Shown: one piece after another, positions 1 through 64,000 of the stretch
How positions within the stretch are numbered: position 1 is the stretch's first letter
Layout: each line of letters begins with the position of its first letter
Assembly (NCBI GenBank): GCA_030647555.1
Contig: JAUSJG010000008.1
Span: forward strand, 1,467-65,466
DNA length: 64,000 nucleotides
Origin: a bacterium
GTDB taxonomy: Bacteria > Patescibacteriota > Andersenbacteria > UBA10190 > CAIZMI01
Reading direction: 5' to 3'
Position numbers and translations under genes: made by a program
The notes under the pieces: generated by a model
Database searches by the model: none
What the model saw: only the letters and a program-made list of their open reading frames with translations
What the model was told of the DNA's origin: nothing

Positions 1-9
1 ATTGAGAAG

Positions 10-1407
10 GTGGTTTTAGAAAATTCGCTTGGCGTACCTCTTAGGCAAGAAAAAGTGTCTGCTCGTCCAGGAATAGTTTTTGAAAATAGTGCCGTTCTCT
101 CTCCATATGGAAGCGGTGATTTTATTGGTTCTTTATATATTGGTGGAGCCGTGGTTGAAGGGTTACCTCTTTGCGTAAAAGCGACAAGGGGAATGGGAAG
201 AGCAGTCTTTATTGAGGGAAGGACGCAATTAGAAGGTCGGGACTATAACTTTATTCAGTGGAAAGGTGTTGATTCTCTTGTTGGTGGAGGAATAGAGCAA
301 AATCTCGCCGAAGCGGACGGTAGTGTCGATTATATTGTTGGTGAAAAGGTAGATTTTTCGCCGTTAATGATGATTAAGTTTCCGGGTGGCAAGGAGTCGG
401 TGAGATTTCGCGGTACATCATTTTACAAAAATCTTTTGCGTGAGGCTGAAAAGAGCAAGCAGTTCGAACAATATGGTCTGCGGATGCCCAAAATTTTAAA
501 AACAATAAAGTTTTCCCGGGAATTCTGTCAAGAACACAATTTGCCAGTGCCGGAAAATGATGAAGAAGGAGATTCGAACGGTGAGATGCTGAAGGATTTT
601 GTCGAACGTCAAGATGTTGTTATGGGTGATAAACAAAAAGAAATAATACTTTTATCTTATGAAGCGAAAAAACATAATAAAGGTTTTGTTTTAGGACAAA
701 GTATTAGGGCTTTTCGTAACGTTTGGCGCGTGGATGACGCTGAAAAGTTGCGCGGAGATAAAGAGGGGCTCGCGCAGATTATCGAAACTTCAAAAAAGAT
801 ACTATCGGAAGAATTTGGACGAGAATTGGGGGATAGGGAGTTTGTTGAAGAGTTTGCAAAATTGCTTGGTCAACAAGTTGCTATACTTCTTGAAAATCGA
901 TTAGTGCAAGGCGCAATGCGAGACCACAAACAAGACATTACATTTGCCGCGGAAATTTGTGATTTTGATGGTGCTTATAATGTGGATGAGTATTTGGCAG
1001 ATCCTAATAATGAACCGCAATGGTTAAAAGATGGTCAAGGCACGAGAGAAGATTGGATAAAAGAGCGAGAGTTGAAGTTGTACAGGCAGATTTTGCTTGT
1101 TGGTGCCCACTTAAAACCCATTATTGGGACAATGGAAGAATTGGGAAGAGGTGATTTTTCAGAAGAAGTTATTAGTCAGTTTATTGACGGAATTGCAAGT
1201 AATCTATCTGAAGAAAAAAAGAAGCAACTCGAGCAGTTTTTAGTGGAAAATCAAAATAAAATAGAGACGGAATATGATAAGAAAATGCAAAATATCGAAG
1301 ATATTGTTGGAGATTCGGAAGTGGCACGTAGAAATTTTGCGGGATATAAGTTGTATTTCGAGGATATTTGTGCTAAATTACTGCAAAGCATACAAGGTAA
1401 AAAATAA
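10..1407 (+). CDS. hypothetical protein (465 aa), no recognisable motif
   Basis: Long ORF in the six-frame track. May extend upstream of the window. No conserved catalytic motif recognised. Confidence 0.45.
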   Translation: MVLENSLGVPLRQEKVSARPGIVFENSAVLSPYGSGDFIGSLYIGGAVVEGLPLCVKATRGMGRAVFIEGRTQLEGRDYNFIQWKGVDSLVGGGIEQNLAEADGSVDYIVGEKVDFSPLMMIKFPGGKESVRFRGTSFYKNLLREAEKSKQFEQYGLRMPKILKTIKFSREFCQEHNLPVPENDEEGDSNGEMLKDFVERQDVVMGDKQKEIILLSYEAKKHNKGFVLGQSIRAFRNVWRVDDAEKLRGDKEGLAQIIETSKKILSEEFGRELGDREFVEEFAKLLGQQVAILLENRLVQGAMRDHKQDITFAAEICDFDGAYNVDEYLADPNNEPQWLKDGQGTREDWIKERELKLYRQILLVGAHLKPIIGTMEELGRGDFSEEVISQFIDGIASNLSEEKKKQLEQFLVENQNKIETEYDKKMQNIEDIVGDSEVARRNFAGYKLYFEDICAKLLQSIQGKK

Positions 1408-1540
1408 TTAATTTATTTTTAAGACATGCAATTTTATGTCAGAACGTGCTCCAAGGGTATTACCAATTGAGCCGGAAGAAACCGGGATGATAAAACGAAA
1501 CTTAGAAGATGGTGAGTTAAGAGAGAGGCCTTTTGGGGAG

Positions 1541-1805
1541 GATGTTTTGCGGGTCATACGCAATAGTGGGTCATTTAGAGCAAACGTCGTAGCGATTCCT
1601 CCCTTTTTCAAAGGGAGGTGAGGAGGGATTGTAAAAATAAGAACATCTCAACTTCTTAACTTAATCCACCCTCGCCCTTTGCTCATCAGAGTAACACCGC
1701 CGAAGCGCGTGCAACTTTGAAAAAGGAGGGGGACAACGACGTCGTTTTCTTTAATGTTGCGATAATTCTGTTTTGTTGGTATCCCACTATTGCGTATGAC
1801 CCTGT
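1541..1805. repeat. ~265-bp nested palindromic element, copy A (internally deleted relative to copy B)
   Basis: Outer arms are gggtcatacgcaatagtggg (1548-1567) and cccactattgcgtatgaccc (1784-1803). Inner arms contain aaaggagg and caccgccgaag motifs. The reverse complement of 1536-1805 aligns with 63545-63845. Confidence 0.7.
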
Positions 1806-2367
1806 TTTGCAGGCTTCACTTGGGTTGGTGGAAAAATTACAAGGTCCAGAGTTTCAGAAAGCTTATGCAGATAGTCTTGCATATGGCTGGAGATATAAAA
1901 TGAATTTTTCCACCTCTAAAAGAGATGAAAAATTTATAAAACAGATGACGTCGGGCGAATTGGATATGACAAACAGAGGATTTGGTCTGTTATATACAGT
2001 GATTGATAGGATGAAAGAGAAAATTAGTCGTGGTCTTGTTTCTCTGGATAACATGAAGGATTTGCAAAAAATGGCAACAGAGAAGCAAAGAGGAAGTGGT
2101 GAGACCTATAATGAAGGAATTATGGTAGAAACTCTTACAAATTGGCTCACTAGTTTTAAACAAGAGCAAATTGATCCAAAAAAAGTTGATGCAGAATTTT
2201 TAAGTGTTTTGTGTAGGGATATATATCAGATGATGTACAAAATTAATGAGCATGGTAACGCTAGAAAATTTGTTGATAACCCACGACAATTCAACGATGC
2301 GGCAATTGATTTAGATCGTGCCTATCAAGTAATAAAAGATGTTTCACGGAGTAATTACAAATTATAG
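1717..2367 (+). CDS. hypothetical protein; the listed TTG start lies inside the palindromic element, so the true start is probably downstream
   Basis: The first ~30 codons are part of the repeat shared with the murJ upstream region. The remainder is a clean ORF. Confidence 0.4.
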   Translation: MKKEGDNDVVFFNVAIILFCWYPTIAYDPVLQASLGLVEKLQGPEFQKAYADSLAYGWRYKMNFSTSKRDEKFIKQMTSGELDMTNRGFGLLYTVIDRMKEKISRGLVSLDNMKDLQKMATEKQRGSGETYNEGIMVETLTNWLTSFKQEQIDPKKVDAEFLSVLCRDIYQMMYKINEHGNARKFVDNPRQFNDAAIDLDRAYQVIKDVSRSNYKL

Positions 2368-2409
2368 ATATCTCAAAATATTGGTATTGTATAAATAGCG
2401 CATTCTTGT

Positions 2410-3492
2410 TTGTGTTATAATATCCGTATGAACTACAGTCAAATTTTAAGGCGTAGCTGGGAGATTCTTAAAAACAACAAGTTTTTGTGGGGATTGGGGA
2501 TCCTCGCAGGATTAGTGTCGGGTGGCGGGGGAATACCTTCTTTTAATTTTCCTTCTAGTTATCAATCTGCTCAACCTACGCCTGCTGTAATTGAAACTTT
2601 GCCGACAACTAGTCCAGTAAATCAAAACATGGATCTTTCAATGGCAAGTGCTGGGCGCATTTTGGGGGATGCTGTACAGAAAAGTAAGTGCATAACTCGC
2701 GATTTGGGTGATAAATCCTTGGGTGACAAGTGTGGTAATGGACCAGTTCTTACTTCAGCGGTGATTACAATAATCGGTTTGTGTGTATTGCTAGGTATTG
2801 TTGTCGGACTAATAATTCTGTATTTTGGTACTTCCGCCAGAGCGGGGTTGATATTGGCTGTGGATAAGTTAGAAACAACGGGTGAAAAAATGGGTTTCAA
2901 AAAAGCGCTCAATGAAGGAAAAAAGTATTTTTGGCGTATTTTTGGCGCGGGGTTGTTGTACTCGGCTTATGTCCTGTTTTTTTTGGCGATTTGCGGGGCA
3001 CTGATTGGTATCGCGATATTGCTAAATAACACGGTTTCAACCGTTGTGATTGTGCTGATTGGCGTAGTTTTGTTTATCGCATTTTTGGTGTCATGCCTAT
3101 ATTTAGGGGTACTTTATTTGTTTATCGCGCAAATCATTGTTTTGGGAAATTTTGGTCCGATTGAGGCGTTAAAGAAAGCGCATCTTTTGGTGAAGAGTCA
3201 GTGGCGTGATGTGCTAATTAGCTGGATTATTATGATTGGAATCGGTTTTGCGATGGGACTAGTGATTGTTCTTTCCTTGTTGATTGTCGGCACAATTTTG
3301 GCACTTGTCGGATTTGGTATTTATGGATTGGCGGGTGTAGTTGGCGCGGTAATTTTTGGGATTATTTTTGGAACTATTTTGTTTGTCGTTTTATTTATTA
3401 TTAGAGGTTTTGTCACCGCGTATATGTCGATTTTTACCACTTTGGTTTATCGTGCGCTATACTATATTCAAGCTCAAAAATTTATTAATTAA
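2410..3492 (+). CDS. polytopic integral membrane protein (many G/I/L/V-rich TM helices), unknown function
   Basis: ORF of 360 aa. Hydrophobic helices run from about residue 110 to the C-terminus. Confidence 0.55.
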   Translation: MCYNIRMNYSQILRRSWEILKNNKFLWGLGILAGLVSGGGGIPSFNFPSSYQSAQPTPAVIETLPTTSPVNQNMDLSMASAGRILGDAVQKSKCITRDLGDKSLGDKCGNGPVLTSAVITIIGLCVLLGIVVGLIILYFGTSARAGLILAVDKLETTGEKMGFKKALNEGKKYFWRIFGAGLLYSAYVLFFLAICGALIGIAILLNNTVSTVVIVLIGVVLFIAFLVSCLYLGVLYLFIAQIIVLGNFGPIEALKKAHLLVKSQWRDVLISWIIMIGIGFAMGLVIVLSLLIVGTILALVGFGIYGLAGVVGAVIFGIIFGTILFVVLFIIRGFVTAYMSIFTTLVYRALYYIQAQKFIN

Positions 3493-3509
3493 TTTTTAAT
3501 AACAAAACG

Positions 3510-3992
3510 ATGGAAAATAATCAAGAGCAAGTTCCGGTACAGCCACCTGTTACCGCGCAAGTGCCAGTTGGGGTTAATCCGGCAGGCGCAAGTGGTGTTG
3601 ATGGTCCAAACGGACCGTTTCCCGCGGAATTAAATCATTGGAATTGGGGAGCATTTCTTTTGAGCTGGATTTGGGCGATTGGTAACCAGGTTTGGATTGG
3701 ATTACTAGTTTTGCTTTCATTTATTCCTGTTATCGGGGGAATTATCGCTTTAGTGATGGTGATAATGTTGGGTATCAAGGGTAACGAATGGGCCTGGAAA
3801 GCGAAGAAATGGGATAGCGTTGAACATTTCAAAACAGTGCAGAAAAAGTGGGCAAAGTGGGGAGTCATTCTTGCTATTGTTGGTGTTGTTATTGCAATTT
3901 TGATGGCCGTTGCCATGATGTTTTTGGTGGCGAAAGTGGCAACGGATGAGCCAAGTCGCGTTCAGCAATACAATGTAAATATTCCGGAGTAA
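3510..3992 (+). CDS. small membrane protein (2-3 TM helices), unknown function
   Basis: ORF of 160 aa. Pro-rich N-terminus followed by TM helices. Confidence 0.5.
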   Translation: MENNQEQVPVQPPVTAQVPVGVNPAGASGVDGPNGPFPAELNHWNWGAFLLSWIWAIGNQVWIGLLVLLSFIPVIGGIIALVMVIMLGIKGNEWAWKAKKWDSVEHFKTVQKKWAKWGVILAIVGVVIAILMAVAMMFLVAKVATDEPSRVQQYNVNIPE

Positions 3993-4030
3993 TAACAGTA
4001 AAAAAGTAATTGTAATATCAGTTAAATTTA

Positions 4031-4093
4031 GACGAGTTCGGACATTAAAACAGTTCTGTCTGCGGAAGGAACAGTTTTAATGTCCGAACTCGT
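4031..4093. terminator. perfect 25-bp-stem palindrome downstream of 3510..3992 (probable intrinsic terminator or insulator)
   Basis: acgagttcggacattaaaacagttc ... gaacagttttaatgtccgaactcgt, followed by ttatttt. Confidence 0.5.
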
Positions 4094-4151
4094 TTATTTT
4101 GAGGAAATTTTAGCATTCGCCATTTTCTATATTTAGCTTTATTCTTTTTCT

Positions 4152-4850
4152 ATGACCGAAAATACATTGCAGCCAAATGAAGGCAAAAAATTGGAAAAAG
4201 TTGTGGCGGGGGTAAATTATCTTCGTTTTCCGATTAAAACTCACGTCGTAAAACCAACGGATGATATTGAAGCGGTTGTAAAACAGTATTTGGCTCACCT
4301 GCTTCAGACGGGTGACATGGTGGCGATTTCGGAAAAAGTGGTGGCGATTACCCAGGGTCGTTCATATCCAATTAAGGATATTAAGCCGTCCTGGCTGGCA
4401 AAATTGTTGGTAAAATTTGTTTTTAAACCAAAGTGGGGAATCGGATTGGGAAGTCCGTGGACAATGGAATTGGCTCTGCGTGAGGCGGGGGCACCACGTA
4501 TTCTTTTCGCCGCCCTTGCTTCGGCTATTACAAAACCGTTTGGCGTGCGCGGTGTGTTTTACCGCGTGGCCGGGAAAAATATCAACGCGATTGATGGCCC
4601 AACGCCTTACACACTTCCGCCCTACAACGAATACGCAAAATTAGCACCGAAGGATCCGGAAAATGTCGCACAAAAGTTAGCCGAATTGCTAAAAGTTGGC
4701 GTAGCGATTATCGATGCTAATGATATTGGTGTGCAAGTGTTGGGTGCTTCAGAGGGAATGAACATAGAGCTAATTCGTGAACTATTTAAAGACAATCCAC
4801 TGGGACAGACAACAGAGCAAACACCACTTTGTATAATTAGAAAGTGTTGA
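4152..4850 (+). CDS. F420-0:gamma-glutamyl ligase-like protein (CofE family homolog)
   Basis: GDMVAISEKVVAITQGR matches the CofE motif GDIVVISSKVVSKAEGR. LAPKDPENVAQKLAELLKVGVAIIDAND matches LLPKDPDESARKIREEIEKRTGVKVGVIISD of the same family. Confidence 0.65.
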   Translation: MTENTLQPNEGKKLEKVVAGVNYLRFPIKTHVVKPTDDIEAVVKQYLAHLLQTGDMVAISEKVVAITQGRSYPIKDIKPSWLAKLLVKFVFKPKWGIGLGSPWTMELALREAGAPRILFAALASAITKPFGVRGVFYRVAGKNINAIDGPTPYTLPPYNEYAKLAPKDPENVAQKLAELLKVGVAIIDANDIGVQVLGASEGMNIELIRELFKDNPLGQTTEQTPLCIIRKC

Positions 4851-4877
4851 AGTAGACAAATTAAGTAAATAACTACC

Positions 4878-4924
4878 GACCAGGGTTGAACCTTGGACAA
4901 GACTGTCCAAGGTTCAACCCTGGT
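4878..4924. terminator. perfect 21-bp-stem palindrome after the cofE-like gene
   Basis: accagggttgaaccttggaca agac tgtccaaggttcaaccctggt. Confidence 0.45.
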
Positions 4925-4944
4925 TTGCGTGGCTTTGATTACCC

Positions 4945-4970
4945 GTTCCCTTGAAAAGGGGAACTTTTTG
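4945..4970 (+). terminator. rho-independent terminator
   Basis: gttcccttgaaaaggggaac followed by tttttg. Confidence 0.6.
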
Positions 4971-5043
4971 GTGTATATTGGTTGTAGGTGGAAAAAAGTG
5001 GGGAAAAGTGGGGAAAACAGTGGATAACTTTTCAAAAGCCAAG

Positions 5044-5481
5044 ATGTTTATCGGCGAATATCACCATAGTATTGATGAAAAAGGACGTTTGGCTCTTCCA
5101 ACAAAGTTTCGGAAGGAATTGGCACAGGGAATCGTGGTAACCCGTGGATTAGACCATTGTTTGTTCGTTTACACCCAAGCGATGTGGGAAAAAATGGCCG
5201 GTAGAATTGGCAATTTGCCCATGAATCAAAAGAACAATCGTGCGTTTGCCCGTTTGATGTTGGCCGGTGCGATGGATAGCAAAATTGACGGTCAGGGCAG
5301 AGTGGTGTTGCCGGATTATTTGAGAACGTTTGGCGGGTTAACAAAGAATGTGGTGGTGGCCGGTGTGCAAGATCGTCTGGAAATTTGGGACGAAGCCGAA
5401 TGGGCCAGATACACCAAGGATGCGGAACAGCACAGCGAGGAAATTGCTGAAGCAATCGAGCTCTTTCAAAACGAAGTATAA
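5044..5481 (+). CDS. mraZ: transcriptional regulator MraZ
   Basis: MFIGEYHHSIDEKGRLALP... is a duplicated MraZ-type domain. The gene sits immediately upstream of rsmH. The start was moved to the internal ATG at 5044, which lies after the terminator at 4945-4970. Confidence 0.85.
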   Translation: MFIGEYHHSIDEKGRLALPTKFRKELAQGIVVTRGLDHCLFVYTQAMWEKMAGRIGNLPMNQKNNRAFARLMLAGAMDSKIDGQGRVVLPDYLRTFGGLTKNVVVAGVQDRLEIWDEAEWARYTKDAEQHSEEIAEAIELFQNEV

Positions 5482-5492
5482 AAATATAAACA

Positions 5493-6479
5493 ATGGCGTT
5501 AGATCTTAATACGCAAAGTTTGGGTCGCACTGACCGTATCTTGCATCAACCGATATTTTTGCAAGAAATCCTTAAGTCTTTGGTTCAACCAAAGGCGCGT
5601 TACGTTGATGGCACTTTGGGGGACGGGGGACACGCCAAAGCTCTGCTTACCGCGAGCGATGAATCATCAAAATTGATTGGTATCGACTTGGATACGGAAG
5701 GACAAGTGCGTGCCAAAAAAGAACTCGTAGCATTTGGCGACCGCGTGTTATTTGCACACAACACGTTTGCGAATGTGGACGAAGTGGTTAAGCAGGTGGG
5801 CTGGGGGTTCGCGACGGGAATTCTTTTCGACTTGGGAATGTCAACTCATCATCTCCAAGCCGAACGAGGTTTCTCTTTCAAAAATCAAGGAGCATTGGAT
5901 ATGCAGTTTGATCCCACGGGGACGATCGCGCTTCCGGAACCGACGGCGATTTATCTAAAACGAATCGCGCGAAAAATTCCAGCTTATACCGCGAAGGATT
6001 TGCTGAATAATTTGCACGAGGATGAATTGGCAGAATTGATTCAAAGCTACGGCGAAGAAGCATTCTCCGAACGGATTGCTGCGGGAATTGTGCAAGAGCG
6101 CCGTAACGGCGATATCGATTCCGTTCCGCAGTTGGTCCAAATTGTCTTGCGAGCCTATCCCGGAGGAAAGAGACACGGGCGTATCCATATTGCGACTAAA
6201 ACTTTTCAGGCATTGCGGATCGCAGTGAATAGGGAATACGAAACGTTGCAAATTGCCATCAAGAAATCATTAGCGATTTTGGCAGATGGTGGGCGATTGG
6301 CAATTATCTCTTTTCACTCCGGAGAAGATCGCATTGTAAAGCAGGTGTTTAGGCAGGCGGCACAAAGTGAAAACTTTACGCTTCTGACCAAACATCCAAT
6401 TAAGCCGACGTTTCAAGAAGTTCGCGCCAACGCCTGGAGTCGTAGCGCAAAACTAAGAATTTTAGAAAAATCCAAATAA
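5493..6479 (+). CDS. rsmH: 16S rRNA (cytosine1402-N4)-methyltransferase RsmH (MraW)
   Basis: YVDGTLGDGGHAKALL SAM-binding motif. Position in the dcw cluster. Confidence 0.9.
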   Translation: MALDLNTQSLGRTDRILHQPIFLQEILKSLVQPKARYVDGTLGDGGHAKALLTASDESSKLIGIDLDTEGQVRAKKELVAFGDRVLFAHNTFANVDEVVKQVGWGFATGILFDLGMSTHHLQAERGFSFKNQGALDMQFDPTGTIALPEPTAIYLKRIARKIPAYTAKDLLNNLHEDELAELIQSYGEEAFSERIAAGIVQERRNGDIDSVPQLVQIVLRAYPGGKRHGRIHIATKTFQALRIAVNREYETLQIAIKKSLAILADGGRLAIISFHSGEDRIVKQVFRQAAQSENFTLLTKHPIKPTFQEVRANAWSRSAKLRILEKSK

Positions 6480-6483
6480 ACAA

Positions 6484-6918
6484 ATGACAATCTATTCCAT
6501 CAATAATCACAATAAGTACGGTTCTGGAAAAGCAACACCGCGTCGCGTGTCGGCATTATTGGCGCATAATAAAAACACAAAAGACCAGTATTCTTCACAG
6601 CGAGGTTCGACTATGGGAATATTTCTCTCCGGATTGGGAATATTGTCGATAATAGTTGTCGCGGGCTTTCTCTATATTTTTCAGGTGACGAGTTCGGCGG
6701 TGGGTGGATATGATACAACATCATTGGAAAAACAAATTGTCAAATTGCAAGACGAACGACGAGATTTGGAAATGCAAGCCGCTGATTTGCAATCATTGCA
6801 ATCTATCGAGCGAGGGGCAAAAAAGTTGCAGTTGGTGGCTTCTGATAAAGTTTTATACACCAGCCCGATTTCTAATAACAATTTGGTCGCGTATTCGGGA
6901 CAAGCAAGTGGATTATAA
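6484..6918 (+). CDS. ftsL: cell division protein FtsL-like (single TM helix plus coiled coil)
   Basis: Small bitopic protein between rsmH and ftsI. TM helix GIFLSGLGILSIIVVAGFLYIF followed by a coiled-coil-like segment. Confidence 0.5.
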   Translation: MTIYSINNHNKYGSGKATPRRVSALLAHNKNTKDQYSSQRGSTMGIFLSGLGILSIIVVAGFLYIFQVTSSAVGGYDTTSLEKQIVKLQDERRDLEMQAADLQSLQSIERGAKKLQLVASDKVLYTSPISNNNLVAYSGQASGL

Positions 6919-7067
6919 ATCGTTCACAACTGCGTCTATCAGTGACCGACCCTGACGTCCCCACTTCGCTCACCCTTTGCATAAAGCTACGGCGTGACAC
7001 GGTAAAGCTACGAGGGGCAGGTCAGGGACGGTCCCTGATTTGTTGACAGTTAACTTGCTATAATAAA

Positions 7068-8972
7068 TTGATGCGTGAGACTCCCTTAAAACGCGATAAA
7101 AATATGATCAAACGAAAGGGTGATCGGTTTTTCCTTTTATTCCTATTTGTTTTTGTGGTTTTTACGGCGCTTTTTTTGCGTTTAGGGTATTTACAGATTT
7201 TACAATCGGCAAAGTATACTTCATTGGCAGAAAATCAACGAACACGAACGTCAGATCTATTACCGCGACGCGGAAGTATCCTGTTGTCGGAAAAAGACGG
7301 CGTGGAACCATTCTCTGTGGCGACCACCAGGCAAGCAGAGTCCGCGTACGTAGAACCGCGCGTGATTAAAAATTTGGATTATACCGTAGGCATATTATCA
7401 GAGATATTGATGCGTTATGATCAGCGGGAAGTGGCGAGACGCGAAAAATTATTAGACGATTCCGGTCAGAATACGTTAGGGGAAATTGAAACAAGAAATA
7501 AGGATCGGAAAATTTTAATAGGAGAGGAAAAGTTAAAACAAGATGAGCAGGCTAAGCAGGATATTCAGAACCGATTACGTAACAAATTGAGTAATCCGAA
7601 AGATCCGTACGAGCCGTTAATTGCCTCTTATCAAAGATTCGACGATCAACTGATTCAGGATTTAAAAAATTTGAATTTGCCGGAAATTCGCTTTGAAAAA
7701 TTTTACGATCGATATTATCCGGAAGAAACTTTAGCGGCGCAAGTATTGGGTTATGTGCGTCAAGAAGGAATAGGAATTAAGGGAGAATATGGAATTGAAG
7801 GGGCAATGAATGATGTTTTACAAGGTCGTTCCGGTTTTATGGCGTCGGAACGGGACGTGATTGGGCGTTTAATTTCCGTAAGCAGTATGGACCTTAAACC
7901 GGCAGAGGACGGGGCGGACATCGTGTTGACAATTGATCGAATTGTTCAAACCTACGCGGAAAGTGTCGCGAAGCAGGGGCGCGATAAATTTAGCGCGGAA
8001 AAGGCCAGTATTATTGTTGCGGATCCTTACACGGGAGAAATAAAGGCAATTGCAAATTATCCGACATTTGATCCAAATTATTTTGGGGATGTTCGTGATA
8101 TAAGTGTTATGCGCAACAATGCAATTCTTGATGTTTTTGAACCCGGGTCTATTTTTAAGCCGTTAATTATGTCGATTGCCATCGATTTGGGCTTGGTTAC
8201 CCCTAACACGACGATGAATGATGCGGGTGCCTTGAAAGTTGGAAAATATATAATTAATACTTTTAACGGTAAGCATTTGGGGGTGATAACGATGACTCAA
8301 ATTCTCGAGCAATCAAATAACGTCGGAATGGTTTGGGTGGCGCAAAAAATCGGTGCGGAAAAACTTTTTGAAGGATTGCGTCATTTCGGGATCGGCGATA
8401 AAACAGGTTTGCCGCTCACTGGAGAGGCGGCTCGCGCTTTACCACTTCCGGATACTTGGTCGGAAGTAAAACTCGATACAATCAGTTTTGGACAAGGCGT
8501 CGTGGTTACTCCGATGCAGATGTTGGTTTCGGCAATGGCGGTAATAAACGGGGGACAACTTTTGGAACCGCATATTATCAAAGAAATTCGTTACTCCAAT
8601 GGTAATGTTGATAAAACGCAAGTAAAGCTGATTCGACAGGTTGTTTCTCCTGAATCCGCAACGAAAGTTTCGGCAATGATGACTTCTGTTGTTGAAAATG
8701 GCGTGGGTGCGTTGGCAAAAGTAAAAGGATATTATGTGGGCGGTAAAACCGGGACTGCGCAAGTGGTGGAATCGGAAACGGGGCGTTATTCCGCCGATAA
8801 GAAAATTATTTCCTTTTTTGGGTTCGCGCCGGCCGATAAGCCCAAATTTGCGGTGCTAATTATTCTTGATAATCCGAAAGGTTTAAGTTTTGCTTCTGGA
8901 ACCGCAGCACCAATGTTTCATGATTTAGCGAGCAAGCTTTTGAACTACTATATGGTGCCACCGACGCGGTGA
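7068..8972 (+). CDS. ftsI: peptidoglycan D,D-transpeptidase FtsI (class B penicillin-binding protein)
   Basis: SXXK (GSIFKPL), SXN (EQSNNVG) and KTGT (GKTGTAQ) motifs. N-terminal TM anchor. The cluster ends here with no downstream mur genes. Confidence 0.85.
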   Translation: MMRETPLKRDKNMIKRKGDRFFLLFLFVFVVFTALFLRLGYLQILQSAKYTSLAENQRTRTSDLLPRRGSILLSEKDGVEPFSVATTRQAESAYVEPRVIKNLDYTVGILSEILMRYDQREVARREKLLDDSGQNTLGEIETRNKDRKILIGEEKLKQDEQAKQDIQNRLRNKLSNPKDPYEPLIASYQRFDDQLIQDLKNLNLPEIRFEKFYDRYYPEETLAAQVLGYVRQEGIGIKGEYGIEGAMNDVLQGRSGFMASERDVIGRLISVSSMDLKPAEDGADIVLTIDRIVQTYAESVAKQGRDKFSAEKASIIVADPYTGEIKAIANYPTFDPNYFGDVRDISVMRNNAILDVFEPGSIFKPLIMSIAIDLGLVTPNTTMNDAGALKVGKYIINTFNGKHLGVITMTQILEQSNNVGMVWVAQKIGAEKLFEGLRHFGIGDKTGLPLTGEAARALPLPDTWSEVKLDTISFGQGVVVTPMQMLVSAMAVINGGQLLEPHIIKEIRYSNGNVDKTQVKLIRQVVSPESATKVSAMMTSVVENGVGALAKVKGYYVGGKTGTAQVVESETGRYSADKKIISFFGFAPADKPKFAVLIILDNPKGLSFASGTAAPMFHDLASKLLNYYMVPPTR

Positions 8973-9043
8973 GGGTGTCGGGAGAAGGTGGTGTAATTTT
9001 TATGAGCACCTTTTTTAATAAGAGCTCTTTCTGAGTTCAGATT

Positions 9044-9186
9044 TGTATATGGTATTTAGTATATAGTATATGGATTTACAATGTTTGGTGGTAAGATAAT
9101 TTTTTGCGGTTGACTAATCATTGGTCGGAACTTTACAAAACAACATCGGACAATAATTCCATATACCATACACTAAATACTATACG
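9044..9186. mobile_element. MITE-like element, family 1, copy 1
   Basis: Left terminus tgtatatggtatttagtatatagtatatggattta. Right terminus aattccatataccatacactaaatactatacg (inverted). The internal sequence is homologous to copy 2. Confidence 0.7.
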
Positions 9187-9283
9187 CTTTTTCTAATTGT
9201 GCACGGTGTTTGTTTTGTTGTTTATGTTCTTGACTTTGGAAATGCCAAATAATATACTCTAAAGTCCGCTATGGTGGCGGAGT

Positions 9284-11194
9284 ATGAAGATCCTTTCACA
9301 ACTGAAAGAGAGGTGCGATATGGCAGGCACGGAGCGTGTTTTGACGCTTCCGGAGTTGCAAAAAAGGGCACTCCGGGCGTTGGACGATGCACGGCTTGTT
9401 TGTTGGGCGCGGGACGAAAGTCTTAAGCCGAGGGAGGTTTTGCGTTTGGCGCAGGGGCTTAAGGGGTTGTCTCGTCGACAACCCGAGGCAGCAAGATGCA
9501 TGGCGGTGATCCGCCGTGACTATGGCCTAGAAGCCCTGGATCTATTTATCTCAAGCATGGCGCGAGCACGGGCGGAATTATCCGCCACGGAGCAGGCCCA
9601 CCGAGGAGAAATCATGGACACTCGAGTATTGCAGAGTATTGTTGGTTTGACTGATGTTCGCAAGAAGTTTGAGCTGTTACTGAAGAACGGTTACGCGAAA
9701 GAAGCGGCCGAGTTCTTGCTTGAACTGGCTACGAATGGCACGGCTTTTTGTTGGCTTTCTGTGGGTCAAGTAAGAATTGCAAATCCGCTTGGCGATGAGT
9801 TTTGTCAAGAAAAGAGCGGTTCTGCAATTTCCAGTGTGGTGTTTGTTTTTCGGAGGGAAATTGGGAAAGGATTTTTCCCTCTTGATGACCAAGAACAAAA
9901 ATCAGAATCAGAACTTTCAATTCGGTTAGTCAGCTTGGTGCCGATGTTGGAAAAGGCCGGTTTGACTGAAACTTGTCGCGTTGTCGCAATGGAGATCGTA
10001 AAGGCTGTGTTGGAAAATACCGTCAAACACGATCCGCGCGGTGAAGAAAGTCCTGCCAACTATTGGAATGTAGTGGGAACTACTGCGACGGCGCGGGAAC
10101 TTTGGCCGGTCGGTCAGCGGAATCTGGAAAACAATTCGTTGGCTTTTCAGGTCGAAATTTGGCAAGCACGTTTTCACTTTTTTGTCGGTGATCTTGGCCC
10201 GTTAACACAGCAAGTTTTACCGTCATTGGATGATGGTTACCGTGGAACGTTGGAAACGTACCAACAGCTCGATTGGTTGGTCGATTATCTGCAGGAATGC
10301 GGATGGACCATCGAGCAAGTTTGCCAAGAGTTTATCGATTGGCTGGAACGGCACGCGGAACATAATTTGAACAATCAGGTTTTTGTGGCCGTGGCCGGTT
10401 CCGCGCGTTTGCAGTACGGACTGTCTTTGTCGAAAGCTCACTTCGCGCTTCACAAACGTCTCGAATTCTGCTGGCGACAGTTGTGCAACGAGGATCCAAG
10501 AGTACTTTCGTTAGAGATGTTTGTTCAACTGGGACGGCTTGGCTTGTTTAGTAAAGATGACGCCAGTTTTTTCCTGCGCGAACTCACGGATTTGTTGGCG
10601 CGGGGAAGAGTGGCGTTAACGGCGCAGATTGTACGCGTACTTTGTTCTCTAACCTCGGTTGGTTTATGTCAATGTTTTTCAGGGCCTTATAGCGCGTTGA
10701 AAAAAACAGTGTTGGCGGAATTGGGAGAGCTTGCTCCCGAAGCCTTCGATCTGGCAATAGAAAGGCAAGCGTTCGGCGTTGCCGCCGCGCTTGGCCAGCA
10801 CTTCAACTGTGTGGATGAGGCAGCTTTACGCCTCGAGGCCAACAGATCATTGCGAGCGAAATTGGACGAGATCATTCCCGGTCCAGAAACGATGAAAAGC
10901 GCAGATCGAGAAGAAGTGCTCCTTTACGCGCTTGATGGTACCTGTCCTTCCATCGGAGACGAAGAAGATTGCTCGGACGCCACTCCCGAACTGATTGTCA
11001 TGGGAATGCCGGGGAAGGGTTGGAATGGCACCTTGACTCACGAGCAAGCGGAAAAGTATTTCGACGTGCGTGCACAGCGCGACGAATTGCTCAAGACTTT
11101 GGTTGAGATTCGCAAAACCGTGATCAAAGGATCGGTCGAAACGGCACTCGCGCTGGAAATGCCGATCGCGTTGGAAGTCGTAACGCTTCTGTAG
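9284..11194 (+). CDS. hypothetical large alpha-helical protein (Leu/Ala/Arg-rich) encoded in a GC-rich island
   Basis: ORF of 636 aa. Local GC is about 60% against roughly 40% in flanking DNA. ORFs also appear on the opposite strand, which is typical of GC-rich DNA. No motif recognised. Confidence 0.45.
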   Translation: MKILSQLKERCDMAGTERVLTLPELQKRALRALDDARLVCWARDESLKPREVLRLAQGLKGLSRRQPEAARCMAVIRRDYGLEALDLFISSMARARAELSATEQAHRGEIMDTRVLQSIVGLTDVRKKFELLLKNGYAKEAAEFLLELATNGTAFCWLSVGQVRIANPLGDEFCQEKSGSAISSVVFVFRREIGKGFFPLDDQEQKSESELSIRLVSLVPMLEKAGLTETCRVVAMEIVKAVLENTVKHDPRGEESPANYWNVVGTTATARELWPVGQRNLENNSLAFQVEIWQARFHFFVGDLGPLTQQVLPSLDDGYRGTLETYQQLDWLVDYLQECGWTIEQVCQEFIDWLERHAEHNLNNQVFVAVAGSARLQYGLSLSKAHFALHKRLEFCWRQLCNEDPRVLSLEMFVQLGRLGLFSKDDASFFLRELTDLLARGRVALTAQIVRVLCSLTSVGLCQCFSGPYSALKKTVLAELGELAPEAFDLAIERQAFGVAAALGQHFNCVDEAALRLEANRSLRAKLDEIIPGPETMKSADREEVLLYALDGTCPSIGDEEDCSDATPELIVMGMPGKGWNGTLTHEQAEKYFDVRAQRDELLKTLVEIRKTVIKGSVETALALEMPIALEVVTLL

Positions 11195-11221
11195 TCAGTC
11201 GTAGTAGGTTAGTAGTTTGAC

Positions 11222-11254
11222 CCGCATGGTTCTTTGGAACTATGCGGTTTTTTG
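11222..11254 (+). terminator. rho-independent terminator after 9284..11194
   Basis: ccgcatggttctttggaactatgcgg followed by ttttttg. Confidence 0.6.
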
Positions 11255-11331
11255 TATTTGGCAGATGATTCGTAGGGGAGCACGTCCCCGTGCTCCCGCA
11301 ATAAAACGATATCAGTTTGTCACTCGGATAA

Positions 11332-11787
11332 TTACTTTTTGTATAATTCTAAGTAGTATTTATACATAGCACCGATATTGCTGGTAGGTATTTGTTTTAT
11401 CACAGAATAAGCTGAGAAATGATTCTTGTTCAAAACTATCGGATTTCCATCCGATACTTTTATTAGATACCCGGTTGATAAATCTTGTCTATTATTTTCC
11501 GTATTAAATTTGCCTACAAACTGACTGAGCATTATTTTATCTTTTGGATTGATATTTAAACCAACCTCTTGTTGGGCGATTCTTGTAAGTGTGGCATCTA
11601 TACTTTCTCCCTTTAACATCCGCAAACCAGGGAGTGCCCATTGATTTTTGTATGGAGCGATTTTTCGCTTTACCAAAATTACTCCTTCATCGCCGTATTC
11701 AATAATAAGATCAAAGGTGGGAATAACAGCCCATTCCAAAATTAGATCAAATATTTCATTGGGGGCAAAACCCTTGTACTCCTTCAT
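11332..11787 (-). CDS. Nudix-fold hydrolase-like protein with degenerate Nudix box
   Basis: GLRMLKGESIDATLTRIAQQEVGL compared with the consensus GX5EX7REUXEEXGU shows a one-residue shift, RE changed to RI and EE changed to QE. A 2-bp gap to the upstream gene suggests an operon. Confidence 0.5.
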   Translation of the reverse strand: MKEYKGFAPNEIFDLILEWAVIPTFDLIIEYGDEGVILVKRKIAPYKNQWALPGLRMLKGESIDATLTRIAQQEVGLNINPKDKIMLSQFVGKFNTENNRQDLSTGYLIKVSDGNPIVLNKNHFSAYSVIKQIPTSNIGAMYKYYLELYKK

Positions 11788-11789
11788 TA

Positions 11790-12062
11790 CTATTTCTGTT
11801 TTTGTATAGATTCGATAACCAAACGGACATTCGGATTTTCTGAAGGAACGATATTGATTTTTCCCTTTCCATAAGTTTCTTCCAGACCGTGAAAAAACTC
11901 ATCAGCCCACGACGGAGTAATAACGGTTACTTGGCTAAAATCAAGTTCAATTTGTTCTTTTGTATCTTTTGGGATTGTGTATGCTTGCGCGGCCAATAGC
12001 GCTTCGCGGCCAGCCGGTCGCGAAATCAAAAACTTGCCAAATTTACTCATATCGATACGCAT
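11790..12062 (-). CDS. STAS-like small protein (DUF4325-type)
   Basis: 90 aa with the pattern ...ISRPAGREALLAAQAY...IELDFSQVTVITPSWADEFFHGL. Its size and pattern are typical of DUF4325 partners of GHKL ATPases. Confidence 0.5.
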   Translation of the reverse strand: MRIDMSKFGKFLISRPAGREALLAAQAYTIPKDTKEQIELDFSQVTVITPSWADEFFHGLEETYGKGKINIVPSENPNVRLVIESIQKQK

Positions 12063-12071
12063 AATTATAGT

Positions 12072-12686
12072 TTATCTTGTATTCATTATTATTTCAACTT
12101 CGGCATAGGTGCCATATACAAATTCTTGTTTATCTTGTACAAATGAAGCCACAACGCTTTCGTTTATTGGAAAAACTGTTTCAAATTTAGCGTCGCCTGT
12201 TTGAATGAAAAAATGTGCCTCGGGAAATTCTTGATTTAGTGATTTCATGATAAATTTTAATCCTCTTCCGCGATTTTCAGGTTGGCGGCCACTTATCTGC
12301 TTGGTCAACGCAACAATTAAGGCATCATGATGGGAGGTTAGATTTTTGTCTGCTTGTTGTAGGGAACGTAAAACTCCCTGTCCGCGGTCTGCAATAATGA
12401 TCCGTAAAACATTATTTTGTACTTCAAAAGAAAACCAACAACCGGATATATCCTTCCATGAACCCAAATTATGATCAAAACAGTTGGTTGTAAGTTCGGC
12501 GGCAAGAGCCGTGAGGAGCGCTGTTTTTTCTTCAGCAAGGCCATTGGCGATTGCTTCTTGGTATAATTTTGGCAGGCGGCCGTCGGCAATATCGCGCGTT
12601 GGACAATAATATTGAGGTGGTGGTTCATTCACAAAATTTTCTTTTGCCCAAATTATTGCTTGATTTTCCATAGAGCTATTATACAT
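12072..12686 (-). CDS. GHKL-superfamily (histidine-kinase-like) ATPase
   Basis: Bergerat-fold motifs: N box ELTTNCFDH, G1 box IADRGQGV, G2 box GRGLKFI. Confidence 0.65.
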   Translation of the reverse strand: MYNSSMENQAIIWAKENFVNEPPPQYYCPTRDIADGRLPKLYQEAIANGLAEEKTALLTALAAELTTNCFDHNLGSWKDISGCWFSFEVQNNVLRIIIADRGQGVLRSLQQADKNLTSHHDALIVALTKQISGRQPENRGRGLKFIMKSLNQEFPEAHFFIQTGDAKFETVFPINESVVASFVQDKQEFVYGTYAEVEIIMNTR

Positions 12687-12789
12687 CGCTTTTACAAAAT
12701 GTGTCCGTATCCAGTAATTATTTTGTCTTTCTTGCTTCTTGTTCGAAAATTATTTATTCTATTATAGTCAAAGGAGGACGGCGTTCCGA

Positions 12790-12850
12790 CTTCCGATATC
12801 CCGCCCATCTGGGCGAGGCTCGCCCTGAGGGGCGGCTGACTTCCGATCTC
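12790..12850. repeat. GC-rich REP-like hairpin unit (family 3) flanked by 10-bp direct repeat gacttccgat
   Basis: cccgcccatctgggcgaggctcgccctgaggggcgg. Related units lie at 26497-26540 and, as two tandem inverted copies, at 50670-50770. Confidence 0.6.
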
Positions 12851-12857
12851 CTCGTAC

Positions 12858-12957
12858 GGCCTCATCGTCTAACGGCTAGGACGAAGCGTTCTCAACGCTT
12901 AAATCGGAGTTCGCCCGCCAAAACGGCGGGCGCCCGCTGAAATAGCGGGCGATTCTC
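12858..12957 (+). pseudogene. truncated duplicate of tRNA-Glu (nt 1-56) with two GC hairpins inserted in the T-arm
   Basis: 12858-12913 matches the first 56 nt of the tRNA at 13011. Then follow cccgccaaaacggcggg and cgcccgctgaaatagcgggcg, then attctc. No 3' acceptor strand is present. Confidence 0.55.
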
Positions 12958-13010
12958 TAGTATGATTTTGCAATAGACAACCGCAAGAAAACAGATAAAA
13001 CTGTAAATAC

Positions 13011-13085
13011 GGCCTCATCGTCTAACGGCTAGGACGAAGCGTTCTCAACGCTTAAATCGGAGTTCGATTCTCCGTGAGGCTACCA
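13011..13085 (+). tRNA. tRNA-Glu (anticodon CUC), CCA encoded
   Basis: Manual fold: 7-bp acceptor stem with a G1:U wobble, D-arm gtct/ggac, anticodon stem aagcg/cgctt, loop ttCTCaa, T-arm cggag-ttcgatt-ctccg, discriminator A then CCA. Confidence 0.7.
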
Positions 13086-13090
13086 ATGTT

Positions 13091-13771
13091 TTATTGCTGT
13101 TGTTTCAGCAGTTTCGAGCAATCCGCTTCCTTCATATATGTTCTGGTTGGTAGGTTATCTGACAGAAAACTGCCCATGCTTTGTACACCAGATTTTGTGC
13201 GTTCCCAAAAACTTAACTGTTTGGACGCTAGTGGGTTGGGATTTGGGGCAGGAGTGGCCGGAAAATCTTTTGGCAGAATCTCTATTTCTAATTTTTTGGC
13301 GCCGAAGGCGATTGCTTCCTTTGTTGTCGGGTGCCAGATGTCGATAATTTTTACGCCGTTGTATTTGGCGTTCATTCGATCTTCTACGGTATAAAAATCA
13401 TTGCCGATTTTCAAACGGGTGCCAATTGGAAGAAAATTGGTGGCAACTACTCCTTTGCGAACAACAGTGCCAGACGCGGTAATGCATGGCGACGCATCGT
13501 TTTGATCGACAGTGGGCGAATAGGCGACGGCAGTGACTTTAAATTTTTGACCGACTTTTGGGGAAAGGTATCCGACAGTACTCATTTGCAATTTACTGAA
13601 AGCGTCACCAATCGCGCTAAACCAGCCAACCTTTTTTTCTTCGGTTACTGTGATTCTGTAGCGCGGGGAGTTGATTTGTTGGGCAAAGGCAATAGAACTC
13701 ATGATAAGAATGAGTAATGAAGTTGCGACAACAGAGTATTTCCAGGATGATTTTTTGTGTTTCTTTGGCAC
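13091..13771 (-). CDS. secreted 3D-domain protein (MltA/RlpA-like cell-wall-associated)
   Basis: Signal peptide. C-terminal FLPIGTRLKIGNDFYTVEDRMNAKYNGVKIIDIW...LEIEIL matches the 3D-domain pattern. Confidence 0.6.
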   Translation of the reverse strand: MPKKHKKSSWKYSVVATSLLILIMSSIAFAQQINSPRYRITVTEEKKVGWFSAIGDAFSKLQMSTVGYLSPKVGQKFKVTAVAYSPTVDQNDASPCITASGTVVRKGVVATNFLPIGTRLKIGNDFYTVEDRMNAKYNGVKIIDIWHPTTKEAIAFGAKKLEIEILPKDFPATPAPNPNPLASKQLSFWERTKSGVQSMGSFLSDNLPTRTYMKEADCSKLLKQQQ

Positions 13772-13994
13772 TAATATAAGTATATAGTGAGAGAAAAAAT
13801 AAATCCAAAGCTGGAGTTTGGAAATAATTTTTCAGTCTCCAATTTGAAATTTGAAATCAATTTTTAATATCTAAATTTGAAATACGAACGCGTTTTTCAA
13901 ATTAATTTATTACGATATTTCAAATTTCAAATTAAAAATTCACAAAATAAGATTGCTTTTCTACTGATGTATTTATAACAGTATGGTCTTCTCT

Positions 13995-15806
13995 CTATCT
14001 CTTCGCTTTCGAACGTATTGTCGCGTTCAAAATCTTTTTGCGAAGACGTAGATTTTTTGGTGTGACTTCCAATAATTCGTCTTCTTCCAAGAAGTCCAAA
14101 CATTGTTCCAGGCTGAAAATTGTCGGCGGGGTAAGGATGAGAGCATCATCGGAGCCGGAAGCGCGCATGTTGGAAAGACGCTTTTCTTTGGTGACGTTAA
14201 TTTCAATATCTTCTTCACGAGAATTAAGCCCGATAATCATTCCTTCATAAACTTCCGTCTGTGGTCCGGTAAATACTGTGCCGCGTCCTTGCGCGATATT
14301 TAAGCCATACGAAAAGGTTTTGCCTGTTTCAGATGAAATCAACACACCGTTGCGGAGTTGTTGCAAAAGCGCGCCCATTTTATCGAAGCGTAGGAATTGC
14401 GAGTTCATCACCGCTGTTCCACGTGATGCTGTCATGAGGGTGCTACGCAAACCAATCAAGCCACGCGTAGTAATTTCAAAAGTCAGGTGGGTGGTGTTGT
14501 CGGAATTAACGGTGTTGCCAAGTAGTACTCCGCGACGACGACCGATTTCGCTGGTGACCGTACCGACATGTTGTGTTTCAACGTCGACTGTTAATTCTTC
14601 GATTGGTTCCATTAAAACACCATCGACCATCTTTGTGATGACGTGTGGTTTACCGACTTCCAATTCGAAGCCTTCACGACGGAGTGTTTCGATAAACACG
14701 GACAAATGTAATTCACCGCGACCACACAACACGTATTCACCGGCATCACTGCGATCAAATTTCATGGAGACGTTTGTTTCCAATTCTTTGTTGATGCGAT
14801 CCAAAATTTGGCGGGATGTGACAAACTGGCCTTCGCGACCGGCAAACGGGGAGGTGTTGGCACCGATGGACATTTTTAATGTCGGTTCTTGGATGGCAAT
14901 CGTCGGTAAAACATCAGGATGTTCCGCATCGGCCACCGTATCGCCAATTTTGACGTTTTTAAGGCCCGTGAGGGCGACAATGTCACCCGCAACGGCTTCT
15001 TGCACTTCTTCACGGCTTAATCCGCGATTTACAAACACCTTATCGATTTTGGTGTTTTCAATTTTGTTATCTTTGTCGATAATTGCAATCGCCATACCGG
15101 GTTTCGCCACGCCACGGCGCACTTTTCCAACGGCATATTTTCCGCGGTAGTCGTCCCAATCAAGAGCGGCAATCAAAATTTGAAACGGCTTTTCCGGTTC
15201 AATAAATGGCGGTGGAATGTGTTTGATAATCGCTTCAAAAATTGGTGTCAGGTCGGCAGGAGCAGTCATATCGGCCGGCATTTCGTTCCAGGCTTTTCCT
15301 TCGCGACCGATAGCGTACAGAACGGGGAATTCCAAGTGATGGTCGTGCGTGGCCAGTTCCAAAAACAGGTCGTTGGTTTCTTCCAGGGCTTCTTCGACTC
15401 TAGCGTCACGCTTGTCGATTTTGTTGATGACAACGATTGGTTTTAGTCCAAGTTCAAAGGCTTTTTTCAAAACAAATTTTGTTTGGGGCATCGGACCTTC
15501 TTGCGCGTCGATCACCAAAACAACGCCGTCCGCCATATTGAGTGTGCGTTCCACTTCACCGGAAAAATCGGCGTGACCGGGAGTGTCGACGATGTTGATT
15601 TTCGTGTCTTTGTACATGACCGCCGTGTTTTTGGCCAAAATTGTGATGCCACGTTCGCGTTCCTGGTCGTTACTATCCATAATCAACGTCTGCGACATTA
15701 CCGCTTCGTTTTCACGAAACGTATGTGCCTGTTTTAAAAGACCATCAACTAAAGTGGTCTTCCCATGATCGACGTGGGCAATAATAGCGACGTTGCGAAT
15801 TTCCAT
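13995..15806 (-). CDS. typA: translational GTPase TypA/BipA
   Basis: [23 protein letters not shown] and NKIDK GTPase motifs. Its ~600-aa length fits TypA rather than LepA or EF-G. Confidence 0.9.
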
Positions 15807-15943
15807 GACGGCAATTAGAAACTAGAACTTAGGGTTTAATAATATATTGAACGGATGAAGTATAGCTGTGGTTGTAGTTTTTGGCAAGCGTTCACGATGC
15901 TAAATTTTTGACGTCTCAATAATTTAGTAATAACATTATACAC

Positions 15944-16735
15944 ATGAATAAAACAATTAAAACAGTGATATTTATTGTGGCGATAGTTGTAATCGTGATT
16001 ATAGGTTTATTATTTTTTGTGTCTAAGAAGGGAAATACTGTAAATAATGAACAAAAGGCAGGTAATGTTTCTTCTTGGACTTGCGGGAGTCCTTTGGTTG
16101 ATACTCGGGACGCAAAAAATTACAAGACTGTGCTGATCGGAAAACAGTGTTGGATGGCGGAGAATATCAACGTGGGGATTAAAATTGCTGGTTCTGAGAA
16201 TCAAGGAACAAACTGTAGTTCGATTCAAAAATACTGCTATGATGATAATGATAATAACTGCAAATTATATGGCGGACTTTACCAGTGGAACCAGACTATG
16301 TGCGGTTCAATCACGGCCGGCACTCAAGGAATTTGTCCAATTGGCTGGCATGTTCCATCTCACGATGAATTTACTACCCTAGAAAGAGCCGTATGTATTT
16401 CTAGTACCTGCGCAACTGATTTTCCGTATGATTCTTCAAATTATATTGGTGAAAGGGGTACCAATGAGGGGCGTGTGTTAAGGGTAGGCGGAACATCAAA
16501 ATTTAATGTTATGTTTGCGGGAAGTAGGTACCCAACGGGAGAGTATAATTCCAAAACAGCCTCTGGATCATTTAACGCGATTAACGTTTGGGGTACTTTT
16601 TGGTCATCTTCAACAAGACCACCGGCCACCTGGAGTGCGTGGGATCGAACTTTTGATTCGGGAAAGTCAACAATTTACCGAATAGATAATGAAAGGGGAT
16701 ATGGTGTTTCCGTTCGTTGTCTGAAAAACAAATAG
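15944..16735 (+). CDS. secreted protein with Fibrobacter succinogenes major paralogous (FISUMP) domain
   Basis: N-terminal TM or signal peptide. DTRDAKNYKTVLIGKQCWMAENIN, YGGLYQWN, CPIGWHVPSHDEF and GYGVSVRCLKN match the TIGR02145-type domain. Confidence 0.7.
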   Translation: MNKTIKTVIFIVAIVVIVIIGLLFFVSKKGNTVNNEQKAGNVSSWTCGSPLVDTRDAKNYKTVLIGKQCWMAENINVGIKIAGSENQGTNCSSIQKYCYDDNDNNCKLYGGLYQWNQTMCGSITAGTQGICPIGWHVPSHDEFTTLERAVCISSTCATDFPYDSSNYIGERGTNEGRVLRVGGTSKFNVMFAGSRYPTGEYNSKTASGSFNAINVWGTFWSSSTRPPATWSAWDRTFDSGKSTIYRIDNERGYGVSVRCLKNK

Positions 16736-16739
16736 AATT

Positions 16740-17096
16740 TTATTCCGCTTCGTGGATTTCTTTGTTTTCCATGTTTACCAAACTCTTTTTGATTTTGAGA
16801 TGGGGGAAGGCTTGGGCAATTTTGGCTTCTAACTTTTGCATTACTTCGAAGTGGTCTTCTTTTGTTTCACTGCCACCGTGTGCCGCACAGTTCATGTGAT
16901 CGTGGATGATGACTTCGTCGAAAGCGCCCTTGATTGCCTCGAGTGAGCGCATTTCGTCAGCGAGTGTTTCAAAATATTTGAGGGCACCGACGGCGCCACC
17001 GACAAAGGATAAAACGTACGGACCTTGGGGGATACATTCTTTAAATTCGTCTTCGTACATGCGATGATCGACACATAAGACCATGAAGGATTTCAT
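16740..17096 (-). CDS. hypothetical small Cys/His-rich protein (beta-carbonic-anhydrase-like ligand pattern, weak)
   Basis: CVDHR and HDHMNCAAHGG resemble CxDxR and HxxC zinc-ligand motifs. At 118 aa the protein is too short to be a canonical beta-CA. Confidence 0.3.
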   Translation of the reverse strand: MKSFMVLCVDHRMYEDEFKECIPQGPYVLSFVGGAVGALKYFETLADEMRSLEAIKGAFDEVIIHDHMNCAAHGGSETKEDHFEVMQKLEAKIAQAFPHLKIKKSLVNMENKEIHEAE

Positions 17097-17151
17097 AAAT
17101 TGATATTATTAGGATTTAGTTGATAAATAATACTTTTGAGGGATTTAGATT

Positions 17152-17298
17152 TGTATATTGTATTTGGTATATAGTATATGGGTTTATTGACAATAAATCG
17201 TAAGATATTGTTTTGCGGCTGATTATTTCTTGGTCGGAATTTTATATTACAACTTTGGGATAATAATTCAATATACTATATACTAAATACTATATACA
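17152..17298. mobile_element. MITE-like element, family 1, copy 2
   Basis: tgtatattgtatttggtatatagtatatgggttta ... aattcaatatactatatactaaatactatataca. Internal homology to copy 1 (ttttgcggctga...ttggtcggaa). Confidence 0.7.
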
Positions 17299-17361
17299 AA
17301 GAGCTACTGGAGTTTGCCGCGCCCATGCACCACAAGGGTGCAGGGCTCGCAAAGACTGATG

Positions 17362-17811
17362 CTATACGCGGTGTTTCTTGCGACGCAACTCTGCTACCTT
17401 AAGTCTCGCCATACTCTGTTCTATCACCGACGTTGCTTCGGCAAGTGATACCTGATCCTTGGCAGTCTTTTGCATTTCCATTGCACGTTCCAGTGCTTCT
17501 TTGGCGTGCATTTCGTTGATGTCTTCGGCTCTCTCTGCTGTGTCGGCTAAAAGGCGGGCGCGTTTTCCATCGATTTCCATTAAGCCACCGGATGTTGCTA
17601 GGTGTTCGAGATTCGCATCAGGATCGCCTTCTTTTTTTCGAACGGAAATTACGCCAGGTGTCACAATATTTATTAACGGCATGTGGTGCGGGAAGATTCC
17701 TATTTGTCCATTTGGTGTTGGCACCAGGATCTCATATACATCTTCCTGTAACTTGAGTCCTTCCGGCGTAACTAATTCGAATGATATTGAAGTCATGTGA
17801 AAAATTTTCAA
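17362..17811 (-). CDS. atpC: F-type ATP synthase epsilon subunit
   Basis: Last gene of the atp operon. Epsilon-like beta-sandwich N-terminus and helical C-terminus. Confidence 0.8.
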   Translation of the reverse strand: MKIFHMTSISFELVTPEGLKLQEDVYEILVPTPNGQIGIFPHHMPLINIVTPGVISVRKKEGDPDANLEHLATSGGLMEIDGKRARLLADTAERAEDINEMHAKEALERAMEMQKTAKDQVSLAEATSVIEQSMARLKVAELRRKKHRV

Positions 17812-17929
17812 TTATCAATTGCCAATTATCAATGAATTATCAATTCTTAAATTATCAAACGACGACGTCGAAAATTGATCATTGAGCCATTTGATAATTA
17901 ATTGAAAATTGGTCATTGAAAATTGATAA

Positions 17930-17931
<2 letters not shown>
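17800..17931. mobile_element. MITE-like element, family 2 (aattatcaat palindrome), copy a, inside atp operon between atpD and atpC
   Basis: Terminal inverted repeats aattttcaattatcaat ... attgataattatt. The centre is cgacgacgtcg. Homologous copies lie at 25517-25650 and 39358-39496. Confidence 0.65.
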
Positions 17932-19345
<1,414 letters not shown>

Positions 19346-19423
19346 TTAAGATTCTACAATTTAATAGTTGCTGAGATTGCTTCGCCTCGCCCCTTGGCGA
19401 TGGCTCGCAAAGACGGACGGGTA

Positions 19424-20299
19424 TCACGCTGTCGCATCTGCTCCTGATGTTATCTCTGAAAGTTCCTGGGTAATCGCTGCTTGACGTACTGTGTTGTATG
19501 TCAATGAGAGATCATCCATAATATCGCTCGCGTTATCAGATGCATTTTTCATGGCCATCATCCGCATCGCTTGTTCAGAGGCGATTGCTTCCAGGTTGGC
19601 TTGATAAATTTGCATTTCAATAAGCCTGGGAAGAATGAATTGAAGAACAAGTTCCGGTGACGGCTCAAAAGCGGTGTCTTCATTGATGTTCATCTGGATT
19701 TTTGACGGAGCCAAAGTTGCCGGGTCGATTGGCAGGATTGTGTGCAAGGTCGCGGTCTGGCGAATGGTGGAGACATAGTCGGTGAATAAAACACCGACGC
19801 GATCGATTTGGCCTTCGGAAAAAAGATTAATTGCCGTGGAGGTAATTGGTCTCAAATCAACTGTGGTTGGTTCGCTTGGCCAATTGGTGTAAAGACCAGT
19901 AAGTTCGATACTATCTTTTATTTTACTGACAAACTGTCCGCCTTTTTGTCCAATGATAATCGTCTTAACTTTAATCGTTGGATTTTCTTCAATGTGGCTG
20001 ATTAGTTTTCGAAAGATATTACCGTTGTAGGCGCCGGCCAAGCCACGGTCGCTGGTAAACACAATCAACAGTTCACTTACGACTTCGCGCTTGGCAAAGA
20101 GCGGGTGCAGGTCGCCGGAAACAATCTTGCGTAGACGGTGCAGTGCTTCTCGCGCCGTGTAGGAGTACATTCGGGAGCGCAGAGCCGCTTCTTGGCAACG
20201 GTGCAACTTACTGGCGGCCACCATTTGCATCGTTTTAGTAATCTGGTGAATATTTTTCACCGATTTTATGCGACGGCGGATGGATTGCGCTTTGGCCAT
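19424..20299 (-). CDS. atpG: F-type ATP synthase gamma subunit
   Basis: Position between atpA and atpD. Typical length of about 290 aa. N- and C-terminal coiled-coil helices. Confidence 0.85.
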   Translation of the reverse strand: MAKAQSIRRRIKSVKNIHQITKTMQMVAASKLHRCQEAALRSRMYSYTAREALHRLRKIVSGDLHPLFAKREVVSELLIVFTSDRGLAGAYNGNIFRKLISHIEENPTIKVKTIIIGQKGGQFVSKIKDSIELTGLYTNWPSEPTTVDLRPITSTAINLFSEGQIDRVGVLFTDYVSTIRQTATLHTILPIDPATLAPSKIQMNINEDTAFEPSPELVLQFILPRLIEMQIYQANLEAIASEQAMRMMAMKNASDNASDIMDDLSLTYNTVRQAAITQELSEITSGADATA

Positions 20300-20338
20300 G
20301 ACGGGGAATTATGAATGACGAATGATGATTGATGAGAA

Positions 20339-21886
20339 TTACGCGCTGTTGGAAGTAGCTGTGAAATTTTTGGCTACTTCTTTTGCTGTTACCAATACCT
20401 TTTCCTTATCTTCGTCCGGCCAATTACCATTTTTCTCCAGATTTTCTAACACTACCTTATGGGCACTTTGAACGGCTTCGAAAATCGCTATTTCCGCTTC
20501 TTTTACTTTTTCCACCGCAACGGTATCAAATACGCCTTTTGTGGCAGAGAGTAATACAACGGCTTGTCTGCTCAAACTTTCCGGGGCATATTGTCCCTGT
20601 TTGAGAATTTCCGTTAAGCGTTTTCCCCGTTCGATACGACTAACGGTGTCCGGGTCCAAATCGGTGGAGAGTTGGGCGAAGGCCGCTAATTCACGATATT
20701 GCGCTAATTCCAAACGGAGGCTTCCGGCAACGGATTTAATCGCTTTTGTTTGCGCGGAACCACCGACACGGGAGACCGATAAACCGACGTTAATGGCCGG
20801 GCGTACGCCTTGATAAAACAAATCGCTTTCCAAATAAATCTGACCGTCCGTAATGGAGATGACGTTGGTTGGAATATAGGCCGAAACGTCATTGGCTTGT
20901 GTTTCAATGATTGGCAACGCCGTTAATGAACCGCCACCGTGTTCGGCAGAAAGTTTGGCGGCGCGTTCCAATAAGCGAGAATGGAGATAAAACACATCAC
21001 CCGGGTAGGCTTCACGTCCTGGTGGGCGACGAAGAAGTAATGAAAGTTGACGATAGGCCCAGGCGTGCTTGGAAAGATCGTCATAAATGATCAAGGCATC
21101 TTTGCCGTTATCGCGGAAATATTCACCCATGGCGGCGCCGGCATATGGAGCGATGAATTGCAGAGCGGCGGGATCAGATGCGGACGTCATAATAATAATC
21201 GTGTTTCCCAAAGCACCTTCCTTGCGGAGACGATCGACAATGCGGGCAACGGTGCTTTGTTTTTGGCCGATGGAAACGTAAATGGAAATGACGCCACTCT
21301 TTTGACGACTTTGATTAATTATCGCATCGATGGCCAAGGCAGTTTTTCCGGTTTGGCGATCACCAATAATTAATTCGCGCTGGCCGCGACCAATCGGAAT
21401 CATGGCATCGACGGCTTTGACACCGGTCATTAATGGTTGTTTCACGGATTGTCGGGCGAGTACGCCCGGAGCGATTTTTTCTACCGGGCTGGTAATGGTT
21501 GTTTTGATTGGACCTAAACCGTCCAGGGGTTTTCCAAGCGGATCAATAACACGACCGACCAATTCTGGGCCCACCGGTACTTCTAAAATTTTTCCGGTCA
21601 AGCGTACTTTTGCGCCGGCTCTAATATAACGGTCTTCACCAAGGAGCACAGCGCCGATTTGGTCTTCTTCGAGATTTAAAGCGAAAGCGTAAATTGATTC
21701 CTTTTCGTTTTCCGTCTCGATTAAGATCATTTCGTTGTAACCGCAATTCATCAAACCATAAATCCAGACAATACCATCCGAAACTTTCGTGACAATACCT
21801 GTTTCCGAAATTTCCGGCTTCGTTTTTAAGTCATTAATAGCGGATTGAAGTTCTGCGGTTAAGTCGGCGAGTGATAGATTGGTCAT
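20339..21886 (-). CDS. atpA: F-type ATP synthase alpha subunit
   Basis: [18 protein letters not shown] Walker A. Length 515 aa. Confidence 0.95.
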
Positions 21887-21890
21887 TTGG

Positions 21891-22280
21891 TTATACTAAA
21901 GCTTTTAGTTGATGAAGTGGACGCGCAAGCGACGCGTCAATTTCGATTGTTGGGGTTTCGACTTTGAAACCACCCACTAGCTGTTTGTTGATTTTATGCT
22001 TTAAGTGAACAGACTTGGCTGACGTGAGGTTTTTTAACAGATACTCGATTTCTGCGTTTAGTTTTTCCGTGAGTGGAAAGACTGTTTCCAGTATGCCAGT
22101 TAGTTGGCCGTGTTTCTGAAGCATTTGACTACCGATTTCGCGTATAATTACTTCCACTTCGTTTGTGCGTTTTTCTTTAATGATGGCTTCCGCCAAGATT
22201 GGTAAAACTTCTTTAATTGGGTGTTTTTCCAACAATGCCAAGGTCGCGACGGCTAATTGTTTGCGGGAAAAACGTTTCAT
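21891..22280 (-). CDS. atpH: F-type ATP synthase delta (OSCP) subunit, short form
   Basis: Position in the operon. C-terminal GGFKVE...IDASLA pattern. Confidence 0.6.
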
Positions 22281-22843
22281 TACGCGCGGTTTTCAGTGAT
22301 ATTCGTTTCGGCAATCGCTTCTTTGATGATGTTGTGATCAGCCGAAGAATCTAATTTGCGATTCAAAACCCTTTCGGTTGCTTGACTGATAAATAAGGCC
22401 GCTTCACTGAATAAAGATTTTCGCACCTGCTCGGCTTCGTGAACTATCTTGGCGTTGGTTGCCGTCAGGAGTTGATTATCCCGTTCGGCGGATTTTTGTT
22501 CGGCCGTCGCCAGAATTTCGACGGCCTGTTTTTTGCTTTGTTCTAAAATACCCCGGGCTTTTAGATGAGCATCTTTTAGAATCGTTTCTTTTTCTTTTTC
22601 CAACGATGTTTTAAGATGTTCGATATCCTTGGCGTTTTTTAGACTTTCTTCAATCTTTTTGTGGCGTTTTTCCAAAACATCCAAAATCGGTTTGTAGGCA
22701 AATTTCTTTAAAACCAAAAGAAGAATCGCGAAATTGATAATTTGAAAAACAAGACTGCGCAGGTCAATACCTATCGCGCCAATACCGCCGGAAGCAGCCA
22801 CTTCCGCGGCTTTTTCTGAGGCTTGGGCAATTAGTACAAACAA
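22280..22843 (-). CDS. atpF: F-type ATP synthase subunit b
   Basis: Single N-terminal TM helix plus a long charged coiled coil. Confidence 0.7.
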   Translation of the reverse strand: MFVLIAQASEKAAEVAASGGIGAIGIDLRSLVFQIINFAILLLVLKKFAYKPILDVLEKRHKKIEESLKNAKDIEHLKTSLEKEKETILKDAHLKARGILEQSKKQAVEILATAEQKSAERDNQLLTATNAKIVHEAEQVRKSLFSEAALFISQATERVLNRKLDSSADHNIIKEAIAETNITENRA

Positions 22844-22868
22844 GGAATCGTCTATTAGTGGTTAGCGA

Positions 22869-23096
22869 TCAAACGAACTTTAAGATGAGCGCGATGACCA
22901 AGGAATAGATGGCGATAGCTTCGGCGAAAGCGACGACTAAGATCAAAACTGTTTGTAATTTACCGGCGGCTTCCGGATTACGACCAATGGCGTCCATGGC
23001 GTGCGAGCCCATCAAACCAATCGCGAGGGCAGGCATCGCGCCACCCAAGAGAATAGTGAGACCCGGCATTACTACTTTCATTGTTTCTGCGTCCAT
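22869..23096 (-). CDS. atpE: F-type ATP synthase subunit c
   Basis: 75-aa hairpin proteolipid, GRNPEA...AFAEAIAIYSLV. Confidence 0.85.
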   Translation of the reverse strand: MDAETMKVVMPGLTILLGGAMPALAIGLMGSHAMDAIGRNPEAAGKLQTVLILVVAFAEAIAIYSLVIALILKFV

Positions 23097-23135
23097 TTTT
23101 TTGTACTTAATAATAAATAATTGACTCGCGTTTGT

Positions 23136-23897
23136 TCAGTGGCCAACTGACGCTTCGGCATGATTATATTCCGAATGATCGGTTGTGGCAATCGCCAGAA
23201 AAACCAAAGTGAGCATTGTGAAAACAAGTCCCTGAACCAATCCGACGAAGAGTTCTAAGCCAAAAAATGGCAACGGCGCGATCAGGGGTGACAAGAAAGC
23301 GATTACCGCCAATAAAACTTCGCCGGCGAAGATGTTGCCGAATAACCGGAAGGAGAACGAAAACATTTTAGAGAATTCACCGACTAATTCCAATATTCCC
23401 ACAAATGTCATAATCGGGTTCAAACTGAAGTATTTTTTTAGATGTTTTGCGACACCGAGTTCGCGGGCGGCATAAATTTGCGTCATTACGACCGAAATGA
23501 TTGCCAGGGCGAGAGTCGTATTTAGGTCGGCGTTGGCGCCACGAAACAGGGGGGCAAGACCTTCTTTAGTCATAACCGTGATTGAGCCTACTCCAGGTAA
23601 TAGGCCAAGCCAGTTGTTAATGACAATAAAAATAAAAATTGTCATCAAAAAAGGGAAATACTTTAGCGCTTTTTTGCGATCATGAAAAACTTCATCGACA
23701 AGGTCCAAAATCATCTCGCAAATCGCTTCAATCATGTTGGCAAACTTGCTTTTCGGATGAAGAGTGACTTTTTTGGCCGCCGAAATAAAAAGGCCAATAA
23801 TTACCGCGCTTCCAACGACACCCGTAATCAGGGAGTTATTAATAGGTAAGCCAAAAATGTGATAAAGCGGTTCGGCGGCGAGAGAAATATTAATCAT
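23136..23897 (-). CDS. atpB: F-type ATP synthase subunit a
   Basis: Polytopic. Conserved Arg-containing helix FRLFGNIFAGE. Confidence 0.85.
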   Translation of the reverse strand: MINISLAAEPLYHIFGLPINNSLITGVVGSAVIIGLFISAAKKVTLHPKSKFANMIEAICEMILDLVDEVFHDRKKALKYFPFLMTIFIFIVINNWLGLLPGVGSITVMTKEGLAPLFRGANADLNTTLALAIISVVMTQIYAARELGVAKHLKKYFSLNPIMTFVGILELVGEFSKMFSFSFRLFGNIFAGEVLLAVIAFLSPLIAPLPFFGLELFVGLVQGLVFTMLTLVFLAIATTDHSEYNHAEASVGH

Positions 23898-24169
23898 ATT
23901 CCGTTGATTTTGTTTAATTGCTTAATTTTACGGCCAATCGTGATTGTCGAAACGGTAATCGCTAATAAAATTCCCACGATCATAAACAGTGGGGTAGTGG
24001 CTAGTTTTTTATCGACCCAAATGCCGGCGACAATAGTGACAAGGAGTGGAACGGCAATAATAAAACCCAATTCGCCGACCATCCCGGCCAGTGTGGCAAA
24101 ATTAAACAAGGCTTTAGTATTTTTTTCCGATTTTTCGGTATTTCCAGGGTTCAAATCAGGCTGATTCAT
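23894..24169 (-). CDS. AtpZ/AtpI-like small membrane protein heading the atp operon
   Basis: 91 aa with two TM helices. Overlaps the atpB start by 4 bp. Confidence 0.5.
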   Translation of the reverse strand: MNQPDLNPGNTEKSEKNTKALFNFATLAGMVGELGFIIAVPLLVTIVAGIWVDKKLATTPLFMIVGILLAITVSTITIGRKIKQLNKINGI

Positions 24170-24228
24170 GGGTATTTAGGCGCCTTCAGTTTACCTGTCA
24201 GTCTCAAAATAGTCAACGAATTTTTTTT

Positions 24229-24282
24229 ACCTGGACCACATTCCAAGTGGACCAACCTTGGTCCACTTGGAATGTGGTCCAG
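24229..24282. repeat. perfect 25-bp-stem palindrome upstream of the atp operon
   Basis: cctggaccacattccaagtggacca acc ttggtccacttggaatgtggtccagg. Confidence 0.6.
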
Positions 24283-24300
24283 GTTTGGCAGTCTTGGTAC

Positions 24301-24335
24301 AAAAAACACCCTCGGACCGGTTTGGTCGGAGGGTG
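24301..24335 (-). terminator. rho-independent terminator for 24365..24787
   Basis: Minus strand reads caccctccgaccaaaccggtccgagggtg followed by tttttt. Confidence 0.65.
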
Positions 24336-24364
24336 GGGATTAGCTTGGCTTCCCCCTCGTAGTC

Positions 24365-24787
24365 TCATGTAGATTGAATTTCGATAGTCACGACTTCGAA
24401 TTGGTCTTCATCAACCTCGAACGATACAATCAAGTCCGTTGGTGTATGGGAGGGTTCAATTGGCTTCGTCAAATTCAGCTCAACGCCGTCGCGATTCCTA
24501 AACATGCGAAAGTCATGAATTTGACCGTCATAACCGATTTCCACGAGTGGCAACTTTCCTGCGGGTGCTGACAAGAGTGTGACGCTGTTTATGTGGCCAT
24601 TTATTGGGTGGTAAAGTCGAGTGTCTTGGCCTGCCGTGCAGGAGAAACTTGTTCCATCGTTCAGGATCAGTGCAAATTTGCCGCCCCACTTATCCTGTAT
24701 TTTCTCTGCGTTCCATGAACCCCAGACGAAGCAGGTGAGAACCGTGAATACACAGATAACCAAACCGATAGAAACGTAAGTCCACAT
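24365..24787 (-). CDS. hypothetical membrane-anchored protein
   Basis: Start moved to the internal ATG (MWTYVSIG...), which is preceded by an aagggg RBS. The upstream Cys-rich extension in the track is unlikely to be coding. Confidence 0.45.
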   Translation of the reverse strand: MWTYVSIGLVICVFTVLTCFVWGSWNAEKIQDKWGGKFALILNDGTSFSCTAGQDTRLYHPINGHINSVTLLSAPAGKLPLVEIGYDGQIHDFRMFRNRDGVELNLTKPIEPSHTPTDLIVSFEVDEDQFEVVTIEIQST

Positions 24788-24929
24788 AATTAGCCCCTTA
24801 TTCATTTGTTGAGCACAGAACAACCAACAACGACCGACACCACAACATAATATAGTTACCCAAAAATTGCAACCGATCAGGGTCGGACCCTGATAAGCTT
24901 CATCATTCATCAATCATTATTCATCATTC

Positions 24930-24969
24930 GCAAAAAGAAACAGCCCCTCGGGGCTGTTTTCTTTTTGCT
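24930..24969 (-). terminator. rho-independent (bidirectional-type) terminator downstream of 24977..25267
   Basis: aaacagccccgaggggctgttt, with T-runs on both sides. Confidence 0.65.
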
Positions 24970-24976
24970 TAATGAA

Positions 24977-25267
24977 TTAAGCGCGGTCTTTCTTAAAGCA
25001 GTTTAAGCAATAGACCGGGCGACCTTCCGTAGGACGGAAAGGCACCTGTGTGGCTTGGCCACAAGCGGCGCAAGTAGCGTCAAACATTTGACGATCGCCT
25101 CTTGGTGCTCCAGCTCCACCACGTTCTGGTCTGTTTCCACGTTCCTTTTTAAAGCACTCGTTGCAATAAACCGGTCTGTCGCCAGACGGTTGGAAGGGAA
25201 CTTGGGTTTGTTGTCCACAGCCTGAGCACGTTGCATCAAACATAGGACGATTTGGATCTTGGTTCAA
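24977..25267 (-). CDS. tandem zinc-ribbon protein (two CxxC-x~18-CxxC units)
   Basis: Repeated module MFDATCxxCGQxTQVPFxPxxxRPVYCxxCFKK, twice in 96 aa. Confidence 0.55.
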   Translation of the reverse strand: MNQDPNRPMFDATCSGCGQQTQVPFQPSGDRPVYCNECFKKERGNRPERGGAGAPRGDRQMFDATCAACGQATQVPFRPTEGRPVYCLNCFKKDRA

Positions 25268-25516
25268 AGAGAATTCACCTACTTTCGTTTCGTAAATATA
25301 ATCGAGGTTTTTCCTTCGCTCTAACGCTATGGACGCTCTCGACCTTATCTACGCTTTTCGAACTCTCTTTTAACCGAGATCGCTAGTACGTTTCTTTGGT
25401 CTGCTACGTCTGCTATTTGAGGAGTATTTACCCCGTGACGAAAATATAGCATAGGGGGTGGAAAAAAGCAAATTGACAATGAAAACCCTGAGACCAAGCA
25501 ATACCTATCATCCTTA

Positions 25517-25650
25517 AAATTATCAATTTTCAATGACCAATTATCAATTAATTATCAATTAATTATCAATGCTTAAATTATCAAACTTCGGCCGTTGCAT
25601 TTGAAAATTATAAAAATTGATCATTAATTGATAATTGAAAATTGACCATT
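25517..25650. mobile_element. MITE-like element, family 2, copy b
   Basis: aattttcaatgaccaattatcaat ... attgataattgaaaattgaccattgaaaatt. Confidence 0.65.
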
Positions 25651-25779
25651 GAAAATTTTACATGGTTATTTTTTGGGAGAATTTGAATATTCATATTTGT
25701 TCTATCTTCATGTAATTTGTCTTATACTTACCTTGTCCTTTTCCACAACCGAATAGGAACCGTTTGAAAGGAGCTGACG

Positions 25780-26397
25780 TTGATTTGCGACGTATTGCAT
25801 CGTCGTGATCTTTACGCACTTTCGAAACCCCCAACCAGAGAAAGGAGATCAAGAACAAATGTTCATCACATTTACGCCATATCGAGGTTTCCCCACTTAC
25901 GTCACGCGCAGTGGAATCGTGTTCGTTGTGATCCGGTAGCGCACGAGTTGTTGCATATGGTGTTTGGCAACAGAACGCCGGAGGAAAGTACGGCCCTTGT
26001 TCGTCGATATTTCAGGCTGGTTGAGGGCCGGATGGGCGAGCAGGCTATTCAACATTTGGCGCGAAAATATTGGCCATGCCTTCAACAGCACTCAAGTGAT
26101 CCGACAAGTTTGTGGATCGGCAAAAGTCAATGGCGTGACTTGCTTCGCGGGAATACTGAAAAGGAGTATTTGATCGCTGTTTTTGGAAAGAGTTTGCCAT
26201 GGAAGATTGTTCGCTGGATTGTCCGTTTGGATGAACTGGTTGGACGACGAAGCGAATCCGAGATGATTAAGCATCTCGCGCGAACTTTTTGGAACGGCAT
26301 GCAGTTGGATTGCGCGCGAAAGCCGGCAAAGAAACGTATTAAACCGCGAAAGTATCATCGGTTTCACCGGCCGTGTCGGGTGTTCGCCAGAGCTTAA
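25780..26397 (+). CDS. hypothetical Arg/His/Trp-rich protein with HNH-nuclease-like motif, in GC-rich islet; TTG start after aaaggag RBS
   Basis: VHHIYAISRFPHLRHAQWNRVRCDPVAHELLH fits the HH-x~15-N-x4-C-x4-H-x3-H core of HNH nucleases. C-terminal internal repeat xIxHLARxxW. Followed by a terminator. Confidence 0.4.
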   Translation: MICDVLHRRDLYALSKPPTRERRSRTNVHHIYAISRFPHLRHAQWNRVRCDPVAHELLHMVFGNRTPEESTALVRRYFRLVEGRMGEQAIQHLARKYWPCLQQHSSDPTSLWIGKSQWRDLLRGNTEKEYLIAVFGKSLPWKIVRWIVRLDELVGRRSESEMIKHLARTFWNGMQLDCARKPAKKRIKPRKYHRFHRPCRVFARA

Positions 26398-26424
26398 CCT
26401 TCCCTTGAGGAAGGTTTTTTTTAC
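26396..26424 (+). terminator. rho-independent terminator
   Basis: aaccttcccttgaggaaggtt followed by tttttttt. Confidence 0.65.
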
Positions 26425-26496
26425 CATCATTAATATCATTCGCGCTTGCGCGAATATAACTAATGTCGGTAACCCCTCATAGCTCCGCGCGTTTCG

Positions 26497-26540
26497 CGGA
26501 GCGACGTGGCCGCCCATCTGGGCGAGCTTCGCCCTGAAGG
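26497..26540. repeat. GC-rich REP-like hairpin unit (family 3)
   Basis: gccgcccatctgggcgagcttcgccctgaagggcgggg. Confidence 0.55.
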
Positions 26541-26547
26541 GCGGGGA

Positions 26548-27081
26548 TTATTCAATACAACAGTCGATCGCTTTTTTGACCAGTGCACCCAACTTTCCCA
26601 TAAAACCGGATTTTTCTTGGTCGTGTTTGTTGACGGCTTGGTCATCGATTTTTTTCACGTCGCCAATATTTATCACATTTAAATTGATGCCCCAGAACAG
26701 GGAATATAAATTATAAGACTTGCGGAATAAGTCATAAGCATCTTCTTTTTTGCCCATCGATTGTTGTTTGGTGCCCACCTCAAAAAGGCGCATTGAGGCA
26801 GCGAGCAAGTGTTTACTGATGCACCAAACCTCGCCTTCCGGATTTTTGACAATTTTCTTTAATAATTCTTTGCGCATTTCGCGCACTTCGCTGATCATAT
26901 CGAAATATTCTGTTTTTTCGGTTTTATTGCCCGAAAAAAGCAGATGCTCTTCGATGCTGACGAGATTCATAATCGCGATACTCAAATCTTGATCGGACGA
27001 AAGGTCCATTTTTTCCTGCTTTTTCATATTGTCGACTTTTTCGATAAACGCGTTTATTTTTTCTTGGTTATTTTGGTCCAT
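26548..27081 (-). CDS. hypothetical protein
   Basis: 177-aa ORF, charged and helical. No motif recognised. Confidence 0.45.
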   Translation of the reverse strand: MDQNNQEKINAFIEKVDNMKKQEKMDLSSDQDLSIAIMNLVSIEEHLLFSGNKTEKTEYFDMISEVREMRKELLKKIVKNPEGEVWCISKHLLAASMRLFEVGTKQQSMGKKEDAYDLFRKSYNLYSLFWGINLNVINIGDVKKIDDQAVNKHDQEKSGFMGKLGALVKKAIDCCIE

Positions 27082-27090
27082 AGTCGCGAA

Positions 27091-27597
27091 TTATTTAGTG
27101 ATAATATAAAAAACAAAACTGATAATTAGTAGTGTCGCAATCGGTGTGACTACTTTTTGAAAAGGGAAATAGGCATGTCCGTTGTTTTTGTTCTTTAGAT
27201 ATCCGTAATAAGCATTACCGAGCGTGAAGAAAATTGTGCCGATTGTCATACCGAGCAATATTTTATCAAATCCCCAAAGTTTATTGATGGGGTGTCCGAT
27301 AAAATTGCTCCAGCGAAGTGATATTAAGATTAAAATATAATACGCTAAAAAGGTGAGGATGTTTCTCGCTGGGAACTTAATATTTTTCCTTTGAAACCAA
27401 TTGATGTTCCAGATGATGATGGATAATGTTAATCCGCCGATCCAAATGCCGGTAATAGAGTCGTCGATGCCCAGCCAGCGCGAAAAACCTACGCCGGCAC
27501 CAACAGCAACGACGCACACGGGACAGACGGCGTAGACGGAAAAGGGAACGAGTGCTAAAACAAGAGACGCGGGGAGAAGTTTTGTAAAATTTTTCAC
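27091..27597 (-). CDS. polytopic membrane protein with CPVC motif in first TM (possible VKOR/DsbB-like thiol oxidase, speculative)
   Basis: VYAVCPVCVVAVGAGVG. Four or five TM helices. Adjacent to a thioredoxin-fold gene. Confidence 0.4.
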   Translation of the reverse strand: MKNFTKLLPASLVLALVPFSVYAVCPVCVVAVGAGVGFSRWLGIDDSITGIWIGGLTLSIIIWNINWFQRKNIKFPARNILTFLAYYILILISLRWSNFIGHPINKLWGFDKILLGMTIGTIFFTLGNAYYGYLKNKNNGHAYFPFQKVVTPIATLLIISFVFYIITK

Positions 27598-27599
27598 GG

Positions 27600-27983
27600 C
27601 TATTTTATTCCTGCTTTATCTTTAAAAAAGTTGATTGTTTGGTCTTGGCCCTGAATACAGGCTTTTCCGTCCCAAAGGAACGGGACGCCGATCGCGTCGG
27701 TCGCTAATCCGCAGGTTTTGGCGACTTCTGCCAATTCCTTGGCATTGGCCTGATTGTTATAAACTTCTTTTTCTTCAAAGGTCACTTTTTCCTTTATTTT
27801 ATTATCTTCGATAAACTGCGCGACAATTTTGCAATGCGGACATGTGTCGCCAAAATAGAGAACTATTCCAGTGGGAATGCTCGGTTCCGGTGTGGTCGTG
27901 TTTGGTTGGTTGGTTTTCCACCACATTGATCCGCCAATAATTACTAAGGCTACGACGATAATCCAGAGGGTTGGGTTTTTCAT
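27600..27983 (-). CDS. membrane-anchored thioredoxin-fold protein (CPHC active site)
   Basis: N-terminal TM, then YFGDTCPHCK in a thioredoxin-like context. Confidence 0.6.
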   Translation of the reverse strand: MKNPTLWIIVVALVIIGGSMWWKTNQPNTTTPEPSIPTGIVLYFGDTCPHCKIVAQFIEDNKIKEKVTFEEKEVYNNQANAKELAEVAKTCGLATDAIGVPFLWDGKACIQGQDQTINFFKDKAGIK

Positions 27984-28001
27984 AATATAATATATTTAGA
28001 A

Positions 28002-29246
28002 TTATTCATAACGCAAGGCTTCGATTGGGTCTTTTCGCGCCGCTTTACGTGCGGGGTAGATTCCAAAAACCAGTCCCACGACCCCAGCCATTCCTACACC
28101 CAGTATGATAGCAGATAATGGTAATTGGAAGGGCCAAGCGAGACCGAACCGCGCTTTTAACACAACCGAAGTAATAAACGCTAAGCTTATGCCGAGTATT
28201 GTACCAGATGCGCCACCGCTGACCGTAAGAATTACCGCTTCCAGTAAAAACTGTCTTAAGATGTCGCTGTTTGTAGCACCCAAGGCCTTGCGTAAGCCAA
28301 TTTCCCGGGTGCGTTCCGTGACCGAGACAAGCATAATATTCATAATGCCGATACCGCCTACAACCAATGAAATAGAAGCAATCATTGCGAGAAAAACCGT
28401 TAACGCCTGTGTAATTGTGCTCAAACGGTTCACAACGTCCTTTTGAGTCATAGCGTAAAAATCATCTTTTTCAGGATCAATAATGTTATGCATATCGCGC
28501 AAAGTTGTCTTGATGTCGCTGGCTGCCAGATCAACGTTTGCGCCGTCTTTGATGCTCACGAATACTGTATGAAAAAAATTAATGCCCAAAATATCTTTTT
28601 GCGCTGTTGAATAAGGTAACAGAACAAGTTCATCTACGTTAAAAACGGAAACTTGACCCAAGTTGGGCAATACACCAATTACACGTATATTTTGGTCGCG
28701 GATTTTAATAAATTTCCCCACTGCATCAGATTGACCAAAAAGTTTTTCACGGACAGTGGCACCAATTACCGCCACTTTGTTGCGCTGTAAAATATCATCG
28801 TCGGAAAAAATGGTACCTTCAGATGGAGAAATTTGAAACATTTCCGTTAATGCGCTTGATGTCCAGCCGAGAATTGTCGGACGGTAAGAGTTTTCCTGAT
28901 AAGTAACAGCACCGGTGACCAAGACGGATGGGTCAACAGAGGCGACATCAGGTACATTTATAGGATTACGCAGGGCGTCGATTTCTCGTTGTTTTATTGA
29001 ATTGGAGAGGACAGTCTCGGTGGCTTGGTTGGGGTTGGTCGGCTGGCGACCAGGATGCAACATAATGATGTTTCCGCCAAAACCTTTTACCTGGTCGAGA
29101 ATCAGGCCTTGGGCACCTTGACCAAGAGCGACGACTAAAACAATCGCCATTACGCCGATGATAATGCCGAGAATCGTAAGAAGAGAACGGGCAAGGTTCG
29201 TTCTTAAACTGTGAAATGCTGTTTTGGTGATGGTGATTATGTCCAT
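28002..29246 (-). CDS. ABC transporter permease, MacB/FtsX family
   Basis: N-terminal TM, large periplasmic domain, then a C-terminal 3-TM FtsX domain. Confidence 0.8.
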   Translation of the reverse strand: MDIITITKTAFHSLRTNLARSLLTILGIIIGVMAIVLVVALGQGAQGLILDQVKGFGGNIIMLHPGRQPTNPNQATETVLSNSIKQREIDALRNPINVPDVASVDPSVLVTGAVTYQENSYRPTILGWTSSALTEMFQISPSEGTIFSDDDILQRNKVAVIGATVREKLFGQSDAVGKFIKIRDQNIRVIGVLPNLGQVSVFNVDELVLLPYSTAQKDILGINFFHTVFVSIKDGANVDLAASDIKTTLRDMHNIIDPEKDDFYAMTQKDVVNRLSTITQALTVFLAMIASISLVVGGIGIMNIMLVSVTERTREIGLRKALGATNSDILRQFLLEAVILTVSGGASGTILGISLAFITSVVLKARFGLAWPFQLPLSAIILGVGMAGVVGLVFGIYPARKAARKDPIEALRYE

Positions 29247-29302
29247 TGTTGAAGCAAGAAGTTGATTTAAATAGTGAAACTACGCGCACAACACAGCTTT
29301 TT

Positions 29303-29451
29303 TGTATATCGTATTTGGTATATGGTATATGGATTTAGTATGTTGGGATGTGTCGTCAAGTTTTTCGATGAAATTAACTTTAAAATGTAATACTTAATTT
29401 TGACGGATATTTTTCTGAACCCCATATACTATATACTAAATACCACATACA
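29303..29451. mobile_element. MITE-like element, family 1, copy 3 (between ABC permease and ATPase genes)
   Basis: tgtatatcgtatttggtatatggtatatggattta ... ccccatatactatatactaaataccacatacaa. Confidence 0.7.
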
Positions 29452-29457
29452 AAAATA

Positions 29458-30174
29458 TTACTTTTCGTAACCGTTATGGCCGTGCATAAGACTACTTTGT
29501 TCATCAGATACAATCGTGCCATCTTGCACGCGGATCATTCTTTGGGCATAGCGTGCGGCCGGTGTTTCATGAGTGATAACCAGAATGGTGTGCCCTTGAT
29601 GGTGTAAATTGTCCAATGTTTCCATAACGCTTTTTCCGGATTGTGAGTCGAGGTTGCCGGTGGGTTCGTCCGCCATTAAAACTTTTGGATTATTAACTAA
29701 GGCACGCGCGATGGCCACCCGCTGTTTCTCGCCACCCGATAGTTGAGACGGTCGGTGCTTGAGGCGATGGAGCATATTTACTTTTTCCAACATTGCCAAA
29801 GCTCTTTTTTCGTGTTGATTTTTTGGGATTGACGAATACTGGAGAGGCAATAATACATTTTCCATTACCGTAGAGCGGGCCAGAAGATGAAAAGCCTGAA
29901 AAATAAAACCGATTTGTTCATTGCGAAAGTGCGCGGCGTAAGGTTCATCGAACTTTGTGGTGTCGTGACCGTCAAAAAAATATTTTCCTTCGGATGGTTT
30001 GTCGAGCAGACCCAGAATATGGAGAAGTGTTGATTTTCCCGAACCGGAAGGGCCCATTATAGATACAAATTCGCCTTGGTTGATTGAAAAACTCACACCA
30101 CGTAATGCGAGGGTTGCCACGCCGTCGTCTTGGTATGATTTTTTGACGTCACGAAGCTCGATGAGCGGAGCCAT
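29458..30174 (-). CDS. ABC transporter ATP-binding protein (MacB/LolD-type)
   Basis: [11 protein letters not shown] Walker [16 protein letters not shown] signature. Walker [12 protein letters not shown]. Confidence 0.9.
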
Positions 30175-31502
30175 TATTTTACTGTCGAAACAATAACTTT
30201 ATCACCGGAGTTTAGTCCGCTAACAACTTCAATTGTTCCGTTTGAGCCTAAAAGACCGGTGACAACTTCGCGCTCCGTCTCTGTGCCTTTGGTGTCAACA
30301 ATTTTGACGTATTGTTTTTCATCACGCGTGATAATTGCCCGGCGTTGAACTCCGACAACATTTTCTTTTTTTGCGGCATGTACAATCACGTTGGCCGTTA
30401 AACCCGCTTTTATTTTTTCACTCAAGTTGTCTATTTTGAGACGTATTTCAAATGTTGGCACACCGCCAATCACTTTTGCCGCCGGCGCAACGCGTGTAAC
30501 TGTCGCGGGGTATTGTTCCGTGGAGGGGAAGGCGTCGAATGTTACCGTTGCTTTTTGGTCAACTTTGATCTTCATAGCGTCGGTTTCCGGCACATTCGCC
30601 GTTACTTCCAGTACGCCGTTGCCCTGGATGCTTAAAATGGGTTTCGATGCGCTGGCCAATTCGCCTTCGTTAATATCGCGAGAAGCGATAATGCCGTCAA
30701 AGGGGGCAGTAAGCGTGCTCTTGGCGAGAGCGAGTGCGGCAAGGTTTTCACTCGCCTGAACCGCGGAAAGGCCCGGTGTGTTGAGAGACGCTTGGACGGA
30801 TGCCTGATATTGCGCGCGTGCCAATTCCGCTGTTTTTTGGGAGTCGTAAGTACTGTTTAACAGGGAATCTTTTTGTTCGGAATAAACTTTCTGGGCGTTG
30901 TGATAGGTGGTTTCGGCGCTTAGGACAGTGGAATATTTTGTTTTGGCAGTTGAAGACTCGTCACCGTATTCGTCTCTTGTGGCGTTATAAGCATCGCCTG
31001 CTTGTTCAAAAGCGGCTTTCGCATCTACGACGGCTAAACGGTATTTCAGGATTGTTTTCTCGTTCAATTTCTTCGTGTTCGTGTAGTCCTGTTCCGCTTT
31101 TTGGGAAGAAATCAGGGTTTGGTCTTGCGTGGCGACGCGTTGGGCGCGGGCTTGGGCCAATTGTAATTGAGCGGAACGAACATCTATTTGGGCTAATTTT
31201 TGACCCTTTGTTACAACATCGCCACTATCAACAAAAATATTTTTGACTGTGCCGGCCAGCTCAAACGATAAATCTGAAGAAAGAGGGGATTTTACGTTTC
31301 CAGAAAAACTGACGTCTTGCACGATATCGCCACGCTCGGCCGTGACGGTGCGGGTCACATTAATGGCGGTGCCGTTTCTTCGTCCAAATATTAGATAACC
31401 AATTATCAATAAAACAATTACGACTGTGATACTAGTGTAAATTTTCGTAGATTTTTTCATAGAATATGCGTCCAGTTTATTGTATTTTGTGGTTTTTGCC
31501 AA
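30174..31502 (-). CDS. HlyD/MacA-family periplasmic adaptor subunit
   Basis: N-terminal TM, long coiled-coil hairpin region and C-terminal beta domains. Overlaps the ATPase start. Confidence 0.75.
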   Translation of the reverse strand: MAKTTKYNKLDAYSMKKSTKIYTSITVVIVLLIIGYLIFGRRNGTAINVTRTVTAERGDIVQDVSFSGNVKSPLSSDLSFELAGTVKNIFVDSGDVVTKGQKLAQIDVRSAQLQLAQARAQRVATQDQTLISSQKAEQDYTNTKKLNEKTILKYRLAVVDAKAAFEQAGDAYNATRDEYGDESSTAKTKYSTVLSAETTYHNAQKVYSEQKDSLLNSTYDSQKTAELARAQYQASVQASLNTPGLSAVQASENLAALALAKSTLTAPFDGIIASRDINEGELASASKPILSIQGNGVLEVTANVPETDAMKIKVDQKATVTFDAFPSTEQYPATVTRVAPAAKVIGGVPTFEIRLKIDNLSEKIKAGLTANVIVHAAKKENVVGVQRRAIITRDEKQYVKIVDTKGTETEREVVTGLLGSNGTIEVVSGLNSGDKVIVSTVK

Positions 31503-31537
31503 GAAGAATTTTTTAAAGTAAAATGAGAAGGAAATAA

Positions 31538-32467
31538 ATGAAAAAGATTGTTGCTTTCTTTGTTGTTGCGCTACTCCTTAGTGTTTCTCTGGTTCTGTTT
31601 GCCGCGTCAAAAAGTAAGCCCGTACCAAAGCCGGCACTTGGAAAAATTATTGTTACAGCGAGTTTTTATCCTTTGGCTGAGTTTGCAAAAAGAATTGGTG
31701 GAGATTACATCGACGTTGTAAATATTACGCCCGCAGGTGTGGAAGCGCATGATTATGAACCAACTCCACGTGATATCGCGGCAATAAGAGTTTCGAAAGT
31801 TTTCCTTTATCAGGGTGCCGGATTTGATCCTTGGGCGGAACGAGTGGCACAAGACTTAAAAGGAACCGACGTAAAGGCGGTGAATATTACTGATCAGTTT
31901 GATTTAAAATCGGTTATCGGTGAAGGAGTCACCGCGAAAGACCCTCACGTGTGGCTGGATCCTGTTTTGGCACAAAAAGAGGTGTTGAAAATTCGTGACG
32001 CGATAATAAGTGTTTTTCCGCAATATTCCGATCGTTTTAACCAAAACGCGGACGCATTTATTGTGAAATTGGTGGCATTGGACACCTTTATTCGTAAGTC
32101 GTTAACCGGTTGCGCACTTTCCGATATAATTGTTTCTCATCAGGCTTTTAGTTATTTCTCCAGCCGTTATGGAATAAACGAGACGGCGATTTCCGGAATT
32201 TCTCCCGAAGAAGAACCGTCCGCGCAAAGACTCGGAGAAGTGGCACAGTTGGCAAAAGAAAAAAATATTAAAACAATTTTCTTTGAGACATTGGCAAGCC
32301 CCAAACTTGCCGAAACGGTTGCCAAGGAAGCGGGATTAACGACGTTGGTTCTTAATCCTTTGGAGGGATTAATTCCGGAAGAAATCAGTTCCGGCAAAGA
32401 CTACTTGTCGGTTATGGCAGATAACGTGCATAATTTACAGCAAGCGTTGCAATGTCTGAACCAATAA
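31538..32467 (+). CDS. znuA: metal (Zn/Mn) ABC transporter substrate-binding protein, ZnuA/TroA family
   Basis: Signal peptide. HDYEP and DPHVWLDP metal-site motifs. Confidence 0.8.
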   Translation: MKKIVAFFVVALLLSVSLVLFAASKSKPVPKPALGKIIVTASFYPLAEFAKRIGGDYIDVVNITPAGVEAHDYEPTPRDIAAIRVSKVFLYQGAGFDPWAERVAQDLKGTDVKAVNITDQFDLKSVIGEGVTAKDPHVWLDPVLAQKEVLKIRDAIISVFPQYSDRFNQNADAFIVKLVALDTFIRKSLTGCALSDIIVSHQAFSYFSSRYGINETAISGISPEEEPSAQRLGEVAQLAKEKNIKTIFFETLASPKLAETVAKEAGLTTLVLNPLEGLIPEEISSGKDYLSVMADNVHNLQQALQCLNQ

Positions 32468-33222
32468 TCAAAGTTCAAAAATTAAATTTCCAATATCTTG
32501 GGGAGCAGGTTTTACGTAACTTGTCGTTTTCTATTGATGCCGGTGAATATCTGGGAATTATCGGGCCAAACGGGGGTGGTAAAACAACGTTGGTAAAAAT
32601 TTTGTTGGGATTGCTTAAGCCGACTTCCGGTCAGGTGGTAATGTTCGATCAGACTTTAGAAAATTTTCATGATTTTAATCGCCTTGGGTATGTGCCCCAA
32701 AGAATTTCGCATACCGATAGTGGGTTTCCGGCAACCGTTAATGAAATTGTTTTTAGCGGGCGCACCGCCGATAAGCATCCGTTTTATCGTGTTACTGCCG
32801 AAGATAAAAGAGTTGTCGAAGAGGTAATGAAGGTAACGGAAATAAACAGCTATCGTCATCGGTTAATTGGTAACTTATCCGGCGGGGAAAGACAGCGGGT
32901 ATTTATCGCGCGTGCCTTGGCTTCAGATCCGGAAATACTGATTTTAGATGAACCGACGGTCGGTGTGGATGCGATGGCACAAAAGCAATTTTATTCGTTT
33001 CTAAAAGTGCTTAATAAAACACGGGGAATCACGATTCTGTTTATCACTCATGATTTGGAAATGATCGCAAGGGAAGCCACTAAAGTGCTTTGTTTGAATC
33101 ATAATTTGGTTTGTTATGGTGATCCGTCTGCCGCTTTGGATGACAAAGTTTTACTTGATATGTATCAGACAGACATGAAACACGTTCACGATCATTCACA
33201 CGAAAACGACCAACATGCTTGA
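32452..33222 (+). CDS. znuC: metal ABC transporter ATP-binding protein
   Basis: GPNGGGKTTL, LSGGERQRVFIARAL and ILILDEPTVGVD motifs. Confidence 0.85.
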   Translation: MSEPIIKVQKLNFQYLGEQVLRNLSFSIDAGEYLGIIGPNGGGKTTLVKILLGLLKPTSGQVVMFDQTLENFHDFNRLGYVPQRISHTDSGFPATVNEIVFSGRTADKHPFYRVTAEDKRVVEEVMKVTEINSYRHRLIGNLSGGERQRVFIARALASDPEILILDEPTVGVDAMAQKQFYSFLKVLNKTRGITILFITHDLEMIAREATKVLCLNHNLVCYGDPSAALDDKVLLDMYQTDMKHVHDHSHENDQHA

Positions 33223-34015
33223 TTTGTTCCAGTATGACTTTATGATTCGCGCTTTCATTGCCGGTATTGCCGTGGCCTTGGTGGCGCCAACGATTGGAAC
33301 ATTTCTTGTTGTGCGTCGGTATTCACTTATGGCGGACACTTTGGCGCACGTGTCTTTGGTTGGAGTGGCGATTGGTTTGGTCACGAAAACTCAACCGGTA
33401 CTGATGGCGATTGTGGCGGCAATAATCGCGGCGGTTTTTATTGAAAAATTGCGCGGTACCAAGCGGGTTTTTGGGGAATCGATTTTGGCACTGTTTCTTT
33501 CCGGTAGTTTGGCAATTGCCAGCGTGATTATCAGCGCGGCGGGCGGGTTTAATATGAGCCTGCTAAATTTTCTCTTTGGCAGTATTACTACCGTCACGCA
33601 ATTGGATGTTTACGTTATCGTCGCGATGAGTTTGGTGATTTTGTTTACCATATTTGTTTTCTTCAATAAGTTTTTCCTGGTGTCGTTTGATGAGGAGTTG
33701 GCGCGCACAGATGGAATTCGCGCAAAAGCATATAGCACGTTATTGGTGGTATTGGCCGCCGTTACCGTTGCTTTATCAATGCGGATTGTCGGAGTGTTGC
33801 TCATTGGTGCCTTGATGGTAATTCCGGTGATCACCGCGATTCAGTTTAGTCGTGGTTTCCGTGCCACAATACTGCTTAGTATCGCCACCTCATTCATGTC
33901 GGTTGTCGTTGGTTTATTAACTTCTTATTATTTCAGTCTCGCCAGTGGTGGAACGATTGTCGTGGTGGCCTTGCTTTTGTTTTTATTAAGTATTGTTTTT
34001 AATAAGAAAACATAA
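33215..34015 (+). CDS. znuB: metal ABC transporter permease
   Basis: 8-TM ABC-3 family pattern. Confidence 0.8.
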   Translation: MLDLFQYDFMIRAFIAGIAVALVAPTIGTFLVVRRYSLMADTLAHVSLVGVAIGLVTKTQPVLMAIVAAIIAAVFIEKLRGTKRVFGESILALFLSGSLAIASVIISAAGGFNMSLLNFLFGSITTVTQLDVYVIVAMSLVILFTIFVFFNKFFLVSFDEELARTDGIRAKAYSTLLVVLAAVTVALSMRIVGVLLIGALMVIPVITAIQFSRGFRATILLSIATSFMSVVVGLLTSYYFSLASGGTIVVVALLLFLLSIVFNKKT

Positions 34016-34022
34016 ATAAGTT

Positions 34023-35267
34023 ATGTGCGATTTCATGCAGTGTGTGTCGGCGAGACCAGACGTTAAAACAGTCCCAACTTTGGAATGGACAGTTTTAACG
34101 TCTGGTCTCGCTTTTTACTGCAGTGTAATTAGGGGGATCATTATTGTTTCCATTATTTTCCTTTTCCCGGCGGGGGCTTTCGCGGCCAGTCCCTTGTTGG
34201 ATCAAGTTTCTGTTGGCACGGTACAGATCAAAAAACAAATGGCGAAAAATTTCGTTTTAGACGCTGACGGTAAAAAATTCACCGTACCGGTAAAAACATT
34301 GAAAAATTTTGTTTCCATGATCGAAGCAGGTGATAATACAATGATAAAACTTAAGGCTTGGCACATTTATGATTTTTTAAATGTATATGTATCTCCAAAC
34401 GTGAATGATGAGGGCGCGAACGCGCGTTTTGTTATGAAAAACGGGACGTGGGTTTTTAGCGCGCCCGGGCGAGAAGGGAAAATTGTTGATGGGGTAAAGA
34501 CTTCATTGGCGATTCGCAGTGCATTAGCGTCAGGAAAAAGTATGGCCAAAGTTTCGATGAAAAAATACCTGCCCCCGATTACATCGGAGAAGGAGTTTAA
34601 GAAATTGGGTTTAAACACGATTATCGCGGAAGGCACCACGAATTTTGGCGGGAGTCCTGCTAATCGCGTTAAAAATATTACGGTTGGTCGGGATAAATTA
34701 CAGGGAATACTGATTGCTCCGAATGCTGAATTTTCTTTGGTAAAAACACTAGGTTCAATCACAAAAGAAACAGGTTTTTTTCCGGAACTTGTTATTAAAG
34801 AGAATGTCACAGTTCCGGAATATGGCGGGGGATTATGCCAAATCTCCACAACCCTCTTTAGAGCAATTGTTGCCGGTGGGTTCAATGTCACGGAACGTCG
34901 CAATCATGCTTATCCGGTTAAATATTACGGAACACCGGGATTCGATGCCACTATTTATTCACCGCGTCCGGATTTGCGGTTTATCAATAATACCGGTAAT
35001 TGGTTGATATTGCAGGGTTTAATCGCGGGTAATAAATTAACTTTTCAAATTTACGGCAAGCCGGATGGACGTAAGGTAAAAATCGATGGGCCGCATGTGA
35101 TAGAGAAAAAACCCGATGGTTCGCTTAAAACATTATTACGTGAGGTTGTTCTTGATAAAAATGGAAAAGAAATATTAAATAAACTTTTCCCAAGTTCATA
35201 TAAATCGCCCGACCTTTTTCCTATTACCAGGAAAGAAAATGGGGAAAGTGGTACTATTAAGCCATGA
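34023..35267 (+). CDS. VanW-family protein (true start probably downstream of the terminator hairpin, around 34120-34130)
   Basis: YGGGLCQISTTLFRAIVAGG...ERRNHAYPVKYY is the VanW core. N-terminal TM. The first ~30 listed codons coincide with the znu terminator. Confidence 0.65.
   Translation: MCDFMQCVSARPDVKTVPTLEWTVLTSGLAFYCSVIRGIIIVSIIFLFPAGAFAASPLLDQVSVGTVQIKKQMAKNFVLDADGKKFTVPVKTLKNFVSMIEAGDNTMIKLKAWHIYDFLNVYVSPNVNDEGANARFVMKNGTWVFSAPGREGKIVDGVKTSLAIRSALASGKSMAKVSMKKYLPPITSEKEFKKLGLNTIIAEGTTNFGGSPANRVKNITVGRDKLQGILIAPNAEFSLVKTLGSITKETGFFPELVIKENVTVPEYGGGLCQISTTLFRAIVAGGFNVTERRNHAYPVKYYGTPGFDATIYSPRPDLRFINNTGNWLILQGLIAGNKLTFQIYGKPDGRKVKIDGPHVIEKKPDGSLKTLLREVVLDKNGKEILNKLFPSSYKSPDLFPITRKENGESGTIKP
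34049..34116 (+). terminator. perfect 26-bp-stem hairpin plus T-run terminating the znu operon
   Basis: gcgagaccagacgttaaaacagtccc aactttggaa tgggacagttttaacgtctggtctcgc followed by ttttt. Confidence 0.65.
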
Positions 35268-36157
35268 AAAAAATACTTCTAGTAGTAATTGCGATAGTGG
35301 TCATCCTGGGGGGTGCTTTATTTCTTTATGCAAAGAGGTTTACTCCGGAGCAAAGATTGCAGGCGGCGTTTGTGAATTTGGTTAAAGCGGTGAATGGTCA
35401 TTTGCAGGCGAAGGTGGACATCAAGACTGATCCGGCAACATCAGCGACGCTTTCGGAATTTAAAATAGATACGGATGGTAATTTCCAAAAAGGAAACGGT
35501 GGTCAATTAGACCTTGATTCCAGTGTTGTTGTCGAGGGTTCGATGACAGGAGCTTCGGTGATTGGAAAAGGCGCAGTTCGTTTGGTTGGTGGAAAATTGT
35601 TTTATAAGTTAGATGAAATTCCAGTTGCCTTAGCTGACATTACTTCCATTCGTGGCAAATGGCTTCCCGGTACAACAAATATTAACCTGCTTCCGGATGC
35701 TGCACGCGCGAATATGGTAGTATTATTTCAGAAACCGCAACTTTTTACGTCTATTAAACAGATTGGTAAAGAAAAAGTTGGGACCACAAACACAACGCAT
35801 TTTCAAACAATCTTCTCGGCGAGCGGTTATGCCAGTTTTGTCGAGGAATTTTCTAAATTGTCCGGTAATGCAACACCCGTGAGTAAAGCTGATTTGGAAA
35901 ATGGTGTGAAGGCGTTAAACAATGTTCCGTTTGATGTTTGGCTCGATTCAGGAAACAAATTACGCAAAGTCGCTGTGTCTTATATAAATCCGCAAAATAA
36001 GGCGAACGTGAGTATTGAATTGTTGCTGACAAACTTTGTTGGAAAAGATAAAATCGCCGAACCGGCACAATCGGAACAAATCACACCCGCCCCGGCAACA
36101 CCAGTCGCTTCAGTGGCTCCGATTGTATCGCCTGTCGCAACACCAGCAACAAAATAA
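35264..36157 (+). CDS. hypothetical secreted or membrane-anchored protein with Pro/Ala/Thr-rich C-terminus
   Basis: N-terminal TM. The start overlaps the vanW stop. Confidence 0.5.
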   Translation: MKKILLVVIAIVVILGGALFLYAKRFTPEQRLQAAFVNLVKAVNGHLQAKVDIKTDPATSATLSEFKIDTDGNFQKGNGGQLDLDSSVVVEGSMTGASVIGKGAVRLVGGKLFYKLDEIPVALADITSIRGKWLPGTTNINLLPDAARANMVVLFQKPQLFTSIKQIGKEKVGTTNTTHFQTIFSASGYASFVEEFSKLSGNATPVSKADLENGVKALNNVPFDVWLDSGNKLRKVAVSYINPQNKANVSIELLLTNFVGKDKIAEPAQSEQITPAPATPVASVAPIVSPVATPATK

Positions 36158-36319
36158 AAATATTTAAGCAGTTGTTATTTTGGTTGATTCCTTTAATGGA
36201 TCATCCTAAATTTGGATTTGATTAAAAGTGTTTGTCAGATATTTTTAAGTAAAAAAAGGAACCCTTATCGCATTCTCGAAAGAGAAAGGGGTTCAACGGG
36301 AATCGATCCAGATTCCTGA

Positions 36320-36757
36320 CTACATTTGTCGGTAGTCGCGATGGCGGTGCGGCTGCATGCAGTGAAGGCTGTACGTCCAGCCGTCGGCGTCGGATGCATA
36401 GATGGTGAAGTCGTCCTTCGGCGGATCAAGCACCATATTTCTGACCAACGTGCTCTGGTCCGAATTCACCCTGCATTCGCACAACACCCGCTCGTACCCG
36501 CCTTGGTAAACACCGTGGATCACGAGTACTCCGTCGTCTCGGATCTCCAGGTACGGCTTTACCAAAGGAGAGACGGTGAAACTGACGTTACACCCTTCAC
36601 TTTGGAACAACAGCGGGTCGGAGTGTTCGTGAGCGATGTCCCATTGCTCAAACATTCGCTTGCGCACCATCTCCGCTTGGTTCGCGCACTGCTTGGGCGC
36701 ATAGAGGCTGAGCGACCACAATGCAACGCGGCGCGAATAAGTGTGGGTGGACTGCAT
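36320..36757 (-). CDS. hypothetical protein in GC-rich islet (strand assignment uncertain; a 159-aa ORF also exists on the + strand)
   Basis: Local GC is about 58%. The minus-strand ATG at 36757 is preceded by an aaaggaaaa RBS. Confidence 0.3.
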   Translation of the reverse strand: MQSTHTYSRRVALWSLSLYAPKQCANQAEMVRKRMFEQWDIAHEHSDPLLFQSEGCNVSFTVSPLVKPYLEIRDDGVLVIHGVYQGGYERVLCECRVNSDQSTLVRNMVLDPPKDDFTIYASDADGWTYSLHCMQPHRHRDYRQM

Positions 36758-36955
36758 GACTTTTCCTTTCAAAGAACGGGGGGGGTGGAACAATTACCTG
36801 ATTAAACAAGAGATAATTCTACTCCTTTTTTCAGTTTTTGTCAATAGTTGCTGATTTTGGTGTTAAAAATTGGCTAATGATAAGCAAAAGGTGTCAGGTA
36901 CTTTTTGTCGAACAAAAAGTACCTGACACCCTACGTTTTACGCTATACTTATCCA

Positions 36956-37966
36956 ATGGACACAAACATCATCTTTGGAATTATTATCGGCGCGTTGATC
37001 GGGGCAGTTATAATGCTGGTTTTGGCGCGCAAAAAAGGAAATGATCGCACAGCGGAACAAAATCTGATGGATCGTTTTGATAAATTTCAACGCCAGGTGG
37101 AGGCACGGCTGGATTCATCTAAGGAGTTTTTGGCCGAGCGAGTAAATGCCACAGAACGAACGGCGCGGGAACTTTCGCAGCATTTTGGACATTTACGGGA
37201 AGCATCACAGCACATATTGCGAACCAATACCGAGATTTTGGATTTTCAAAAAATGCTCGCTTCACCGTCGGCGCGCGGTGGTTTCGGCGAAATGCTTTTG
37301 GAATCTTTACTGCGAGACATTCTTCCGCAAGACCGTTATGAATTGCAATATACTTTATCATCGGGCGATCGTGCCGACGCGGTTTTGAAATTGCAAGATG
37401 GTTACATTGTTGCAGTCGACGCAAAATTTCCGCTCGCTTGGTACGAACCATTGGTGCACGCATCGGACGAGCAAGAACATTTGGAAGCGTATCGCGCCTT
37501 TTCGGCGGATGTAAAAAAACACGCCAAAGATATTGCCAATAAATATATTCACGAACAAGATCGGACGCTTTCATTCGCATTTATGTATATTCCGACCGAG
37601 GGTGTTTATTACGAAATCGTCCGCAATCCGGAACTTTGGAACGCGATTACGGCTCTCAAGGTTTATCCTGTTTCACCGAATTCTTTTGTGCCGTACATGT
37701 ACACCGTTTTGGTGGGCTTAAAGGGTATGCAAATCGAAAAAGAAGCAAAACATATTTTGGAGTTACTTGGAAAATTACAAAAAGATTTTACCCGCGTGGA
37801 TACGGAATTTGGAAAAGTGGGCGCGCACCTTGAACAGGCCTTGCATCGCCATGAAGACGCGGAAAAGATTTTTTCCCGGTTGAAGGGGAAGGTAGAAGGA
37901 TTGAGTACCGGTTCACAGGCAGAAGTTTTGGATTCCGGCGAAGAAATAAAACCGGAAGAAGTATAA
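36956..37966 (+). CDS. rmuC: DNA recombination protein RmuC
   Basis: N-terminal TM, coiled coil and the RmuC nuclease-like C-terminus FAFMYIPTEGVYYEI. Confidence 0.8.
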   Translation: MDTNIIFGIIIGALIGAVIMLVLARKKGNDRTAEQNLMDRFDKFQRQVEARLDSSKEFLAERVNATERTARELSQHFGHLREASQHILRTNTEILDFQKMLASPSARGGFGEMLLESLLRDILPQDRYELQYTLSSGDRADAVLKLQDGYIVAVDAKFPLAWYEPLVHASDEQEHLEAYRAFSADVKKHAKDIANKYIHEQDRTLSFAFMYIPTEGVYYEIVRNPELWNAITALKVYPVSPNSFVPYMYTVLVGLKGMQIEKEAKHILELLGKLQKDFTRVDTEFGKVGAHLEQALHRHEDAEKIFSRLKGKVEGLSTGSQAEVLDSGEEIKPEEV

Positions 37967-37987
37967 AAAAACCGCTCACGTGAGCGG
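37964..37987 (-). terminator. hairpin plus T-run on minus strand (terminator for 37993..38391; may also serve rmuC)
   Basis: ccgctcacgtgagcgg preceded by aaaaaaa on the + strand, which is a T-run on the minus strand. Confidence 0.5.
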
Positions 37988-37992
37988 AGACC

Positions 37993-38391
37993 CTAGGCGG
38001 CCAGAAATTTGCGATACTGACTTCGTCGATAGACCATGTACCATCTCTGATCGTAAGTTGTCAGTGCGTTGTCAGTTAGGCGGTAGGCAGTGACACGGAG
38101 GCTGGAAAACTTCTCGTGTTTCCGGCTTATGCGCTTTACATATCCAGCGACGATCAAGGAATTCAGAATCTGCTGGAGTTTATCCTTGCGAAGAAGGAAA
38201 TCAGATCGTCGAAATTCACTGATCAGTTCGCCTATTGAAAGGCATGTTCCTCGCGGGGAGAGTTTCTCGATGATATACTTTTCGATTGAAAAATAGGTTA
38301 GAAAGTTTCTTCTGATCCGGTCGAAGATCAACGTTACAACGGAAACGAGCACAAAGGTTGCGCAAAACACTTGCAGGGTTGACATGATCAA
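37993..38391 (-). CDS. hypothetical membrane-anchored winged-helix-like protein
   Basis: N-terminal TM, then LSIGELISEF...LNSLIVAGYVKRISRK, a wHTH-like segment. Confidence 0.35.
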   Translation of the reverse strand: MIMSTLQVFCATFVLVSVVTLIFDRIRRNFLTYFSIEKYIIEKLSPRGTCLSIGELISEFRRSDFLLRKDKLQQILNSLIVAGYVKRISRKHEKFSSLRVTAYRLTDNALTTYDQRWYMVYRRSQYRKFLAA

Positions 38392-38519
38392 ATCCTTCGT
38401 CAGAAATGAGGAAAGTTGGAAAGAAAGAACAAAGACCTATTTTACTCAATGTCGGGTAAAAGTCAAAATTAGGTGCTTGCCTATTGCCTTAACGAGGACT
38501 TTTCTTTACATTCAGCCTT

Positions 38520-39308
38520 ATGCAACTCCCGGAACGTGCTAGAGAAGTAATTGAGGGTTTGGATCAAACACGTGGTCTATTTTATAACGTTGGTCGGCCG
38601 ACGGCGGAGTTATTGTATGTTTTTGCTAAATTGCTTCGGCCAAAGCGTGTTGTGGAAGTGGGAACGGCTAATGGGTACTCCTCGATTATTTTGGGGTCTG
38701 CGGTTAAGGATATTGGCGGTTCAGTTATTACAATTGAGCGAAACGGTCGAATGGCGGAAAACGCGCAAAAAAATATCTTTTCTGCCGGGCTACAAGACGT
38801 AGTCACGGTTCTTCCCGGGAGCGCGTATAAGATATTGGATCGTTTATCGGGACCATTTGGTATGGTTTTTTTGGACGCGACCAAACAGGAATATCTTGGT
38901 TACTTTGAACGTGTAAAAAATAAAATTTCACCCAATGGTTTATTGATTGCCGATAATGTGGTTTCGCATGAACAAGAGTTGGGCGATTTTATGCGAGAGG
39001 TGAGTGGTGATAATAATTTTTCGTCCTCAATTTTGCCATTTGGAAGTGGGCTAATGATTGCTACGAGAAACCCTGTCAAAGAGCCTGTAGAGAAAAAACA
39101 TATTTCGGATATGGGTGAATTGGTAAAACAAATCGGACCAAGGATATTTCAAGGCACGGCACGTGACGTGCAAAACGGGAAAATCTTTCTTAAAAATTTG
39201 TACGACAAAACAAATAATGATATTCATTTAAAGCAAGAATCGGCGGACGATTTGGATGGTTACGAAGAAGCACTTTTTGAGGAAGAGAGTAAACTTCCGG
39301 AGTTGTAA
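38520..39308 (+). CDS. class I SAM-dependent O-methyltransferase (family 3, caffeoyl-CoA OMT/YrrM-like) with C-terminal extension
   Basis: VVEVGTANGYSSIILG, FGMVFLDATKQEY and GLLIADNVV motifs. Confidence 0.8.
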   Translation: MQLPERAREVIEGLDQTRGLFYNVGRPTAELLYVFAKLLRPKRVVEVGTANGYSSIILGSAVKDIGGSVITIERNGRMAENAQKNIFSAGLQDVVTVLPGSAYKILDRLSGPFGMVFLDATKQEYLGYFERVKNKISPNGLLIADNVVSHEQELGDFMREVSGDNNFSSSILPFGSGLMIATRNPVKEPVEKKHISDMGELVKQIGPRIFQGTARDVQNGKIFLKNLYDKTNNDIHLKQESADDLDGYEEALFEEESKLPEL

Positions 39309-39357
39309 TTATATTTTTGGACACTTGCACTGAATAAGAACAGACAAATTTATTCTT

Positions 39358-39496
39358 AAAAAATTTTCAATGATCAATTCCCAATTTTCAATTAATTATC
39401 AAACGACTTAATTATCAATTGACGACGTCGCCTTTTGATAATTTAAGAATTGGTCATTAATTGATAATTGACCATTGAAAATTGATAATTATCAAG
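39358..39496. mobile_element. MITE-like element, family 2, copy c
   Basis: aaaattttcaatgatcaattcccaattttcaat ... attgataattgaccattgaaaattgataatt. Centre cgacgtcg. Confidence 0.65.
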
Positions 39497-39501
39497 TTAA
39501 T

Positions 39502-40575
39502 TTATTGGCTTATGAGCGTGATTTTATTTACGATTTCCTCAAAAACCGTCTTAACATTTAAAGCAAATAATGTTTCGTCGGCGGTTTGCAGTTTTTTAAT
39601 TTCACGCAGTTTTGTAACATCATAAGTTGGTTTTGTACCTTCAGCCCGAATCACGTGTCCATAATTTCCCCACGGTGCAGTGCGCGTTTCGTCGGTTGGG
39701 CCGAACAATCCAAATGTTGAAACTTTTTGGGAGACGGCAACGTGCATTAAGCCGGAATCATTACTGACAAACAAACTACACATACTCATTAGTGCTGTCG
39801 TTTCGCGTAGCGAGAGGGTGACATTGAATGGCTCATGTCGCATGTTTTTTGCAATTTCCGTTTTTAAGTGGTCTTCATCCGCACTACCGAAAATTAAGAT
39901 TTTGGCTTTAAATTGGTCGGCCAATTGGTCGGCCAATTGTGCCCAGCGTTCAGTTGGCCAGCGCTTATAGATCATGTCCGAGTTTGTTCCAGGGTGAAGG
40001 CCAATCAAATTTGTTTCATTGATATTGTTTTGTGTAAGAAAATATTCAGCTCCTTTTTGCTCGTCAGAAGTAAGTGGAAAATCATATTCGGTATTTGTGG
40101 AACTGGTATCAATATCAAGCCCTTGAAGTAAGTTTAGATTTTGTTGAATGTCGTGTATCTGTTGCAGTGCGAATGATTTTGTAAGAAAGAGGCCACTATT
40201 TTTCAAGAAATGATAATTGTATTTATGGCCGATGCGTGTTGGTATCATGCCAAAAGAAAGGAGTGAACTGCTAGTGATCAACTGTCCAGGGTAAGCAACT
40301 ATCCCAATATCAAATTTTCCTTGCTGTATCGTTTTAATCATTCCAACGCGCTGTCTTAATGATGGTTTTGGGAATCCAACAAACAAATTTTTGATATTAT
40401 TATTGTGTAGTAATACATCTTTTGTTCCGCGTGGTGCCACCATCACCGAAATTTCTGCGGTGGAATTTGTCTCTTTTAGTTTCTTTATTAAGGGTGTTTG
40501 CATGAGTAAATTTCCGATACCGGACATTGCCATAACAAGAACGTGCGGTCGTTCGGTTGTCTTATAATTAATCAT
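39502..40575 (-). CDS. glycosyltransferase family 9 (heptosyltransferase-like)
   Basis: N-terminal LVMAMSGIGNLLMQTPLIKKLKE. C-terminal SLFVSNDSGLMHVAVS and LFGPT motifs. Confidence 0.75.
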   Translation of the reverse strand: MINYKTTERPHVLVMAMSGIGNLLMQTPLIKKLKETNSTAEISVMVAPRGTKDVLLHNNNIKNLFVGFPKPSLRQRVGMIKTIQQGKFDIGIVAYPGQLITSSSLLSFGMIPTRIGHKYNYHFLKNSGLFLTKSFALQQIHDIQQNLNLLQGLDIDTSSTNTEYDFPLTSDEQKGAEYFLTQNNINETNLIGLHPGTNSDMIYKRWPTERWAQLADQLADQFKAKILIFGSADEDHLKTEIAKNMRHEPFNVTLSLRETTALMSMCSLFVSNDSGLMHVAVSQKVSTFGLFGPTDETRTAPWGNYGHVIRAEGTKPTYDVTKLREIKKLQTADETLFALNVKTVFEEIVNKITLISQ

Positions 40576-41755
40576 GCTTCTGTTTTAACAAATCAGCATA
40601 AAGTTTTCGGAGCTTTGCCACACTTTGATCCCAGGCGAATTCCGTGTGGGCGCGTAAGCGTGCCGTTTCCGCCATTTCTTTTGCCACAATTCCGTTTGAA
40701 AGAATAGTAATTGTCTTTGAGGCTAAATCGGCAACATTTTCAGGCTCAAAAAGCAAGCCAGTTTTTTCGTTTCTTACGATGTAGGGGATGGCGCTGCCAT
40801 TTGTCGCCACAATAGGACAACCGGCCGCACCGGCTTCCAAAAGTACAATTCCAAATGCTTCGAAGCGACTAGGAAAAACAAAAGTACTGGCATTTTGATA
40901 TGCCCCGATGAGTTGGTCGCGGGTGGTTTTTCCTGTCCAGGTTATAAATTTTTCCAAACCAAGGGCCTTTGCTTGTTCTTCGCATTGTTTTCGAAAGCCA
41001 AAATCTTCGCCGATAATTACCAAATGCGTATCGGGAACTTGTTTCATAACTTGAGGTAAAGCGCTAATGAGAAGATCGACGCCCTTGGCCTTTGCGATGC
41101 GACCCGCAAAAAGTAAGATGTTTTTGGCGGTGACATTCCATGCTGGAAATGGATTATTTTTTTTTGTTGAAAACGTTTCGGCTTCAATTCCTGGCGGAAT
41201 TAATTCCACTCGGTCTAACATAAAGCCATCTTTTTTTAGCATTTCATGTTCGTAGGGAGAAATGACAACAACGGCGTCCGCCGCGGCGACGGTCGCTTTG
41301 CCATAAAGTATTCTGTAGAGTTGCCACTTCATTGAACGGCGATTGTCGGTGTTGTAGTAATAGGTGTTTAAAACGAAAGGGATGTTTCTTTTTTTGGCCA
41401 CGCGTGCGGCAATGTCCGCCGGTGCATACCAAAACGCATGGGCGTGTAAAATATCCATTTCCATTGTTTGTAAATCTTCTTTTAAGTTTATCGGAATGGG
41501 GTAACCGACAGAATCGAAAGTGTGCGCGTCGTGGCGGTGGATGTAAGGCGGATCAATTGGAGGTGGGTCCAGCAGGGTTGGTGGATGGTGCATTTTTAGA
41601 TTGGTGGTCTCAACCGAGACGTCTTCGCCTTCAGCGCGCAATCGTTCTACCAGTTCTTTCGTATAATCTTCAACACCGCCGGTGGCGGGAGGATAACGGA
41701 GGAGGGTGTGGACTATTTTCATTTTTGTTTTAGGAGTGCCAAGTATTTCCTGCAC
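40568..41755 (-). CDS. glycosyltransferase family 4 (GT-B, retaining)
   Basis: FVFPSRFEAFGIVLLEAGAAGCPIVATNGSAIPYIV, the E-x7-E region. Confidence 0.85.
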   Translation of the reverse strand: MQEILGTPKTKMKIVHTLLRYPPATGGVEDYTKELVERLRAEGEDVSVETTNLKMHHPPTLLDPPPIDPPYIHRHDAHTFDSVGYPIPINLKEDLQTMEMDILHAHAFWYAPADIAARVAKKRNIPFVLNTYYYNTDNRRSMKWQLYRILYGKATVAAADAVVVISPYEHEMLKKDGFMLDRVELIPPGIEAETFSTKKNNPFPAWNVTAKNILLFAGRIAKAKGVDLLISALPQVMKQVPDTHLVIIGEDFGFRKQCEEQAKALGLEKFITWTGKTTRDQLIGAYQNASTFVFPSRFEAFGIVLLEAGAAGCPIVATNGSAIPYIVRNEKTGLLFEPENVADLASKTITILSNGIVAKEMAETARLRAHTEFAWDQSVAKLRKLYADLLKQKHD

Positions 41756-42534
41756 ATTTTGTATTCATATTGTGCGCTGAATAAACACCAAAGCCAACCT
41801 TGCCAGCCGTCCAGGATACCGCGCTGACGAATAAATTTTCTGATGAGTTGCTTGAATGCGCGTTCGTGTAAAAAATATATTCTTGAAAACGGATTTGCCG
41901 GAGAAACAGAAACGGATTTGCCTGCACGGTCTTTGCCGATACCAAGCATCTGTTCCGCGTCGGCGCTGGAATATTTTTCTTGGCGCTCTTTGTAACCCGC
42001 AATTGTTTGATAGTGGCTGTGGTGGAGAATGAAATTATTTGATCTGCCTGAATCCGGAGCGCCAAATTGGATGCGCGTATTGTCGCTTTTGCGCACCACT
42101 TGTTCGTGCACCAAGCTGTCGTTCCAGCGCGCATGTTCACGACTGAATAATCTTAAATTATTGCCGGCCAAATGTTTTAGCGGACGGCCGAGAAAAACTG
42201 TGATAATTCTTAGCCAGTAGAAATTGAATTGTGGTGTTTCTAAAATAGCGCGCAGTTCGATGTTTAGCTCCGATGTTATTTCTTCATCCGCGTCAATTTG
42301 TAGAATAAAGTCGCAATTGGTTTTACTGACGGCAAAGTTTTTTTGCGGACCATAGCCAAGCCAATTTTGCTGAAAAACTTTATCGGTAAAACGCTTGGCG
42401 ATATTGACGGTATTGTCGGTGCTACCACTATCAACAACAATTATTTCTGTGGCTAAATTCTTAACACTGGCAAGAGCAGTTGCAAGAAATTTTTCTTCAT
42501 TTTTTACAATACAAATTACGGCCAGGGTTTTCAT
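41719..42534 (-). CDS. glycosyltransferase family 2
   Basis: VICIVKNEEKFL...IIVVDSGSTDNT, plus a DAD motif. Confidence 0.8.
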   Translation of the reverse strand: MKTLAVICIVKNEEKFLATALASVKNLATEIIVVDSGSTDNTVNIAKRFTDKVFQQNWLGYGPQKNFAVSKTNCDFILQIDADEEITSELNIELRAILETPQFNFYWLRIITVFLGRPLKHLAGNNLRLFSREHARWNDSLVHEQVVRKSDNTRIQFGAPDSGRSNNFILHHSHYQTIAGYKERQEKYSSADAEQMLGIGKDRAGKSVSVSPANPFSRIYFLHERAFKQLIRKFIRQRGILDGWQGWLWCLFSAQYEYKMCRKYLALLKQK

Positions 42535-43238
42535 TTTGTTTGATATGTTGACGCAACCTCCGCGATTGTCGCAAAACGAACTGGAAGGTGGCGGATAAAG
42601 CGTAAGTGCGACTCGAGACTATGAAGTTGTACAGAATGAAGCTCGTTTGCTTGATTAACATGATGATAAGTTTCAATTAGCCATTTATTACCCCAATAAG
42701 CTTTTAGCGCCCAAAGATTCCATTTCAAAACTGAAAAATTATTTCTTGATGCATTAAAAGTGTTTAGAGCAAAAAAATCTTTTGGTGGTAAATTTTCCCA
42801 ACCACGTTTCGTTGTGCGGGCAGCAGAAAAATATTGGGAGGAAATTTCTTTCACGCGCTTGTCGAACGCGCCACCCGGATAAATCAGTGTAGTTGCATTA
42901 GTTTTTTCTTTGCTCTCCTTTAATTCTTTTTGAATTTGCTCATCGGAAAGGGAAGGGAGTGGTACGTGGCTTAGGCCGTGCGCCGCTAATTCGTGTCCCT
43001 TTTTGGCGCAATAATCTTTCCATGTGTCTAGTGATAAAACGGATGTATTTGGAGGCACAACAACTTTTTTTGCGTTCACGGGGACGGCAACTGTTGCCCT
43101 GAAGCCATATTTTTCAAAAAGCGGCAAAGCCTCCGACATAATTTCGGAATATCCATCATCGAAGACGAAAGAAATTATACCGCGAGGTTTTAACATGTGG
43201 TCATTTGTGAATGGTCTCGTTTTTGCGGAGTGTATCAA
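42531..43238 (-). CDS. polysaccharide deacetylase (NodB-homology domain)
   Basis: ISFVFDDGY metal-binding DD motif. AAHGLSH His motif. Confidence 0.75.
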   Translation of the reverse strand: MIHSAKTRPFTNDHMLKPRGIISFVFDDGYSEIMSEALPLFEKYGFRATVAVPVNAKKVVVPPNTSVLSLDTWKDYCAKKGHELAAHGLSHVPLPSLSDEQIQKELKESKEKTNATTLIYPGGAFDKRVKEISSQYFSAARTTKRGWENLPPKDFFALNTFNASRNNFSVLKWNLWALKAYWGNKWLIETYHHVNQANELHSVQLHSLESHLRFIRHLPVRFATIAEVASTYQTK

Positions 43239-43248
43239 CCAAGGAGTA

Positions 43249-43438
43249 ATCTGTAGTTTGTATATAGTATATGGTATATAGTATATTAATTTTAGGGGCC
43301 TTCATTTTTCGTTGTGGTTAATTCAGACCGTGAATCTGGTCGTAAATTTATTTTTCACGCGCGCTACTAAATTCGATTTTAGAAGGTGGTAATTTGTAGT
43401 TAATAATTCCATATACTATATACCAAATACAATATACT
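43249..43438. mobile_element. MITE-like element, family 1, copy 4
   Basis: tgtatatagtatatggtatatagtatattaat ... taataattccatatactatataccaaatacaatatacta. Confidence 0.7.
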
Positions 43439-43440
43439 AA

Positions 43441-44466
43441 TCAGAATCCAATCCGCTTAAACACTTCGATATTCTTATTGCACCAGTCGAAAAGTTTTGT
43501 GACCCCATCAACAGGTGTAACTTTTGGTTCCCATCCCAAGACATTTTTGGCTTTATCAATGTTGCTGATATAGACAGGTTGATCACCAGGGCGCCAGTCA
43601 CTGCTTTTAAGCGGAATTTCACGGCCGAGGAATTTTTCCAACATTGGAAATATTTCCTTGATAGCCAAAGCCTTATCTGGCCCACCGCCGATATTAAATA
43701 CTTGGCCACTTACTTTACCGATATTTTCTACGCCCAGTTCATAGGCGCGGGCAAGATCTTCGACATATAATACGTCGCGGACTTGTTTGCCATCGCCATA
43801 AATGGTGATATTTTTTTGAAGCAAAGCGGCAATGGTAAACCACGCGATCCAACCCTGATCTTCCACGCCATATTGACGTGGGCCATAAATGCAGGATTGA
43901 CGGAAAACAATCGTTCGTAATCCGTAGATGCGGGCATAGTCGCGAACATACTGATCGGCCGTGCCTTTGGAACAACCGTATGGTGAGTGGAAATCTAATA
44001 GGCGGTCTTCGCGGATTCCTTCCGGCAAGTCGCGATATTTATAGCGCGTGCCATCATCAATAACCACAATATCTTCCATGCCACCGTAAACTTTATTGGT
44101 AGAGGCGTAAATTAATACCGGATTGGCCTTTGTGGTGCGGATTGCTTCCAGTAGATTCAGTGTGCCGACGACATTGATTTCAAAATCCTCGCGCGGATTG
44201 GCGACCGAAGTGGTGACGGCAACTTGTGCCGCCAAGTGAAAAACCGCGTCGTGTTTTTGCACTTCTTCCTCCAAAATTTTATTATCGGTGCGCATATCGG
44301 CTTTAATAAAACGAATTGCCGGATGTGTCTGTTGTAGCCACTTTAAATTTTCATCGGTCCCACGACGCGATAGATTATCCAGAACGGTTACTTCCCAGCC
44401 TTTCTTGGAAAAATAATCGGCAAAATTGGTGCCGATAAATCCGCACCCGCCGGTGATGAGTAGCTT
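43441..44466 (-). CDS. NAD-dependent nucleotide-sugar epimerase/dehydratase (extended SDR)
   Basis: MKLLITGGCGFIGTNF Rossmann motif and a YxxxK catalytic dyad. Start moved to the ATG at 44466. Confidence 0.85.
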   Translation of the reverse strand, partial: KLLITGGCGFIGTNFADYFSKKGWEVTVLDNLSRRGTDENLKWLQQTHPAIRFIKADMRTDNKILEEEVQKHDAVFHLAAQVAVTTSVANPREDFEINVVGTLNLLEAIRTTKANPVLIYASTNKVYGGMEDIVVIDDGTRYKYRDLPEGIREDRLLDFHSPYGCSKGTADQYVRDYARIYGLRTIVFRQSCIYGPRQYGVEDQGWIAWFTIAALLQKNITIYGDGKQVRDVLYVEDLARAYELGVENIGKVSGQVFNIGGGPDKALAIKEIFPMLEKFLGREIPLKSSDWRPGDQPVYISNIDKAKNVLGWEPKVTPVDGVTKLFDWCNKNIEVFKRIGF

Positions 44467-45269
44467 CATTTCTTTTTGGCGACGTAGAAGATTCCGGTGG
44501 CAATCATCCAAGGAGAAAGAGAATTCATTATTTTTTTAATCAAGACACCAAACCAGTTCAGGCGGTACGGTTCTTTACCGCGCAATATCGGCCAATCCAC
44601 CCATAGTCCATAATGACTGGACGGTTCCGGTAGGTCGTGTGGATCGATTTCCATTACTTCAAAGCCCATTCCTTCTAATAAGACGCGAATATCGCCCTTA
44701 CGAAAAACATGACTGGTAAATACCGCTTTTTGGCTCATGAGTTTGGCCCGAACAAAGTATTCCAGACTCTTCATTGGAAAATAGGTGTAACGACGGAGCG
44801 GGTTGCCATAAGGAACTTCCAGAAAAAGATAACCACCTGTTTTCAAAATTCTTTTTGCCTCTTCCGCAACCTGTTTTGTCTTGTCTTCCGCATATTCCCA
44901 AACCCCGATCGCCATGTAGCCGTCAAAAGAATTGTCCGCAAAGGGGAGGTGTAATACATCAGCGGTTTGTACCGGTAAATCAGGATATGCTTGTTTGGCT
45001 AAGGCGATGGCCTTTTTGGAATTATCCACGCCTTCCACGTCAAAACCGCGTGCCCGCATAAAAGCAATCCAGGCCGCGAGGCCACAACCGGCATCCAAAT
45101 AATGTTTCCCCTTTTCTAAGTACTTTGTGACCAATGGGTAGAAGAGTTGTTTGCGGTACTCTTCCGGGTCGTCTTTCTGTAATCCATCCGCCTCATATTC
45201 GCGGTCCCAGTTTTCGGTTGGCTGCACTCCGTCTTGATAAAACTTGCGTAATTTATAGTAGCTGTACAT
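44466..45269 (-). CDS. class I SAM-dependent methyltransferase (paralog of 48788..49579)
   Basis: LDAGCGLAAWIAFMRARGFDVEGVD. Conserved C-terminus PHDLPEPSSHYGLWVDWPILRGKEPYRLN. Start moved to MYSYYKLRKF by alignment with the paralog. Confidence 0.7.
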   Translation of the reverse strand: MYSYYKLRKFYQDGVQPTENWDREYEADGLQKDDPEEYRKQLFYPLVTKYLEKGKHYLDAGCGLAAWIAFMRARGFDVEGVDNSKKAIALAKQAYPDLPVQTADVLHLPFADNSFDGYMAIGVWEYAEDKTKQVAEEAKRILKTGGYLFLEVPYGNPLRRYTYFPMKSLEYFVRAKLMSQKAVFTSHVFRKGDIRVLLEGMGFEVMEIDPHDLPEPSSHYGLWVDWPILRGKEPYRLNWFGVLIKKIMNSLSPWMIATGIFYVAKKK

Positions 45270-45329
45270 AAGTGATGATAATAGGATACAGGTAAAACAC
45301 CTCGTTCGACAAGGCTTTTTTACTTTAGG

Positions 45330-45381
45330 GACTGTCCCTAAAGTAGCGCATACTGCATACAAAATACTGTATACTGCATAC
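45330..45381. repeat. degenerate family-1 terminus-like sequence immediately upstream of GT4 start
   Basis: gcgcatactgcatacaaaatactgtatactgcatac resembles the right terminus catatactatataccaaatacaatatac. Preceded by the hairpin tagggactgtcccta. Confidence 0.35.
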
Positions 45382-46530
45382 ATGACTAAAATTGCCTATA
45401 TTACAAACGCGCCGCCACAAGCAGGGATGGGGAAACCGGCACGAGAGATTTATAGCAGAATTAACCCCCCCCTTAGTCCCCCCTTGAATAATGGGGGATA
45501 CGTGGCGGATTTCTTTTATCTCGATGCCAGTAAAAGAGAACTATTAAAAAATGATGTAAAAATCGCGGAAGTGAGCAATCTGCCAAAACCTTTACAGTTG
45601 AAACCGATTCAGTGGTGGCGTCTGGCGCGTCAATTACCCACAGAAGGTTATGACCTTTGGCACATTACAAATCAGACGTTGTCGTTTATTCCACGGCAAG
45701 ATTTTCTATTGACTGTTTATGATTTGATTGAACTATTGGAACCGCAAGAAAAATTTGGGAAATACGTTGCGCAATATCTATACAAAGGAATTCCTAAGGC
45801 GAAACACATTATTTGTATCTCGGAATATACCAAAAAGATGTTACAGCAAGCCTACGCCGTACCTGATGAAAAAATCACCATTATCCCGTTGGGGGTTGGG
45901 GAACATTTCAAACCAATCGAAGGGGTACGAGAAAGTATCGCCTATCATGAACTGCTGGCGCAAAATAATTTACCGAAAGACGCGAAAATCATTTTGTATG
46001 TCGGGTCGGATCATCCGCGTAAAAACTTGAATTTGCTGGCCGGGGTTTTGACGAAAGTTAAAGCGCGGGTGCCAAACGCGTATTTGGTGAAAGTGGGTGA
46101 CCCTGGTCTAATGGCGGGTCGTATCGATTTTCAAGATAAATTAGCCGAACTGGGGCTAACTGATGCTGTGCGCTTCATTAGCAATGTCGGTGATGAAAAA
46201 TTACGTTTATTGTATGCATCAGCGGATGTCTTCGTTTTTCCGTCTTTCTATGAAGGTTTTGGGATCCCACCATTAGAAGCGATGGCGTGCGGAACGCCGG
46301 TTGTTTGCTCCAATGCCACTAGTTTGCCGGAAGTAGTTGGGGACGCGGGGTTGTTGCATGATCCGACGGACGTTGAGGGTTTTGCCACGTCAATTACTAG
46401 GATTTTAACGGACACGAATTATTCTGCGGAGTTGAGTCGCAAAGGATTGGAAAGAAGCAAGATGTTTTCGTGGGAGGGGATTGCGCAAAAGACGGCGGAA
46501 GTGTATCGGAGAATGACGGCGAGTATTTAG
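45382..46530 (+). CDS. glycosyltransferase family 4
   Basis: [41 protein letters not shown]. Confidence 0.85.
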
Positions 46531-46535
46531 TATTT

Positions 46536-46666
46536 TGTATATAGTATATGGATTTATCAATAACAAACGTCGAGTGTTGTGTAGATGATATATATAGTTA
46601 AGGTTAAAAACAATTTACGAATGTTGTTGCTACTTCCATATACTATATACCAAATACAATATACAA
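46536..46666. mobile_element. MITE-like element, family 1, copy 5
   Basis: tgtatatagtatatggatttatc ... cttccatatactatataccaaatacaatataca. Confidence 0.7.
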
Positions 46667-46708
46667 AAATCTTGACGATAACGATGTAATATAATATGAT
46701 TAAACACG

Positions 46709-48589
46709 ATGAGTGAAAGAAAGTTATCGATTGGAGATCGTGTCATCGGTTCGGGCGAGCCCTGTTTTATCATCGCCGAAGCTGGTGTGAATCATAATGG
46801 TAGTTTGGCGCGTGCCAAACAATTGATTGACGCGGCGAAGGCTTCCGGTGCGGACGCGGTGAAATTTCAAAAACGCGACCTGGAAGAAATTTATCAGAAA
46901 AAGGTGTTAGACAATCCAAACGATTCCGAGCAAAAATATCAATTTTTGATTCCTATGCTAAAGGAATTTGAGTTGAGCGATGATCAATTTAAGGAACTGG
47001 AAAAATATGCCAAAGAAATTGGTATTATGTTTTTGGTTAATCCTTGGGACATCAAGAGCGCGGATAAGTTAGAAGAATTGTTTGATATTCCGTTTTATAA
47101 AATAGGGTCACCGGATTTAACTAATTCGGAATTGCTGTCGCACGTGGCGAATTTTGGTAAACCGATGGTTTTGTCGACTGGAATGAGTACGACCGATGAA
47201 ATTAAGGAAACGGTAAAACTATTGGAAGAAAAGAAAGTGAATTTCGCGTTACTGCATTGTAATAGTACGTATCCGGCACCGTTCGATAAAATAAATTTGA
47301 AGTTTATGGAAAAGCTGCGTGAATTTGGAGTGCCGGTTGGTTATTCCGGGCACGAGCGTGGCATTACAGTGGCGATGGGCGCAGTGGCGATGGGGGCGTC
47401 AATTATTGAGCGTCATCTTACTACCGATAAAACGTTGGAAGGAACGGATCATAAGGCCAGCTTGTTGCCGGAAGAATTTAAGCAAATGGTGCAAGGAATT
47501 CGTGAAGTTGAAATGTCGCTGGGCAAAGCGGAACGCGTTTTGTCACAAGGCGAGATGATGAACCGCGAGATTCTTGGAAAAAGTATTATCGTCGGAAAAT
47601 TTATTCCCGATGGCACTGTGATTACTCGTGAGATGTTGGAAATAAAAAGTCCGGCCAAAGGTTTATCACCACAGCGCCTAAAAGATGTTGTGGGTATTGT
47701 CGCCCAGCGCGATATTTTTGCCGGTGAATTTATTACGGAAGATGATTTGAAAGACGATAATTTGATGCGTGATTTTAAGAGTACGGATATTAAATGGCGC
47801 TGGGGCATTGTCGTGCGGTTTCATGATTTCCAAAAATACTTGCCATACGAGCCAAAATTGTTTGAATTTCATTTGAGTGACAAGGATTTGGAGATGAACT
47901 TGCCTGAAGGTAATTTCAAACAAGAGCTAGTTGTTCACGCGCCGGAGTATAGCTATCGTACTTACTTAAATTTGGTTTCCGTTAACAAAGAAGAACGGGA
48001 ACTGGCACTGAAGAATTTGCAAAAGAGTCTGGATTTAACGAAAAAACTGGCGGAAAAATTCACAGGTAAACCCAAATTTGTGTTTCACTCCGGTGGTGTT
48101 ACTTTGGCGCCATATGAAAAACCGCAAGAATTGGTGCAAATCCTTATCGATATGATAGGCCGATTAAAAGGAGATGGAGTGGAAATTCTGCCGGAAAATT
48201 TACCGGCGCGGAATTGGATCTTTGGTGGTGAATATGTAACGAATATATTTATGTTTGCCGATGAAATCAAAAAGATTTTGGATCAAACCGGTCTCAAGAT
48301 GTGCTTTGATACCTCGCATTCAATGTTGGCTTGTAACATGCATAATATTGATATTTACGAAGAAATTAAAAAGTTGCGACCATATATTAGTCACATGCAT
48401 ATTTCAGACGGCGCGGGCGTAGGAGAAGAGGGTCTTCAGGTTGGTAAGGGAGAAATTGATTGGGCGAAATTGATGGGTGTGATGGATGGCTATCAAAATA
48501 CAATGGTGCCCGAAATTTGGCAGGGTCATTTACACAATGGACGTGGATTCTTTCAGGCACTAACACACTTGAAGGGATATATGCGATGA
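46709..48589 (+). CDS. NeuB-family nonulosonic acid (sialic/legionaminic/pseudaminic-type) synthase fused to a C-terminal xylose-isomerase-like TIM-barrel (sugar phosphate isomerase/epimerase) domain
   Basis: N-terminal CFIIAEAGVNHNGSLARAKQLIDAAKASGADAVKFQKR NeuB motif plus a SAF-like segment around residues 290-340. The C-terminal ~290 aa has the AP_endonuc_2/TIM pattern FHSGG...CFDTSHS...HISDG. Confidence 0.7.
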   Translation: MSERKLSIGDRVIGSGEPCFIIAEAGVNHNGSLARAKQLIDAAKASGADAVKFQKRDLEEIYQKKVLDNPNDSEQKYQFLIPMLKEFELSDDQFKELEKYAKEIGIMFLVNPWDIKSADKLEELFDIPFYKIGSPDLTNSELLSHVANFGKPMVLSTGMSTTDEIKETVKLLEEKKVNFALLHCNSTYPAPFDKINLKFMEKLREFGVPVGYSGHERGITVAMGAVAMGASIIERHLTTDKTLEGTDHKASLLPEEFKQMVQGIREVEMSLGKAERVLSQGEMMNREILGKSIIVGKFIPDGTVITREMLEIKSPAKGLSPQRLKDVVGIVAQRDIFAGEFITEDDLKDDNLMRDFKSTDIKWRWGIVVRFHDFQKYLPYEPKLFEFHLSDKDLEMNLPEGNFKQELVVHAPEYSYRTYLNLVSVNKEERELALKNLQKSLDLTKKLAEKFTGKPKFVFHSGGVTLAPYEKPQELVQILIDMIGRLKGDGVEILPENLPARNWIFGGEYVTNIFMFADEIKKILDQTGLKMCFDTSHSMLACNMHNIDIYEEIKKLRPYISHMHISDGAGVGEEGLQVGKGEIDWAKLMGVMDGYQNTMVPEIWQGHLHNGRGFFQALTHLKGYMR

Positions 48590-48646
48590 TTAAGACGTAT
48601 GTCTTTGCGAGGGGTATCAACCCCGAAGCAATCTCTAGAAATTCTT

Positions 48647-48784
48647 TGTATATAGTATTTGGTATATTGTATATGGAATTATTTTGTGAGATTGGCTTTC
48701 TACTGTTTCGGGAATATAAAACACTAGTGTCGCCTTACGTGGTTAAAGTTTGATAAATCAATATACTAAATACTATATACTAAA
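48647..48784. mobile_element. MITE-like element, family 1, copy 6 (ends 3 bp before MT start codon)
   Basis: tgtatatagtatttggtatattgtatatggaatta ... aatcaatatactaaatactatatactaaaac. Confidence 0.7.
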
Positions 48785-48787
48785 ACT

Positions 48788-49579
48788 ATGTACGCACTTG
48801 AAAAGTTCTATCCCAAAGGTTTTGACCCGGCACGTTACTGGGAGGATCGCTATGCGCAAGAACATGCGGCGGGAAAAAGTAGTGAAGAATACGCCAAACA
48901 AGAATTTTGGCCACTAATGGAAAAATATCTTTCTAAAGAAAAACTCTACTTGGATGCCGGCTGTGGAATTGGTGGCTGGATAATTTTCCTCAAAGAACAG
49001 GGCTACAACGTAGAGGGTATTGATATTGCAGCACGTACGCTTCGGGCGCTTATGGAATATGATCCTGATTTAAAACTTAAAATGGCGACGATGACTGGGA
49101 TTCCGTACACCGATAGTTCGCTGGATGGGCTACTGTCTATCGGAACATTGGAATATGTGAAAGACAAAGTCCCGGTTGCTTTAAAAGAAGTGAGTCGTGT
49201 CCTAAAGAAAGATGCTGTATTTTTTATGGAAGTGCCGATTGCAAATATATTGAGAAAAATAATTTATATTCCACTCAAAAAAATAGAGCGAATGATCAAG
49301 ATGTGGCAGGGGCTGACGCCAACGTTTAGTAATTATCTTTTTGATAAGGAAAACTTTCTTAATCTGCTCAGCGAAAATGGTTTTGAAGTATTAGAAGTAA
49401 AACCACATGAATTGCCAGACAGAGATAGTCATTATTGTTTGTATGTGGATTATCCTTTTCTGCGAGGTAAAGAGCCGTATAAATTGAATGTTCTAGGTAA
49501 GTTAATGAAAAAAGTAGCAAATGCCATCTCGCCATGGATCGCGTCGACTGGTATGGTGGTAGTGGCAAAAAAACTTTAG
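48788..49579 (+). CDS. class I SAM-dependent methyltransferase (paralog of 44466..45269)
   Basis: LDAGCGIGGWIIFLKEQGYNVEGID. Shares the C-terminal PHELPDRDSHYCLYVDYPFLRGKEPYKLN block with its paralog. Confidence 0.75.
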   Translation: MYALEKFYPKGFDPARYWEDRYAQEHAAGKSSEEYAKQEFWPLMEKYLSKEKLYLDAGCGIGGWIIFLKEQGYNVEGIDIAARTLRALMEYDPDLKLKMATMTGIPYTDSSLDGLLSIGTLEYVKDKVPVALKEVSRVLKKDAVFFMEVPIANILRKIIYIPLKKIERMIKMWQGLTPTFSNYLFDKENFLNLLSENGFEVLEVKPHELPDRDSHYCLYVDYPFLRGKEPYKLNVLGKLMKKVANAISPWIASTGMVVVAKKL

Positions 49580-49657
49580 GGTGTATCTTTAAAGTATCAA
49601 CTTTAAGGATACACCCTAAAGTTCCAGATCCTCATCCATTATTCATAAATCACTATC

Positions 49658-50464
49658 ATGAACGATTTTGAAAAATTCGCGCTTAAGGGGAAAACGGTAT
49701 TAATTACAGGCGGAGCCGGTTTTTTGGGAAAAATATTTGGCAAGGCCGTTGCTCACGCTGGTGGCAATGTGGTTTTGGCCGGTTTAATATTGGAAGATGC
49801 TGAAAAGGCGGCGCAAGCGATAGCGACTGAAACCGGTGGGCAAGCGATGGGCGTAATGATGGATGTGACCAGTAAGGCGGGAATTACAGCAGCCATTGAG
49901 GCAGTAACCGCCAAATTTGGGAGCTTAGATGTGGTGGTAAATAATGCCGGGCTGGATCCCAAATTTGATGCCTTGTCCCTCTCAAATGAAACGATGTTCG
50001 AAAATTATCCGGAAGAGTTTATCCGGAAGAGTCTGGAAGTAAACTTGCTTGGCGCAACATTGGTGGCACAAGCTTCTGTCAAATACATGATGGGTCAAGG
50101 AAGTGGAAACATTATTAATATTTCCTCGCTCTATGGTATCAACGGCCCGGATCAAAAAATCTATCCGGAAGGAAAACAAAAGCCAGTTGATTATTCAATT
50201 TCAAAAGGTGGGTTAGTGATGCTGACAAAATGGCTGGCTACAACCTATGCAATAAAGGGTATTCGCACGAATACGTTAACCTTGGGTGGAGTATTTCGTG
50301 ATAATACCGAAGACTTTATGAAAAAATATGGAGCCAAAGTACCAAACGGAAAAATGGTAGGTCAAGACGAGGTTGGTGCGCCACTGGTTTTCTTGGCGTC
50401 GGATGCGTCTACTGGTGTGAACGGGTGTAATCTGATCGTAGACCACGGTTTCTCGGCGTACTAA
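49658..50464 (+). CDS. SDR-family oxidoreductase
   Basis: KTVLITGGAGFLGK Rossmann motif. NNAG. YxxxK (YSISKGG). Confidence 0.85.
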   Translation: MNDFEKFALKGKTVLITGGAGFLGKIFGKAVAHAGGNVVLAGLILEDAEKAAQAIATETGGQAMGVMMDVTSKAGITAAIEAVTAKFGSLDVVVNNAGLDPKFDALSLSNETMFENYPEEFIRKSLEVNLLGATLVAQASVKYMMGQGSGNIINISSLYGINGPDQKIYPEGKQKPVDYSISKGGLVMLTKWLATTYAIKGIRTNTLTLGGVFRDNTEDFMKKYGAKVPNGKMVGQDEVGAPLVFLASDASTGVNGCNLIVDHGFSAY

Positions 50465-50620
50465 TAATAGTCGTCGTGTACGTTCAATTCCAGCCGTCGC
50501 TAAAGCTATGGCCGGCGGGCATGAATTGCCCAAAATAAATACGACTGACTTAAATAAAAAAATGAGCTTTATTTTGAAGCTCATTTTTGGAAGTTTTGTT
50601 TGCGAAAACGGATTAACCGC

Positions 50621-50662
50621 GACCGTTCACGGAACGGAGCAACCCTGCTCCGTTCCGTGAAC
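50621..50662. repeat. 19-bp-stem hairpin, member of a 2-copy hairpin family (other copy 56928-56967)
   Basis: ccgttcacggaacggagca accc tgctccgttccgtgaacgg. Confidence 0.55.
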
Positions 50663-50669
50663 GGTGCAG

Positions 50670-50770
50670 AGTTCCGACGTCCCGCCCTTTAGGGCGAGGC
50701 TCGCCCCGATGGGCGGCCGATTCCCGATTTCCCGCCCTTCAGGGCGAGGCTCGCCCCGATGGGCGGCTGA
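50670..50770. repeat. two tandem GC-rich REP-like units (family 3, inverted relative to 12802-12836)
   Basis: cccgccctttagggcgaggctcgccccgatgggcgg, then cccgcccttcagggcgaggctcgccccgatgggcgg. Confidence 0.6.
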
Positions 50771-50772
50771 CC

Positions 50773-51717
50773 TCAGACTTTTGGCCACTTGGCCGGATCT
50801 ACTTGCATTGGGTCTTCGATTGCTAGTTCTCGGAGTTTAACTAAAACATCATCTGGTAATGGTCCTGCGGAAACCGCGGCAACCATTCCGGCAATACGTT
50901 CCGGTTTTGTTGTGCCCATCAAGGCCGTGGAAACGGCGGGGTTACTAATTACAAAGCGCATCGCAAGCGTTGGTAAATCCATTCCCAACTCCGTCGCAAT
51001 TTTTTCGGCTTGACGAGAATTTTCTTTTAATACCGAAAGTTGCTCCGGCAGTTGTTCTCGGCGCGTTGGTGTAAGTGAGCCTTTCAGCAAAACAGATCGG
51101 TTGATAATCCCCACATCGTTTTTCATCGCTTCTGTCATCACGTTGGCCACCATACGCTGATCCACAACACTGTGGGCCAGTTGCAGAGTCTCAAAAAAAT
51201 TAGTTTTAATGGCTACGAGGGGTGCTTCTTCACCGCGCGTGGAAATGCCGACGTGTTGAACTTTTCCAGAATTAATTAATTCGCGGAGGATGTCAGCGAT
51301 TTCACCGCGTTCGATTTGTTCGGCCGTAGCGTAATGTAGTTGTAGTAATTGCAGGGAATCGGTTTGCAGTTTTCTCAAACTTTCTTCGACATCGCCGACA
51401 ATTAGTTGTTTCAATTCGTCACCATGTGGATCGATGCCTTTTTCTAACGGCATGCCACACTTTGTGCCGATCACAATATCTGGAATTTTTCCAATACCGG
51501 ATTTGCCAATGCGTTCTTCAGATAGTCCATAACCGCGCGCGGTATCAATATAATTTATTCCCGCATCGATGGCTGTCTTCAGGATTGTAATAGCCGTTTG
51601 TTCGGATGGTACCTCTTTTTTGCCGATACCATACTCAAGACCAAGTTCGACTGTGCCTAAGCCAAGCACAGTGACTTCGAGTTCGGAACTTCCTAATTTC
51701 TTTTTTAATAGTGTCAT
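50773..51717 (-). CDS. aldo/keto reductase
   Basis: LGLGTVELG...IDTARGYG, the AKR catalytic tetrad region. Confidence 0.85.
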   Translation of the reverse strand: MTLLKKKLGSSELEVTVLGLGTVELGLEYGIGKKEVPSEQTAITILKTAIDAGINYIDTARGYGLSEERIGKSGIGKIPDIVIGTKCGMPLEKGIDPHGDELKQLIVGDVEESLRKLQTDSLQLLQLHYATAEQIERGEIADILRELINSGKVQHVGISTRGEEAPLVAIKTNFFETLQLAHSVVDQRMVANVMTEAMKNDVGIINRSVLLKGSLTPTRREQLPEQLSVLKENSRQAEKIATELGMDLPTLAMRFVISNPAVSTALMGTTKPERIAGMVAAVSAGPLPDDVLVKLRELAIEDPMQVDPAKWPKV

Positions 51718-51770
51718 ATGGATTTTATGTTACGAGGAGTGAGGGAATAGTCAAATTGATAGGGTATGTT

Positions 51771-52268
51771 TTAGTCACAACGGATGTCGCCGTCTGCTGG
51801 AGTGTTATCGTTAGACGCCCAAACAAAATATATGTTTTCGCTTTCTTTCGGTTTATAGTTTTTCAAATATTTTTCTCTCAATTCATACCACGGACTGTCA
51901 AGACGTTCATTGCCATCAGGAAAATAAACTCCTGCTGTAAAAAAATCATATGGATAGAATTTTTCTAATTCTTCTTTTGCTATTGGGCTTGAGCGGAACT
52001 CGCCTGCAATAAATTCACAATAAGTGCCATCTGCCCAATTTCCCACTTCCGCCACTTCTGTTATCAGGTTTGATTGAGTTGGATGAAACGATTCTATTTG
52101 CTGGCGAAAATTATTCTGAAAAACCTTTAAGTGATAATTATTAAATGGAATTTTGTATGTCATATATATAGCAAATAAAGTAGCGAGCAGTAAAAATACT
52201 GAAATGATGGTGGCACCTGATATAATTGTTATTTTGTAAAATAATTTCATTTGTTTTATTTTAACCAA
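51771..52268 (-). CDS. hypothetical membrane-anchored protein
   Basis: N-terminal TM helix. 165 aa. Confidence 0.4.
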   Translation of the reverse strand: MVKIKQMKLFYKITIISGATIISVFLLLATLFAIYMTYKIPFNNYHLKVFQNNFRQQIESFHPTQSNLITEVAEVGNWADGTYCEFIAGEFRSSPIAKEELEKFYPYDFFTAGVYFPDGNERLDSPWYELREKYLKNYKPKESENIYFVWASNDNTPADGDIRCD

Positions 52269-52447
52269 TCTTGGGCTAATTTATAAAATTCGTTGACTAT
52301 TTGTAAGCCACGATCGTTCGGTTGCGGACTGTTATGTGGGTCTTTGTGTTTTAAAGAATAAATTTTTAAGTTTTCATCAATAAAAACCAGGCTTCTCTTT
52401 TTAGTATCAGTGGCAATTAAAATTATTTTAATAACATTCTTATTCAT
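52256..52447 (-). CDS. hypothetical small protein
   Basis: 63-aa ORF overlapping the next gene by 13 bp. Weak. Confidence 0.25.
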   Translation of the reverse strand: MNKNVIKIILIATDTKKRSLVFIDENLKIYSLKHKDPHNSPQPNDRGLQIVNEFYKLAQDWLK

Positions 52448-52539
52448 AAGTTTTTATATTAACATATGTTAACATTACTTAATTATAGGTCTTAATTTCT
52501 TTAGGTCAATATCTCGTTATAGCTAATAAATAGTGTTAC

Positions 52540-52775
52540 CGAAACCGTCTACATGAGGAGTTACGTGACGGTAACCGCTCACAGGTTAAGGAAATAGCCG
52601 TAGCGGTCACATTGAAGGTGGTGCACGCTTGCACTTCCTCCGATGTGGACGACGGTTCGCGTTGACGCAAACCTTCTACCACTTCCGATGAAGGCCAAGC
52701 GTGGCCCACATCGGAAGTGAGTGCGACGATTCTTCGTTTTCCTTAACCTGTGAGGGGTTACCTAATCGGACATTT
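52540..52775 (+). ncRNA. candidate structured RNA (unknown class) in 660-bp ORF-free region upstream of CMP-sugar synthetase gene; strand uncertain
   Basis: Long-range complementarity between cgctcacaggttaaggaaa (52577-52595) and ttccttaacctgtgagggg (52740-52758). Nested hairpins include cacttccgatg...catcggaagtg. No protein-coding potential. Confidence 0.3.
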
Positions 52776-53153
52776 TGATTTTTTGGCTGATTTGGCATAA
52801 ATTGTTTATATGGCACAGTAGCAAATTGTTCAAAGCAACTCGGTTTATATTTATTCCTCAAAAAACAACATATCGCAGGAATTAAGGACGGGAGGAAACG
52901 GGTATTACGATGTATTGGGAATTACGGCTGATATTTGGGGGCGAGATCTTAAATACCGTTCTAAATAAAAAGCCGTCCTCCGCGAGGAGGACGACCCTTG
53001 GATGTGATACCCTTTCAGTTACGACTAACTGAAAGACACAAGAATACTAGCAGGCAGGTAGTGGTTTGTCAAGGGCAATGGGTGGAATTATGAAGGACAA
53101 CAGGTAGAAAAATGAATTATTTATCACTAACATCAGGAGAATACACCAATAAT

Positions 53154-53972
53154 ATGAAGATCGTGAATTCAAACCCTAAACGTAACCCAGTAAATGTAAT
53201 CGCGCTGATTCCAGCGCGTGGTGGGCAACAAAGTATCAAGTACAAGAATCTCTCCAGGCTTGGTAAAAAATCCTTATTACAATGGGCGATTGAAACGGCC
53301 ATGACCTCTAAAATGATTGATGCGGTGGTAGTGTCTACGGAGGATAAAAAAATTGCCAGAGAAGCAAAGAAGTTTGGTGCTTTAGTTGCACCGCGTCCGG
53401 CTGAATACGCACAGGCAACAAGCGGTGACGCCGGTTTTTATACGCACGCTGTTCAATGGTTGGAGCAGGAATTTGGATGGAAACCGGAATATATCGTTAA
53501 TCTGCGACCAACTACACCGTTGCGTTTTTCGGAAGATGTTGATGCAATGATTGAATACGTTCAGAAGAGTGGTGCGGACGGTATAAAAAGTGTGATGCAA
53601 ACTCCTGTTCATACTTATAAAATGTGGACATTCGCGGGAAACGCGAATAAAAAAATTGGTGAAGCCGGACAGATGAGTCCGATTTTAAACGACGAATACC
53701 GAAAACTGCATGGTCCCGATCAGCCGCGTCAGCGGGTTTTTGAAATGTATCCGCAATATTGGCAGGATGGCCAGGTGGATATTACCCGTCGAAAATTTAT
53801 ATTACGTCCGGAGTGTCTGAAATATGAAAATGTTTTTGGGCCGAACTTGCACGGCTATGTTTTGGATGGACGCTTGATTGCCGATATCGACAGTGAGAAA
53901 GATCTTATCCGGGCAGAAAAGTTGTACAAACAGTACCTTTTAGAAAAGAAGCAGAATTTGTCGAACTACTGA
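53154..53972 (+). CDS. acylneuraminate (CMP-nonulosonic acid) cytidylyltransferase family
   Basis: VIALIPARGGQQSIKYKNL...LLQWAI is the CMP-NeuAc/CMP-Kdo synthetase N-terminal motif. Start moved to MKIVNS after an aggaga RBS. Confidence 0.75.
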   Translation: MKIVNSNPKRNPVNVIALIPARGGQQSIKYKNLSRLGKKSLLQWAIETAMTSKMIDAVVVSTEDKKIAREAKKFGALVAPRPAEYAQATSGDAGFYTHAVQWLEQEFGWKPEYIVNLRPTTPLRFSEDVDAMIEYVQKSGADGIKSVMQTPVHTYKMWTFAGNANKKIGEAGQMSPILNDEYRKLHGPDQPRQRVFEMYPQYWQDGQVDITRRKFILRPECLKYENVFGPNLHGYVLDGRLIADIDSEKDLIRAEKLYKQYLLEKKQNLSNY

Positions 53973-54066
53973 TATTTTCACATTAGCTTAATGTTTATTG
54001 CCCCCAATTATGGCTAATATAAGCTCGTAATAGGCACAAAAAAGTTAAGTTAATGTGAAAATATCA
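53969..54066. repeat. palindrome with 23-bp arms overlapping the stop codon of 53154..53972
   Basis: ctgatattttcacattagcttaa ... ttaagttaatgtgaaaatatcag. Confidence 0.5.
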
Positions 54067-54094
54067 GTAGATTAATATAAGCGAAAGCAATATT

Positions 54095-54237
54095 TGTATA
54101 TTGTATTTGGTATATAGTATATGGAATTATCGACTGTTGCGAAAATAAATTGGCAGATTGGGGCTATCTCTACCATCTGTGCTACATGAACGCTCGGATT
54201 AAATAAACCCATATACTAAATACTATATACAATATAC
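54095..54237. mobile_element. MITE-like element, family 1, copy 7
   Basis: tgtatattgtatttggtatatagtatatggaatta ... aacccatatactaaatactatatacaatatact. Confidence 0.7.
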
Positions 54238-54257
54238 TGGTAAAAGACTTCAGTCTT

Positions 54258-55463
54258 TTACACTAGTTTCTGAATTTCTTCCATCGTCCTCTGACAAGAA
54301 GAGCCATCAAGGAAAGTGATGATATTCTTACAGCTCTGCACTCGACCATCACGGTCTTTTTCAGGGTGCTCCAAGTAGTCATTAATTGCGGGAATTAAAT
54401 CTGGTCGTTTTTTAATGACACGTACCCCGCCACCGGAAACTATGTCGCGATAATGTTCCTTAAAGTCCTTAACCACCATCGACTTTCTCCAGTTCCACCA
54501 ATCGAGTGGTTTGCCATAGAGTACGCAAATGGTCGGGCGATCGCCAAGCATTGATTCCACGGCGGCAGATGAAGAAAAATTAACCATCACGTCGGTGTAT
54601 TTCCAGAGTGCCACGAGCATATACATTTCGCGCATCGTGGGGTTGAAGTTGAAATCTTTGTGTGGGGAATTGTCACGGCGTCCGAAAGAATAACGCAGGG
54701 TGTAATTATATTTATCGGCCCAATGTTGGTGCATCGCCGGCTTGCCACTTCCTGGGTGCATGGAAGCATAAAGTTGTAAATCGGCAGGAAGGCTTCCGTC
54801 TTGTTTCGCGATACCGATTTGTTCGGCGACATTCGACATGTCATACAGTTCGACGGTGGCGACATGCAAAAGTCGCTTGTTTGGATCTAAGCCGATGTAT
54901 TCAAAAAGTTCTTCACGTGAAGGGATTCTATTTGTGTGAGAGAAAAGATCGAGGCGTGGCGCACCGGTCACCGCAACCTGTTCTTCTTTGATGTCCGTAA
55001 ACTCGCGAAGTAAATGGTCTTTCATTATTTGATTCCAGACGATAATTTTATCGGGAATAACTTGCTCCGACCGTAGTCGTGCCATTTTCCAAATATTGTC
55101 CCAGGATTCAATGAAAGTGCAGGTTTTTAAACCCAGTTTTTTAGCAACGCGAAGAATTGGGCGATCAACGACATCGCGCCCCGTTGTTGTGGTTAATACC
55201 AAATCTGGTTGATATTTTTTGTAGATCGTTTCTAGTTTGGTTTCCGTTTCCGGTTTATCCCAGGCTTCTGATTTTATGTCTTCAAAGGTAAAACGGTGGC
55301 GCGGATACTCCGAAGCAGGGAAAAATTCATCTGCCCATGGCGCGCCGGGAGAAACGATAACGTAATTCCAAGTATATTTATTAATCAAAAGCTCACGCAT
55401 TGGCTGGAGCAGGGCGCGGTGATGAGAGCCGGAAGGGACGGAGATAACAATGGTGGCATTCAT
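54258..55463 (-). CDS. putative GT-B-fold glycosyl-/glycerophospho-transferase (TagF/capsule-synthesis-like), uncertain family
   Basis: ~400 aa. Lies beside the CMP-sugar synthetase gene, suggesting a CMP-sugar-using transferase. No signature confidently matched. Confidence 0.35.
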   Translation of the reverse strand: MNATIVISVPSGSHHRALLQPMRELLINKYTWNYVIVSPGAPWADEFFPASEYPRHRFTFEDIKSEAWDKPETETKLETIYKKYQPDLVLTTTTGRDVVDRPILRVAKKLGLKTCTFIESWDNIWKMARLRSEQVIPDKIIVWNQIMKDHLLREFTDIKEEQVAVTGAPRLDLFSHTNRIPSREELFEYIGLDPNKRLLHVATVELYDMSNVAEQIGIAKQDGSLPADLQLYASMHPGSGKPAMHQHWADKYNYTLRYSFGRRDNSPHKDFNFNPTMREMYMLVALWKYTDVMVNFSSSAAVESMLGDRPTICVLYGKPLDWWNWRKSMVVKDFKEHYRDIVSGGGVRVIKKRPDLIPAINDYLEHPEKDRDGRVQSCKNIITFLDGSSCQRTMEEIQKLV

Positions 55464-55655
55464 ATGATTAAAGTATCAGATAAATTTATAAGAACCAAAT
55501 GGATTTGAATTGTTTAGGGATGATTCTGTAAAAGGATTATTCCTAAATAGCGTTACGACGTATTGACGCAAACTATAACTTATAGTATGCTACCTTATTC
55601 CCTGAAAGCGTTTCGGGGTTTGTGTTCTGTGAATAATTTGCGAAGGGTATGAAAG

Positions 55656-56840
55656 ATGCCAAGTAAAAAAGCGAAAAAACGATTTCTAGTGGTCGCCGCC
55701 CATACAGGTAGCTTCCTCAATGGTCCTCTGCCGGTGGCGCGTTTACTTCGAGAGATGGGGCACGATGTTTCGGTATGCTTGCAGACTGGGCAATCGGCTT
55801 ACGATTCGTGGAAGTCGAGTGGCAAGGTTTGGCAGGAGCTCAAATGGTTCGATGTCGCCGGAAAGAGCGGTGCATGGCCGCAGCTCAAGTCAACGTTTGA
55901 TGCAGTGCTTCTGGCAATGTCGCCGGTCATTGGAGCCAATTCTGAGATCGGTGCGTTGATGATGGCACATGAAGACGGGGTTCCGGCTTTTGGGGTATCG
56001 GATTTTCCGGGGAGTTTGCGGAATCCGGGCTGGCGTGATTATGTTCGTCACTTGACCACGCTTTTCTCCCCGATGCCCGAACCGAATTTTCCTGGAAAGT
56101 GTGTCGTCTCCGGCTGGGGTGCGTTGGAAAAATGGCGCAACAAAGATGTTGGCGCCATGGCTTATGCTACACGTCTCAAGCTCGGTATCGGTCATGAACC
56201 GGTGCTGTACGTTTTCTTTTCTCCGGAGCGCGAATCGCCATTGGCCTTGGAACACTTGGCGATTTTAATTCGAGAAGTGGATATCGACGGCATTACGATA
56301 GTGGTCAATCGTCACGGGCGTGAAAAAAGTACGCCCGTTGATGGGAACGCTCGAAGATTCCGAGTGGCGCTTTGCTTGCTTGGTGAAAATAATCGTGTTT
56401 TCGATAACAGCCCGGAGTATTCCGAATTTCTCAGTTTGGATGAACGTTCGATTTTGCCACAGTTTCGACCGGATGAGTTTCTTGAATATCAGGAGGCCTT
56501 AACTTTGGCCAGAGGAAATGGGGTTGCCCTAACGATGTTCGGGACGGATGGTTTACTCGCACCGTATCTGGCTTCGAGTGGGATTCTTTCGGTGTGCTGG
56601 CTTGATCCTGTTTATGGTGGTGCCGTTCTAAAACGTGAGAAGCAAGTTGAGCGGCTCGATTTGCCTATCCTTTGGCAGCCGACGAATGATCTGGATTTGC
56701 TCACATGCATCGACAGTGGGTTGCGTGGACGTTCCGATGCACGTGAGAAGCAGATTGAATTGTTAGAACAACAGTATCCGTTTCCGAAATCGTCTGCACC
56801 GCAGATCATCGTCGACGAGATCTTGCGACAACTGGGTTAG
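55656..56840 (+). CDS. hypothetical protein (possible GT-B-like fold) encoded in GC-rich island
   Basis: Local GC is about 55-58%. N-terminal FLVVAAHTGSFLNGPLPVARLL resembles a GT-B N-terminal Rossmann strand. Followed by a terminator. Confidence 0.35.
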   Translation: MPSKKAKKRFLVVAAHTGSFLNGPLPVARLLREMGHDVSVCLQTGQSAYDSWKSSGKVWQELKWFDVAGKSGAWPQLKSTFDAVLLAMSPVIGANSEIGALMMAHEDGVPAFGVSDFPGSLRNPGWRDYVRHLTTLFSPMPEPNFPGKCVVSGWGALEKWRNKDVGAMAYATRLKLGIGHEPVLYVFFSPERESPLALEHLAILIREVDIDGITIVVNRHGREKSTPVDGNARRFRVALCLLGENNRVFDNSPEYSEFLSLDERSILPQFRPDEFLEYQEALTLARGNGVALTMFGTDGLLAPYLASSGILSVCWLDPVYGGAVLKREKQVERLDLPILWQPTNDLDLLTCIDSGLRGRSDAREKQIELLEQQYPFPKSSAPQIIVDEILRQLG

Positions 56841-56877
56841 TTTGTAAGATGTCTGACACCTTCAACTCGTTCTTTAT

Positions 56878-56906
56878 CCCGACACATGCGTGTCGGGATT
56901 TTTTTG
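56878..56906 (+). terminator. rho-independent terminator
   Basis: cccgacacatgcgtgtcggg followed by atttttttg. Confidence 0.65.
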
Positions 56907-56927
56907 TTAAGTTTTGCGAACCTGTGT

Positions 56928-56967
56928 CCGATCACGGAACGGAGCAATCTTGCTCCGTTCCATGATC
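56928..56967. repeat. hairpin repeat (second copy of 50621-50662 family)
   Basis: ccgatcacggaacggagca atct tgctccgttccatgatcgg. Confidence 0.55.
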
Positions 56968-57017
56968 GGTGTTGGTTCGTTGCTGGCAGAAAAAGAAATA
57001 AAGAGTATAACTAAGAA

Positions 57018-58335
57018 CATGACTAACAAAATTTCTCCTCTAGAATCGTTTCGAACAACTCTAAGAGAAGTCGGTGGCAAAATGAATTTGCGCAAAGATG
57101 TAATCGAAATATTAAGTTATCCGCAACGGGTGATAGACGCGTATATTCCAGTTGAAATGGATAACGGGTCGATGCGAATTTTTCACGGGTATCGCGCGCA
57201 GCACCAAAATGCGCGTGGGCCATATAAGGGAGGCATTCGTTTCCACCCGGATGTAGATGAACAAGAAGTGCAGGCATTGGCGGCTTGGATGACCATGAAA
57301 ACAGCAGTTGTAGATATTCCGTTCGGCGGTGCAAAAGGTGGTGTGGCTTTGAACCCGATGGAGTTGTCGGACAGGGAATTACAACGTCTTACTCGGGCCT
57401 TTGTGCAAACATTAGGTGAAGCCATTGGTCCAAACGTTGATGTGCCGGCGCCGGATGTAAATACGAATGGGCAAATTATGGCGTGGGCGGCGGACGAGTA
57501 CAGTCGTCTGCATCAAGGGGCACCGCACGTTGAAGCAACTTTCACGGGTAAGCCTATTTCGGTGGGTGGTAGCTTGGGCAGAGAAGAAGCAACCGGTTAC
57601 GGCGGAATCTTGGTTTTGCAAAACTTCCTGACGCGCAAAAATATCGCCAAGGACGGTCTAAAAGTGGCAGTACAGGGTTTCGGCAATGTGGGTTCCTATT
57701 TCGCGCGGTTTGCCCATAATAACGGCATGCACGTGGTGGCGGTTTCCGACTCGCGTGGTGGAATCTATAATTCCGATGGCCATGATGTTGATGCGGTGGT
57801 GGCCGGTCAAAAACGCGCCGGTCATTTGGAAAAGAATGTTTGTTATCCGCGGATTGGTGTTGCTGAAGCGGGTCAAAAAGCCAGCGAGTGTTCTCCGATT
57901 ACCAACGCGCAATTGTTGGAATTGCCAGTAGACATTTTGGTGCCGGCGGCATTGGAAAATCAAATTACCGCCGAAAATGTCGAAAAAATTCAAGCAAAGA
58001 TAATTATCGAGATGGCCAACGGACCAATTACGCCGGAAGCGGATGTGATTTTAGCGCGTCGTGGCATTATTGTTATTCCCGATATTTTAGCAAATGCCGG
58101 CGGCGTCACAGTCAGTTACTTTGAATGGGTACAAAATTTGCAGAATCTTTATTGGACCAAGGAAGAAGTGAATTCTCGGTTGGAACAAAAAATGGCCACT
58201 TCATCAAATGATGTTTTTGATATTGCCGATAAAGAAAAAGTTACAAACCGCGAAGCGGCATACCGAATTGCTCTGGCACGCGTTCAAGAAGCGATGGTGC
58301 TTAAGGGTTGGGTACCGGCGCAGGTGAAGGGGTAA
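57018..58335 (+). CDS. gdhA: NAD(P)-dependent glutamate dehydrogenase
   Basis: KGGIRFHPDVDEQEVQALAAWMTMKTAVVDIPFGGAKGG is the GDH signature. Start moved downstream of the hairpin repeat. Confidence 0.9.
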
Positions 58336-58398
58336 GGATAGAAGATTTTTTGGGTTTATTAACCTTTGGTTTCTTTGGGGTTGTTACGCTTACCTCTT

Positions 58399-58857
58399 TG
58401 TATATGGTATTTAGTATATAGTATATGGATTTATTGACTCTGTTCTGGTTTTGAGTTTGAACTCCTTATTAGGCCGTTTATTAGTTTTGACACATCAACG
58501 GTTTTCTTTGCGATGGTGTTAAAATCATCCTTTGTTATATAACCCAAATCTCGACAAATGATGTATTGGTTTTGAAGTTCTGTTAGGGATCCTTTTGCAA
58601 TCGCATAAAACTGTTGTTTGTCTCGTTTTGTGTTTCGACTAAATCCTTCGGCAATGTTAGAAGAAACAGATACCGCGGCTCTTCTCATTTGACTAGTTAG
58701 TCCAAATATTTCTTCTTTTGGAAATGATTTGGATATTTTGTAGGTCATTAGCACTAATGCGTGGCTTTCTCTCCAAGCATCTAAATGCGTAAAAGATGTG
58801 ATTTTGTTTGTGTTTGATAAATCCATATACTATATACCAAATACCATATACAAAAAA
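58399..58857. mobile_element. family-1 element carrying a gene: termini of the MITE family flanking a four-helix-bundle protein gene
   Basis: Left terminus tgtatatggtatttagtatatagtatatggattta at 58399-58433. Right terminus aaatccatatactatataccaaataccatatacaa at 58820-58855. The gene's ATG GAT TTA start lies within the terminus. Confidence 0.65.
58431..58826 (-). CDS. four-helix-bundle protein (23S rRNA intervening-sequence protein family, TIGR02436-like)
   Basis: WRESHALVLMTYKISKSFPKEEIFGLTSQMRRAAVSVSSNIAEGFSR...AKGSLTELQNQ matches the family pattern ...FPKEE.YGLTSQLRRAAVSIPSNIAEG...ARGSL.EL. Confidence 0.75.
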   Translation of the reverse strand: MDLSNTNKITSFTHLDAWRESHALVLMTYKISKSFPKEEIFGLTSQMRRAAVSVSSNIAEGFSRNTKRDKQQFYAIAKGSLTELQNQYIICRDLGYITKDDFNTIAKKTVDVSKLINGLIRSSNSKPEQSQ

Positions 58858-58880
58858 TTTTATTGAGCAGTGGATGCTGT

Positions 58881-59594
58881 TTATTTTAGGTGGTGTCTAT
58901 TGAACCGAATCGCCCACACCAACCACAGAGCCTCCCAAATTATTGACTTACTGATTTTTGATTTGCCTACTCTTCTATCAATAAACACGATTGGCATTTC
59001 GGAAATTTTTGCTTTGAGGGCGGATGCACGGGAATTCATTTCAATTTGAAAACCATAACCATCGGCATGAACGGTAGCAAGATTCATTTTCTTCAACAAC
59101 TCTGTTCTCCAGCACTTAAAACCGCCTGTGAGATCCGAAATTGGAACGCCAGTTACTAGGCGTGCATAGATATTGGCCCACTGGCTTAAAAGCCTGCGAT
59201 TGGTTTTCCAGTCGGAGACTTTTCCACCTTGCATATAACGTGAACCAATAACTAAATCGGTGGTTTTAATTTTATTTACAAATCGCAGGATATCGTTTGG
59301 GTCGTGCGAAAAATCCGCGTCCATCTGGATAATTGTATCGGCACCACGATTGATCGCCTCTTGAAAACCGGCCAAGTATGCACGCCCGAGACCCTCTTTT
59401 TTCGCGCGATTAAACAATGAAACTGGAGGAAATTTTTGTGAATAAGATTGAACGATTTGGCCGGTACCATCGGGTGAAGAATCATCAACCACGAGAATTG
59501 ATAGGTCCGGAATCTGTAATCCAATAATTGTCTCAATTAAATTACCGATATTTTCCTTTTCATTATATGTCGGTATTACAACTGTAGTTTTCAT
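58881..59594 (-). CDS. GT2 polyprenol-phosphate mannosyltransferase (Dpm1/PpmS-like)
   Basis: VVIPTYNEKENI...VVDDSSPDGT, DAD and QGGK motifs. ~237 aa. Confidence 0.8.
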   Translation of the reverse strand: MKTTVVIPTYNEKENIGNLIETIIGLQIPDLSILVVDDSSPDGTGQIVQSYSQKFPPVSLFNRAKKEGLGRAYLAGFQEAINRGADTIIQMDADFSHDPNDILRFVNKIKTTDLVIGSRYMQGGKVSDWKTNRRLLSQWANIYARLVTGVPISDLTGGFKCWRTELLKKMNLATVHADGYGFQIEMNSRASALKAKISEMPIVFIDRRVGKSKISKSIIWEALWLVWAIRFNRHHLK

Positions 59595-59597
59595 TTG

Positions 59598-59638
59598 AGA
59601 GAAAAGGTTAATAATTCCATATACTATATACTAAATAC
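59598..59638. repeat. solo family-1 right-terminus copy
   Basis: aataattccatatactatatactaaatactatatacaaata, in the same orientation as the terminus at 58820-58855. The two flank the GT2 gene. Confidence 0.6.
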
Positions 59639-59654
59639 TATATACAAATATTGA

Positions 59655-60734
59655 TTAAATCAAACTTCTTGTTTTTAACGCGCTGACTAATTCCGCAAAA
59701 ACCGTATCGACAGGTATCGTGGCAACGCAACTTTTGTCGGATTGTCGGCCTGGTTCTTGCCAGGATCGAAATTTGGCAGATTTGGCTTCAGTAGAAGAAA
59801 GATTCTTGCAAGGTTTTTCGCGTTTAAGAAAACATGGTTCATTGCATGTCGGTCCTCCGATTGTAACATGGTATTTCTTGGGGTCAGATATATGCGGATT
59901 CAGGAAGAAACTTGGCGCGGCACGATGTAATGGTTGCCCACCGTAGAGACAAATTGTCTGCAGTCTTGCTGAAGCGGCAAAATGCAACGGGGCGCTCATA
60001 ACACCAATACCGATATCGCAAGAGCCGGCGAATGCGATATTTTCGCGTAGCGTTAATCCTCGGTCATCATATGTTTTAGGATATTTCGCACCAAACCAAA
60101 TTGGTGTAATTCCTAATTCGTTTTTAATTTTATTCTCCAGTTGAGCTGTTTTTTCCGGATCCCAACCGCGCATTGTTTGGCCGTTGATGCTTTCCAGAAA
60201 AACAATCCGGGGTCCGGGAAATTGTTCCGCGACTCTTTTGCCGACTTTCCAATCTTCTTCCGACCCGTAAAATGGGTAATTTCCGTAAGAAATATTTTTA
60301 AGTCCAAGGTGTTCAAAAACTTTTTCTACCGGATTATCAAAAATTCCTAAACCGAAATCCAGTTCGGCGACCAAATCGTAATTTTTTTTTACGGACTCAT
60401 AATGTTTGGGACTCCATGTTGGGTAAGATTTTCCGCCTTCAACGCAAATGGCGCCTTCAAGGGACAATTTTTTATCGTGCCAATGAATCAGATGATCGAT
60501 ATGTGGATTTTCTTGCATCAGGGCGATACAGAAACCGTCTTGATTTCTCTCGCCCCAACGCCCTTTTTTGTCTTTATAACCCCAGGCGGTGACTAGAGTG
60601 ATTTCCGCCTCCGGATATTGTTGTGCTAAAACTTCCAAGGCCGGACCAACTAAAAAAAGGTGGTCGCCCATATTGCCAACGTGTTTAAGTAAAATTTTCC
60701 GCGGTGAATTTTCCAGCATATTATTTTTCCACAA
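59655..60734 (-). CDS. glycosyltransferase family 9-like
   Basis: N-terminal ILLKHVGNMGDHLFLVGPALEVLAQQYPEAEITLV. C-terminal GSCDIGIGVMSAPLHFAA...LYGG. Confidence 0.55.
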   Translation of the reverse strand: MWKNNMLENSPRKILLKHVGNMGDHLFLVGPALEVLAQQYPEAEITLVTAWGYKDKKGRWGERNQDGFCIALMQENPHIDHLIHWHDKKLSLEGAICVEGGKSYPTWSPKHYESVKKNYDLVAELDFGLGIFDNPVEKVFEHLGLKNISYGNYPFYGSEEDWKVGKRVAEQFPGPRIVFLESINGQTMRGWDPEKTAQLENKIKNELGITPIWFGAKYPKTYDDRGLTLRENIAFAGSCDIGIGVMSAPLHFAASARLQTICLYGGQPLHRAAPSFFLNPHISDPKKYHVTIGGPTCNEPCFLKREKPCKNLSSTEAKSAKFRSWQEPGRQSDKSCVATIPVDTVFAELVSALKTRSLI

Positions 60735-61884
60735 GTACGTTATTCACCCAATGAAATTCGGGGAAGTTTTGAACTTCATCTTTCTTGATTAAATCGACGA
60801 GTTTTGTAAAACGCGTCACGGTGTTTTCAAAATTGTAAGAAAGAATACGGTGTCGGGCGCGTTCGGTTGTCTCGCTGTAAAAAGAATTATCACCCAATAG
60901 GTGCGTACCAAGCTTGATTGCTGTGTGAAAATCTTCTACGTCACGCACCATAAGTTCCGGAAAAAGTTCCGTTTGCGCGTCGCTGGGGCCACCAATTGAA
61001 GCCGTGCCCACCGCGGCGCAGTCTGCTTGCACCCGTCCGCGTGTCCACCACGTATCCATATTTAACACAATTTTTACTCCGGCCAAATATGGCAGATATT
61101 GGCGCCACGGACGGAAGGGAACGATCTCGTGGATGGTGCCTTTGAGTAGTTGGGTGTTTAACGGCGAATCGGGCGTGGCAGTAACGTGAATAATACTGTC
61201 GCGGAATTGGCGTTGAATTTCTTTGGCCGCCAGATGGCCGGCTAAAATATCCGGACGGGAAGTTTCCCCGGCGATAAAAATAATCGATTCTTTGTCTGCC
61301 GGTTCGCGCCAAGATTTTTGGGCATATTCGGCCGGGTAGGGTTGGGGAATATAAACGACAGGTGTTTTCGTAAGTGATTGTTGGTAGGGAACTGTCGCTC
61401 GCACAATCGAAAGAACGGCATGGCAGGAGTTGTAAAATTCAATTAAAGAAGAAAGATGTTCCGCGCCTGAACGCCACTGATCGCGCAATTGTCCGAATGG
61501 TTGCGTTGGTACGCCGACAATCACCATTGCCGGATATGTTGCACGCAAGCGTTTCACGAACTTCGCGAGCTCGTTGCCGCGTTTCCAGTCGTACACAACT
61601 AACAATGTGTCAAAATTTTTGAAATAACCAAGAGAATAATTTCCCCAGGTGGCGAGTAGTCGCCAATGCAAACGTTGGTACAAACCTTGCAAAACATTTC
61701 CATCCAGTTGTCCTAAAATTGCACCAGTGAGGGGAACATGTTGTCCATTAAAGGCTGTTGTGTAAGAACCAAAAGAAGTGGGATCGATTTCGGAAAGCGG
61801 ATCGCCAAGATAGTTAGGATGTTCTTCGGAAGGAATCCAAATTTTATGGCTTTTAGTGGTGTATTCTACGCAGGCAAATTTCAT
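60721..61884 (-). CDS. hypothetical protein, possible GT-B-fold glycosyltransferase
   Basis: 387 aa in the glycan locus. Overlaps the downstream gene by 14 bp. No signature confirmed. Confidence 0.35.
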   Translation of the reverse strand: MKFACVEYTTKSHKIWIPSEEHPNYLGDPLSEIDPTSFGSYTTAFNGQHVPLTGAILGQLDGNVLQGLYQRLHWRLLATWGNYSLGYFKNFDTLLVVYDWKRGNELAKFVKRLRATYPAMVIVGVPTQPFGQLRDQWRSGAEHLSSLIEFYNSCHAVLSIVRATVPYQQSLTKTPVVYIPQPYPAEYAQKSWREPADKESIIFIAGETSRPDILAGHLAAKEIQRQFRDSIIHVTATPDSPLNTQLLKGTIHEIVPFRPWRQYLPYLAGVKIVLNMDTWWTRGRVQADCAAVGTASIGGPSDAQTELFPELMVRDVEDFHTAIKLGTHLLGDNSFYSETTERARHRILSYNFENTVTRFTKLVDLIKKDEVQNFPEFHWVNNVLVEK

Positions 61885-61899
61885 AGGATTGAGTTAAAA

Positions 61900-63486
61900 T
61901 TATTTTCGCTTAATTGCATAATACATTATTTCGCGAATTGTGCTGAATTCCGGCACGCGCAGCACATAGGCGGTAACTAAATAGGCCGTTAAGCCGAAAG
62001 TCGCACTACCCAGAATTGTCACGATATCGTTGGTAATGCCTGAAGTGAGTCCGCTGAAAATATGGCGACCCAGATAGGTGCCGGCAAACAGAACCGCACC
62101 GCTGATTAGTATTTTAAATAAACTGGTATCGGCAAAAATTGTCCAAAGATGCGGGACGCGTTTTGAAAGCCAGATCGCGTAAAGCGACGTTAAGATAAAC
62201 GGCGAAATCGCGGAACCTAATGCCAGTCCTTTTACACCTAACCGCGGAGCAAACACGTAAAAAAGTACCATGGTTAAACATTGCGTAATTATTGTGACAA
62301 CAACAGAAACGCGCGTCACTTTCATCGCGAGCGCAAGGTGACCGAGCAGTGAACTTAAGCCGTTTGCTAGAAGACCGAGTAAAAGAATTCCCAAAACGGC
62401 GGAGGTCATGCCCGTATCGATGGTGGTGAAAGAACCGCGTTCGTAAAGTAAACGAATGACGTTGGTGCGAAGAAGAACGATACCAATTGTAAGCGGAATG
62501 CCGAAGAAAACCATAAAACGAAACGCTTGTTTTGTTGTTTTTACAATCTCACTTTCCAAACCCGTGGCGACCGCGCGCGAGAAAGCGGGGAACGAAACAA
62601 CAACAATGTTGGCAAGAAAAAGACTGTTGGTCATCTGAGCAATTTTGTCACCAAACTTAAGCGCCGAAAGGGATCCCTCCGGAAAATGGGAAACCAAAAT
62701 GCGATAAACAATTCCCGCGCCTTGCGCGGCGATGATGCTTAAAATAAACGGAGAAACCAAAAGCAGTACTCGAATTAGGTCTGGATCGGTGAAAGAAAGA
62801 GTTGGGCGATAGGGCACGCCTTCACGATAAAGTGCCCAAAGAATTAATGATAATTGTAAGAGCCCGCCGATGAGCGCGCCAAACGCCAAAACGATAATGC
62901 CGTAGCGATCGGTCAAAAAGACGACGAAGAAAAAAGAAAGAAGTGGAGAAATGAGGCGCGCTGCCGCCGGCAAACCGAAAATGTGCAACGAATTAAGCAT
63001 TGATGCGCCTAAGTCTAAAAGCATCGTAAAAAAGAAGGCGGGCAACATGACGCGTAAAATTTCCACCGTGACGTGGTGTACCTCCGGCGAAAAACCGGGA
63101 GCAATAAATGAAACAATCGGATTGATAAACAATTCCAAGATAATCAAGGCGACCGTAAAAATAATCGCCGAGACATTAAATAAATTATTCGCCAGTTTCC
63201 AGGCGCGGTCCTGCTGGCCACCGGTTAAATATTCGACAAAAATGGGCAAAAAAACGGAAGTGATAGATCCACCGAGTAAAATTTTCGCCAAAAGTTCGGA
63301 AGTTCCCTGCGCCATAAAATAGGCGTCCGTACTACCGGAAGCGCCGAATTTATAGGCAATGGAAAGTTGCAGCAAAAAGCCCGCCAAAAGCGCTCCAACA
63401 GTAGAGATGCCGATGGCACCGCCCGCCCGCGCCGCCTTGAAAAGCGGGGGCGGTTTTATGACTGATTCCGTTGTGCGTGAATCCAT
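61900..63486 (-). CDS. murJ: lipid II flippase MurJ (MviN)
   Basis: GASGSTDAYFMAQGTSELLAKILLGGSITSVFLPIF is the MurJ N-terminal signature. 14 TM helices. Start moved to MDSRTTES because the upstream codons lie in the palindromic repeat. Confidence 0.8.
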   Translation of the reverse strand: MDSRTTESVIKPPPLFKAARAGGAIGISTVGALLAGFLLQLSIAYKFGASGSTDAYFMAQGTSELLAKILLGGSITSVFLPIFVEYLTGGQQDRAWKLANNLFNVSAIIFTVALIILELFINPIVSFIAPGFSPEVHHVTVEILRVMLPAFFFTMLLDLGASMLNSLHIFGLPAAARLISPLLSFFFVVFLTDRYGIIVLAFGALIGGLLQLSLILWALYREGVPYRPTLSFTDPDLIRVLLLVSPFILSIIAAQGAGIVYRILVSHFPEGSLSALKFGDKIAQMTNSLFLANIVVVSFPAFSRAVATGLESEIVKTTKQAFRFMVFFGIPLTIGIVLLRTNVIRLLYERGSFTTIDTGMTSAVLGILLLGLLANGLSSLLGHLALAMKVTRVSVVVTIITQCLTMVLFYVFAPRLGVKGLALGSAISPFILTSLYAIWLSKRVPHLWTIFADTSLFKILISGAVLFAGTYLGRHIFSGLTSGITNDIVTILGSATFGLTAYLVTAYVLRVPEFSTIREIMYYAIKRK

Positions 63487-63559
63487 GAGTAACTGTTGAA
63501 TAGAATAGCCCAAAAAGGCCCAAAAGTCTATTGAATTAAGGCTTGTTTTGAGTGTTTTT

Positions 63560-63843
63560 TGGGTCACACGCAATAGTGGGATACTGGAATAAACAGAATT
63601 AGCGTCAAACCACAGAAGACGGCGTCGTTACCCTCCTTTTTCAAATTGCACACGCTTTGGCGGTGTTTCGCCGATGCTCAAAGGGCGAGGGTGGATTAAG
63701 TTAAAAAACTGCGATGTTCTTATTGTCACAATCCCTCCCCGCCTTTAGTCCATCAGGGCAACACCGCCGAAGTGTGTGCAACCTTTAAATAAAGGGAGGA
63801 ATTGCTGTGTTTACCTCAAATGACCCACTATTGCGTGTGATCC
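63560..63843. repeat. ~280-bp nested palindromic element, copy B (full length), inverted relative to copy A at 1541-1805
   Basis: Outer arms gggtcacacgcaatagtggga (63562-63582) and atgacccactattgcgtgtgatcc (63820-63843). The inner ~60-bp arms are cctcctttttcaaattgcacacgctttggcggtgtttcgccgatgctcaaagggcgagg and its inverted copy. Confidence 0.7.
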
Positions 63844-63866
63844 TGTTTTTTTGGTAAAAAATGTTC

Positions 63867-64000
63867 TCATTCTTTTTTGTTGGCAGGATTGGAAATTTCG
63901 ATGATCTTATTATTTTCCGGCATGTATTTGAAAAGGTAGGTTTTTTCATCAATGTCTTTTGGAATAATATCCGTATAGGCGACGCGAATCGAAGCATCGC
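63867..64000 (-). CDS. 3' end of an unidentified gene running off the window (…DASIRVAYTDIIPKDIDEKTYLFKYMPENNKIIEISNPANKKE*)
   Basis: Open frame on the minus strand from the window edge to the TGA stop at 63867-63869. Confidence 0.3.
   Translation of the reverse strand, partial: DASIRVAYTDIIPKDIDEKTYLFKYMPENNKIIEISNPANKKE

Follow-up and report, generated by a model that had tools for sequence, protein, structure and literature searches.

Inverted heptamer arms define a family of hairpin elements between protein-coding genes, one of which encloses a 23S rRNA IVS-protein gene

The family-1 repeats in the 64-kb window (the whole stretch of DNA analysed, 64,000 nucleotides) probably represent a family of hairpin cassettes of the intervening-sequence (IVS) type that lies outside rRNA genes and comprises both ORF-less and ORF-bearing forms. 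At least 9 sites are occupied in 64 kb, mostly by ORF-less elements, with 7 of the 8 paired copies being non-coding. The copies identified are seven short elements with inverted arms, a longer one of 459 nt, a solo arm and a degenerate array. The 459-nt element carries the gene for a "23S rRNA IVS protein" (IVP). Most of the copies retained the coordinates given in the initial annotation, and four were revised (43259-43438, 46522-46666, 59612-59646 and 45350-45381). The features, including three copies of a second heptamer-hairpin family, are as follows.

E1, 9044..9186: ORF-less hairpin between PBP2 and the next plus-strand gene
E2, 17152..17298: ORF-less hairpin immediately downstream of atpC (z -7.1)
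E3, 29303..29451: ORF-less hairpin in an operon, in the gap between ABC ATPase and MacB-type permease genes (z -4.7)
E4, 43259..43438: ORF-less hairpin between epimerase/dehydratase and polysaccharide deacetylase genes (both minus strand)
E5, 45350..45381: degenerate solo array of 4-5 heptamers, adjoining the ATG of a GT4 gene
E6, 46522..46666: ORF-less hairpin whose left arm overlaps the end of a GT4 gene (z -6.2)
E7, 48647..48784: ORF-less hairpin between NeuB and methyltransferase genes (z -5.6)
E8, 54095..54237: ORF-less hairpin between convergent cytidylyltransferase and glycerophosphotransferase-like genes (z -6.8)
E9, 58399..58857, minus strand: full-length cassette of 459 nt (arm, IVP gene, inverted arm)
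IVP gene, 58431..58826, minus strand: 131-aa PF05635/TIGR02436 four-helix-bundle protein, "23S rRNA IVS protein"
E10, 59612..59646: solo arm; in relative L201 an IVP cassette stands at this site, and the solo arm aligns with its right arm
Second family, copy 1, 17800..17935: hairpin between atpD and atpC
Second family, copy 2, 25510..25660: hairpin
Second family, copy 3, 39358..39490: hairpin, 84% complementary over 133 nt to copy 1 (17803-17935)

That the repeats form a genuine multi-copy family whose termini are inverted, as first proposed, was borne out by 13 matches in the window to the 35-nt terminus consensus at no more than three mismatches, compared with none in 100 shuffles. The core 15-mer of the terminus matched 38 times against 0.04 expected. 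The terminal inverted repeats are indeed inverted, but they are not arbitrary sequences: each consists of five tandem heptamers in the order NGTATAT, NGTATTT, NGTATAT, NGTATAT and GGAWTTA. This unit order is fixed, and all 17 arms have in common the unusual second unit GTATTT as well as the subterminal GGAWTTATYRAC. Tandem arrays of period 7 numbered 23 in the window, whereas periods 5, 6, 8, 9 and 10 yielded 0 each. The arms measure 35-42 nt and are 73-95% complementary within pairs, as terminal inverted repeats of MITEs would be. Mismatches averaged 7.7 between arms of the same element and 6.9 between arms of different elements (permutation p 0.94); since an element's own arms match no better than foreign ones, the arms are more likely copies of one sequence than products of local slippage. 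What had been noted as a degenerate terminus at 45330-45381 is a degenerate array (45350-45381), but of heptamer type GTATGCA, which differs from the other family-1 copies in the window and corresponds to that of the sister lineage. The solo arms are probably remnants.

Between the arms, the short elements contain cores of 50-110 nt. The internal homology originally described applies to the cores of E1 and E2, whereas the other cores are unrelated. Fold prediction gave stems of 28-40 bp, with z-scores of -4.7 to -7.1 for the short elements; E1, which has about five heptamers in each arm, reached an MFE of -46.5 (z -6.7). In the minus-strand RNA of E9, the arms are predicted to form an uninterrupted 40-bp stem that closes the whole ORF (MFE -120.5, z -8.9). 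The family thus displays complementary termini in a long stem enclosing the element, as in IVS (z -4.7 to -8.9). No Rfam match was found for the family-1 elements. All copies had been described as intergenic, but the GT4 gene ending at 46530 takes its final codons and its TAG stop from the left arm at 46522. The reported spacing of 3 nt between E7 and the ATG at 48788 was confirmed.

The element at 58399-58857 had been regarded as a plain copy. Its arms match those of the family, but they enclose the 131-aa PF05635 gene, which exactly occupies the space between them. The ATG sits in the innermost heptamer of one arm (..GTATATGGATTTA), and the TAA stop, located in the other arm, is the reverse complement of the GTATATGGATTTA-arm start motif. 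The encoded protein matched the Pfam profile PF05635 with an E value of 3e-38 (130.6 bits, cutoff 33.8), TIGR02436 with 122.7 bits (cutoff 24) and XCC0516 (PDB 2GSC, a structure with five chains) with an E value of 1.5e-30. The short elements may have arisen from this cassette by internal deletion, an origin that is weakly supported because their cores contain no protein-level IVP trace (best E about 0.9) and only 2-3 arms retain 10-20 nt resembling the ends of the IVP ORF. One such stretch, ~20 nt at the inner end of the E6 left arm, resembles the IVP 5' end (z 4.9). Two points count against the IVS-type interpretation: the stem sequesters the IVP start codon, and to our knowledge the protein has no known biochemical activity.

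The PF05635/S23p family is shared by the window cassette and the 23S rRNA IVS of Coxiella burnetii and Leptospira (PMC4990558; Ralph & McClelland 1993). In the Coxiella IVS, GACAGAT heptamers precede the S23p ATG and the stem spans 28 bp (Warrier et al. 2016, PMC4990558). Tandem heptamers likewise stand directly before the ATG in E9, where the optional S23p/PF05635 ORF of IVS is present, and the short ORF-less forms known from the rRNA of other bacteria are paralleled by the ORF-less elements here. However, IVS occupy helix 9, 25 or 45 of 23S rRNA, whereas the window elements lie between protein-coding genes, often in operons, and have expanded to their at least 9, mostly ORF-less, sites. No rRNA was found in the window, and every family-1 copy sits among protein-coding genes. 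Because none is inserted in a 23S (or 16S) rRNA helix, the elements fall outside the classical definition of IVS.

In many bacterial phyla, PF05635 genes as a rule lie between inverted heptamer arrays. Among 71 metagenomic loci selected by protein, a sample drawn from the 80 closest relatives of the window IVP and not random for the family, a period-7 array was detected on at least one side in 63 and on both sides in 41, compared with 3.5% of control windows; other periods gave 0-3%. The arrays were inverted at 31-33 of the 41 two-sided loci, and the modal arm length was five units. The absence of detectable arrays at 8 of the 71 loci and the direct orientation of the 3' array at locus L043 count against the IVS-type interpretation. 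In genome loci selected by their arrays, the IVP gene directly adjoined the arrays in 5 of 7 cases. The Xanthomonas IVP gene is located between accB and accC and is flanked by GGGAATC-type arrays. Plasmid IVP genes from Nostoc, Trichormus, Calothrix, Picosynechococcus, Riemerella and Azospirillum were bracketed on both sides in 7 of the 8 inspected cases, the eighth (Nostoc PCC 7120) on one side only. Identity of the IVP proteins weakly followed heptamer type (58.6% vs 55.5%), a comparison confounded by host phylogeny.

Heptamer repeats of this kind have precedents, and the cyanobacterial STRR heptamers were reportedly described by Mazel in 1990. Passages of Rehm et al. 2015 (PMC4692102) describe genome-wide GGGAATC heptamers in Xanthomonas and GGGGAYT in Nostoc, with 70-75 convergent inverted pairs per Xanthomonas genome, and passages of MacGregor 2015 (PMC4679880) describe TAACTGA heptamers in Beggiatoaceae and cyanobacteria. 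As portrayed there, the repeats resemble the window arms in being intergenic tandem arrays of few units near gene ends; the same passages treat them as simple-sequence repeats or as G-quadruplex or translational signals, and the passages searched draw no link to PF05635 or IVS elements. Exactly these GGGAATC arrays bracket the Xanthomonas IVP gene, as the present analysis shows. IVP genes within cas operons have been reported (PMC3936711), and we found no paper describing the heptamer bracket around IVP genes as a general rule.

In relatives whose genes are about 80-90% identical, some sites are empty, the IVP gene has moved and the heptamer type differs throughout the genome; gain, loss and relocation of elements occur within this lineage. 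The presence/absence polymorphism envisaged by the initial annotation was evident at sites that are filled in the window and reduced to 8-10 nt spacers in relatives L207 and L226, namely NeuB/methyltransferase (E7 site, 8 nt in L207), ABC ATPase/permease (E3 site, 10 nt in L226) and atpD/atpC. In L201, the IVP gene was found on the opposite side of GT2. The heptamer type is GTATATN in the window and GTATGYK in L201 and L227; at the site downstream of atpC, L227 has GTATGCT-type hairpin arms where E2 has GTATAT-type ones. Each genome carries one heptamer type, in ORF-bearing and ORF-less copies alike, and the type differs between sister lineages, which is concerted evolution. Array and IVP counts covary (23/1 in the window, 4/1 in L201 and 0/0 in L207).

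The label MITE-like fits this population behaviour but not the membership of the family, in which the gene between the arms encodes a four-helix-bundle protein instead of a transposase. Classical MITEs would have arisen by deletion from a DNA transposon and, being non-autonomous, would depend on a transposase encoded elsewhere in the genome that recognises the 35-nt inverted termini; we regard this origin as unlikely. As in bacterial MITEs, the elements are small, AT-rich, multi-copy and mostly non-coding, with conserved inverted termini, variable cores and sites that are occupied or empty depending on the relative; a transposase or another mobilising enzyme might lie elsewhere in the genome, since the contig extends over at least 257 kb and the window covers 64 kb of it. 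However, the target-site duplications that the initial annotation had in view were found in 0 of 8 elements, the best direct repeats at the junctions measuring 0-2 nt when the mean for random pairs is 1.6 nt. As already remarked in that annotation, the window holds no transposase: none of the about 60 ORFs compared with Pfam contained a transposase domain, and no autonomous transposase element with the same termini was present in it. The termini are tandem heptamers with a 7-nt period, and IVP is the only gene found between identical arms, both here and in dozens of other genomes. Heptamer sequence varies freely by lineage while period and unit number stay fixed, which is unusual for transposase binding sites.

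Still less plausible is RNA-mediated copying, in which the hairpin, once cut out as RNA, would be turned back into DNA by reverse transcription and inserted again, IVP playing the part of the Avd protein of diversity-generating retroelements. IVP is a detectable homologue of Avd, the reverse-transcriptase cofactor (NF033474, E 3e-05; PHROG 3206 'Avd protein of DGR', E 7e-15), which is likewise a pentamer-forming four-helix-bundle protein. The elements are suited to transcription and RNA folding, the lack of both duplications and transposase in the window agrees with this route, and IVS elements occupy the most heavily transcribed genes, those for rRNA. Nevertheless, no reverse transcriptase domain was found in the window ORFs or beside any inspected IVP locus, no template/variable repeats occur near the window IVP, and the score against the Avd equivalog NF033474 is far below the cutoff (24.2 vs 80 bits). 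Poly-A or any other retro-copy signature is absent, and the reading amounts to speculation.

In REPIN-RAYT systems, reportedly described by Bertels and Rainey in 2011, each genome has a single type of repeat, scattered through its intergenic DNA as hairpin-forming inverted doublets, and copies of this repeat also flank a single-copy gene. Such systems leave no target-site duplications, and repeat and gene change together between lineages. The window family resembles them in its dispersed inverted doublets of one type per genome, its flanked single-copy gene, its lack of duplications and the joint change of repeat and gene from one lineage to another. Copying of single-stranded DNA hairpins by a domesticated Y1 (IS200/IS605-type) transposase, one gene per genome, is nonetheless highly improbable here: the flanked gene encodes a small PF05635 four-helix-bundle protein without known catalytic activity, no RAYT-like ORF or Y1 transposase domain occurs in the window, and the arms are 35-nt AT-rich tandem heptamer arrays instead of REP palindromes, which are GC-rich, 20-30 nt long and headed by a conserved GTAG.

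An equally slight chance is given to simple-sequence repeats of local origin or to fixed motifs with a regulatory role (promoters, terminators or translational signals), shaped by slippage and selection without copying between sites: the units are tandem 7-mers of period 7 only, the arrays adjoin gene starts and stops, heptamers are an over-represented class of long tandem repeats in many bacteria according to passages of PMC4692102 and PMC4679880, and Coxiella strains differ in unit number (PMC4990558), but one ordered consensus of 35-42 nt unites all 17 arms, which does not fit independent local origins, and empty sites in relatives are 8-10 nt spacers. Nor did regulatory signals emerge in the family-1 elements. 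The suggestion that the termini donate promoters was not upheld, with 40 promoter-like hits against 35.7 +/- 5.9 expected and the arms missing from the best hits. The arms are not terminator-like, the stems are not followed by a run of T, and three-frame stop codons show no enrichment.

For the favoured family of IVS-type cassettes, a mechanism can be outlined. Most copies lie between co-directional, closely spaced genes and would therefore be transcribed by read-through as part of the host operon. The long AU-rich stem would then probably serve as a substrate for RNase III, by analogy with the Coxiella 23S IVS, in which the enzyme was shown experimentally to cut the heptamer-containing stem mid-stem (PMC4990558). 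Such cleavage would part the flanking cistrons and free the cassette RNA. No RNase III gene lies within the 64-kb window. Copying and homogenisation would most likely proceed via the arms, either through arm-homology gene conversion or through a trans-acting factor able to recognise the 7-nt periodicity, for which the pentameric IVP would be the obvious candidate.

More tentatively, PF05635 proteins, together with inverted arms about five heptamers long, might form an unrecognised, phylum-spanning selfish pair of protein and repeat, like RAYT and REPIN. The pentameric IVP would read the period with one subunit per heptamer (5 x 7 = 35 nt per arm). It would promote or safeguard the copying of cassettes enclosed by the arms, perhaps by way of the excised RNA. 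Such a pair, if real, would bring rRNA intervening sequences together with the GGGAATC pairs of Xanthomonas, the densely spaced intergenic hairpins of CPR genomes and at least some of the heptamer repeats of cyanobacteria.

The elements had also been thought to concentrate in the glycan locus and to mark its variability. This was not sustained: the clustering is modest and lineage-specific, with 2 elements in the syntenic 21 kb of one relative and 0 in another. Elements were found inside operons (atp and ABC transporter), and their density in the atp operon equals that in the glycan locus. The second family has the same architecture as family 1, yet it is separate, with GATAATT, GAAAATT and GACCATT units. 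Its copy between atpD and atpC is absent in L226 (10 nt) and present in L227.

The 35-nt terminus on which the initial annotation had based at least nine MITE-like copies was confirmed as a multi-copy sequence: it gave 13 matches with up to 3 mismatches, where 100 dinucleotide-preserving shuffles gave none, and its 15-nt core occurred 38 times in the window versus 0.04 expected. Sites of this family (family 1) were listed with a repeat finder and by direct reading of the sequence.

Family-1 sites in the window
9044-9186, E1, paired inverted arms
17152-17298, E2, paired inverted arms
29303-29451, E3, paired inverted arms
43259-43438, E4, paired inverted arms
45350-45381, E5, degenerate array
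46522-46666, E6, paired inverted arms
48647-48784, E7, paired inverted arms
54095-54237, E8, paired inverted arms
58399-58857, E9, paired inverted arms, gene cassette
58431-58826, minus strand, ORF of 131 aa within E9, PF05635 (E 3e-38)
59612-59646, E10, solo arm

The family-1 arm consisted of five tandem 7-nt units whose order was fixed (TTT-GTATAT-N-GTATTT-R-GTATAT-A-GTATAT-GG-AWTTA-TYRAC). No tandem period other than 7 occurred in the window: 23 arrays had this period and none had a period of 5, 6, 8, 9 or 10. Folding covered six of the seven short elements, all of which gave stems of 28-35 bp (z -4.7 to -7.1). The homology between the cores of copies 1 and 2 was borne out, and the remaining cores were unrelated. 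The copies had all been described as intergenic. Two sites needed amending: the element at 58399-58857 carries a gene, and the GT4 glycosyltransferase gene ends within the left arm at 46522, which provides its stop codon. Six of the 10 sites, some of them in the atp operon or an ABC-transporter operon, lie between co-directional genes spaced by a few to tens of nucleotides.

The gene in E9 encodes a 23S rRNA intervening-sequence protein (IVP), a family that also goes by the name four-helix-bundle protein, scoring 122.7 bits against TIGR02436 (cutoff 24) and matching Xanthomonas XCC0516 (PDB 2GSC) with an E of 1.5e-30. That entry has five chains, and the title of its original paper, as cited in PMC3936711, includes the phrase 'five four-helix bundles'. 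One arm holds the ATG of the IVP gene in its innermost heptamer (GTATATGGATTTA); in the opposite arm, the TAA stop corresponds to this motif in reverse-complemented form, so the ORF fills the space between the arms exactly. The coding-strand RNA of the cassette folded into an uninterrupted 40-bp arm-arm stem around the ORF (MFE -120.5 kcal/mol, z -8.9). A cassette in a Moraniibacteria MAG aligned with it over 460 nt, arms included.

The distribution of this arrangement was examined in two samples. Scanning species-representative genomes for four GTATWT heptamers returned at least 120 loci, which among the matches listed came from Patescibacteria, Atribacterota, Bacteroidota, Planctomycetota and others; seven of these listed loci held an IVP gene, abutted by the array in five. 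Selection by protein alone took the best 80 of 586 metagenomic IVP relatives, of which 71 loci had enough flanking sequence. A period-7 array was present on at least one side in 63 of the 71 and on both sides in 41, compared with 3.5% of control windows taken on these contigs and 0-3% for periods 5, 6, 8, 9 and 10. Upstream and downstream arrays were inverted relative to each other in 31-33 of the 41 two-sided loci. Tolerant detection within the best 80 placed an array on each side in 59 of 68 loci, with a modal length of five units, followed by four. The heptamers around these best 80 were of GAAT-type (28), GTAT-type (17), GATT-type (10) and others, by lineage; across IVP loci the period and the unit number were conserved and the heptamer sequence was lineage-dependent. 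A PF05635 gene between convergent arrays of 4-6 heptamers occurs in six phyla, and the bracket is general. In Aureliella (Planctomycetota; locus L031, 2393-2968), the frame 5' of the IVP gene reads HQSPITN repeats, which represent a long run of ATCACCA-type heptamers; this arm is unusually long, at more than eight units.

The predicted bracket was then checked in cultured organisms, namely Xanthomonas and plasmid carriers. In Xanthomonas, the XCC0516 orthologue lies between accB and accC (L214 1400-1900, L217 1460-1960), with GGGAATC GGGAGTG GAGAATC GGGAATC before it and CCCATTC CCCATTC TCGACTC CCTATTC after it. The annotated start of its 109-aa form looks too far downstream when compared with the 125-129-aa forms. 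GGGAATC is the unit of the repeats classed by Rehm et al. as simple-sequence or quadruplex repeats, for which they reported 70-75 convergent inverted pairs per genome; the PF05635 family is not mentioned in the searched passages of that paper (PMC4692102). A tblastn search of plasmids gave 30 records with IVP genes, most of them from Nostocales. Seven of the eight inspected were bracketed on both sides, the gene of Nostoc PCC 7120 having an array on one side only. The arms were GAGTCAG in N. punctiforme, AATTCAG/AAGTCAG in T. variabilis, GGGTGTA in Calothrix, GGAGATA in Picosynechococcus (gene between cmr2 and cmr3), GGTTTAA/GGTTCAA in Riemerella and CAGAGGA/CGGATGA in Azospirillum. The intervening sequence (IVS) in Coxiella 23S rRNA matches the anatomy of the arm-bracketed cassettes: the S23p ATG is preceded by GACAGAT heptamers, and the terminal repeats form a 28-bp stem cut in the middle by RNase III (PMC4990558). 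No paper stating a general association of PF05635 with heptamers was found in literature searches of incomplete coverage.

Occupancy was compared with three syntenic relatives, each covering only some of the sites: L201/L227, with orthologous proteins 77-98% identical to those of the window (median ~90%), L226 (atpD 91% identical) and L207 (83% identity for GDH, the gene flanking the IVP site).

Site occupancy in the window and its syntenic relatives
NeuB/methyltransferase: window, 198 nt with E7; L201/L227, 91 nt with an unrelated hairpin; L207, 8 nt
GT4/NeuB: window, 178 nt with E6; L207, 54 nt and no array
ABC ATPase/permease: window, 211 nt with E3; L226, 10 nt
atpD/atpC: window, second-family element; L201/L227, second-family element; L226, 10 nt
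atpG/atpD: window, a different hairpin family; L201/L227, family-1-type hairpin; L226, AAAATTG arrays
GDH/GT2: window, IVP cassette; L201/L227, 97-nt empty hairpin; L207, 86 nt with a GC hairpin
GT2/next gene: window, solo arm; L201/L227, IVP cassette; L207, 28 nt

The presence or absence polymorphism that the initial annotation had proposed to look for was thus found, sites filled in the window being empty elsewhere (8 nt in L207, 10 nt in L226), and elements were gained, lost and relocated between relatives. The solo arm E10 aligned with the right arm of the L201 IVP cassette; the IVP gene has therefore changed sides of the glycosyltransferase gene GT2 between the two lineages. Simple arm-arm recombination was rejected as the cause of this move, since its deletion or inversion products contradict the gene orientations observed in the comparison with L201; the move therefore calls for gene conversion or active movement. 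Downstream of atpC, the window and L227 were both occupied at the same position, upstream of the common flank AATCYMAATCCCTCAARAGTATTATTTAT, with GTATATN arms and a 75-nt core in the window and GTATGCT arms and a 14-nt loop in L227. All 17 arms in the window were GTATATN and all eight seen in L201/L227, including those of the IVP cassette, were GTATGYK, with the odd GTATTTA unit kept in both types. The heptamer type changes together in all copies of a genome, whether ORF-less or IVP-bearing, and this concerted evolution requires ongoing copying or conversion. It also contradicts the alternative, raised in the initial annotation, of ancient fixed intergenic motifs.

Array and IVP numbers ran in parallel (23 arrays and one IVP gene in the window, four and one in L201, none of either in L207), and IVP was the most diverged orthologous pair, at 68%. 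IVP identity in relation to heptamer type at metagenomic loci (58.6% versus 55.5%) differed significantly, but the difference was tiny and confounded by host phylogeny, and co-divergence as a sign of recognition was set aside.

In a comparison with known systems, the family-1 elements shared the protein, the heptamers and the stem with rRNA IVSs and would work like them, but sit outside rRNA, the location that defines an IVS. The elements resembled REPIN-RAYT systems in population behaviour but had no Y1 transposase; as initially reported, no transposase was present in the window, where ~60 ORFs contained no transposase, RT or Y1 domain. They departed from MITEs in this respect and in target-site duplications, none of which were found at the family-1 elements in the window. 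The elements are best filed as IVS-type hairpin cassettes with heptamer arms that lie outside rRNA and have ORF-less derivatives. Descent of the short cores from the IVP gene left no trace in a profile HMM search of six-frame translations (best E 0.9), and short nucleotide similarity to the IVP ends was kept at only two or three arm ends. Promoter donation by the termini, also suggested initially, was not upheld, with no excess of sigma-70-like sites in the window and the arms absent from the best matches. Intrinsic terminators were rejected on AT-rich stems with T-runs 5' and A-runs 3' instead of 3' T-runs, and three-frame translation stops on a lack of enrichment versus shuffles. No compensatory covariation was found between the two arms of one element, and arms within an element were no more alike than arms across elements. 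Rfam gave no match, either at the gathering threshold or with a limit of E<=1, PADLOC defence-system models gave none, and tblastn found nothing in phage genomes; an arm scan of viral contigs returned three matches, all unrelated.

Since six of the 10 sites lie between closely spaced co-directional genes, as in the atp and ABC operons, the elements would be transcribed by read-through as part of host operons. By analogy with rRNA IVSs, their 28-40 bp stem would be the kind of duplex cut by RNase III; cleavage would part the flanking cistrons and free the cassette RNA and, for IVP, would also release the start codon buried in the stem. Copying would most likely proceed by arm-guided conversion or depend on a factor that recognises the 7-nt period. 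The agreement of a pentameric IVP with the modal five heptamers per arm is suggestive, though so far numerology.

Two puzzles may be one: the purpose of the ORF in rRNA IVSs, a question reportedly dating from 1993, and the excess of tandem heptamers among the long repeats of many bacteria, said to go back to the STRR of 1990 and to take in the Xanthomonas, Nostoc and Beggiatoa repeats. A general link between PF05635 and heptamers ties together several repeat phenomena, and the hypothesis is testable in X. campestris, which offers a solved XCC0516 pentamer structure and an IVP insertion in the essential accBC operon. For annotation, the dense AT-rich 'MITE-like' hairpins of small CPR genomes, including those in atp and transporter operons, are to be treated as IVS-type elements with a probable influence on mRNA processing, and PF05635 genes within cas or other operons as insertions and not system components.

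Several other repeats were observed in the window; the intergenic DNA of this lineage consists mostly of hairpins of such families. A second hairpin family with GATAATT/GAAAATT/GACCATT arms (17800-17935, 25510-25660 and 39358-39490; 77-84% alike over 110-133 nt) includes the copy between atpD and atpC that is present in L227 but missing from L226, where the spacer is 10 nt; the window holds no IVP gene bracketed by such arms. A third heptamer type, GAATNNN, the commonest around metagenomic IVP genes (best 80 of 586), forms short solo arrays at 20306-20323 and 24900-24924, the former filling a 39-nt atpA/atpG spacer that is conserved in L227 but missing from L226 (0 nt). A GC-rich double palindrome, CCGCCC-NNNN-GGGCGAGGCTCGCCC-NNNN-GGGCGG, represents a separate intergenic family (12801-12835, 26510-26544, 50682-50716 and 50732-50766, two of the four in tandem), with a similar motif in L207 (1255-1556). 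Further hairpins at 50615-50666, 56928-56977, 48590-48646, 19337-19423 and 17300-17361 fell into two families: CCGTTCACGGAACGGAGCAA...TTGCTCCGTTCCGTGAACGG, also found in L201, and GTCTTTGCGAGCC...GGCGAAGCAATCT, which recurs beside family-1 elements and in L201 (5940-6058). A perfect-arm hairpin of ~100 nt (TATTTTCACATTAGCTTAA...TTAAGTTAATGTGAAAATA; 53968-54068) adjoins E8 and gave only weak miRNA-precursor-like matches in Rfam.

The 5' part of tRNA-Glu(CTC) has a perfect 59-nt duplicate (12855-12913 versus 13008-13066). This copy precedes the intact gene (13011-13085) by 153 nt, is followed by GC-rich hairpins and may be a scar left when the tRNA gene underwent an insertion or rearrangement. 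Sequences at 1543-1808 and 63553-63850 share ~100-190 nt at 72-92% identity, partly inverted; they lie upstream of an ORF (1717-2367, plus strand) and of MurJ (61900-63573, minus strand), have no Rfam match and could represent a common leader or regulatory region. The gene preceding GDH (55656-56840) shares only 38% identity with the gene in the corresponding position of L201 (8678-9895), the ~90% identical relative, which has an extra gene in that region; the pattern resembles a non-orthologous replacement within the glycan locus.

What the first reader, a model, noticed from the sequence alone, without database searches (positions are those of the whole stretch)
11332..13085. GHKL ATPase – STAS-like (DUF4325-type) – degenerate Nudix three-gene operon abutting tRNA-Glu and a truncated tRNA duplicate
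Three minus-strand genes sit with 9-bp and 2-bp gaps. The first is a 204-aa Bergerat-fold ATPase with N-box ELTTNCFDH, G1 box ADRGQG and G2 box GRGLKF. The second is a 90-aa STAS-like protein. The third is a 151-aa Nudix-fold protein whose Nudix box is shifted and has lost the catalytic RE and EE residues. A small GHKL kinase-like ATPase paired with a STAS partner recalls RsbW/RsbV partner-switching modules, but no sigma factor is present. The added Nudix gene makes this a plausible uncharacterised signalling or conflict module, possibly nucleotide-sensing or nucleotide-modifying. The operon lies between a GC-rich alien-looking island (9284-11194) and tRNA-Glu(CUC) at 13011-13085. A truncated copy of that tRNA (nt 1-56, 12858-12913) sits 98 bp upstream of the intact gene, fused to GC hairpins. 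Partial tRNA duplications are classic scars of site-specific integration or excision.
Basis: partly seen in the sequence, partly recalled or inferred. Interest (0 to 1): 0.72.

Follow-up and report, generated by a model that had tools for sequence, protein, structure and literature searches.

The report
Minimal kinase–STAS switch pair, Nudix bystander
Two of the three genes form a widespread, unstudied protein-kinase-plus-substrate switch of tiny "candidate phyla" bacteria, related to the newly described VapK/VapS and CapK/CapS systems, while the third gene (Nudix) is a conserved enzyme that was already at this spot, in a fast-changing stretch of genome beside a tRNA gene.

Summary
The sequence features are real. 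Three tightly packed minus-strand genes encode a GHKL ATPase, a DUF4325/STAS protein and a Nudix protein. They lie beside tRNA-Glu(CUC) and an exact 59-nt partial copy of that tRNA.

The functional unit is two genes, not three. The DUF4325 gene directly follows the kinase gene in 78 of 80 related loci. Single-protein wHTH–GHKL–DUF4325 fusions also exist. No related locus has the Nudix gene.

The pair lacks VapK's sensor domain, VapS's inhibitory tail, any toxin and any adjacent immune operon. In relatives, 43% of the kinases carry MerR or winged-helix DNA-binding domains.

The Nudix protein is not degenerate. It belongs to a family 60–77% identical across bacteria and archaea, with a GDP-mannose-hydrolase-like box. 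The closest relative has it at the same position without the pair.

The PBP2–tRNA-Glu interval differs in all four close genomes, and the tRNA's orientation flips among them.

Verdict: a new variant of a known kind, of moderate interest.

The parts
12072..12671 (-). GHKL (Bergerat-fold) serine-kinase-like ATPase, 199 aa. The ORF is open back to the ATG at 12686, but family alignments and the NCBI call start at M6 (12671). This is the HTH-less class of the family.
11790..12062 (-). DUF4325 STAS-fold partner, 90 aa. It carries the near-invariant motifs SRPxGRE and DF...PSWxDE. Ser51, the putative phospho-acceptor, sits at the N-cap of helix alpha2.
11332..11787 (-). Nudix-fold protein, 151 aa, of a highly conserved family with a GDPMH-like variant box (L55 x5 E61 x7 R69 I A x Q E74 x G76 L). 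It was resident at this locus before the pair arrived. It is probably co-transcribed here but is not part of the conserved module.
12678..12707 (-). Best sigma-70-like promoter match for the pair (CGGACA-18-TATAAT, 10 of 12). Its -10 box overlaps the upstream ATG, which would suit a leaderless or near-leaderless transcript starting near M6. This is a consensus match only.
12855..12913 (+). Exact 59-nt copy of TAC plus tRNA-Glu nt 1-56 (tRNA pseudogene fragment).
12914..12957 (+). 38-nt GC-rich double hairpin inserted in the T-loop of the partial copy, followed by ATTCTC (tRNA nt 57-62). After that, similarity to the tRNA ends.
   Evidence: (I2)
12788..12851 (+). 14-nt direct repeats (GACTTCCGAT[A/C]TCC) flanking a 36-nt GC-rich palindromic block, just upstream of the partial tRNA copy.
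   Evidence: D9
13011..13085 (+). Intact tRNA-Glu (CUC) with encoded CCA. The same gene lies in the opposite orientation in relatives L089 and L091.
9284..11194 (+). 636-aa ORF (likely start M13 at 9320, giving 624 aa) of a very rare unannotated family. It is the GC outlier of the window and is absent from the same slot in all three close relatives.
8973..13007 (.). Hypervariable slot between conserved PBP2 and tRNA-Glu/p226/TypA. It carries different cargo in each of four close genomes.

Best explanation
The core of the finding is a self-contained two-gene phospho-switch.

Components. One gene encodes a small SpoIIAB/RsbW-like GHKL serine kinase, whose nearest sequence relatives are the kinase domains of VapK-type proteins. 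The other encodes a single-domain DUF4325 STAS partner.

Most likely mechanism. The kinase binds ATP through its intact N, G1 and G2 boxes. It docks the STAS protein and phosphorylates the near-invariant Ser51 at the N-terminus of helix alpha2. This switches what the STAS protein, the kinase, or both can bind.

Likely output. In 43% of related kinases a MerR or winged-helix DNA-binding domain is fused to the N-terminus, so the family's usual output is probably transcriptional. The window's kinase has no such domain and would have to act by protein-protein partner switching on a target encoded elsewhere.

Input. This is unknown. The ssDNA-sensing STAS domain of CapK/VapK is absent.

The Nudix gene. 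It is a conserved GDP-mannose-hydrolase-like enzyme that already occupied this locus. The pair landed just upstream of it, in a hypervariable slot next to tRNA-Glu.

Shown: the gene linkage, the folds, motif conservation, homology to VapK/VapS, the HTH fusions, the Nudix bystander status and the slot's variability.
Inferred: kinase activity on Ser51, partner switching, and a transcriptional or other output.
For: Linkage:
- The DUF4325 gene lies immediately downstream on the same strand in 78 of 80 loci drawn from at least 577 species genomes. Nothing else is conserved nearby.
- Fused wHTH-GHKL-DUF4325 proteins exist.

Kinase:
- The model has pLDDT 91.8.
- E59, N63, D95, G97, G99, G135 and G137 are invariant in 77 sequences.
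- The kinase hits phrog_3364 at E=6.4e-15 over the GHKL half of that profile, and VapK hits phrog_3364 at 3.6e-38.
- hhalign against VapK residues 123-288 gives 84% probability, E=7e-6.

Partner:
- Pfam DUF4325; the model has pLDDT 92.5.
- VapS itself is DUF4325 at 62.7 bits. hhalign against VapS gives 85% probability.
- Ser51 is Ser in 80 of 82 partners and lies at the start of helix 50-64.
- Ser51 aligns with CapS phospho-Ser54 and lies one residue from VapS Ser48. The phospho-sites are taken from PMC13373217.

HTH fusions: 25 MerR and 8 wHTH among 77 kinases.

Nudix as bystander.
Against: - No biochemical evidence exists, and I could not predict a kinase-partner complex with these tools.
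- The Pfam HATPase_c_2 match is below the gathering score, and no PDB sequence match was found.
- No phosphatase, sigma factor or other recurrent target gene lies near the pair in 80 loci, so the output is unidentified, especially for the HTH-less class to which this window belongs.
- The VapS acceptor Ser aligns one position away from Ser51.
- The 2-bp spacing to the Nudix gene leaves room for a local functional link.
- The pair is absent from the syntenic slot in three close relatives. That pattern fits an accessory or mobile element at least as well as a core regulator.
Confidence: 0.6

Rival explanations
1. True anti-sigma / anti-anti-sigma pair. The kinase sequesters a sigma factor encoded elsewhere in the genome, and the STAS partner releases it, as with SpoIIAB-SpoIIAA or RsbW-RsbV.
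For: The best structural matches of the kinase are SpoIIAB, RsbW and UsfX. The partner matches RsbV, SpoIIAA and TM1442. One JGI relative is annotated as an anti-sigma regulatory factor (P0004).
Against: No sigma-factor or PP2C phosphatase gene recurs next to the pair in 80 loci. The kinase is repeatedly fused to MerR or wHTH DNA-binding domains, which points to direct DNA binding rather than sigma capture. Its nearest sequence relatives, VapK and CapK, do not act on sigma factors (PMC13373217).
Confidence: 0.15
2. Mobile toxin-antitoxin or defence-type cassette, a stripped-down VapKSC relative. The kinase or an unlinked effector harms the cell when triggered, and the cassette is carried into tRNA-proximal variable slots.
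For: [quoted passage not shown] The pair sits in a hypervariable slot next to a tRNA and is absent from that slot in three close relatives. A tRNA lies within 500 bp upstream in 5 of 80 loci, against about 1.5 expected. An IS200-like transposase follows the pair in L002. AbiEii or AbiEi neighbours occur in about 3 loci.
Against: No toxin domain is present and no recurrent third gene exists. There are no PADLOC hits, no phage or plasmid matches, and only 1 viral contig. Neighbours are about 95% housekeeping genes. The partner is unusually conserved for a conflict gene (mean column identity 55%). Kinase similarity broadly follows taxonomy: Andersenbacteria 60%, Uhr-/Magasanik-/Kerfeldbacteria 41-47%.
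Confidence: 0.15
3. Three-gene functional unit. The STAS protein binds and gates the downstream Nudix enzyme, analogous to VapS gating VapC, and kinase phosphorylation releases it.
For: The gene order (kinase, STAS, effector) is the same as in vapKSC (PMC13373217). There is a 2-bp gap with probable co-transcription. In the closest relative's contig the pair is followed by another pyrophosphate-cleaving enzyme, an inorganic pyrophosphatase.
Against: The Nudix gene is absent from 80 of 80 related loci. It is present at the same position without the pair in L089. Its family is 60-77% identical across bacteria and archaea and stands alone in housekeeping contexts. The partner lacks the C-terminal inhibitory helix that VapS needs to block VapC (90 aa against 116 aa).
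Confidence: 0.07

Closest known systems
VapK/VapS of the VapKSC toxin-antitoxin / anti-phage system (Chambers et al., EMBO J 2026, PMC13373217)
   Same: The GHKL kinase domains are homologous: both hit phrog_3364, the window kinase at E=6e-15 and VapK at 4e-38, and hhalign gives 84%. The partner is the same Pfam family as VapS (DUF4325; hhalign 85%). The partner gene directly follows the kinase gene. A conserved Ser sits at the N-terminus of STAS helix alpha2.
   Different: The kinase lacks VapK's N-terminal STAS sensor domain (residues 1-120, including the ssDNA-contact residue F54). The partner lacks VapS's C-terminal inhibitory helix (residues 94-116). There is no VapC/PIN toxin. The family lives mostly in Patescibacteria amid housekeeping genes. 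The acceptor Ser is offset by one residue in the alignment.
CapK/CapS regulators of adjacent immune operons (same paper)
   Same: Both use a GHKL kinase plus a STAS substrate. The motifs FG..L..GRE and (T/D)(P/S)S(W/F)..E are shared with the CapS STAS domain. Ser51 aligns with the CapS phospho-Ser54. An HTH sits on the kinase in 43% of family members, as in CapK.
   Different: Overall similarity is weak (hhalign 15% and 9%). CapK is HTH-STAS-GHKL and CapS is STAS-wHTH, whereas here the kinase has no STAS domain and the partner has no wHTH. No immune operon lies downstream.
SpoIIAB-SpoIIAA and RsbW-RsbV anti-sigma partner-switching modules
   Different: No sigma factor or PP2C phosphatase is linked. 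Sequence similarity is marginal (Pfam HATPase_c_2 below cut-off). The partner belongs to DUF4325, not the classical STAS family PF01740. HTH fusions occur on the kinase.
GDP-mannose mannosyl hydrolase (Gmm/NudD/WcaH), for the Nudix gene only
   Same: It is the best NCBIfam and PDB sequence match (E=1e-8 and 5e-5). It shares the atypical Nudix box, which lacks the Glu of 'RE' and the first Glu of 'EE' (R-L-T-M-A-E in GDPMH against R-I-A-Q-Q-E here).
   Different: The score is far below the family cut-off (34.8 bits against 146). The first Gly of the box is Leu. The family has its own invariant set (E97, R100, Q101, D102, N120, H123). The substrate is unknown.

Membership tests
VapKSC | Kinase with a VapK-type GHKL domain | tested here: met
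   phrog_3364: window kinase E=6.4e-15 and VapK E=3.6e-38. hhalign A1 against VapK residues 123-288: 84%, E=7e-6.
VapKSC | N-terminal STAS sensor domain on the kinase (ssDNA groove, F54) | tested here: not met
   The kinase is 199 aa. The alignment starts at VapK residue 123 and at phrog_3364 profile position 141. The model shows only two short N-terminal helices before the N-box helix.
VapKSC | DUF4325 STAS partner with a conserved Ser/Thr at the alpha2 N-terminus | tested here: met
   Pfam DUF4325 34 bits; VapS 62.7 bits. Ser51 is Ser in 80 of 82 partners. The helix starts at residue 50. It is offset by one residue from VapS S48.
VapKSC | C-terminal inhibitory helix on the STAS partner (VapS 94-116) | tested here: not met
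   The partner is 90 aa and ends with STAS helix 77-88. The family consensus is 87-97 aa.
VapKSC | VapC (PIN) toxin gene downstream | tested here: not met
   The downstream gene here is a Nudix gene. No recurrent third gene exists in 80 loci. PIN is not among the 25 listed (of 81) families hit by the 66 downstream genes; the listing is truncated at 25.
CapKS | CapK architecture HTH-STAS-GHKL | tested here: not met
   The window kinase has no HTH and no STAS domain. An HTH is present in 33 of 77 relatives, but without an internal STAS domain. hhalign against CapK gives 9%.
CapKS | CapS architecture STAS-wHTH (DNA-binding repressor) | tested here: not met
   The partner is a bare 90-aa STAS domain. 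hhalign against CapS gives 15%, although Ser51 aligns with S54.
CapKS | Located directly upstream of an immune operon | tested here: not met
   Downstream genes in 66 loci are housekeeping; only about 3 are defence-like. The four window genes have no significant PADLOC hit.
SpoIIAB/RsbW-type partner switching | Anti-sigma-type GHKL serine kinase fold | tested here: met
SpoIIAB/RsbW-type partner switching | Single-domain STAS antagonist with an acceptor Ser | tested here: met
SpoIIAB/RsbW-type partner switching | Cognate sigma factor and PP2C phosphatase in the operon or neighbourhood | tested here: not met
   No recurrent neighbour exists. Neither appears among the 25 listed families for the upstream and downstream neighbours; both listings are truncated. 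The rest of the genome was not examined.
SpoIIAB/RsbW-type partner switching | Phosphoryl transfer to the STAS serine | not testable with these tools
   This needs a kinase assay or a confident complex model.
Canonical Nudix hydrolase | Nudix fold / Pfam NUDIX | tested here: met
   33.4 bits against a cut-off of 21.1.
Canonical Nudix hydrolase | Full Nudix box GX5EX7REUXEEXGU | tested here: not met
   The box reads L55 x5 E61 x7 R69-I70-A-Q-Q73-E74-V-G76-L. L55 is invariant and I70 nearly invariant (at least 90%) across the family, while position 73 is variable; the canonical Glu residues are missing in all members.
GDP-mannose mannosyl hydrolase | NCBIfam PRK15434 at or above its cut-off | tested here: not met
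   34.8 bits against a cut-off of 146. The resemblance is limited to the box pattern and the N-terminal half.
tRNA-targeted integrative island | Direct repeats of part of the tRNA bracketing the island | tested here: not met
   The 59-nt repeats bracket only 94 bp, and the genes lie outside them.
tRNA-targeted integrative island | Integrase or recombinase gene in the segment | tested here: not met
   None of the four genes in 8973-13007 matches an integrase.
tRNA-targeted integrative island | Segment variable between close relatives with conserved flanks | tested here: met
   four genomes carry four different cargos between PBP2 and tRNA-Glu.

The most novel reading that the evidence does not exclude
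The (HTH-)GHKL kinase plus bare DUF4325 STAS pair is a portable 'plug-in' phospho-switch of Patescibacteria. It inserts, often next to tRNA genes, immediately upstream of ordinary genes and places them under its control. Control would be transcriptional through the kinase-borne HTH in some lineages, and by direct STAS-enzyme binding in HTH-less ones. In this genome it would have captured the Nudix enzyme as its regulated output. That would extend the CapKS/VapKSC 'controller of adjacent genes' principle from immune operons to housekeeping metabolism in ultra-small bacteria.
Probability: 0.1. Interest if true: 0.65.

Novelty: new variant of a known kind. Interest (0 to 1): 0.4.

Why it matters
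Regulation in candidate-phyla-radiation bacteria is almost unexplored, and they encode few recognisable signalling systems.

A kinase-STAS pair present in at least 577 species genomes would be one of the few lineage-wide candidate switches. Its active-site and acceptor residues are near-invariant, and it has been fused independently to MerR and winged-helix domains.

The pair also broadens the just-described CapK/VapK family. Here the kinase-substrate core exists without the ssDNA-sensing domain, the toxin or the immune operon. So the core predates, or outlives, those add-ons and must respond to a different input.

For annotation, the result warns against reading tight gene spacing as a functional operon: the Nudix gene is a resident neighbour.

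Tried and rejected
- PADLOC and NCBIfam scans of the kinase and partner found nothing useful.
- A PDB sequence/profile search with the kinase family found no match at E<=1.
- tblastn of the kinase against the phage and plasmid collections found no match.
- An Rfam scan of 8.5-14.5 kb at E<=1 found only the tRNA.
- My GC-hairpin pattern search across the window found nothing, but the pattern had the wrong loop length, so it says little.
- The first literature search on 'VapS' returned irrelevant papers.
- tblastn with a VapS fragment found only a fragmentary DUF4325 pseudogene-like ORF on a Leptotrichia plasmid. It was useful only because it showed that VapS-like sequences are annotated as DUF4325.
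- I looked for shared junction sequences or target-site duplications at the borders of the 636-aa ORF insertion, compared with L089, and saw none.
- I rejected the view that the Nudix protein is a decayed pseudo-enzyme, because its atypical residues are invariant in a family with 65% mean column identity.
- I rejected the idea that the partial tRNA copy marks the ends of an island containing the operon, because the geometry is wrong.
Full report
**1. What is in the sequence**

The three minus-strand ORFs exist as described:
- kinase-like ATPase, 12072-12686;
- DUF4325 protein, 11790-12062;
- Nudix protein, 11332-11787.

The intergenic gaps are 9 bp and 2 bp. Family alignments and the NCBI gene call place the real start of the first gene at M6 (12671, 199 aa). 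The source is an uncultivated Patescibacteria-type MAG (NCBI 'bacterium' Q7S57_02160, a 257-kb contig).

Pfam places the second protein in DUF4325 and the third in NUDIX, both above gathering scores. The first reaches only E=1.7e-3 against HATPase_c_2. ARAGORN and Rfam confirm tRNA-Glu(CUC) at 13011-13085. An exact 59-nt copy (3 upstream bases plus tRNA nt 1-56) lies at 12855-12913.

**2. The functional unit is two genes**

The kinase has 265 detectable relatives in the protein database, mostly from Patescibacteria and also from Elusimicrobiota and deltaproteobacterial MAGs.

In 80 fetched loci, iterated HMMs find a DUF4325 gene immediately downstream on the same strand in 78. One exception ends at a contig edge. 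I did not follow up the other, L046. Clustering of the flanking genes found no other conserved neighbour; the next largest cluster spans 4 loci.

Single polypeptides with the order wHTH-GHKL-DUF4325 occur in two loci. These are a Rosetta-stone argument for physical partnership.

The Nudix gene and the 636-aa ORF have homologues in none of the 80 loci. The closest kinase relatives (76% and 59% identity) are followed by the DUF4325 gene and then by an inorganic pyrophosphatase or a convergent gene, not a Nudix gene.

**3. The kinase**

Histidine-kinase catalytic domains score 9.7 or lower.

The Bergerat-fold motifs are invariant in 77 sequences: E59/N63 (N box), D95-x-G97-x-G99 (G1) and G135-x-G137-L (G2).

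The strongest sequence-level link in any library is to PHROG family phrog_3364 (E=6.4e-15). It matches only the C-terminal half of that 304-residue profile.

**4. The partner**

Two motifs are near-invariant: S14-R15-P-x-G18-R/K-E20, and D41-F42 ... P50-S51-W52-x-D54-E55. Ser51 is Ser in 80 of 82 partners. It lies at the first turn of helix alpha2 (helix 50-64). This is where SpoIIAA, RsbV, CapS (S54) and VapS (S48) are phosphorylated (PMC13373217, sections read).

**5. Relation to CapK/CapS and VapK/VapS**

A weak PDB hit of the partner profile to 'Escherichia VapS' led me to Chambers et al., EMBO J 2026.

In that work:
- CapK (HTH-STAS-GHKL) phosphorylates the repressor CapS (STAS-wHTH) when ssDNA binds CapK.
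- VapK (STAS-GHKL) phosphorylates VapS (STAS plus a C-terminal helix), which releases the PIN toxin VapC.

I took the sequences from the paper's supplementary files. Results:
- VapS is a strong DUF4325 member (62.7 bits).
- VapS aligns with my partner family at hhalign 85% probability, E=6e-6.
- VapK is phrog_3364 over its full length (E=3.6e-38).
- VapK residues 123-288 align with my kinase family at 84%, E=7e-6.
- CapS and CapK are more distant (15% and 9%). The CapS alignment still superposes FG..L..GRE and puts Ser51 on Ser54.

The differences are clear-cut. The window kinase lacks the N-terminal STAS sensor domain. The partner lacks the VapS inhibitory tail and the CapS wHTH. No PIN toxin is present. 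[quoted passage not shown] I found no paper describing the Patescibacteria pair.

**6. Clues to the output**

Of 77 kinases, 25 carry an N-terminal MerR-type HTH (mostly Microgenomates) and 8 carry a MarR/ArsR-type winged helix (Elusimicrobiota). These are two unrelated DNA-binding domains on one kinase core, which points to transcription as the usual output. The window's kinase belongs to the HTH-less class (about 57%).

Genes downstream and upstream of the pair are a cross-section of housekeeping functions, including LepA, DnaK, SecA, AtpG, aminoacyl-tRNA synthetases, DnaB and RNase J. Only a few are defence or toxin-antitoxin genes: a type I methyltransferase, AbiEi/AbiEii and RmuC. No phosphatase or sigma factor recurs.

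The family is essentially absent from phage and plasmid collections and from IMG/VR, where it appears on 1 contig.

**7. The Nudix gene**

Its family has 425 detectable members at 57-77% identity among the best 120 listed. It spans Patescibacteria, DPANN archaea (Woese-, Pace- and Aenigmarchaeota) and Chloroflexota isolates. Mean column identity is 65%.

The Nudix box is in register but atypical: L55 x5 E61 x7 R69-I70-A71-x-Q73-E74-x-G76-L77. L55, E61, R69, E74 and G76 are invariant and I70 and A71 nearly so, while position 73 varies. This is the same loss of two glutamates seen in E. coli GDP-mannose mannosyl hydrolase, which is the best NCBIfam and PDB match. Further invariant residues (E97, R100, Q101, D102, N120, H123) argue for an active enzyme with a non-canonical mechanism.

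Homologues sit between secA and secDF in an Andersenbacteria MAG and beside a methyltransferase gene in Phototrophicus. Neither has a GHKL or DUF4325 gene nearby.

**8. The locus is a hypervariable slot beside tRNA-Glu**

A metagenome scan with the flanking PBP2 recovered three close relatives, with PBP2 identity of 81%, 69% and 68%. The flanks are collinear in all of them: on one side orfB, orfC, orfD and PBP2; on the other tRNA-Glu, the 226-aa protein, TypA and onward.

The interval between PBP2 and tRNA-Glu differs in every genome:
- Window: 636-aa ORF, Nudix, STAS, kinase.
- L089: Nudix (77% identical, 42 nt after PBP2) and a 245-aa membrane protein.
- L090: a 279-aa protein and a 268-aa histidine-phosphatase-family protein.
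- L091: the same phosphatase and a 155-aa protein.

The pair's HMMs hit nothing in the relatives' loci. So the Nudix gene predates the pair at this site, and the pair and the GC-rich ORF are separate gains.

The tRNA-Glu gene is on the + strand in the window and L090, and on the - strand in L089 and L091. A cassette of about 170-220 nt, made of the tRNA plus a 3' trailer hairpin, is inverted between relatives.

The window alone has the partial tRNA copy. After nt 56 it carries a 38-nt GC-rich double hairpin, resumes for 6 nt (ATTCTC) and then diverges. The two copies bracket only 94 bp, and none of the four genes in the slot matches an integrase. So the copy is a scar of local recombination at an unstable tRNA site, not the boundary of an island that contains the operon.

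Across the family, a tRNA lies within 500 bp upstream of the kinase in 5 of 80 loci, against about 1.5 expected. This is a weak hint of tRNA-proximal insertion.

**9. Interpretation**

The best-supported reading is a minimal kinase-substrate switch of the SpoIIAB/RsbW-VapK lineage that phosphorylates Ser51 of its DUF4325 partner. Both the input and, in HTH-less members, the output remain unknown.

I rate the conclusions as follows:
- Two-gene-module and Nudix-bystander conclusions: about 0.9.
- Ser51 phosphorylation: about 0.65.
- A transcriptional or partner-switching output: about 0.35.
- Overall: 0.6.

The rivals are listed with their evidence: a true anti-sigma pair (0.15), an accessory toxin-antitoxin or defence-like cassette (0.15), and a local STAS-Nudix regulatory link (0.07).

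**10. Verdict**

The pair is a new architectural variant of a recently characterised kind of system, the GHKL kinase plus STAS substrate. It is widespread in an under-studied phylum. The 'three-gene Nudix module' and the 'integration scar flanking the operon' do not hold. Interest is moderate (0.4).

Noticed in passing
window 13011-13085; L089 5573-5645; L090 13959-14031; L091 13659-13731: The tRNA-Glu(CUC) gene points in opposite directions in otherwise collinear close relatives (window and L090 on +, L089 and L091 on -). A roughly 170-220 nt cassette, made of the tRNA plus a 3' trailer with a GTTTCGC..GCGAAAC hairpin, is inverted between them. The window copy lacks that trailer and encodes CCA, unlike the relatives.
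   Followed up: partly
window 9284-11194: The 636-aa ORF (likely start M13 at 9320) is preceded by a strong TTGACT-17-TATACT promoter-like site (9229-9262) and followed by a hairpin plus T-run terminator at 11222-11247. It is the GC maximum of the window (0.509). Its family has only 51 cluster representatives among 1.84 billion proteins and no Pfam, PADLOC or PHROG match. It is absent from the same slot in three close relatives.
   Followed up: partly
window 9048-9078 and 9154-9184: A 31-nt inverted repeat (87% complementary, 75 nt apart) lies in the AT-rich spacer between PBP2 and the 636-aa ORF, at the left edge of the variable slot. It may be a boundary or regulatory element.
   Followed up: no
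window 12788-12851: 14-nt direct repeats (GACTTCCGATATCC / GACTTCCGATCTCC) flank a 36-nt GC-rich double-hairpin block. This resembles the 38-nt GC-rich double hairpin inserted in the T-loop of the partial tRNA copy (12914-12951). Both could be miniature palindromic insertions. My one pattern search for further copies in the window found none, but it used a wrong loop length.
   Followed up: partly
L059:6957-7985 (+), L075:4325-5392 (-), L031:3220-4463 (+): Some Microgenomates loci carry a second, divergent copy of the system right next to the main pair. It occurs either as a single wHTH-GHKL-DUF4325 fusion protein (342-355 aa) or as a 320-aa kinase plus a 94-aa DUF4325 protein.
   Followed up: partly
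L005, L006, L007, L022, L061 (tRNA 13-191 bp upstream of the kinase gene): In five family loci a tRNA gene (Lys, Arg, Asp, Val or Ser) lies directly upstream of the kinase and points the same way. About 1.5 such loci are expected from the tRNA density in the same loci. In L002 the pair is followed by an IS200-like transposase.
   Followed up: partly
window 11332-11787 and alignment A4: The Nudix family is 57-77% identical (best 120 hits) between Patescibacteria, DPANN archaea and Chloroflexota. Such conservation across domains in a small enzyme of unknown substrate suggests either an important shared metabolic role or recent inter-domain transfer among episymbiont lineages.
   Followed up: partly
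L090 12966-13772 and L091 11956-12762: The variable slot of two relatives carries a 268-aa histidine-phosphatase-superfamily gene. The same superfamily (His_Phos_1) also appears twice among the genes downstream of kinase-STAS pairs in other loci. This is probably coincidence, but a phosphatase partner was being looked for.
   Followed up: no

Follow-up and report, generated by a model that had tools for sequence, protein, structure and literature searches.

Within the window, the 64,000-nucleotide stretch of DNA that we analysed, a glycan locus contains a forward-strand reading frame (46709..48589) that is open across 626 aa. A Pfam search of the encoded protein placed NeuB at residues 39–275 (4.9e-84, 282 bits), SAF at 293–348 (4.8e-08), and AP_endonuc_2 at 406–622 (1.6e-24, 87 bits), the last within a metallo-TIM barrel that spans residues ~360–626. 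The first-pass annotation had described a NeuB-type synthase fused to such a barrel, and the intact frame and searched domains demonstrate that this fusion is genuine; the NeuB motif that it quoted, CFIIAEAGVNHNGS, occurs in the translation, and the C-terminal region is more than a SAF domain, as AP_endonuc_2 was matched separately. One correction applies: SAF is retained at 293–348, so that the fusion protein has three domains, with the barrel an addition rather than a substitute. AlphaFold modelled the protein with confidence, at a pLDDT of 93.5 over the full length and 96.0 for the isolated barrel, where the predicted fold is a TIM barrel of eight strands.

The genes around the fusion were assigned with Pfam and NCBIfam. 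Genes for GT9, GT4, and GT2 glycosyltransferases and a polysaccharide deacetylase (39502..43238, − strand) belong to the same glycan locus, as do an RmlB/GalE-like NAD-dependent sugar epimerase/dehydratase (43441..44511, −), the class-I methyltransferase MT1 (44466..45383, −), and a further GT4 glycosyltransferase (45382..46530, +). Directly downstream of the fusion is MT2, a class-I SAM methyltransferase (48788..49579, +) that is a paralog of MT1 (42% identity) and was assigned from Pfam and conserved synteny, followed by a PtmA/PRK09186-like SDR (49658..50464, +; 180 bits to PRK09186 and 137 bits to PtmA, both under cut-off) and an aldo/keto reductase, or AKR (50773..51717, −; Pfam 5.4e-42). 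Beyond a 165-aa frame with no Pfam or NCBIfam match (51771..52268, −) and ~840 bp devoid of reading frames lies a candidate CMP-nonulosonate synthetase of the CTP_transf_3 family (53112..53972, +; 5.6e-18; PseF 90 bits, cut-off 205.7), whose start is 53112 or 53154, each an ATG. It is adjoined by a candidate nonulosonate (NulO) transferase (54258..55463, −), a distant BFO_1060-family/Glyphos_transf-like enzyme (NF046086, E 7.6e-20, 71 bits, cut-off 200; PF04464, 24 bits) for which sequence searches found no relative in the PDB. All of the neighbours named in the first-pass annotation were thus recovered, the CTP_transf_3 gene bears out its NulO module with a CMP-sugar synthetase, and its proposal that the adjoining glycosyltransferase acts as the NulO transferase is plausible given the sub-cut-off match to the BFO_1060-type model.

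Conservation of these neighbours is uneven. MT2 accompanies the fusion across the order, being seen in locus L058 and in the majority of loci that we sampled in families f1 and f2; the SDR and AKR keep their synteny with it throughout f1 and f2, and the AKR also in L058. Loci of f1 and f10 pair the fusion with the candidate NulO transferase and, in synteny, with GT4a, GT2, and the deacetylase; GT9 is syntenic in f1 only. A 59% identical copy of the epimerase/dehydratase adjoins the fusion in f10; both this gene and MT1 are absent from a 95% relative (L004). Neither L004 nor other relatives have sequence matching positions 51754–53187; the stretch holding the 165-aa frame is strain-specific and probably lies outside the pathway.

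The first-pass annotation also called the fusion unusual, which it is not. The same architecture occurs in >120 clusters at 90% identity, the three domains are common to all of the best 120 full-length matches, and comparable proteins have been described for Leptospira (PMC3438082) and Serratia (PMC9000132); the gene here, in a surface-glycan locus of a CPR bacterium, is a further example. The reduced-genome host that had been suggested is supported by the assembly (1.32 Mb, 96.8% complete) and by relatives labelled Andersenbacteria/Patescibacteria. In the barrel clade, clustering at 50% identity leaves 705 representatives; with few exceptions, they form the C-terminal part of NeuB proteins of 600–770 aa. 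Among the close unfused NeuB relatives inspected, the barrel is the next gene in all but one, and it is so in 5 of 5 whose loci were looked up. The two unfused genes overlap in the archaeon Nitrosopumilus, and one unfused pair lies in a flagellin-glycosylation locus. Judged by sequence and gene order, NeuB and the barrel are a fixed functional pair. Their commonest further partner is a CTP_transf_3 cytidylyltransferase, present in most contexts inspected and not in view in loci L063 and L064. Genes for a 4,6-dehydratase and an aminotransferase share loci with the pair in L059 and L063, oxidoreductases lie near it in L057, L059, and L063, and on an Ensifer plasmid the module comes after ManC (PMI/GDP-mannose pyrophosphorylase).

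The metal and PEP residues of the fusion's NeuB domain align with those of Neisseria meningitidis NeuB (E24, K52, Q54, K131, S134, N185, Y188, H215, H236, and D247). That enzyme (PDB 1XUZ; E 4e-53) likewise combines a NeuB barrel with a SAF/antifreeze-like domain, and the fusion retains its metal-binding His as well as the Lys, Ser, and Asn residues that bind PEP, but has Asp for Glu134, Ser for Arg314, and an extra Lys-Arg past the KFQ motif. It also scores below the equivalog cut-off of its best NCBIfam model, NeuB/NnaB TIGR03569 (351 bits, cut-off 399.65). KFQKR, Asp136, and Ser/Gly314 form a signature of the barrel-paired NeuB clade. Arg314 is said, in work by Joseph et al. from 2013, to be essential to Neu5Ac synthesis, and its replacement by Ser thus speaks against ManNAc as the fusion's substrate. 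In the window's own genome, at 96.8% completeness, this NeuB is the only one, and neither Epimerase_2/NeuC nor Leg/Pse-type amino-sugar genes were found; the genome also has no KdsC-type phosphatase above noise, a sole DegT aminotransferase that sits among Mur ligase/FemAB genes, and a bact-PGI_C PGI/PMI. Of the genomes in the phylum sample, 27 have the barrel, and 4 of these encode a full-length Epimerase_2, in no case adjoining the fusion; among the 28 that have NeuB but lack the barrel, 13 encode one, often adjacent to NeuB.

A profile search with the barrel returned MJ1311 first (3.9e-16) and then the endonuclease IV (Endo IV) family (6e-08 to 1e-03), with E. coli-type Nfo chains at E 0.005–0.08 only and ketose 3-epimerases non-significant (E 0.1–0.5). 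MJ1311 of Methanocaldococcus jannaschii (PDB 3WQO, 'D-tagatose 3-epimerase-like protein') is also the nearest solved structure (Z 26.0, rmsd 2.4 over 237 residues, 22% identity) and has the motifs VVHAP, HPGG-like, ENMP, DxxH, and HxHxxD in common with the barrel, but it is a stand-alone protein and carries a His after a conserved Glu (DDEH) where the barrel family has an invariant Glu-Gly. A 2014 paper on MJ1311 reportedly found all nine Endo IV zinc ligands conserved and the DNA groove absent. Endo IV itself (Nfo; PDB 1QTW, 5ZHZ), which also takes 3′-phosphates off sugars, shares the barrel's fold; an HMM alignment pairs H410, H460, E496, D534, H537, H564, and E602 of the barrel with Endo IV H69, H109, E145, D179, H182, H216, and E261 (numbering that of 1QTW), leaving seven of the nine ligand positions of the trinuclear metal site identical. 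This alignment offers nothing to pair with D229 and H231, the other two Endo IV ligands; the barrel's loop is shorter there and carries an invariant E574-G575. Overall identity is 14–20%, the fusion reaches only 20 of the 333 bits that the NCBIfam Nfo model requires, and DNA repair is not expected of a barrel fused to a sugar synthase. H460 and E496 occupy positions that in Endo IV coordinate the same zinc, and they covary perfectly across the family, being replaced together by N/S/T plus Q (36 versus 22 sequences, n = 58).

Comparison of folds gave Z scores of 26.0 for MJ1311, 24.1 for Art22 isomerase, 23.9 for TM0416, and 23.4 for Mtb Endo IV, with D-psicose/tagatose 3-epimerases and the 3-keto-glucoside 4-epimerase YcjR also at Z 22–24. 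Fold similarity thus does not tell Endo IV and ketose epimerases apart. The profile matches, the seven retained ligands, and the change of the strand-4 Glu (Glu496) to Gln in 22 of 58 family members make a phosphoesterase role more likely than an isomerase role. The first-pass annotation had suggested isomerisation or epimerisation. On such a reading, the barrel would isomerise, epimerise, or dehydrate a sugar or its phosphate, for instance to prepare the hexose (ketose-to-aldose, C2 change) or to alter the nonulosonate, and the SDR and AKR might join it in an oxidise-epimerise-reduce scheme. We regard this as doubtful, even though AP_endonuc_2 is a 'xylose isomerase-like TIM barrel' family, the structural neighbours include the epimerases and isomerases listed above, the epimerase metal tetrad is complete in the fusion (Glu496, Glu602, D534, and H564), and oxidoreductases recur near the pair, the SDR and AKR being conserved beside the fusion in the order. 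The strand-4 Glu is the catalytic base in ketose epimerases, and its replacement by Gln, which extends to the whole class that apparently holds the KDN-linked Serratia-type genes, would be intolerable for a two-base epimerase. Moreover, epimerases and isomerases were non-significant by profile where Endo IV was significant, the further invariant His residues (H388, H410, H537, H562, and H607) suit a His-rich hydrolase site, and neither an SDR nor an AKR lies beside the fusion in the inspected Serratia-type (L052) and Ensifer loci.

Our preferred reading, tentative and at somewhat less than an even chance, has the barrel acting as a phosphoesterase in a compact CMP-Kdn-like pathway whose product decorates a surface glycan. 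From the architecture, conservation, kinship, and gene content, we infer that the NeuB–SAF part would condense PEP and a hexose of the mannose type, most probably in 6-phosphate form, which the genome's PGI/PMI-type isomerase could supply. The barrel, as an Endo IV/MJ1311-like multinuclear-metal phosphoesterase, would then take the phosphate off, most likely from the 9-phosphate product, and the CTP_transf_3 enzyme would convert the resulting non-aminated, Kdn-type sugar to its CMP form. The order-conserved methyltransferase, SDR, and AKR may then modify the sugar (O-methylation and epimerisation through oxidation/reduction are examples), although these roles are guesses, and the BFO_1060-like enzyme would transfer it onto the glycan. 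The Kdn-9-P/Neu5Ac-9-P route of vertebrates and Bacteroides thetaiotaomicron, which consists of a synthase, a HAD phosphatase, and a CMP-synthetase, proceeds in the same order, from phosphorylated hexose and PEP through dephosphorylation to CMP activation; its phosphatase is of the HAD/KdsC type, whereas an unrelated TIM-barrel domain is proposed in its place here.

The kinship to Endo IV and MJ1311 and the conserved metal site would also fit a phosphoesterase that works before NeuB, freeing a reducing hexose from an NDP-hexose (e.g., GDP-mannose) or a hexose phosphate and so replacing NeuC/LegG/PseG, with NeuB using an unphosphorylated sugar as bacterial NeuBs normally do. Scarce Epimerase_2 in fusion genomes, and none in the window's genome, would fit this arrangement, as would ManC, which makes GDP-mannose, directly upstream in Ensifer and the bacterial NeuB model as the best-scoring one for the NeuB domain. 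It is also favoured by the pair's presence in dehydratase/aminotransferase and flagellin-glycosylation loci, where the sugars would be expected to be 9-deoxy and so unable to bear a 9-phosphate; if those of L059 and L063 are 9-deoxy, a 9-phosphatase role is not general, which counts against our preferred reading. We nevertheless consider action before NeuB unlikely: Pfam revealed no NTP_transferase or GDP-mannose gene in the window's locus, the barrel-paired NeuB signature points to a different substrate from the one used by ordinary bacterial NeuBs, and we know of no precedent for sugar-nucleotide hydrolysis by this fold. An aminated sialic-type product (Neu5Ac, legionaminic, or pseudaminic acid), for which the precursor enzymes would lie elsewhere or come from a host, is improbable, despite the top NCBIfam model, the epimerase/dehydratase in the locus, precursor import that CPR bacteria may perform, and the Neu5Ac linked to the Leptospira fusion (PMC3438082) and made in part by Serratia (PMC9000132), because the NeuB score is below cut-off, Arg314 is not conserved, the genome lacks NeuC and has its lone DegT in a peptidoglycan context, Pfam found no acetyltransferase in the locus, and the main Serratia product is KDN.

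The CMP-Kdn-like pathway that we favour resembles known systems in part. In Tannerella forsythia, Tanf_01245, TFUB4_00887, and the orthologous BFO_1060 are Pse/Leg transferases, and the family is typed by a genetically proven one (Tomek et al., 2017, PMC5420450), and a BFO_1060-type enzyme adjoins a CMP-sugar synthetase as it does in the window, although the best match of the window's enzyme to the model named after BFO_1060 spans residues 79–210 only. In Leptospira interrogans, a NulO synthase ends in an 'endonuclease-like phosphatase' domain, proposed to dephosphorylate a 9-phospho product (Ricaldi et al., 2012, PMC3438082). By description, this is again NeuB fused to a homologue of phosphodiester-cleaving endonucleases; its authors tied it to Neu5Ac and an animal-like route, whereas we propose a Kdn-type sugar. 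In Serratia marcescens, neuA and a 2241-bp neuB with an extra COG1082 domain are needed for KDN, which exceeds Neu5Ac ~20:1, and other NulO genes are absent from the locus (Anderson et al., 2022, PMC9000132); this speaks for our preferred reading. That 746-aa product fits, by ORF length only, a ~750-aa class with an N-terminal CBS pair, to which the Ensifer gene belongs. This class is ~40% identical to the fusion and has Asn/Gln at His460/Glu496, where the fusion is of the H/E type; the KDN result is thus transferred across classes, which weighs against our preferred reading, and Serratia is without the methyltransferase, SDR, and AKR set. Like the fusion, however, the NeuB of the Serratia KL1/KL2 capsule locus carries an extra COG1082/AP_endonuc_2-type domain and is partnered by an acylneuraminate cytidylyltransferase (NeuA) in a locus that, as in the window, contains no NeuC.

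The ORF at 46709-48589 (+) has 626 open codons and encodes three Pfam domains: a NeuB TIM barrel (PF03102) at residues 39–275, which scored 282 bits against a gathering cut-off of 22.1; a SAF/antifreeze-like domain (PF08666) at residues 293–348 (33.9 bits); and an AP_endonuc_2 domain (PF01261) at residues 406–622 (87.4 bits against a gathering cut-off of 31.1). The domain search thus shows that the NeuB–barrel fusion reported in the first-pass annotation is real, with the SAF domain kept and not replaced by the barrel; the protein has all three domains, and its C-terminal part is not SAF alone. AlphaFold models built on homologue alignments had pLDDT values of 93.5 for the full-length fusion and 96.0 for the isolated barrel, which was predicted to be an eight-stranded TIM barrel.

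The description of this architecture as unusual was not borne out. All of the best 120 full-length matches (56–95% identity) have the same three Pfam domains, and a barrel-only query against 1.84 billion representatives matched 705 proteins with E ≤ 1e-3, of which 368 also passed E ≤ 1e-10; in nearly every case the barrel is the C-terminus of a 600–770-aa protein. A class of ~750 aa has an N-terminal CBS pair as an extra feature, and short matches that resembled stand-alone barrels were mostly gene fragments from short contigs. Of 401 genomes sampled from the phylum, 27 have the barrel, and they come from three families only (4 of 4 genomes in the window's own family, 18 of 20 in a sister family of the same order, and 4 of 4 in one other). 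Almost all copies lie in frames of 625–670 aa; the few shorter frames were mostly contig ends or split genes. A scan of genome contigs yielded two close fused relatives only, and a plasmid search yielded one match, from Ensifer. When we looked up five close unfused NeuBs (48–68% identity), each had a separate ~270-aa barrel gene immediately downstream; these split pairs include Nitrosopumilus, in which the two genes overlap, and a flagellin/Maf glycosylation locus. Another of the five is a relative of the same order, in which the separate NeuB and barrel genes are followed by methyltransferase, SDR, aldo/keto reductase, and cytidylyltransferase genes. For one Yonathbacteria NeuB, no barrel was found within 8 kb. 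Because fused forms are widespread and close unfused NeuBs adjoin a barrel gene, we conclude that the functional pairing of NeuB with the barrel is old and fixed and often takes the form of a fusion. The window protein belongs to this fusion/gene-pair family, of the Serratia and Leptospira type: its barrel lies in frame after NeuB–SAF, and the CTP_transf_3 partner expected for the family is present at 53112-53972, as it is at most of the other loci inspected, L063 and L064 being those where it was not seen.

Adjacent or overlapping split genes were seen at four loci, namely L059 (Nitrosopumilus sp. b3, an ammonia-oxidising archaeon; 7001-8868), L057, L063, and L064, and another Patescibacteria genome is among the split-pair examples. 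At L057, the CBS pair is at the C-terminus of the barrel and not at the N-terminus of NeuB.

We typed the NeuB part from NCBIfam scores and signature residues. In an alignment with N. meningitidis NeuB (NmNeuB; 1XUZ), metal and PEP residues are matched in the fusion by E24, K52, Q54, K131, S134, N185, Y188, H215, H236, and D247, a set that covers the metal-binding His pair and the PEP-binding Lys, Ser, and Asn of NmNeuB. The fusion scored 350.9 bits with the N-acetylneuraminate synthase equivalog TIGR03569 and 240.8 bits with the pseudaminic acid synthase PseI model TIGR03586, under the respective cut-offs of 399.65 and 340.25. Glu134 of NmNeuB is Asp136 in the fusion, Arg314 of the SAF domain is Ser314, and Lys-Arg is added behind the KFQ motif. 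This Asp/Ser/KFQKR-type signature was common to all barrel-associated NeuBs examined; two distant unfused NeuBs lack it and keep Glu and Arg.

The fusion lies in a glycan locus that starts at ~38.5 kb and ends with a MurJ-type flippase (61900-63573), and Pfam and NCBIfam searches confirmed all of the neighbouring genes named earlier. The upstream part contains GT9, GT4, GT2, and polysaccharide deacetylase genes. Closer to the fusion are an epimerase/dehydratase (43441-44511), a methyltransferase (MT1; 44466-45383, −), a GT4 (45382-46530), a second methyltransferase (MT2; 48788-49579, +) that is 42% identical to MT1, a PtmA-like SDR (49658-50464, +), an aldo/keto reductase (AKR; 50773-51717, −), and a CTP_transf_3 cytidylyltransferase, for which the ATG codons at 53112 and 53154 are both possible starts. 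MT2, the SDR, and the AKR are kept beside the fusion throughout the order. The cytidylyltransferase scored 66 bits with PF02348, sufficient for the family domain, and 89.9 bits with the PseF model TIGR03584, under the cut-off of 205.7. The candidate nonulosonic acid (NulO) transferase is a distant BFO_1060/Glyphos_transf-like GT (54258-55463, −), which matched NF046086, the BFO_1060 family, in two stretches (71.3 bits against a cut-off of 200; E 7.6e-20); a sequence search of this protein against the PDB gave nothing meaningful. Pse/Leg transferases of Tannerella whose function is genetically proven are orthologous to BFO_1060 (PMC5420450).

Parts of the locus differ from a 95%-identical relative (L004). 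The epimerase/dehydratase and MT1 look like a recent insertion in the window genome, because they are missing from L004 at the position matching 43187-45356, and MT1 looks like a duplicate-like paralogue of MT2. A 1.4-kb stretch at 51754-53187, comprising a 165-aa ORF without a family and then ~840 bp without ORFs, has no counterpart in L004, which has ~600 bp there; it contains a 25-nt inverted repeat (52570-52594 and 52738-52762) and may be an insertion remnant. We rejected its ORF (hyp165, 51771-52268) as a pathway gene, as it matches no family and relatives lack a counterpart. A glutamate dehydrogenase gene midway through the glycan locus (56914-58335) and a ZnuABC-type zinc uptake system just upstream (31538-34015) are probably incidental. 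At a divergent fusion locus (L054, 11921-13879), the sole neighbour besides the cytidylyltransferase encodes a 652-aa DUF6716 protein, a candidate NulO transferase or polymerase.

AT-rich inverted-repeat elements, with arms like TATATAGTATTTGGTATATAGTATATGG and ~85–120 nt between arms, occupy intergenic gaps at 43257-43440, 46520-46667, 48645-48783, and 54093-54240, with others at 9046-9186, 17154-17296, 29305-29449, 58401-58850, and 59617. Genome-wide there are 51 such arms (≤5 mismatches), 16 of them within the 64-kb window; the elements look REP/MITE-like, or like shared operator/terminator structures flanking glycan genes. Where the SDR and AKR genes converge, the gap holds two tandem GC-rich 50-nt copies that are 88% identical (50666-50765) and probably form a bidirectional terminator structure. 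A long hairpin just behind the cytidylyltransferase stop (53966-54070; 31-nt arms, 90% complementary) is probably a terminator. Rfam returned nothing over 43000-56000 except a miRNA-like match on this hairpin, and the implied plant-miRNA identity was discarded as spurious, the match being far below threshold.

The 31 contigs of the assembly amount to 1.32 Mb at 96.8% completeness, and its relatives are labelled Andersenbacteria/Patescibacteria; on these grounds the earlier suggestion of a reduced-genome host holds. One NeuB is encoded. In this 96.8%-complete genome we found no Epimerase_2/NeuC, no KdsC-type phosphatase above noise, and neither of the classical PMI families PF20511 and PF01050; a PGI/PMI-type protein is present. 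The single DegT aminotransferase lies ~190 kb away, among Mur ligase and FemAB genes. Across the phylum sample, full-length Epimerase_2 occurred in 4 of 27 barrel-positive genomes (which come from three families and are not independent) and never beside the fusion, whereas 13 of 28 barrel-negative NeuB genomes have it, often adjoining NeuB. On the Ensifer plasmid, the fusion module comes after ManC. The KL1 and KL2 capsule loci of Serratia marcescens contain only neuA and a neuB of 2241 bp that encodes an additional COG1082 domain (Anderson et al., 2022; PMC9000132); deletion of this neuB caused loss of both sialic acid and capsule, and the sugar is KDN, with ~1/20 Neu5Ac (PMC9000132). Because of the gene content of the genome, the NeuB signature, the sub-cut-off scores, the ManC context, the Epimerase_2 contrast, and the Serratia result, we regard a non-aminated Kdn-type sugar derived from mannose as the likely product. 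In one genome of the same order (G209, C2:163947-165883), a second, unfused NeuB adjoins a full-length, NeuC-like Epimerase_2 in addition to the fusion; a canonical pathway coexists there with the fused version.

Structure comparison placed MJ1311 of Methanocaldococcus jannaschii (3WQO) first (Z 26.0), with Art22 isomerase, TM0416, M. tuberculosis endonuclease IV (Endo IV), and ketose epimerases within 2–3 Z units; members of the PF01261-fold family fell at Z 20–26 to the barrel model. Fold was set aside as an arbiter of function, as Foldseek and VIA-align found Endo IV and the ketose epimerases/isomerases to be equally close to the barrel. Sequence profiles are more telling of kinship: a 45-sequence barrel profile matched MJ1311 at 3.9e-16 and the endonuclease IV family at 5.8e-08 to 6.4e-04, and E. 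coli-type Nfo chains at E 0.005–0.08 only. Seven of the nine ligands of the Endo IV trinuclear centre (H69, H109, E145, D179, H182, H216, and E261, in 1QTW numbering) are identical at the aligned barrel positions (H410, H460, E496, D534, H537, H564, and E602, respectively). The D229/H231 loop positions, in contrast, have no counterpart; this loop is shorter in the barrel and carries an invariant E574-G575. The barrel protein scored 20 bits with the Endo IV equivalog NF002196, against a cut-off of 333. Further invariant residues (E386, H388, D393, H562, D567, and H607) complete a His-rich site. Positions 460 and 496, the equivalents of two residues that bind the same zinc in Endo IV, covary perfectly among 58 relatives: 36 have His/Glu, and the other 22 combine Gln with Asn, Ser, or Thr. 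The Asn/Gln form marks the whole CBS-bearing class, to which a gene on the Ensifer plasmid belongs, whereas His/Glu is found in the window protein and in the split forms.

As the likeliest of the readings considered, we tentatively propose a mechanism in which NeuB–SAF would condense PEP with a mannose-type sugar, probably the 6-phosphate, and the barrel would then take off the phosphate, as in the model of Ricaldi et al. (2012), who proposed that the C-terminal domain of the Leptospira protein dephosphorylates a 9-phospho product (PMC3438082). The CTP_transf_3 enzyme would activate the sugar; MT2, the SDR, and the AKR would tailor it; and the BFO_1060-like GT, whose match is below the family cut-off, would transfer it. 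Alternatively, the barrel might be a phosphoesterase that acts at the front end and releases the hexose of an activated precursor, a version that fits loci that combine a NeuB–barrel pair with dehydratase and aminotransferase genes; we regard this role as unlikely. The isomerase or epimerase role given to the barrel in the first-pass annotation is also improbable: the window protein has both invariant catalytic Glu residues (strands 4 and 7) of the ketose 3-epimerases (DTE/DPE/UlaE), but 22 of the 58 barrel relatives have Gln in place of the strand-4 Glu, a residue indispensable to a two-base ketose epimerase, and ketose epimerases matched the barrel profile at E 0.1–0.5 only. From that earlier interpretation, a NulO-type synthase with a cytidylyltransferase in a glycan locus stands, and the isomerisation or epimerisation step is not supported.

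Returning to the phosphoesterase reading, the barrel could, though we would not yet call this probable, be the founding member of a group of Endo IV-derived small-molecule phosphoesterases for NulO synthesis, serving as a NulO-9-phosphate phosphatase or a precursor-releasing hydrolase in place of HAD phosphatases, NeuC-type enzymes, or both. Should the barrel prove to be a phosphatase, it would define, together with NeuB and one cytidylyltransferase, a minimal two-gene CMP-Kdn route, useful for glyco-engineering. Nearly every member of this CPR order would then keep, as a surface determinant, a Kdn-like sugar modified by methylation or epimerisation. Nonulosonic acids shape how hosts, partners, and phages perceive microbes, and the retention of a Kdn-like sugar by nearly all of an order of ~1-Mb episymbiont-type bacteria suggests a role in surface biology. 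The barrel is tied to NeuB in both Bacteria and Archaea, and the barrel-bearing gene, as a whole, is needed for the KDN capsule in clinical Serratia.

The NeuB–barrel architecture is already known from the literature on Leptospira and Serratia, and the fusion in the window is by itself an ordinary instance of a known but under-studied system. To these published cases, our analysis adds the mapping of Endo IV ligands onto the barrel, the covariation by which the site is either His/Glu or Asn/Gln and its tie to the CBS class, split gene pairs that include an archaeal example, and the contrast in Epimerase_2 content between barrel-positive and barrel-negative NeuB genomes.
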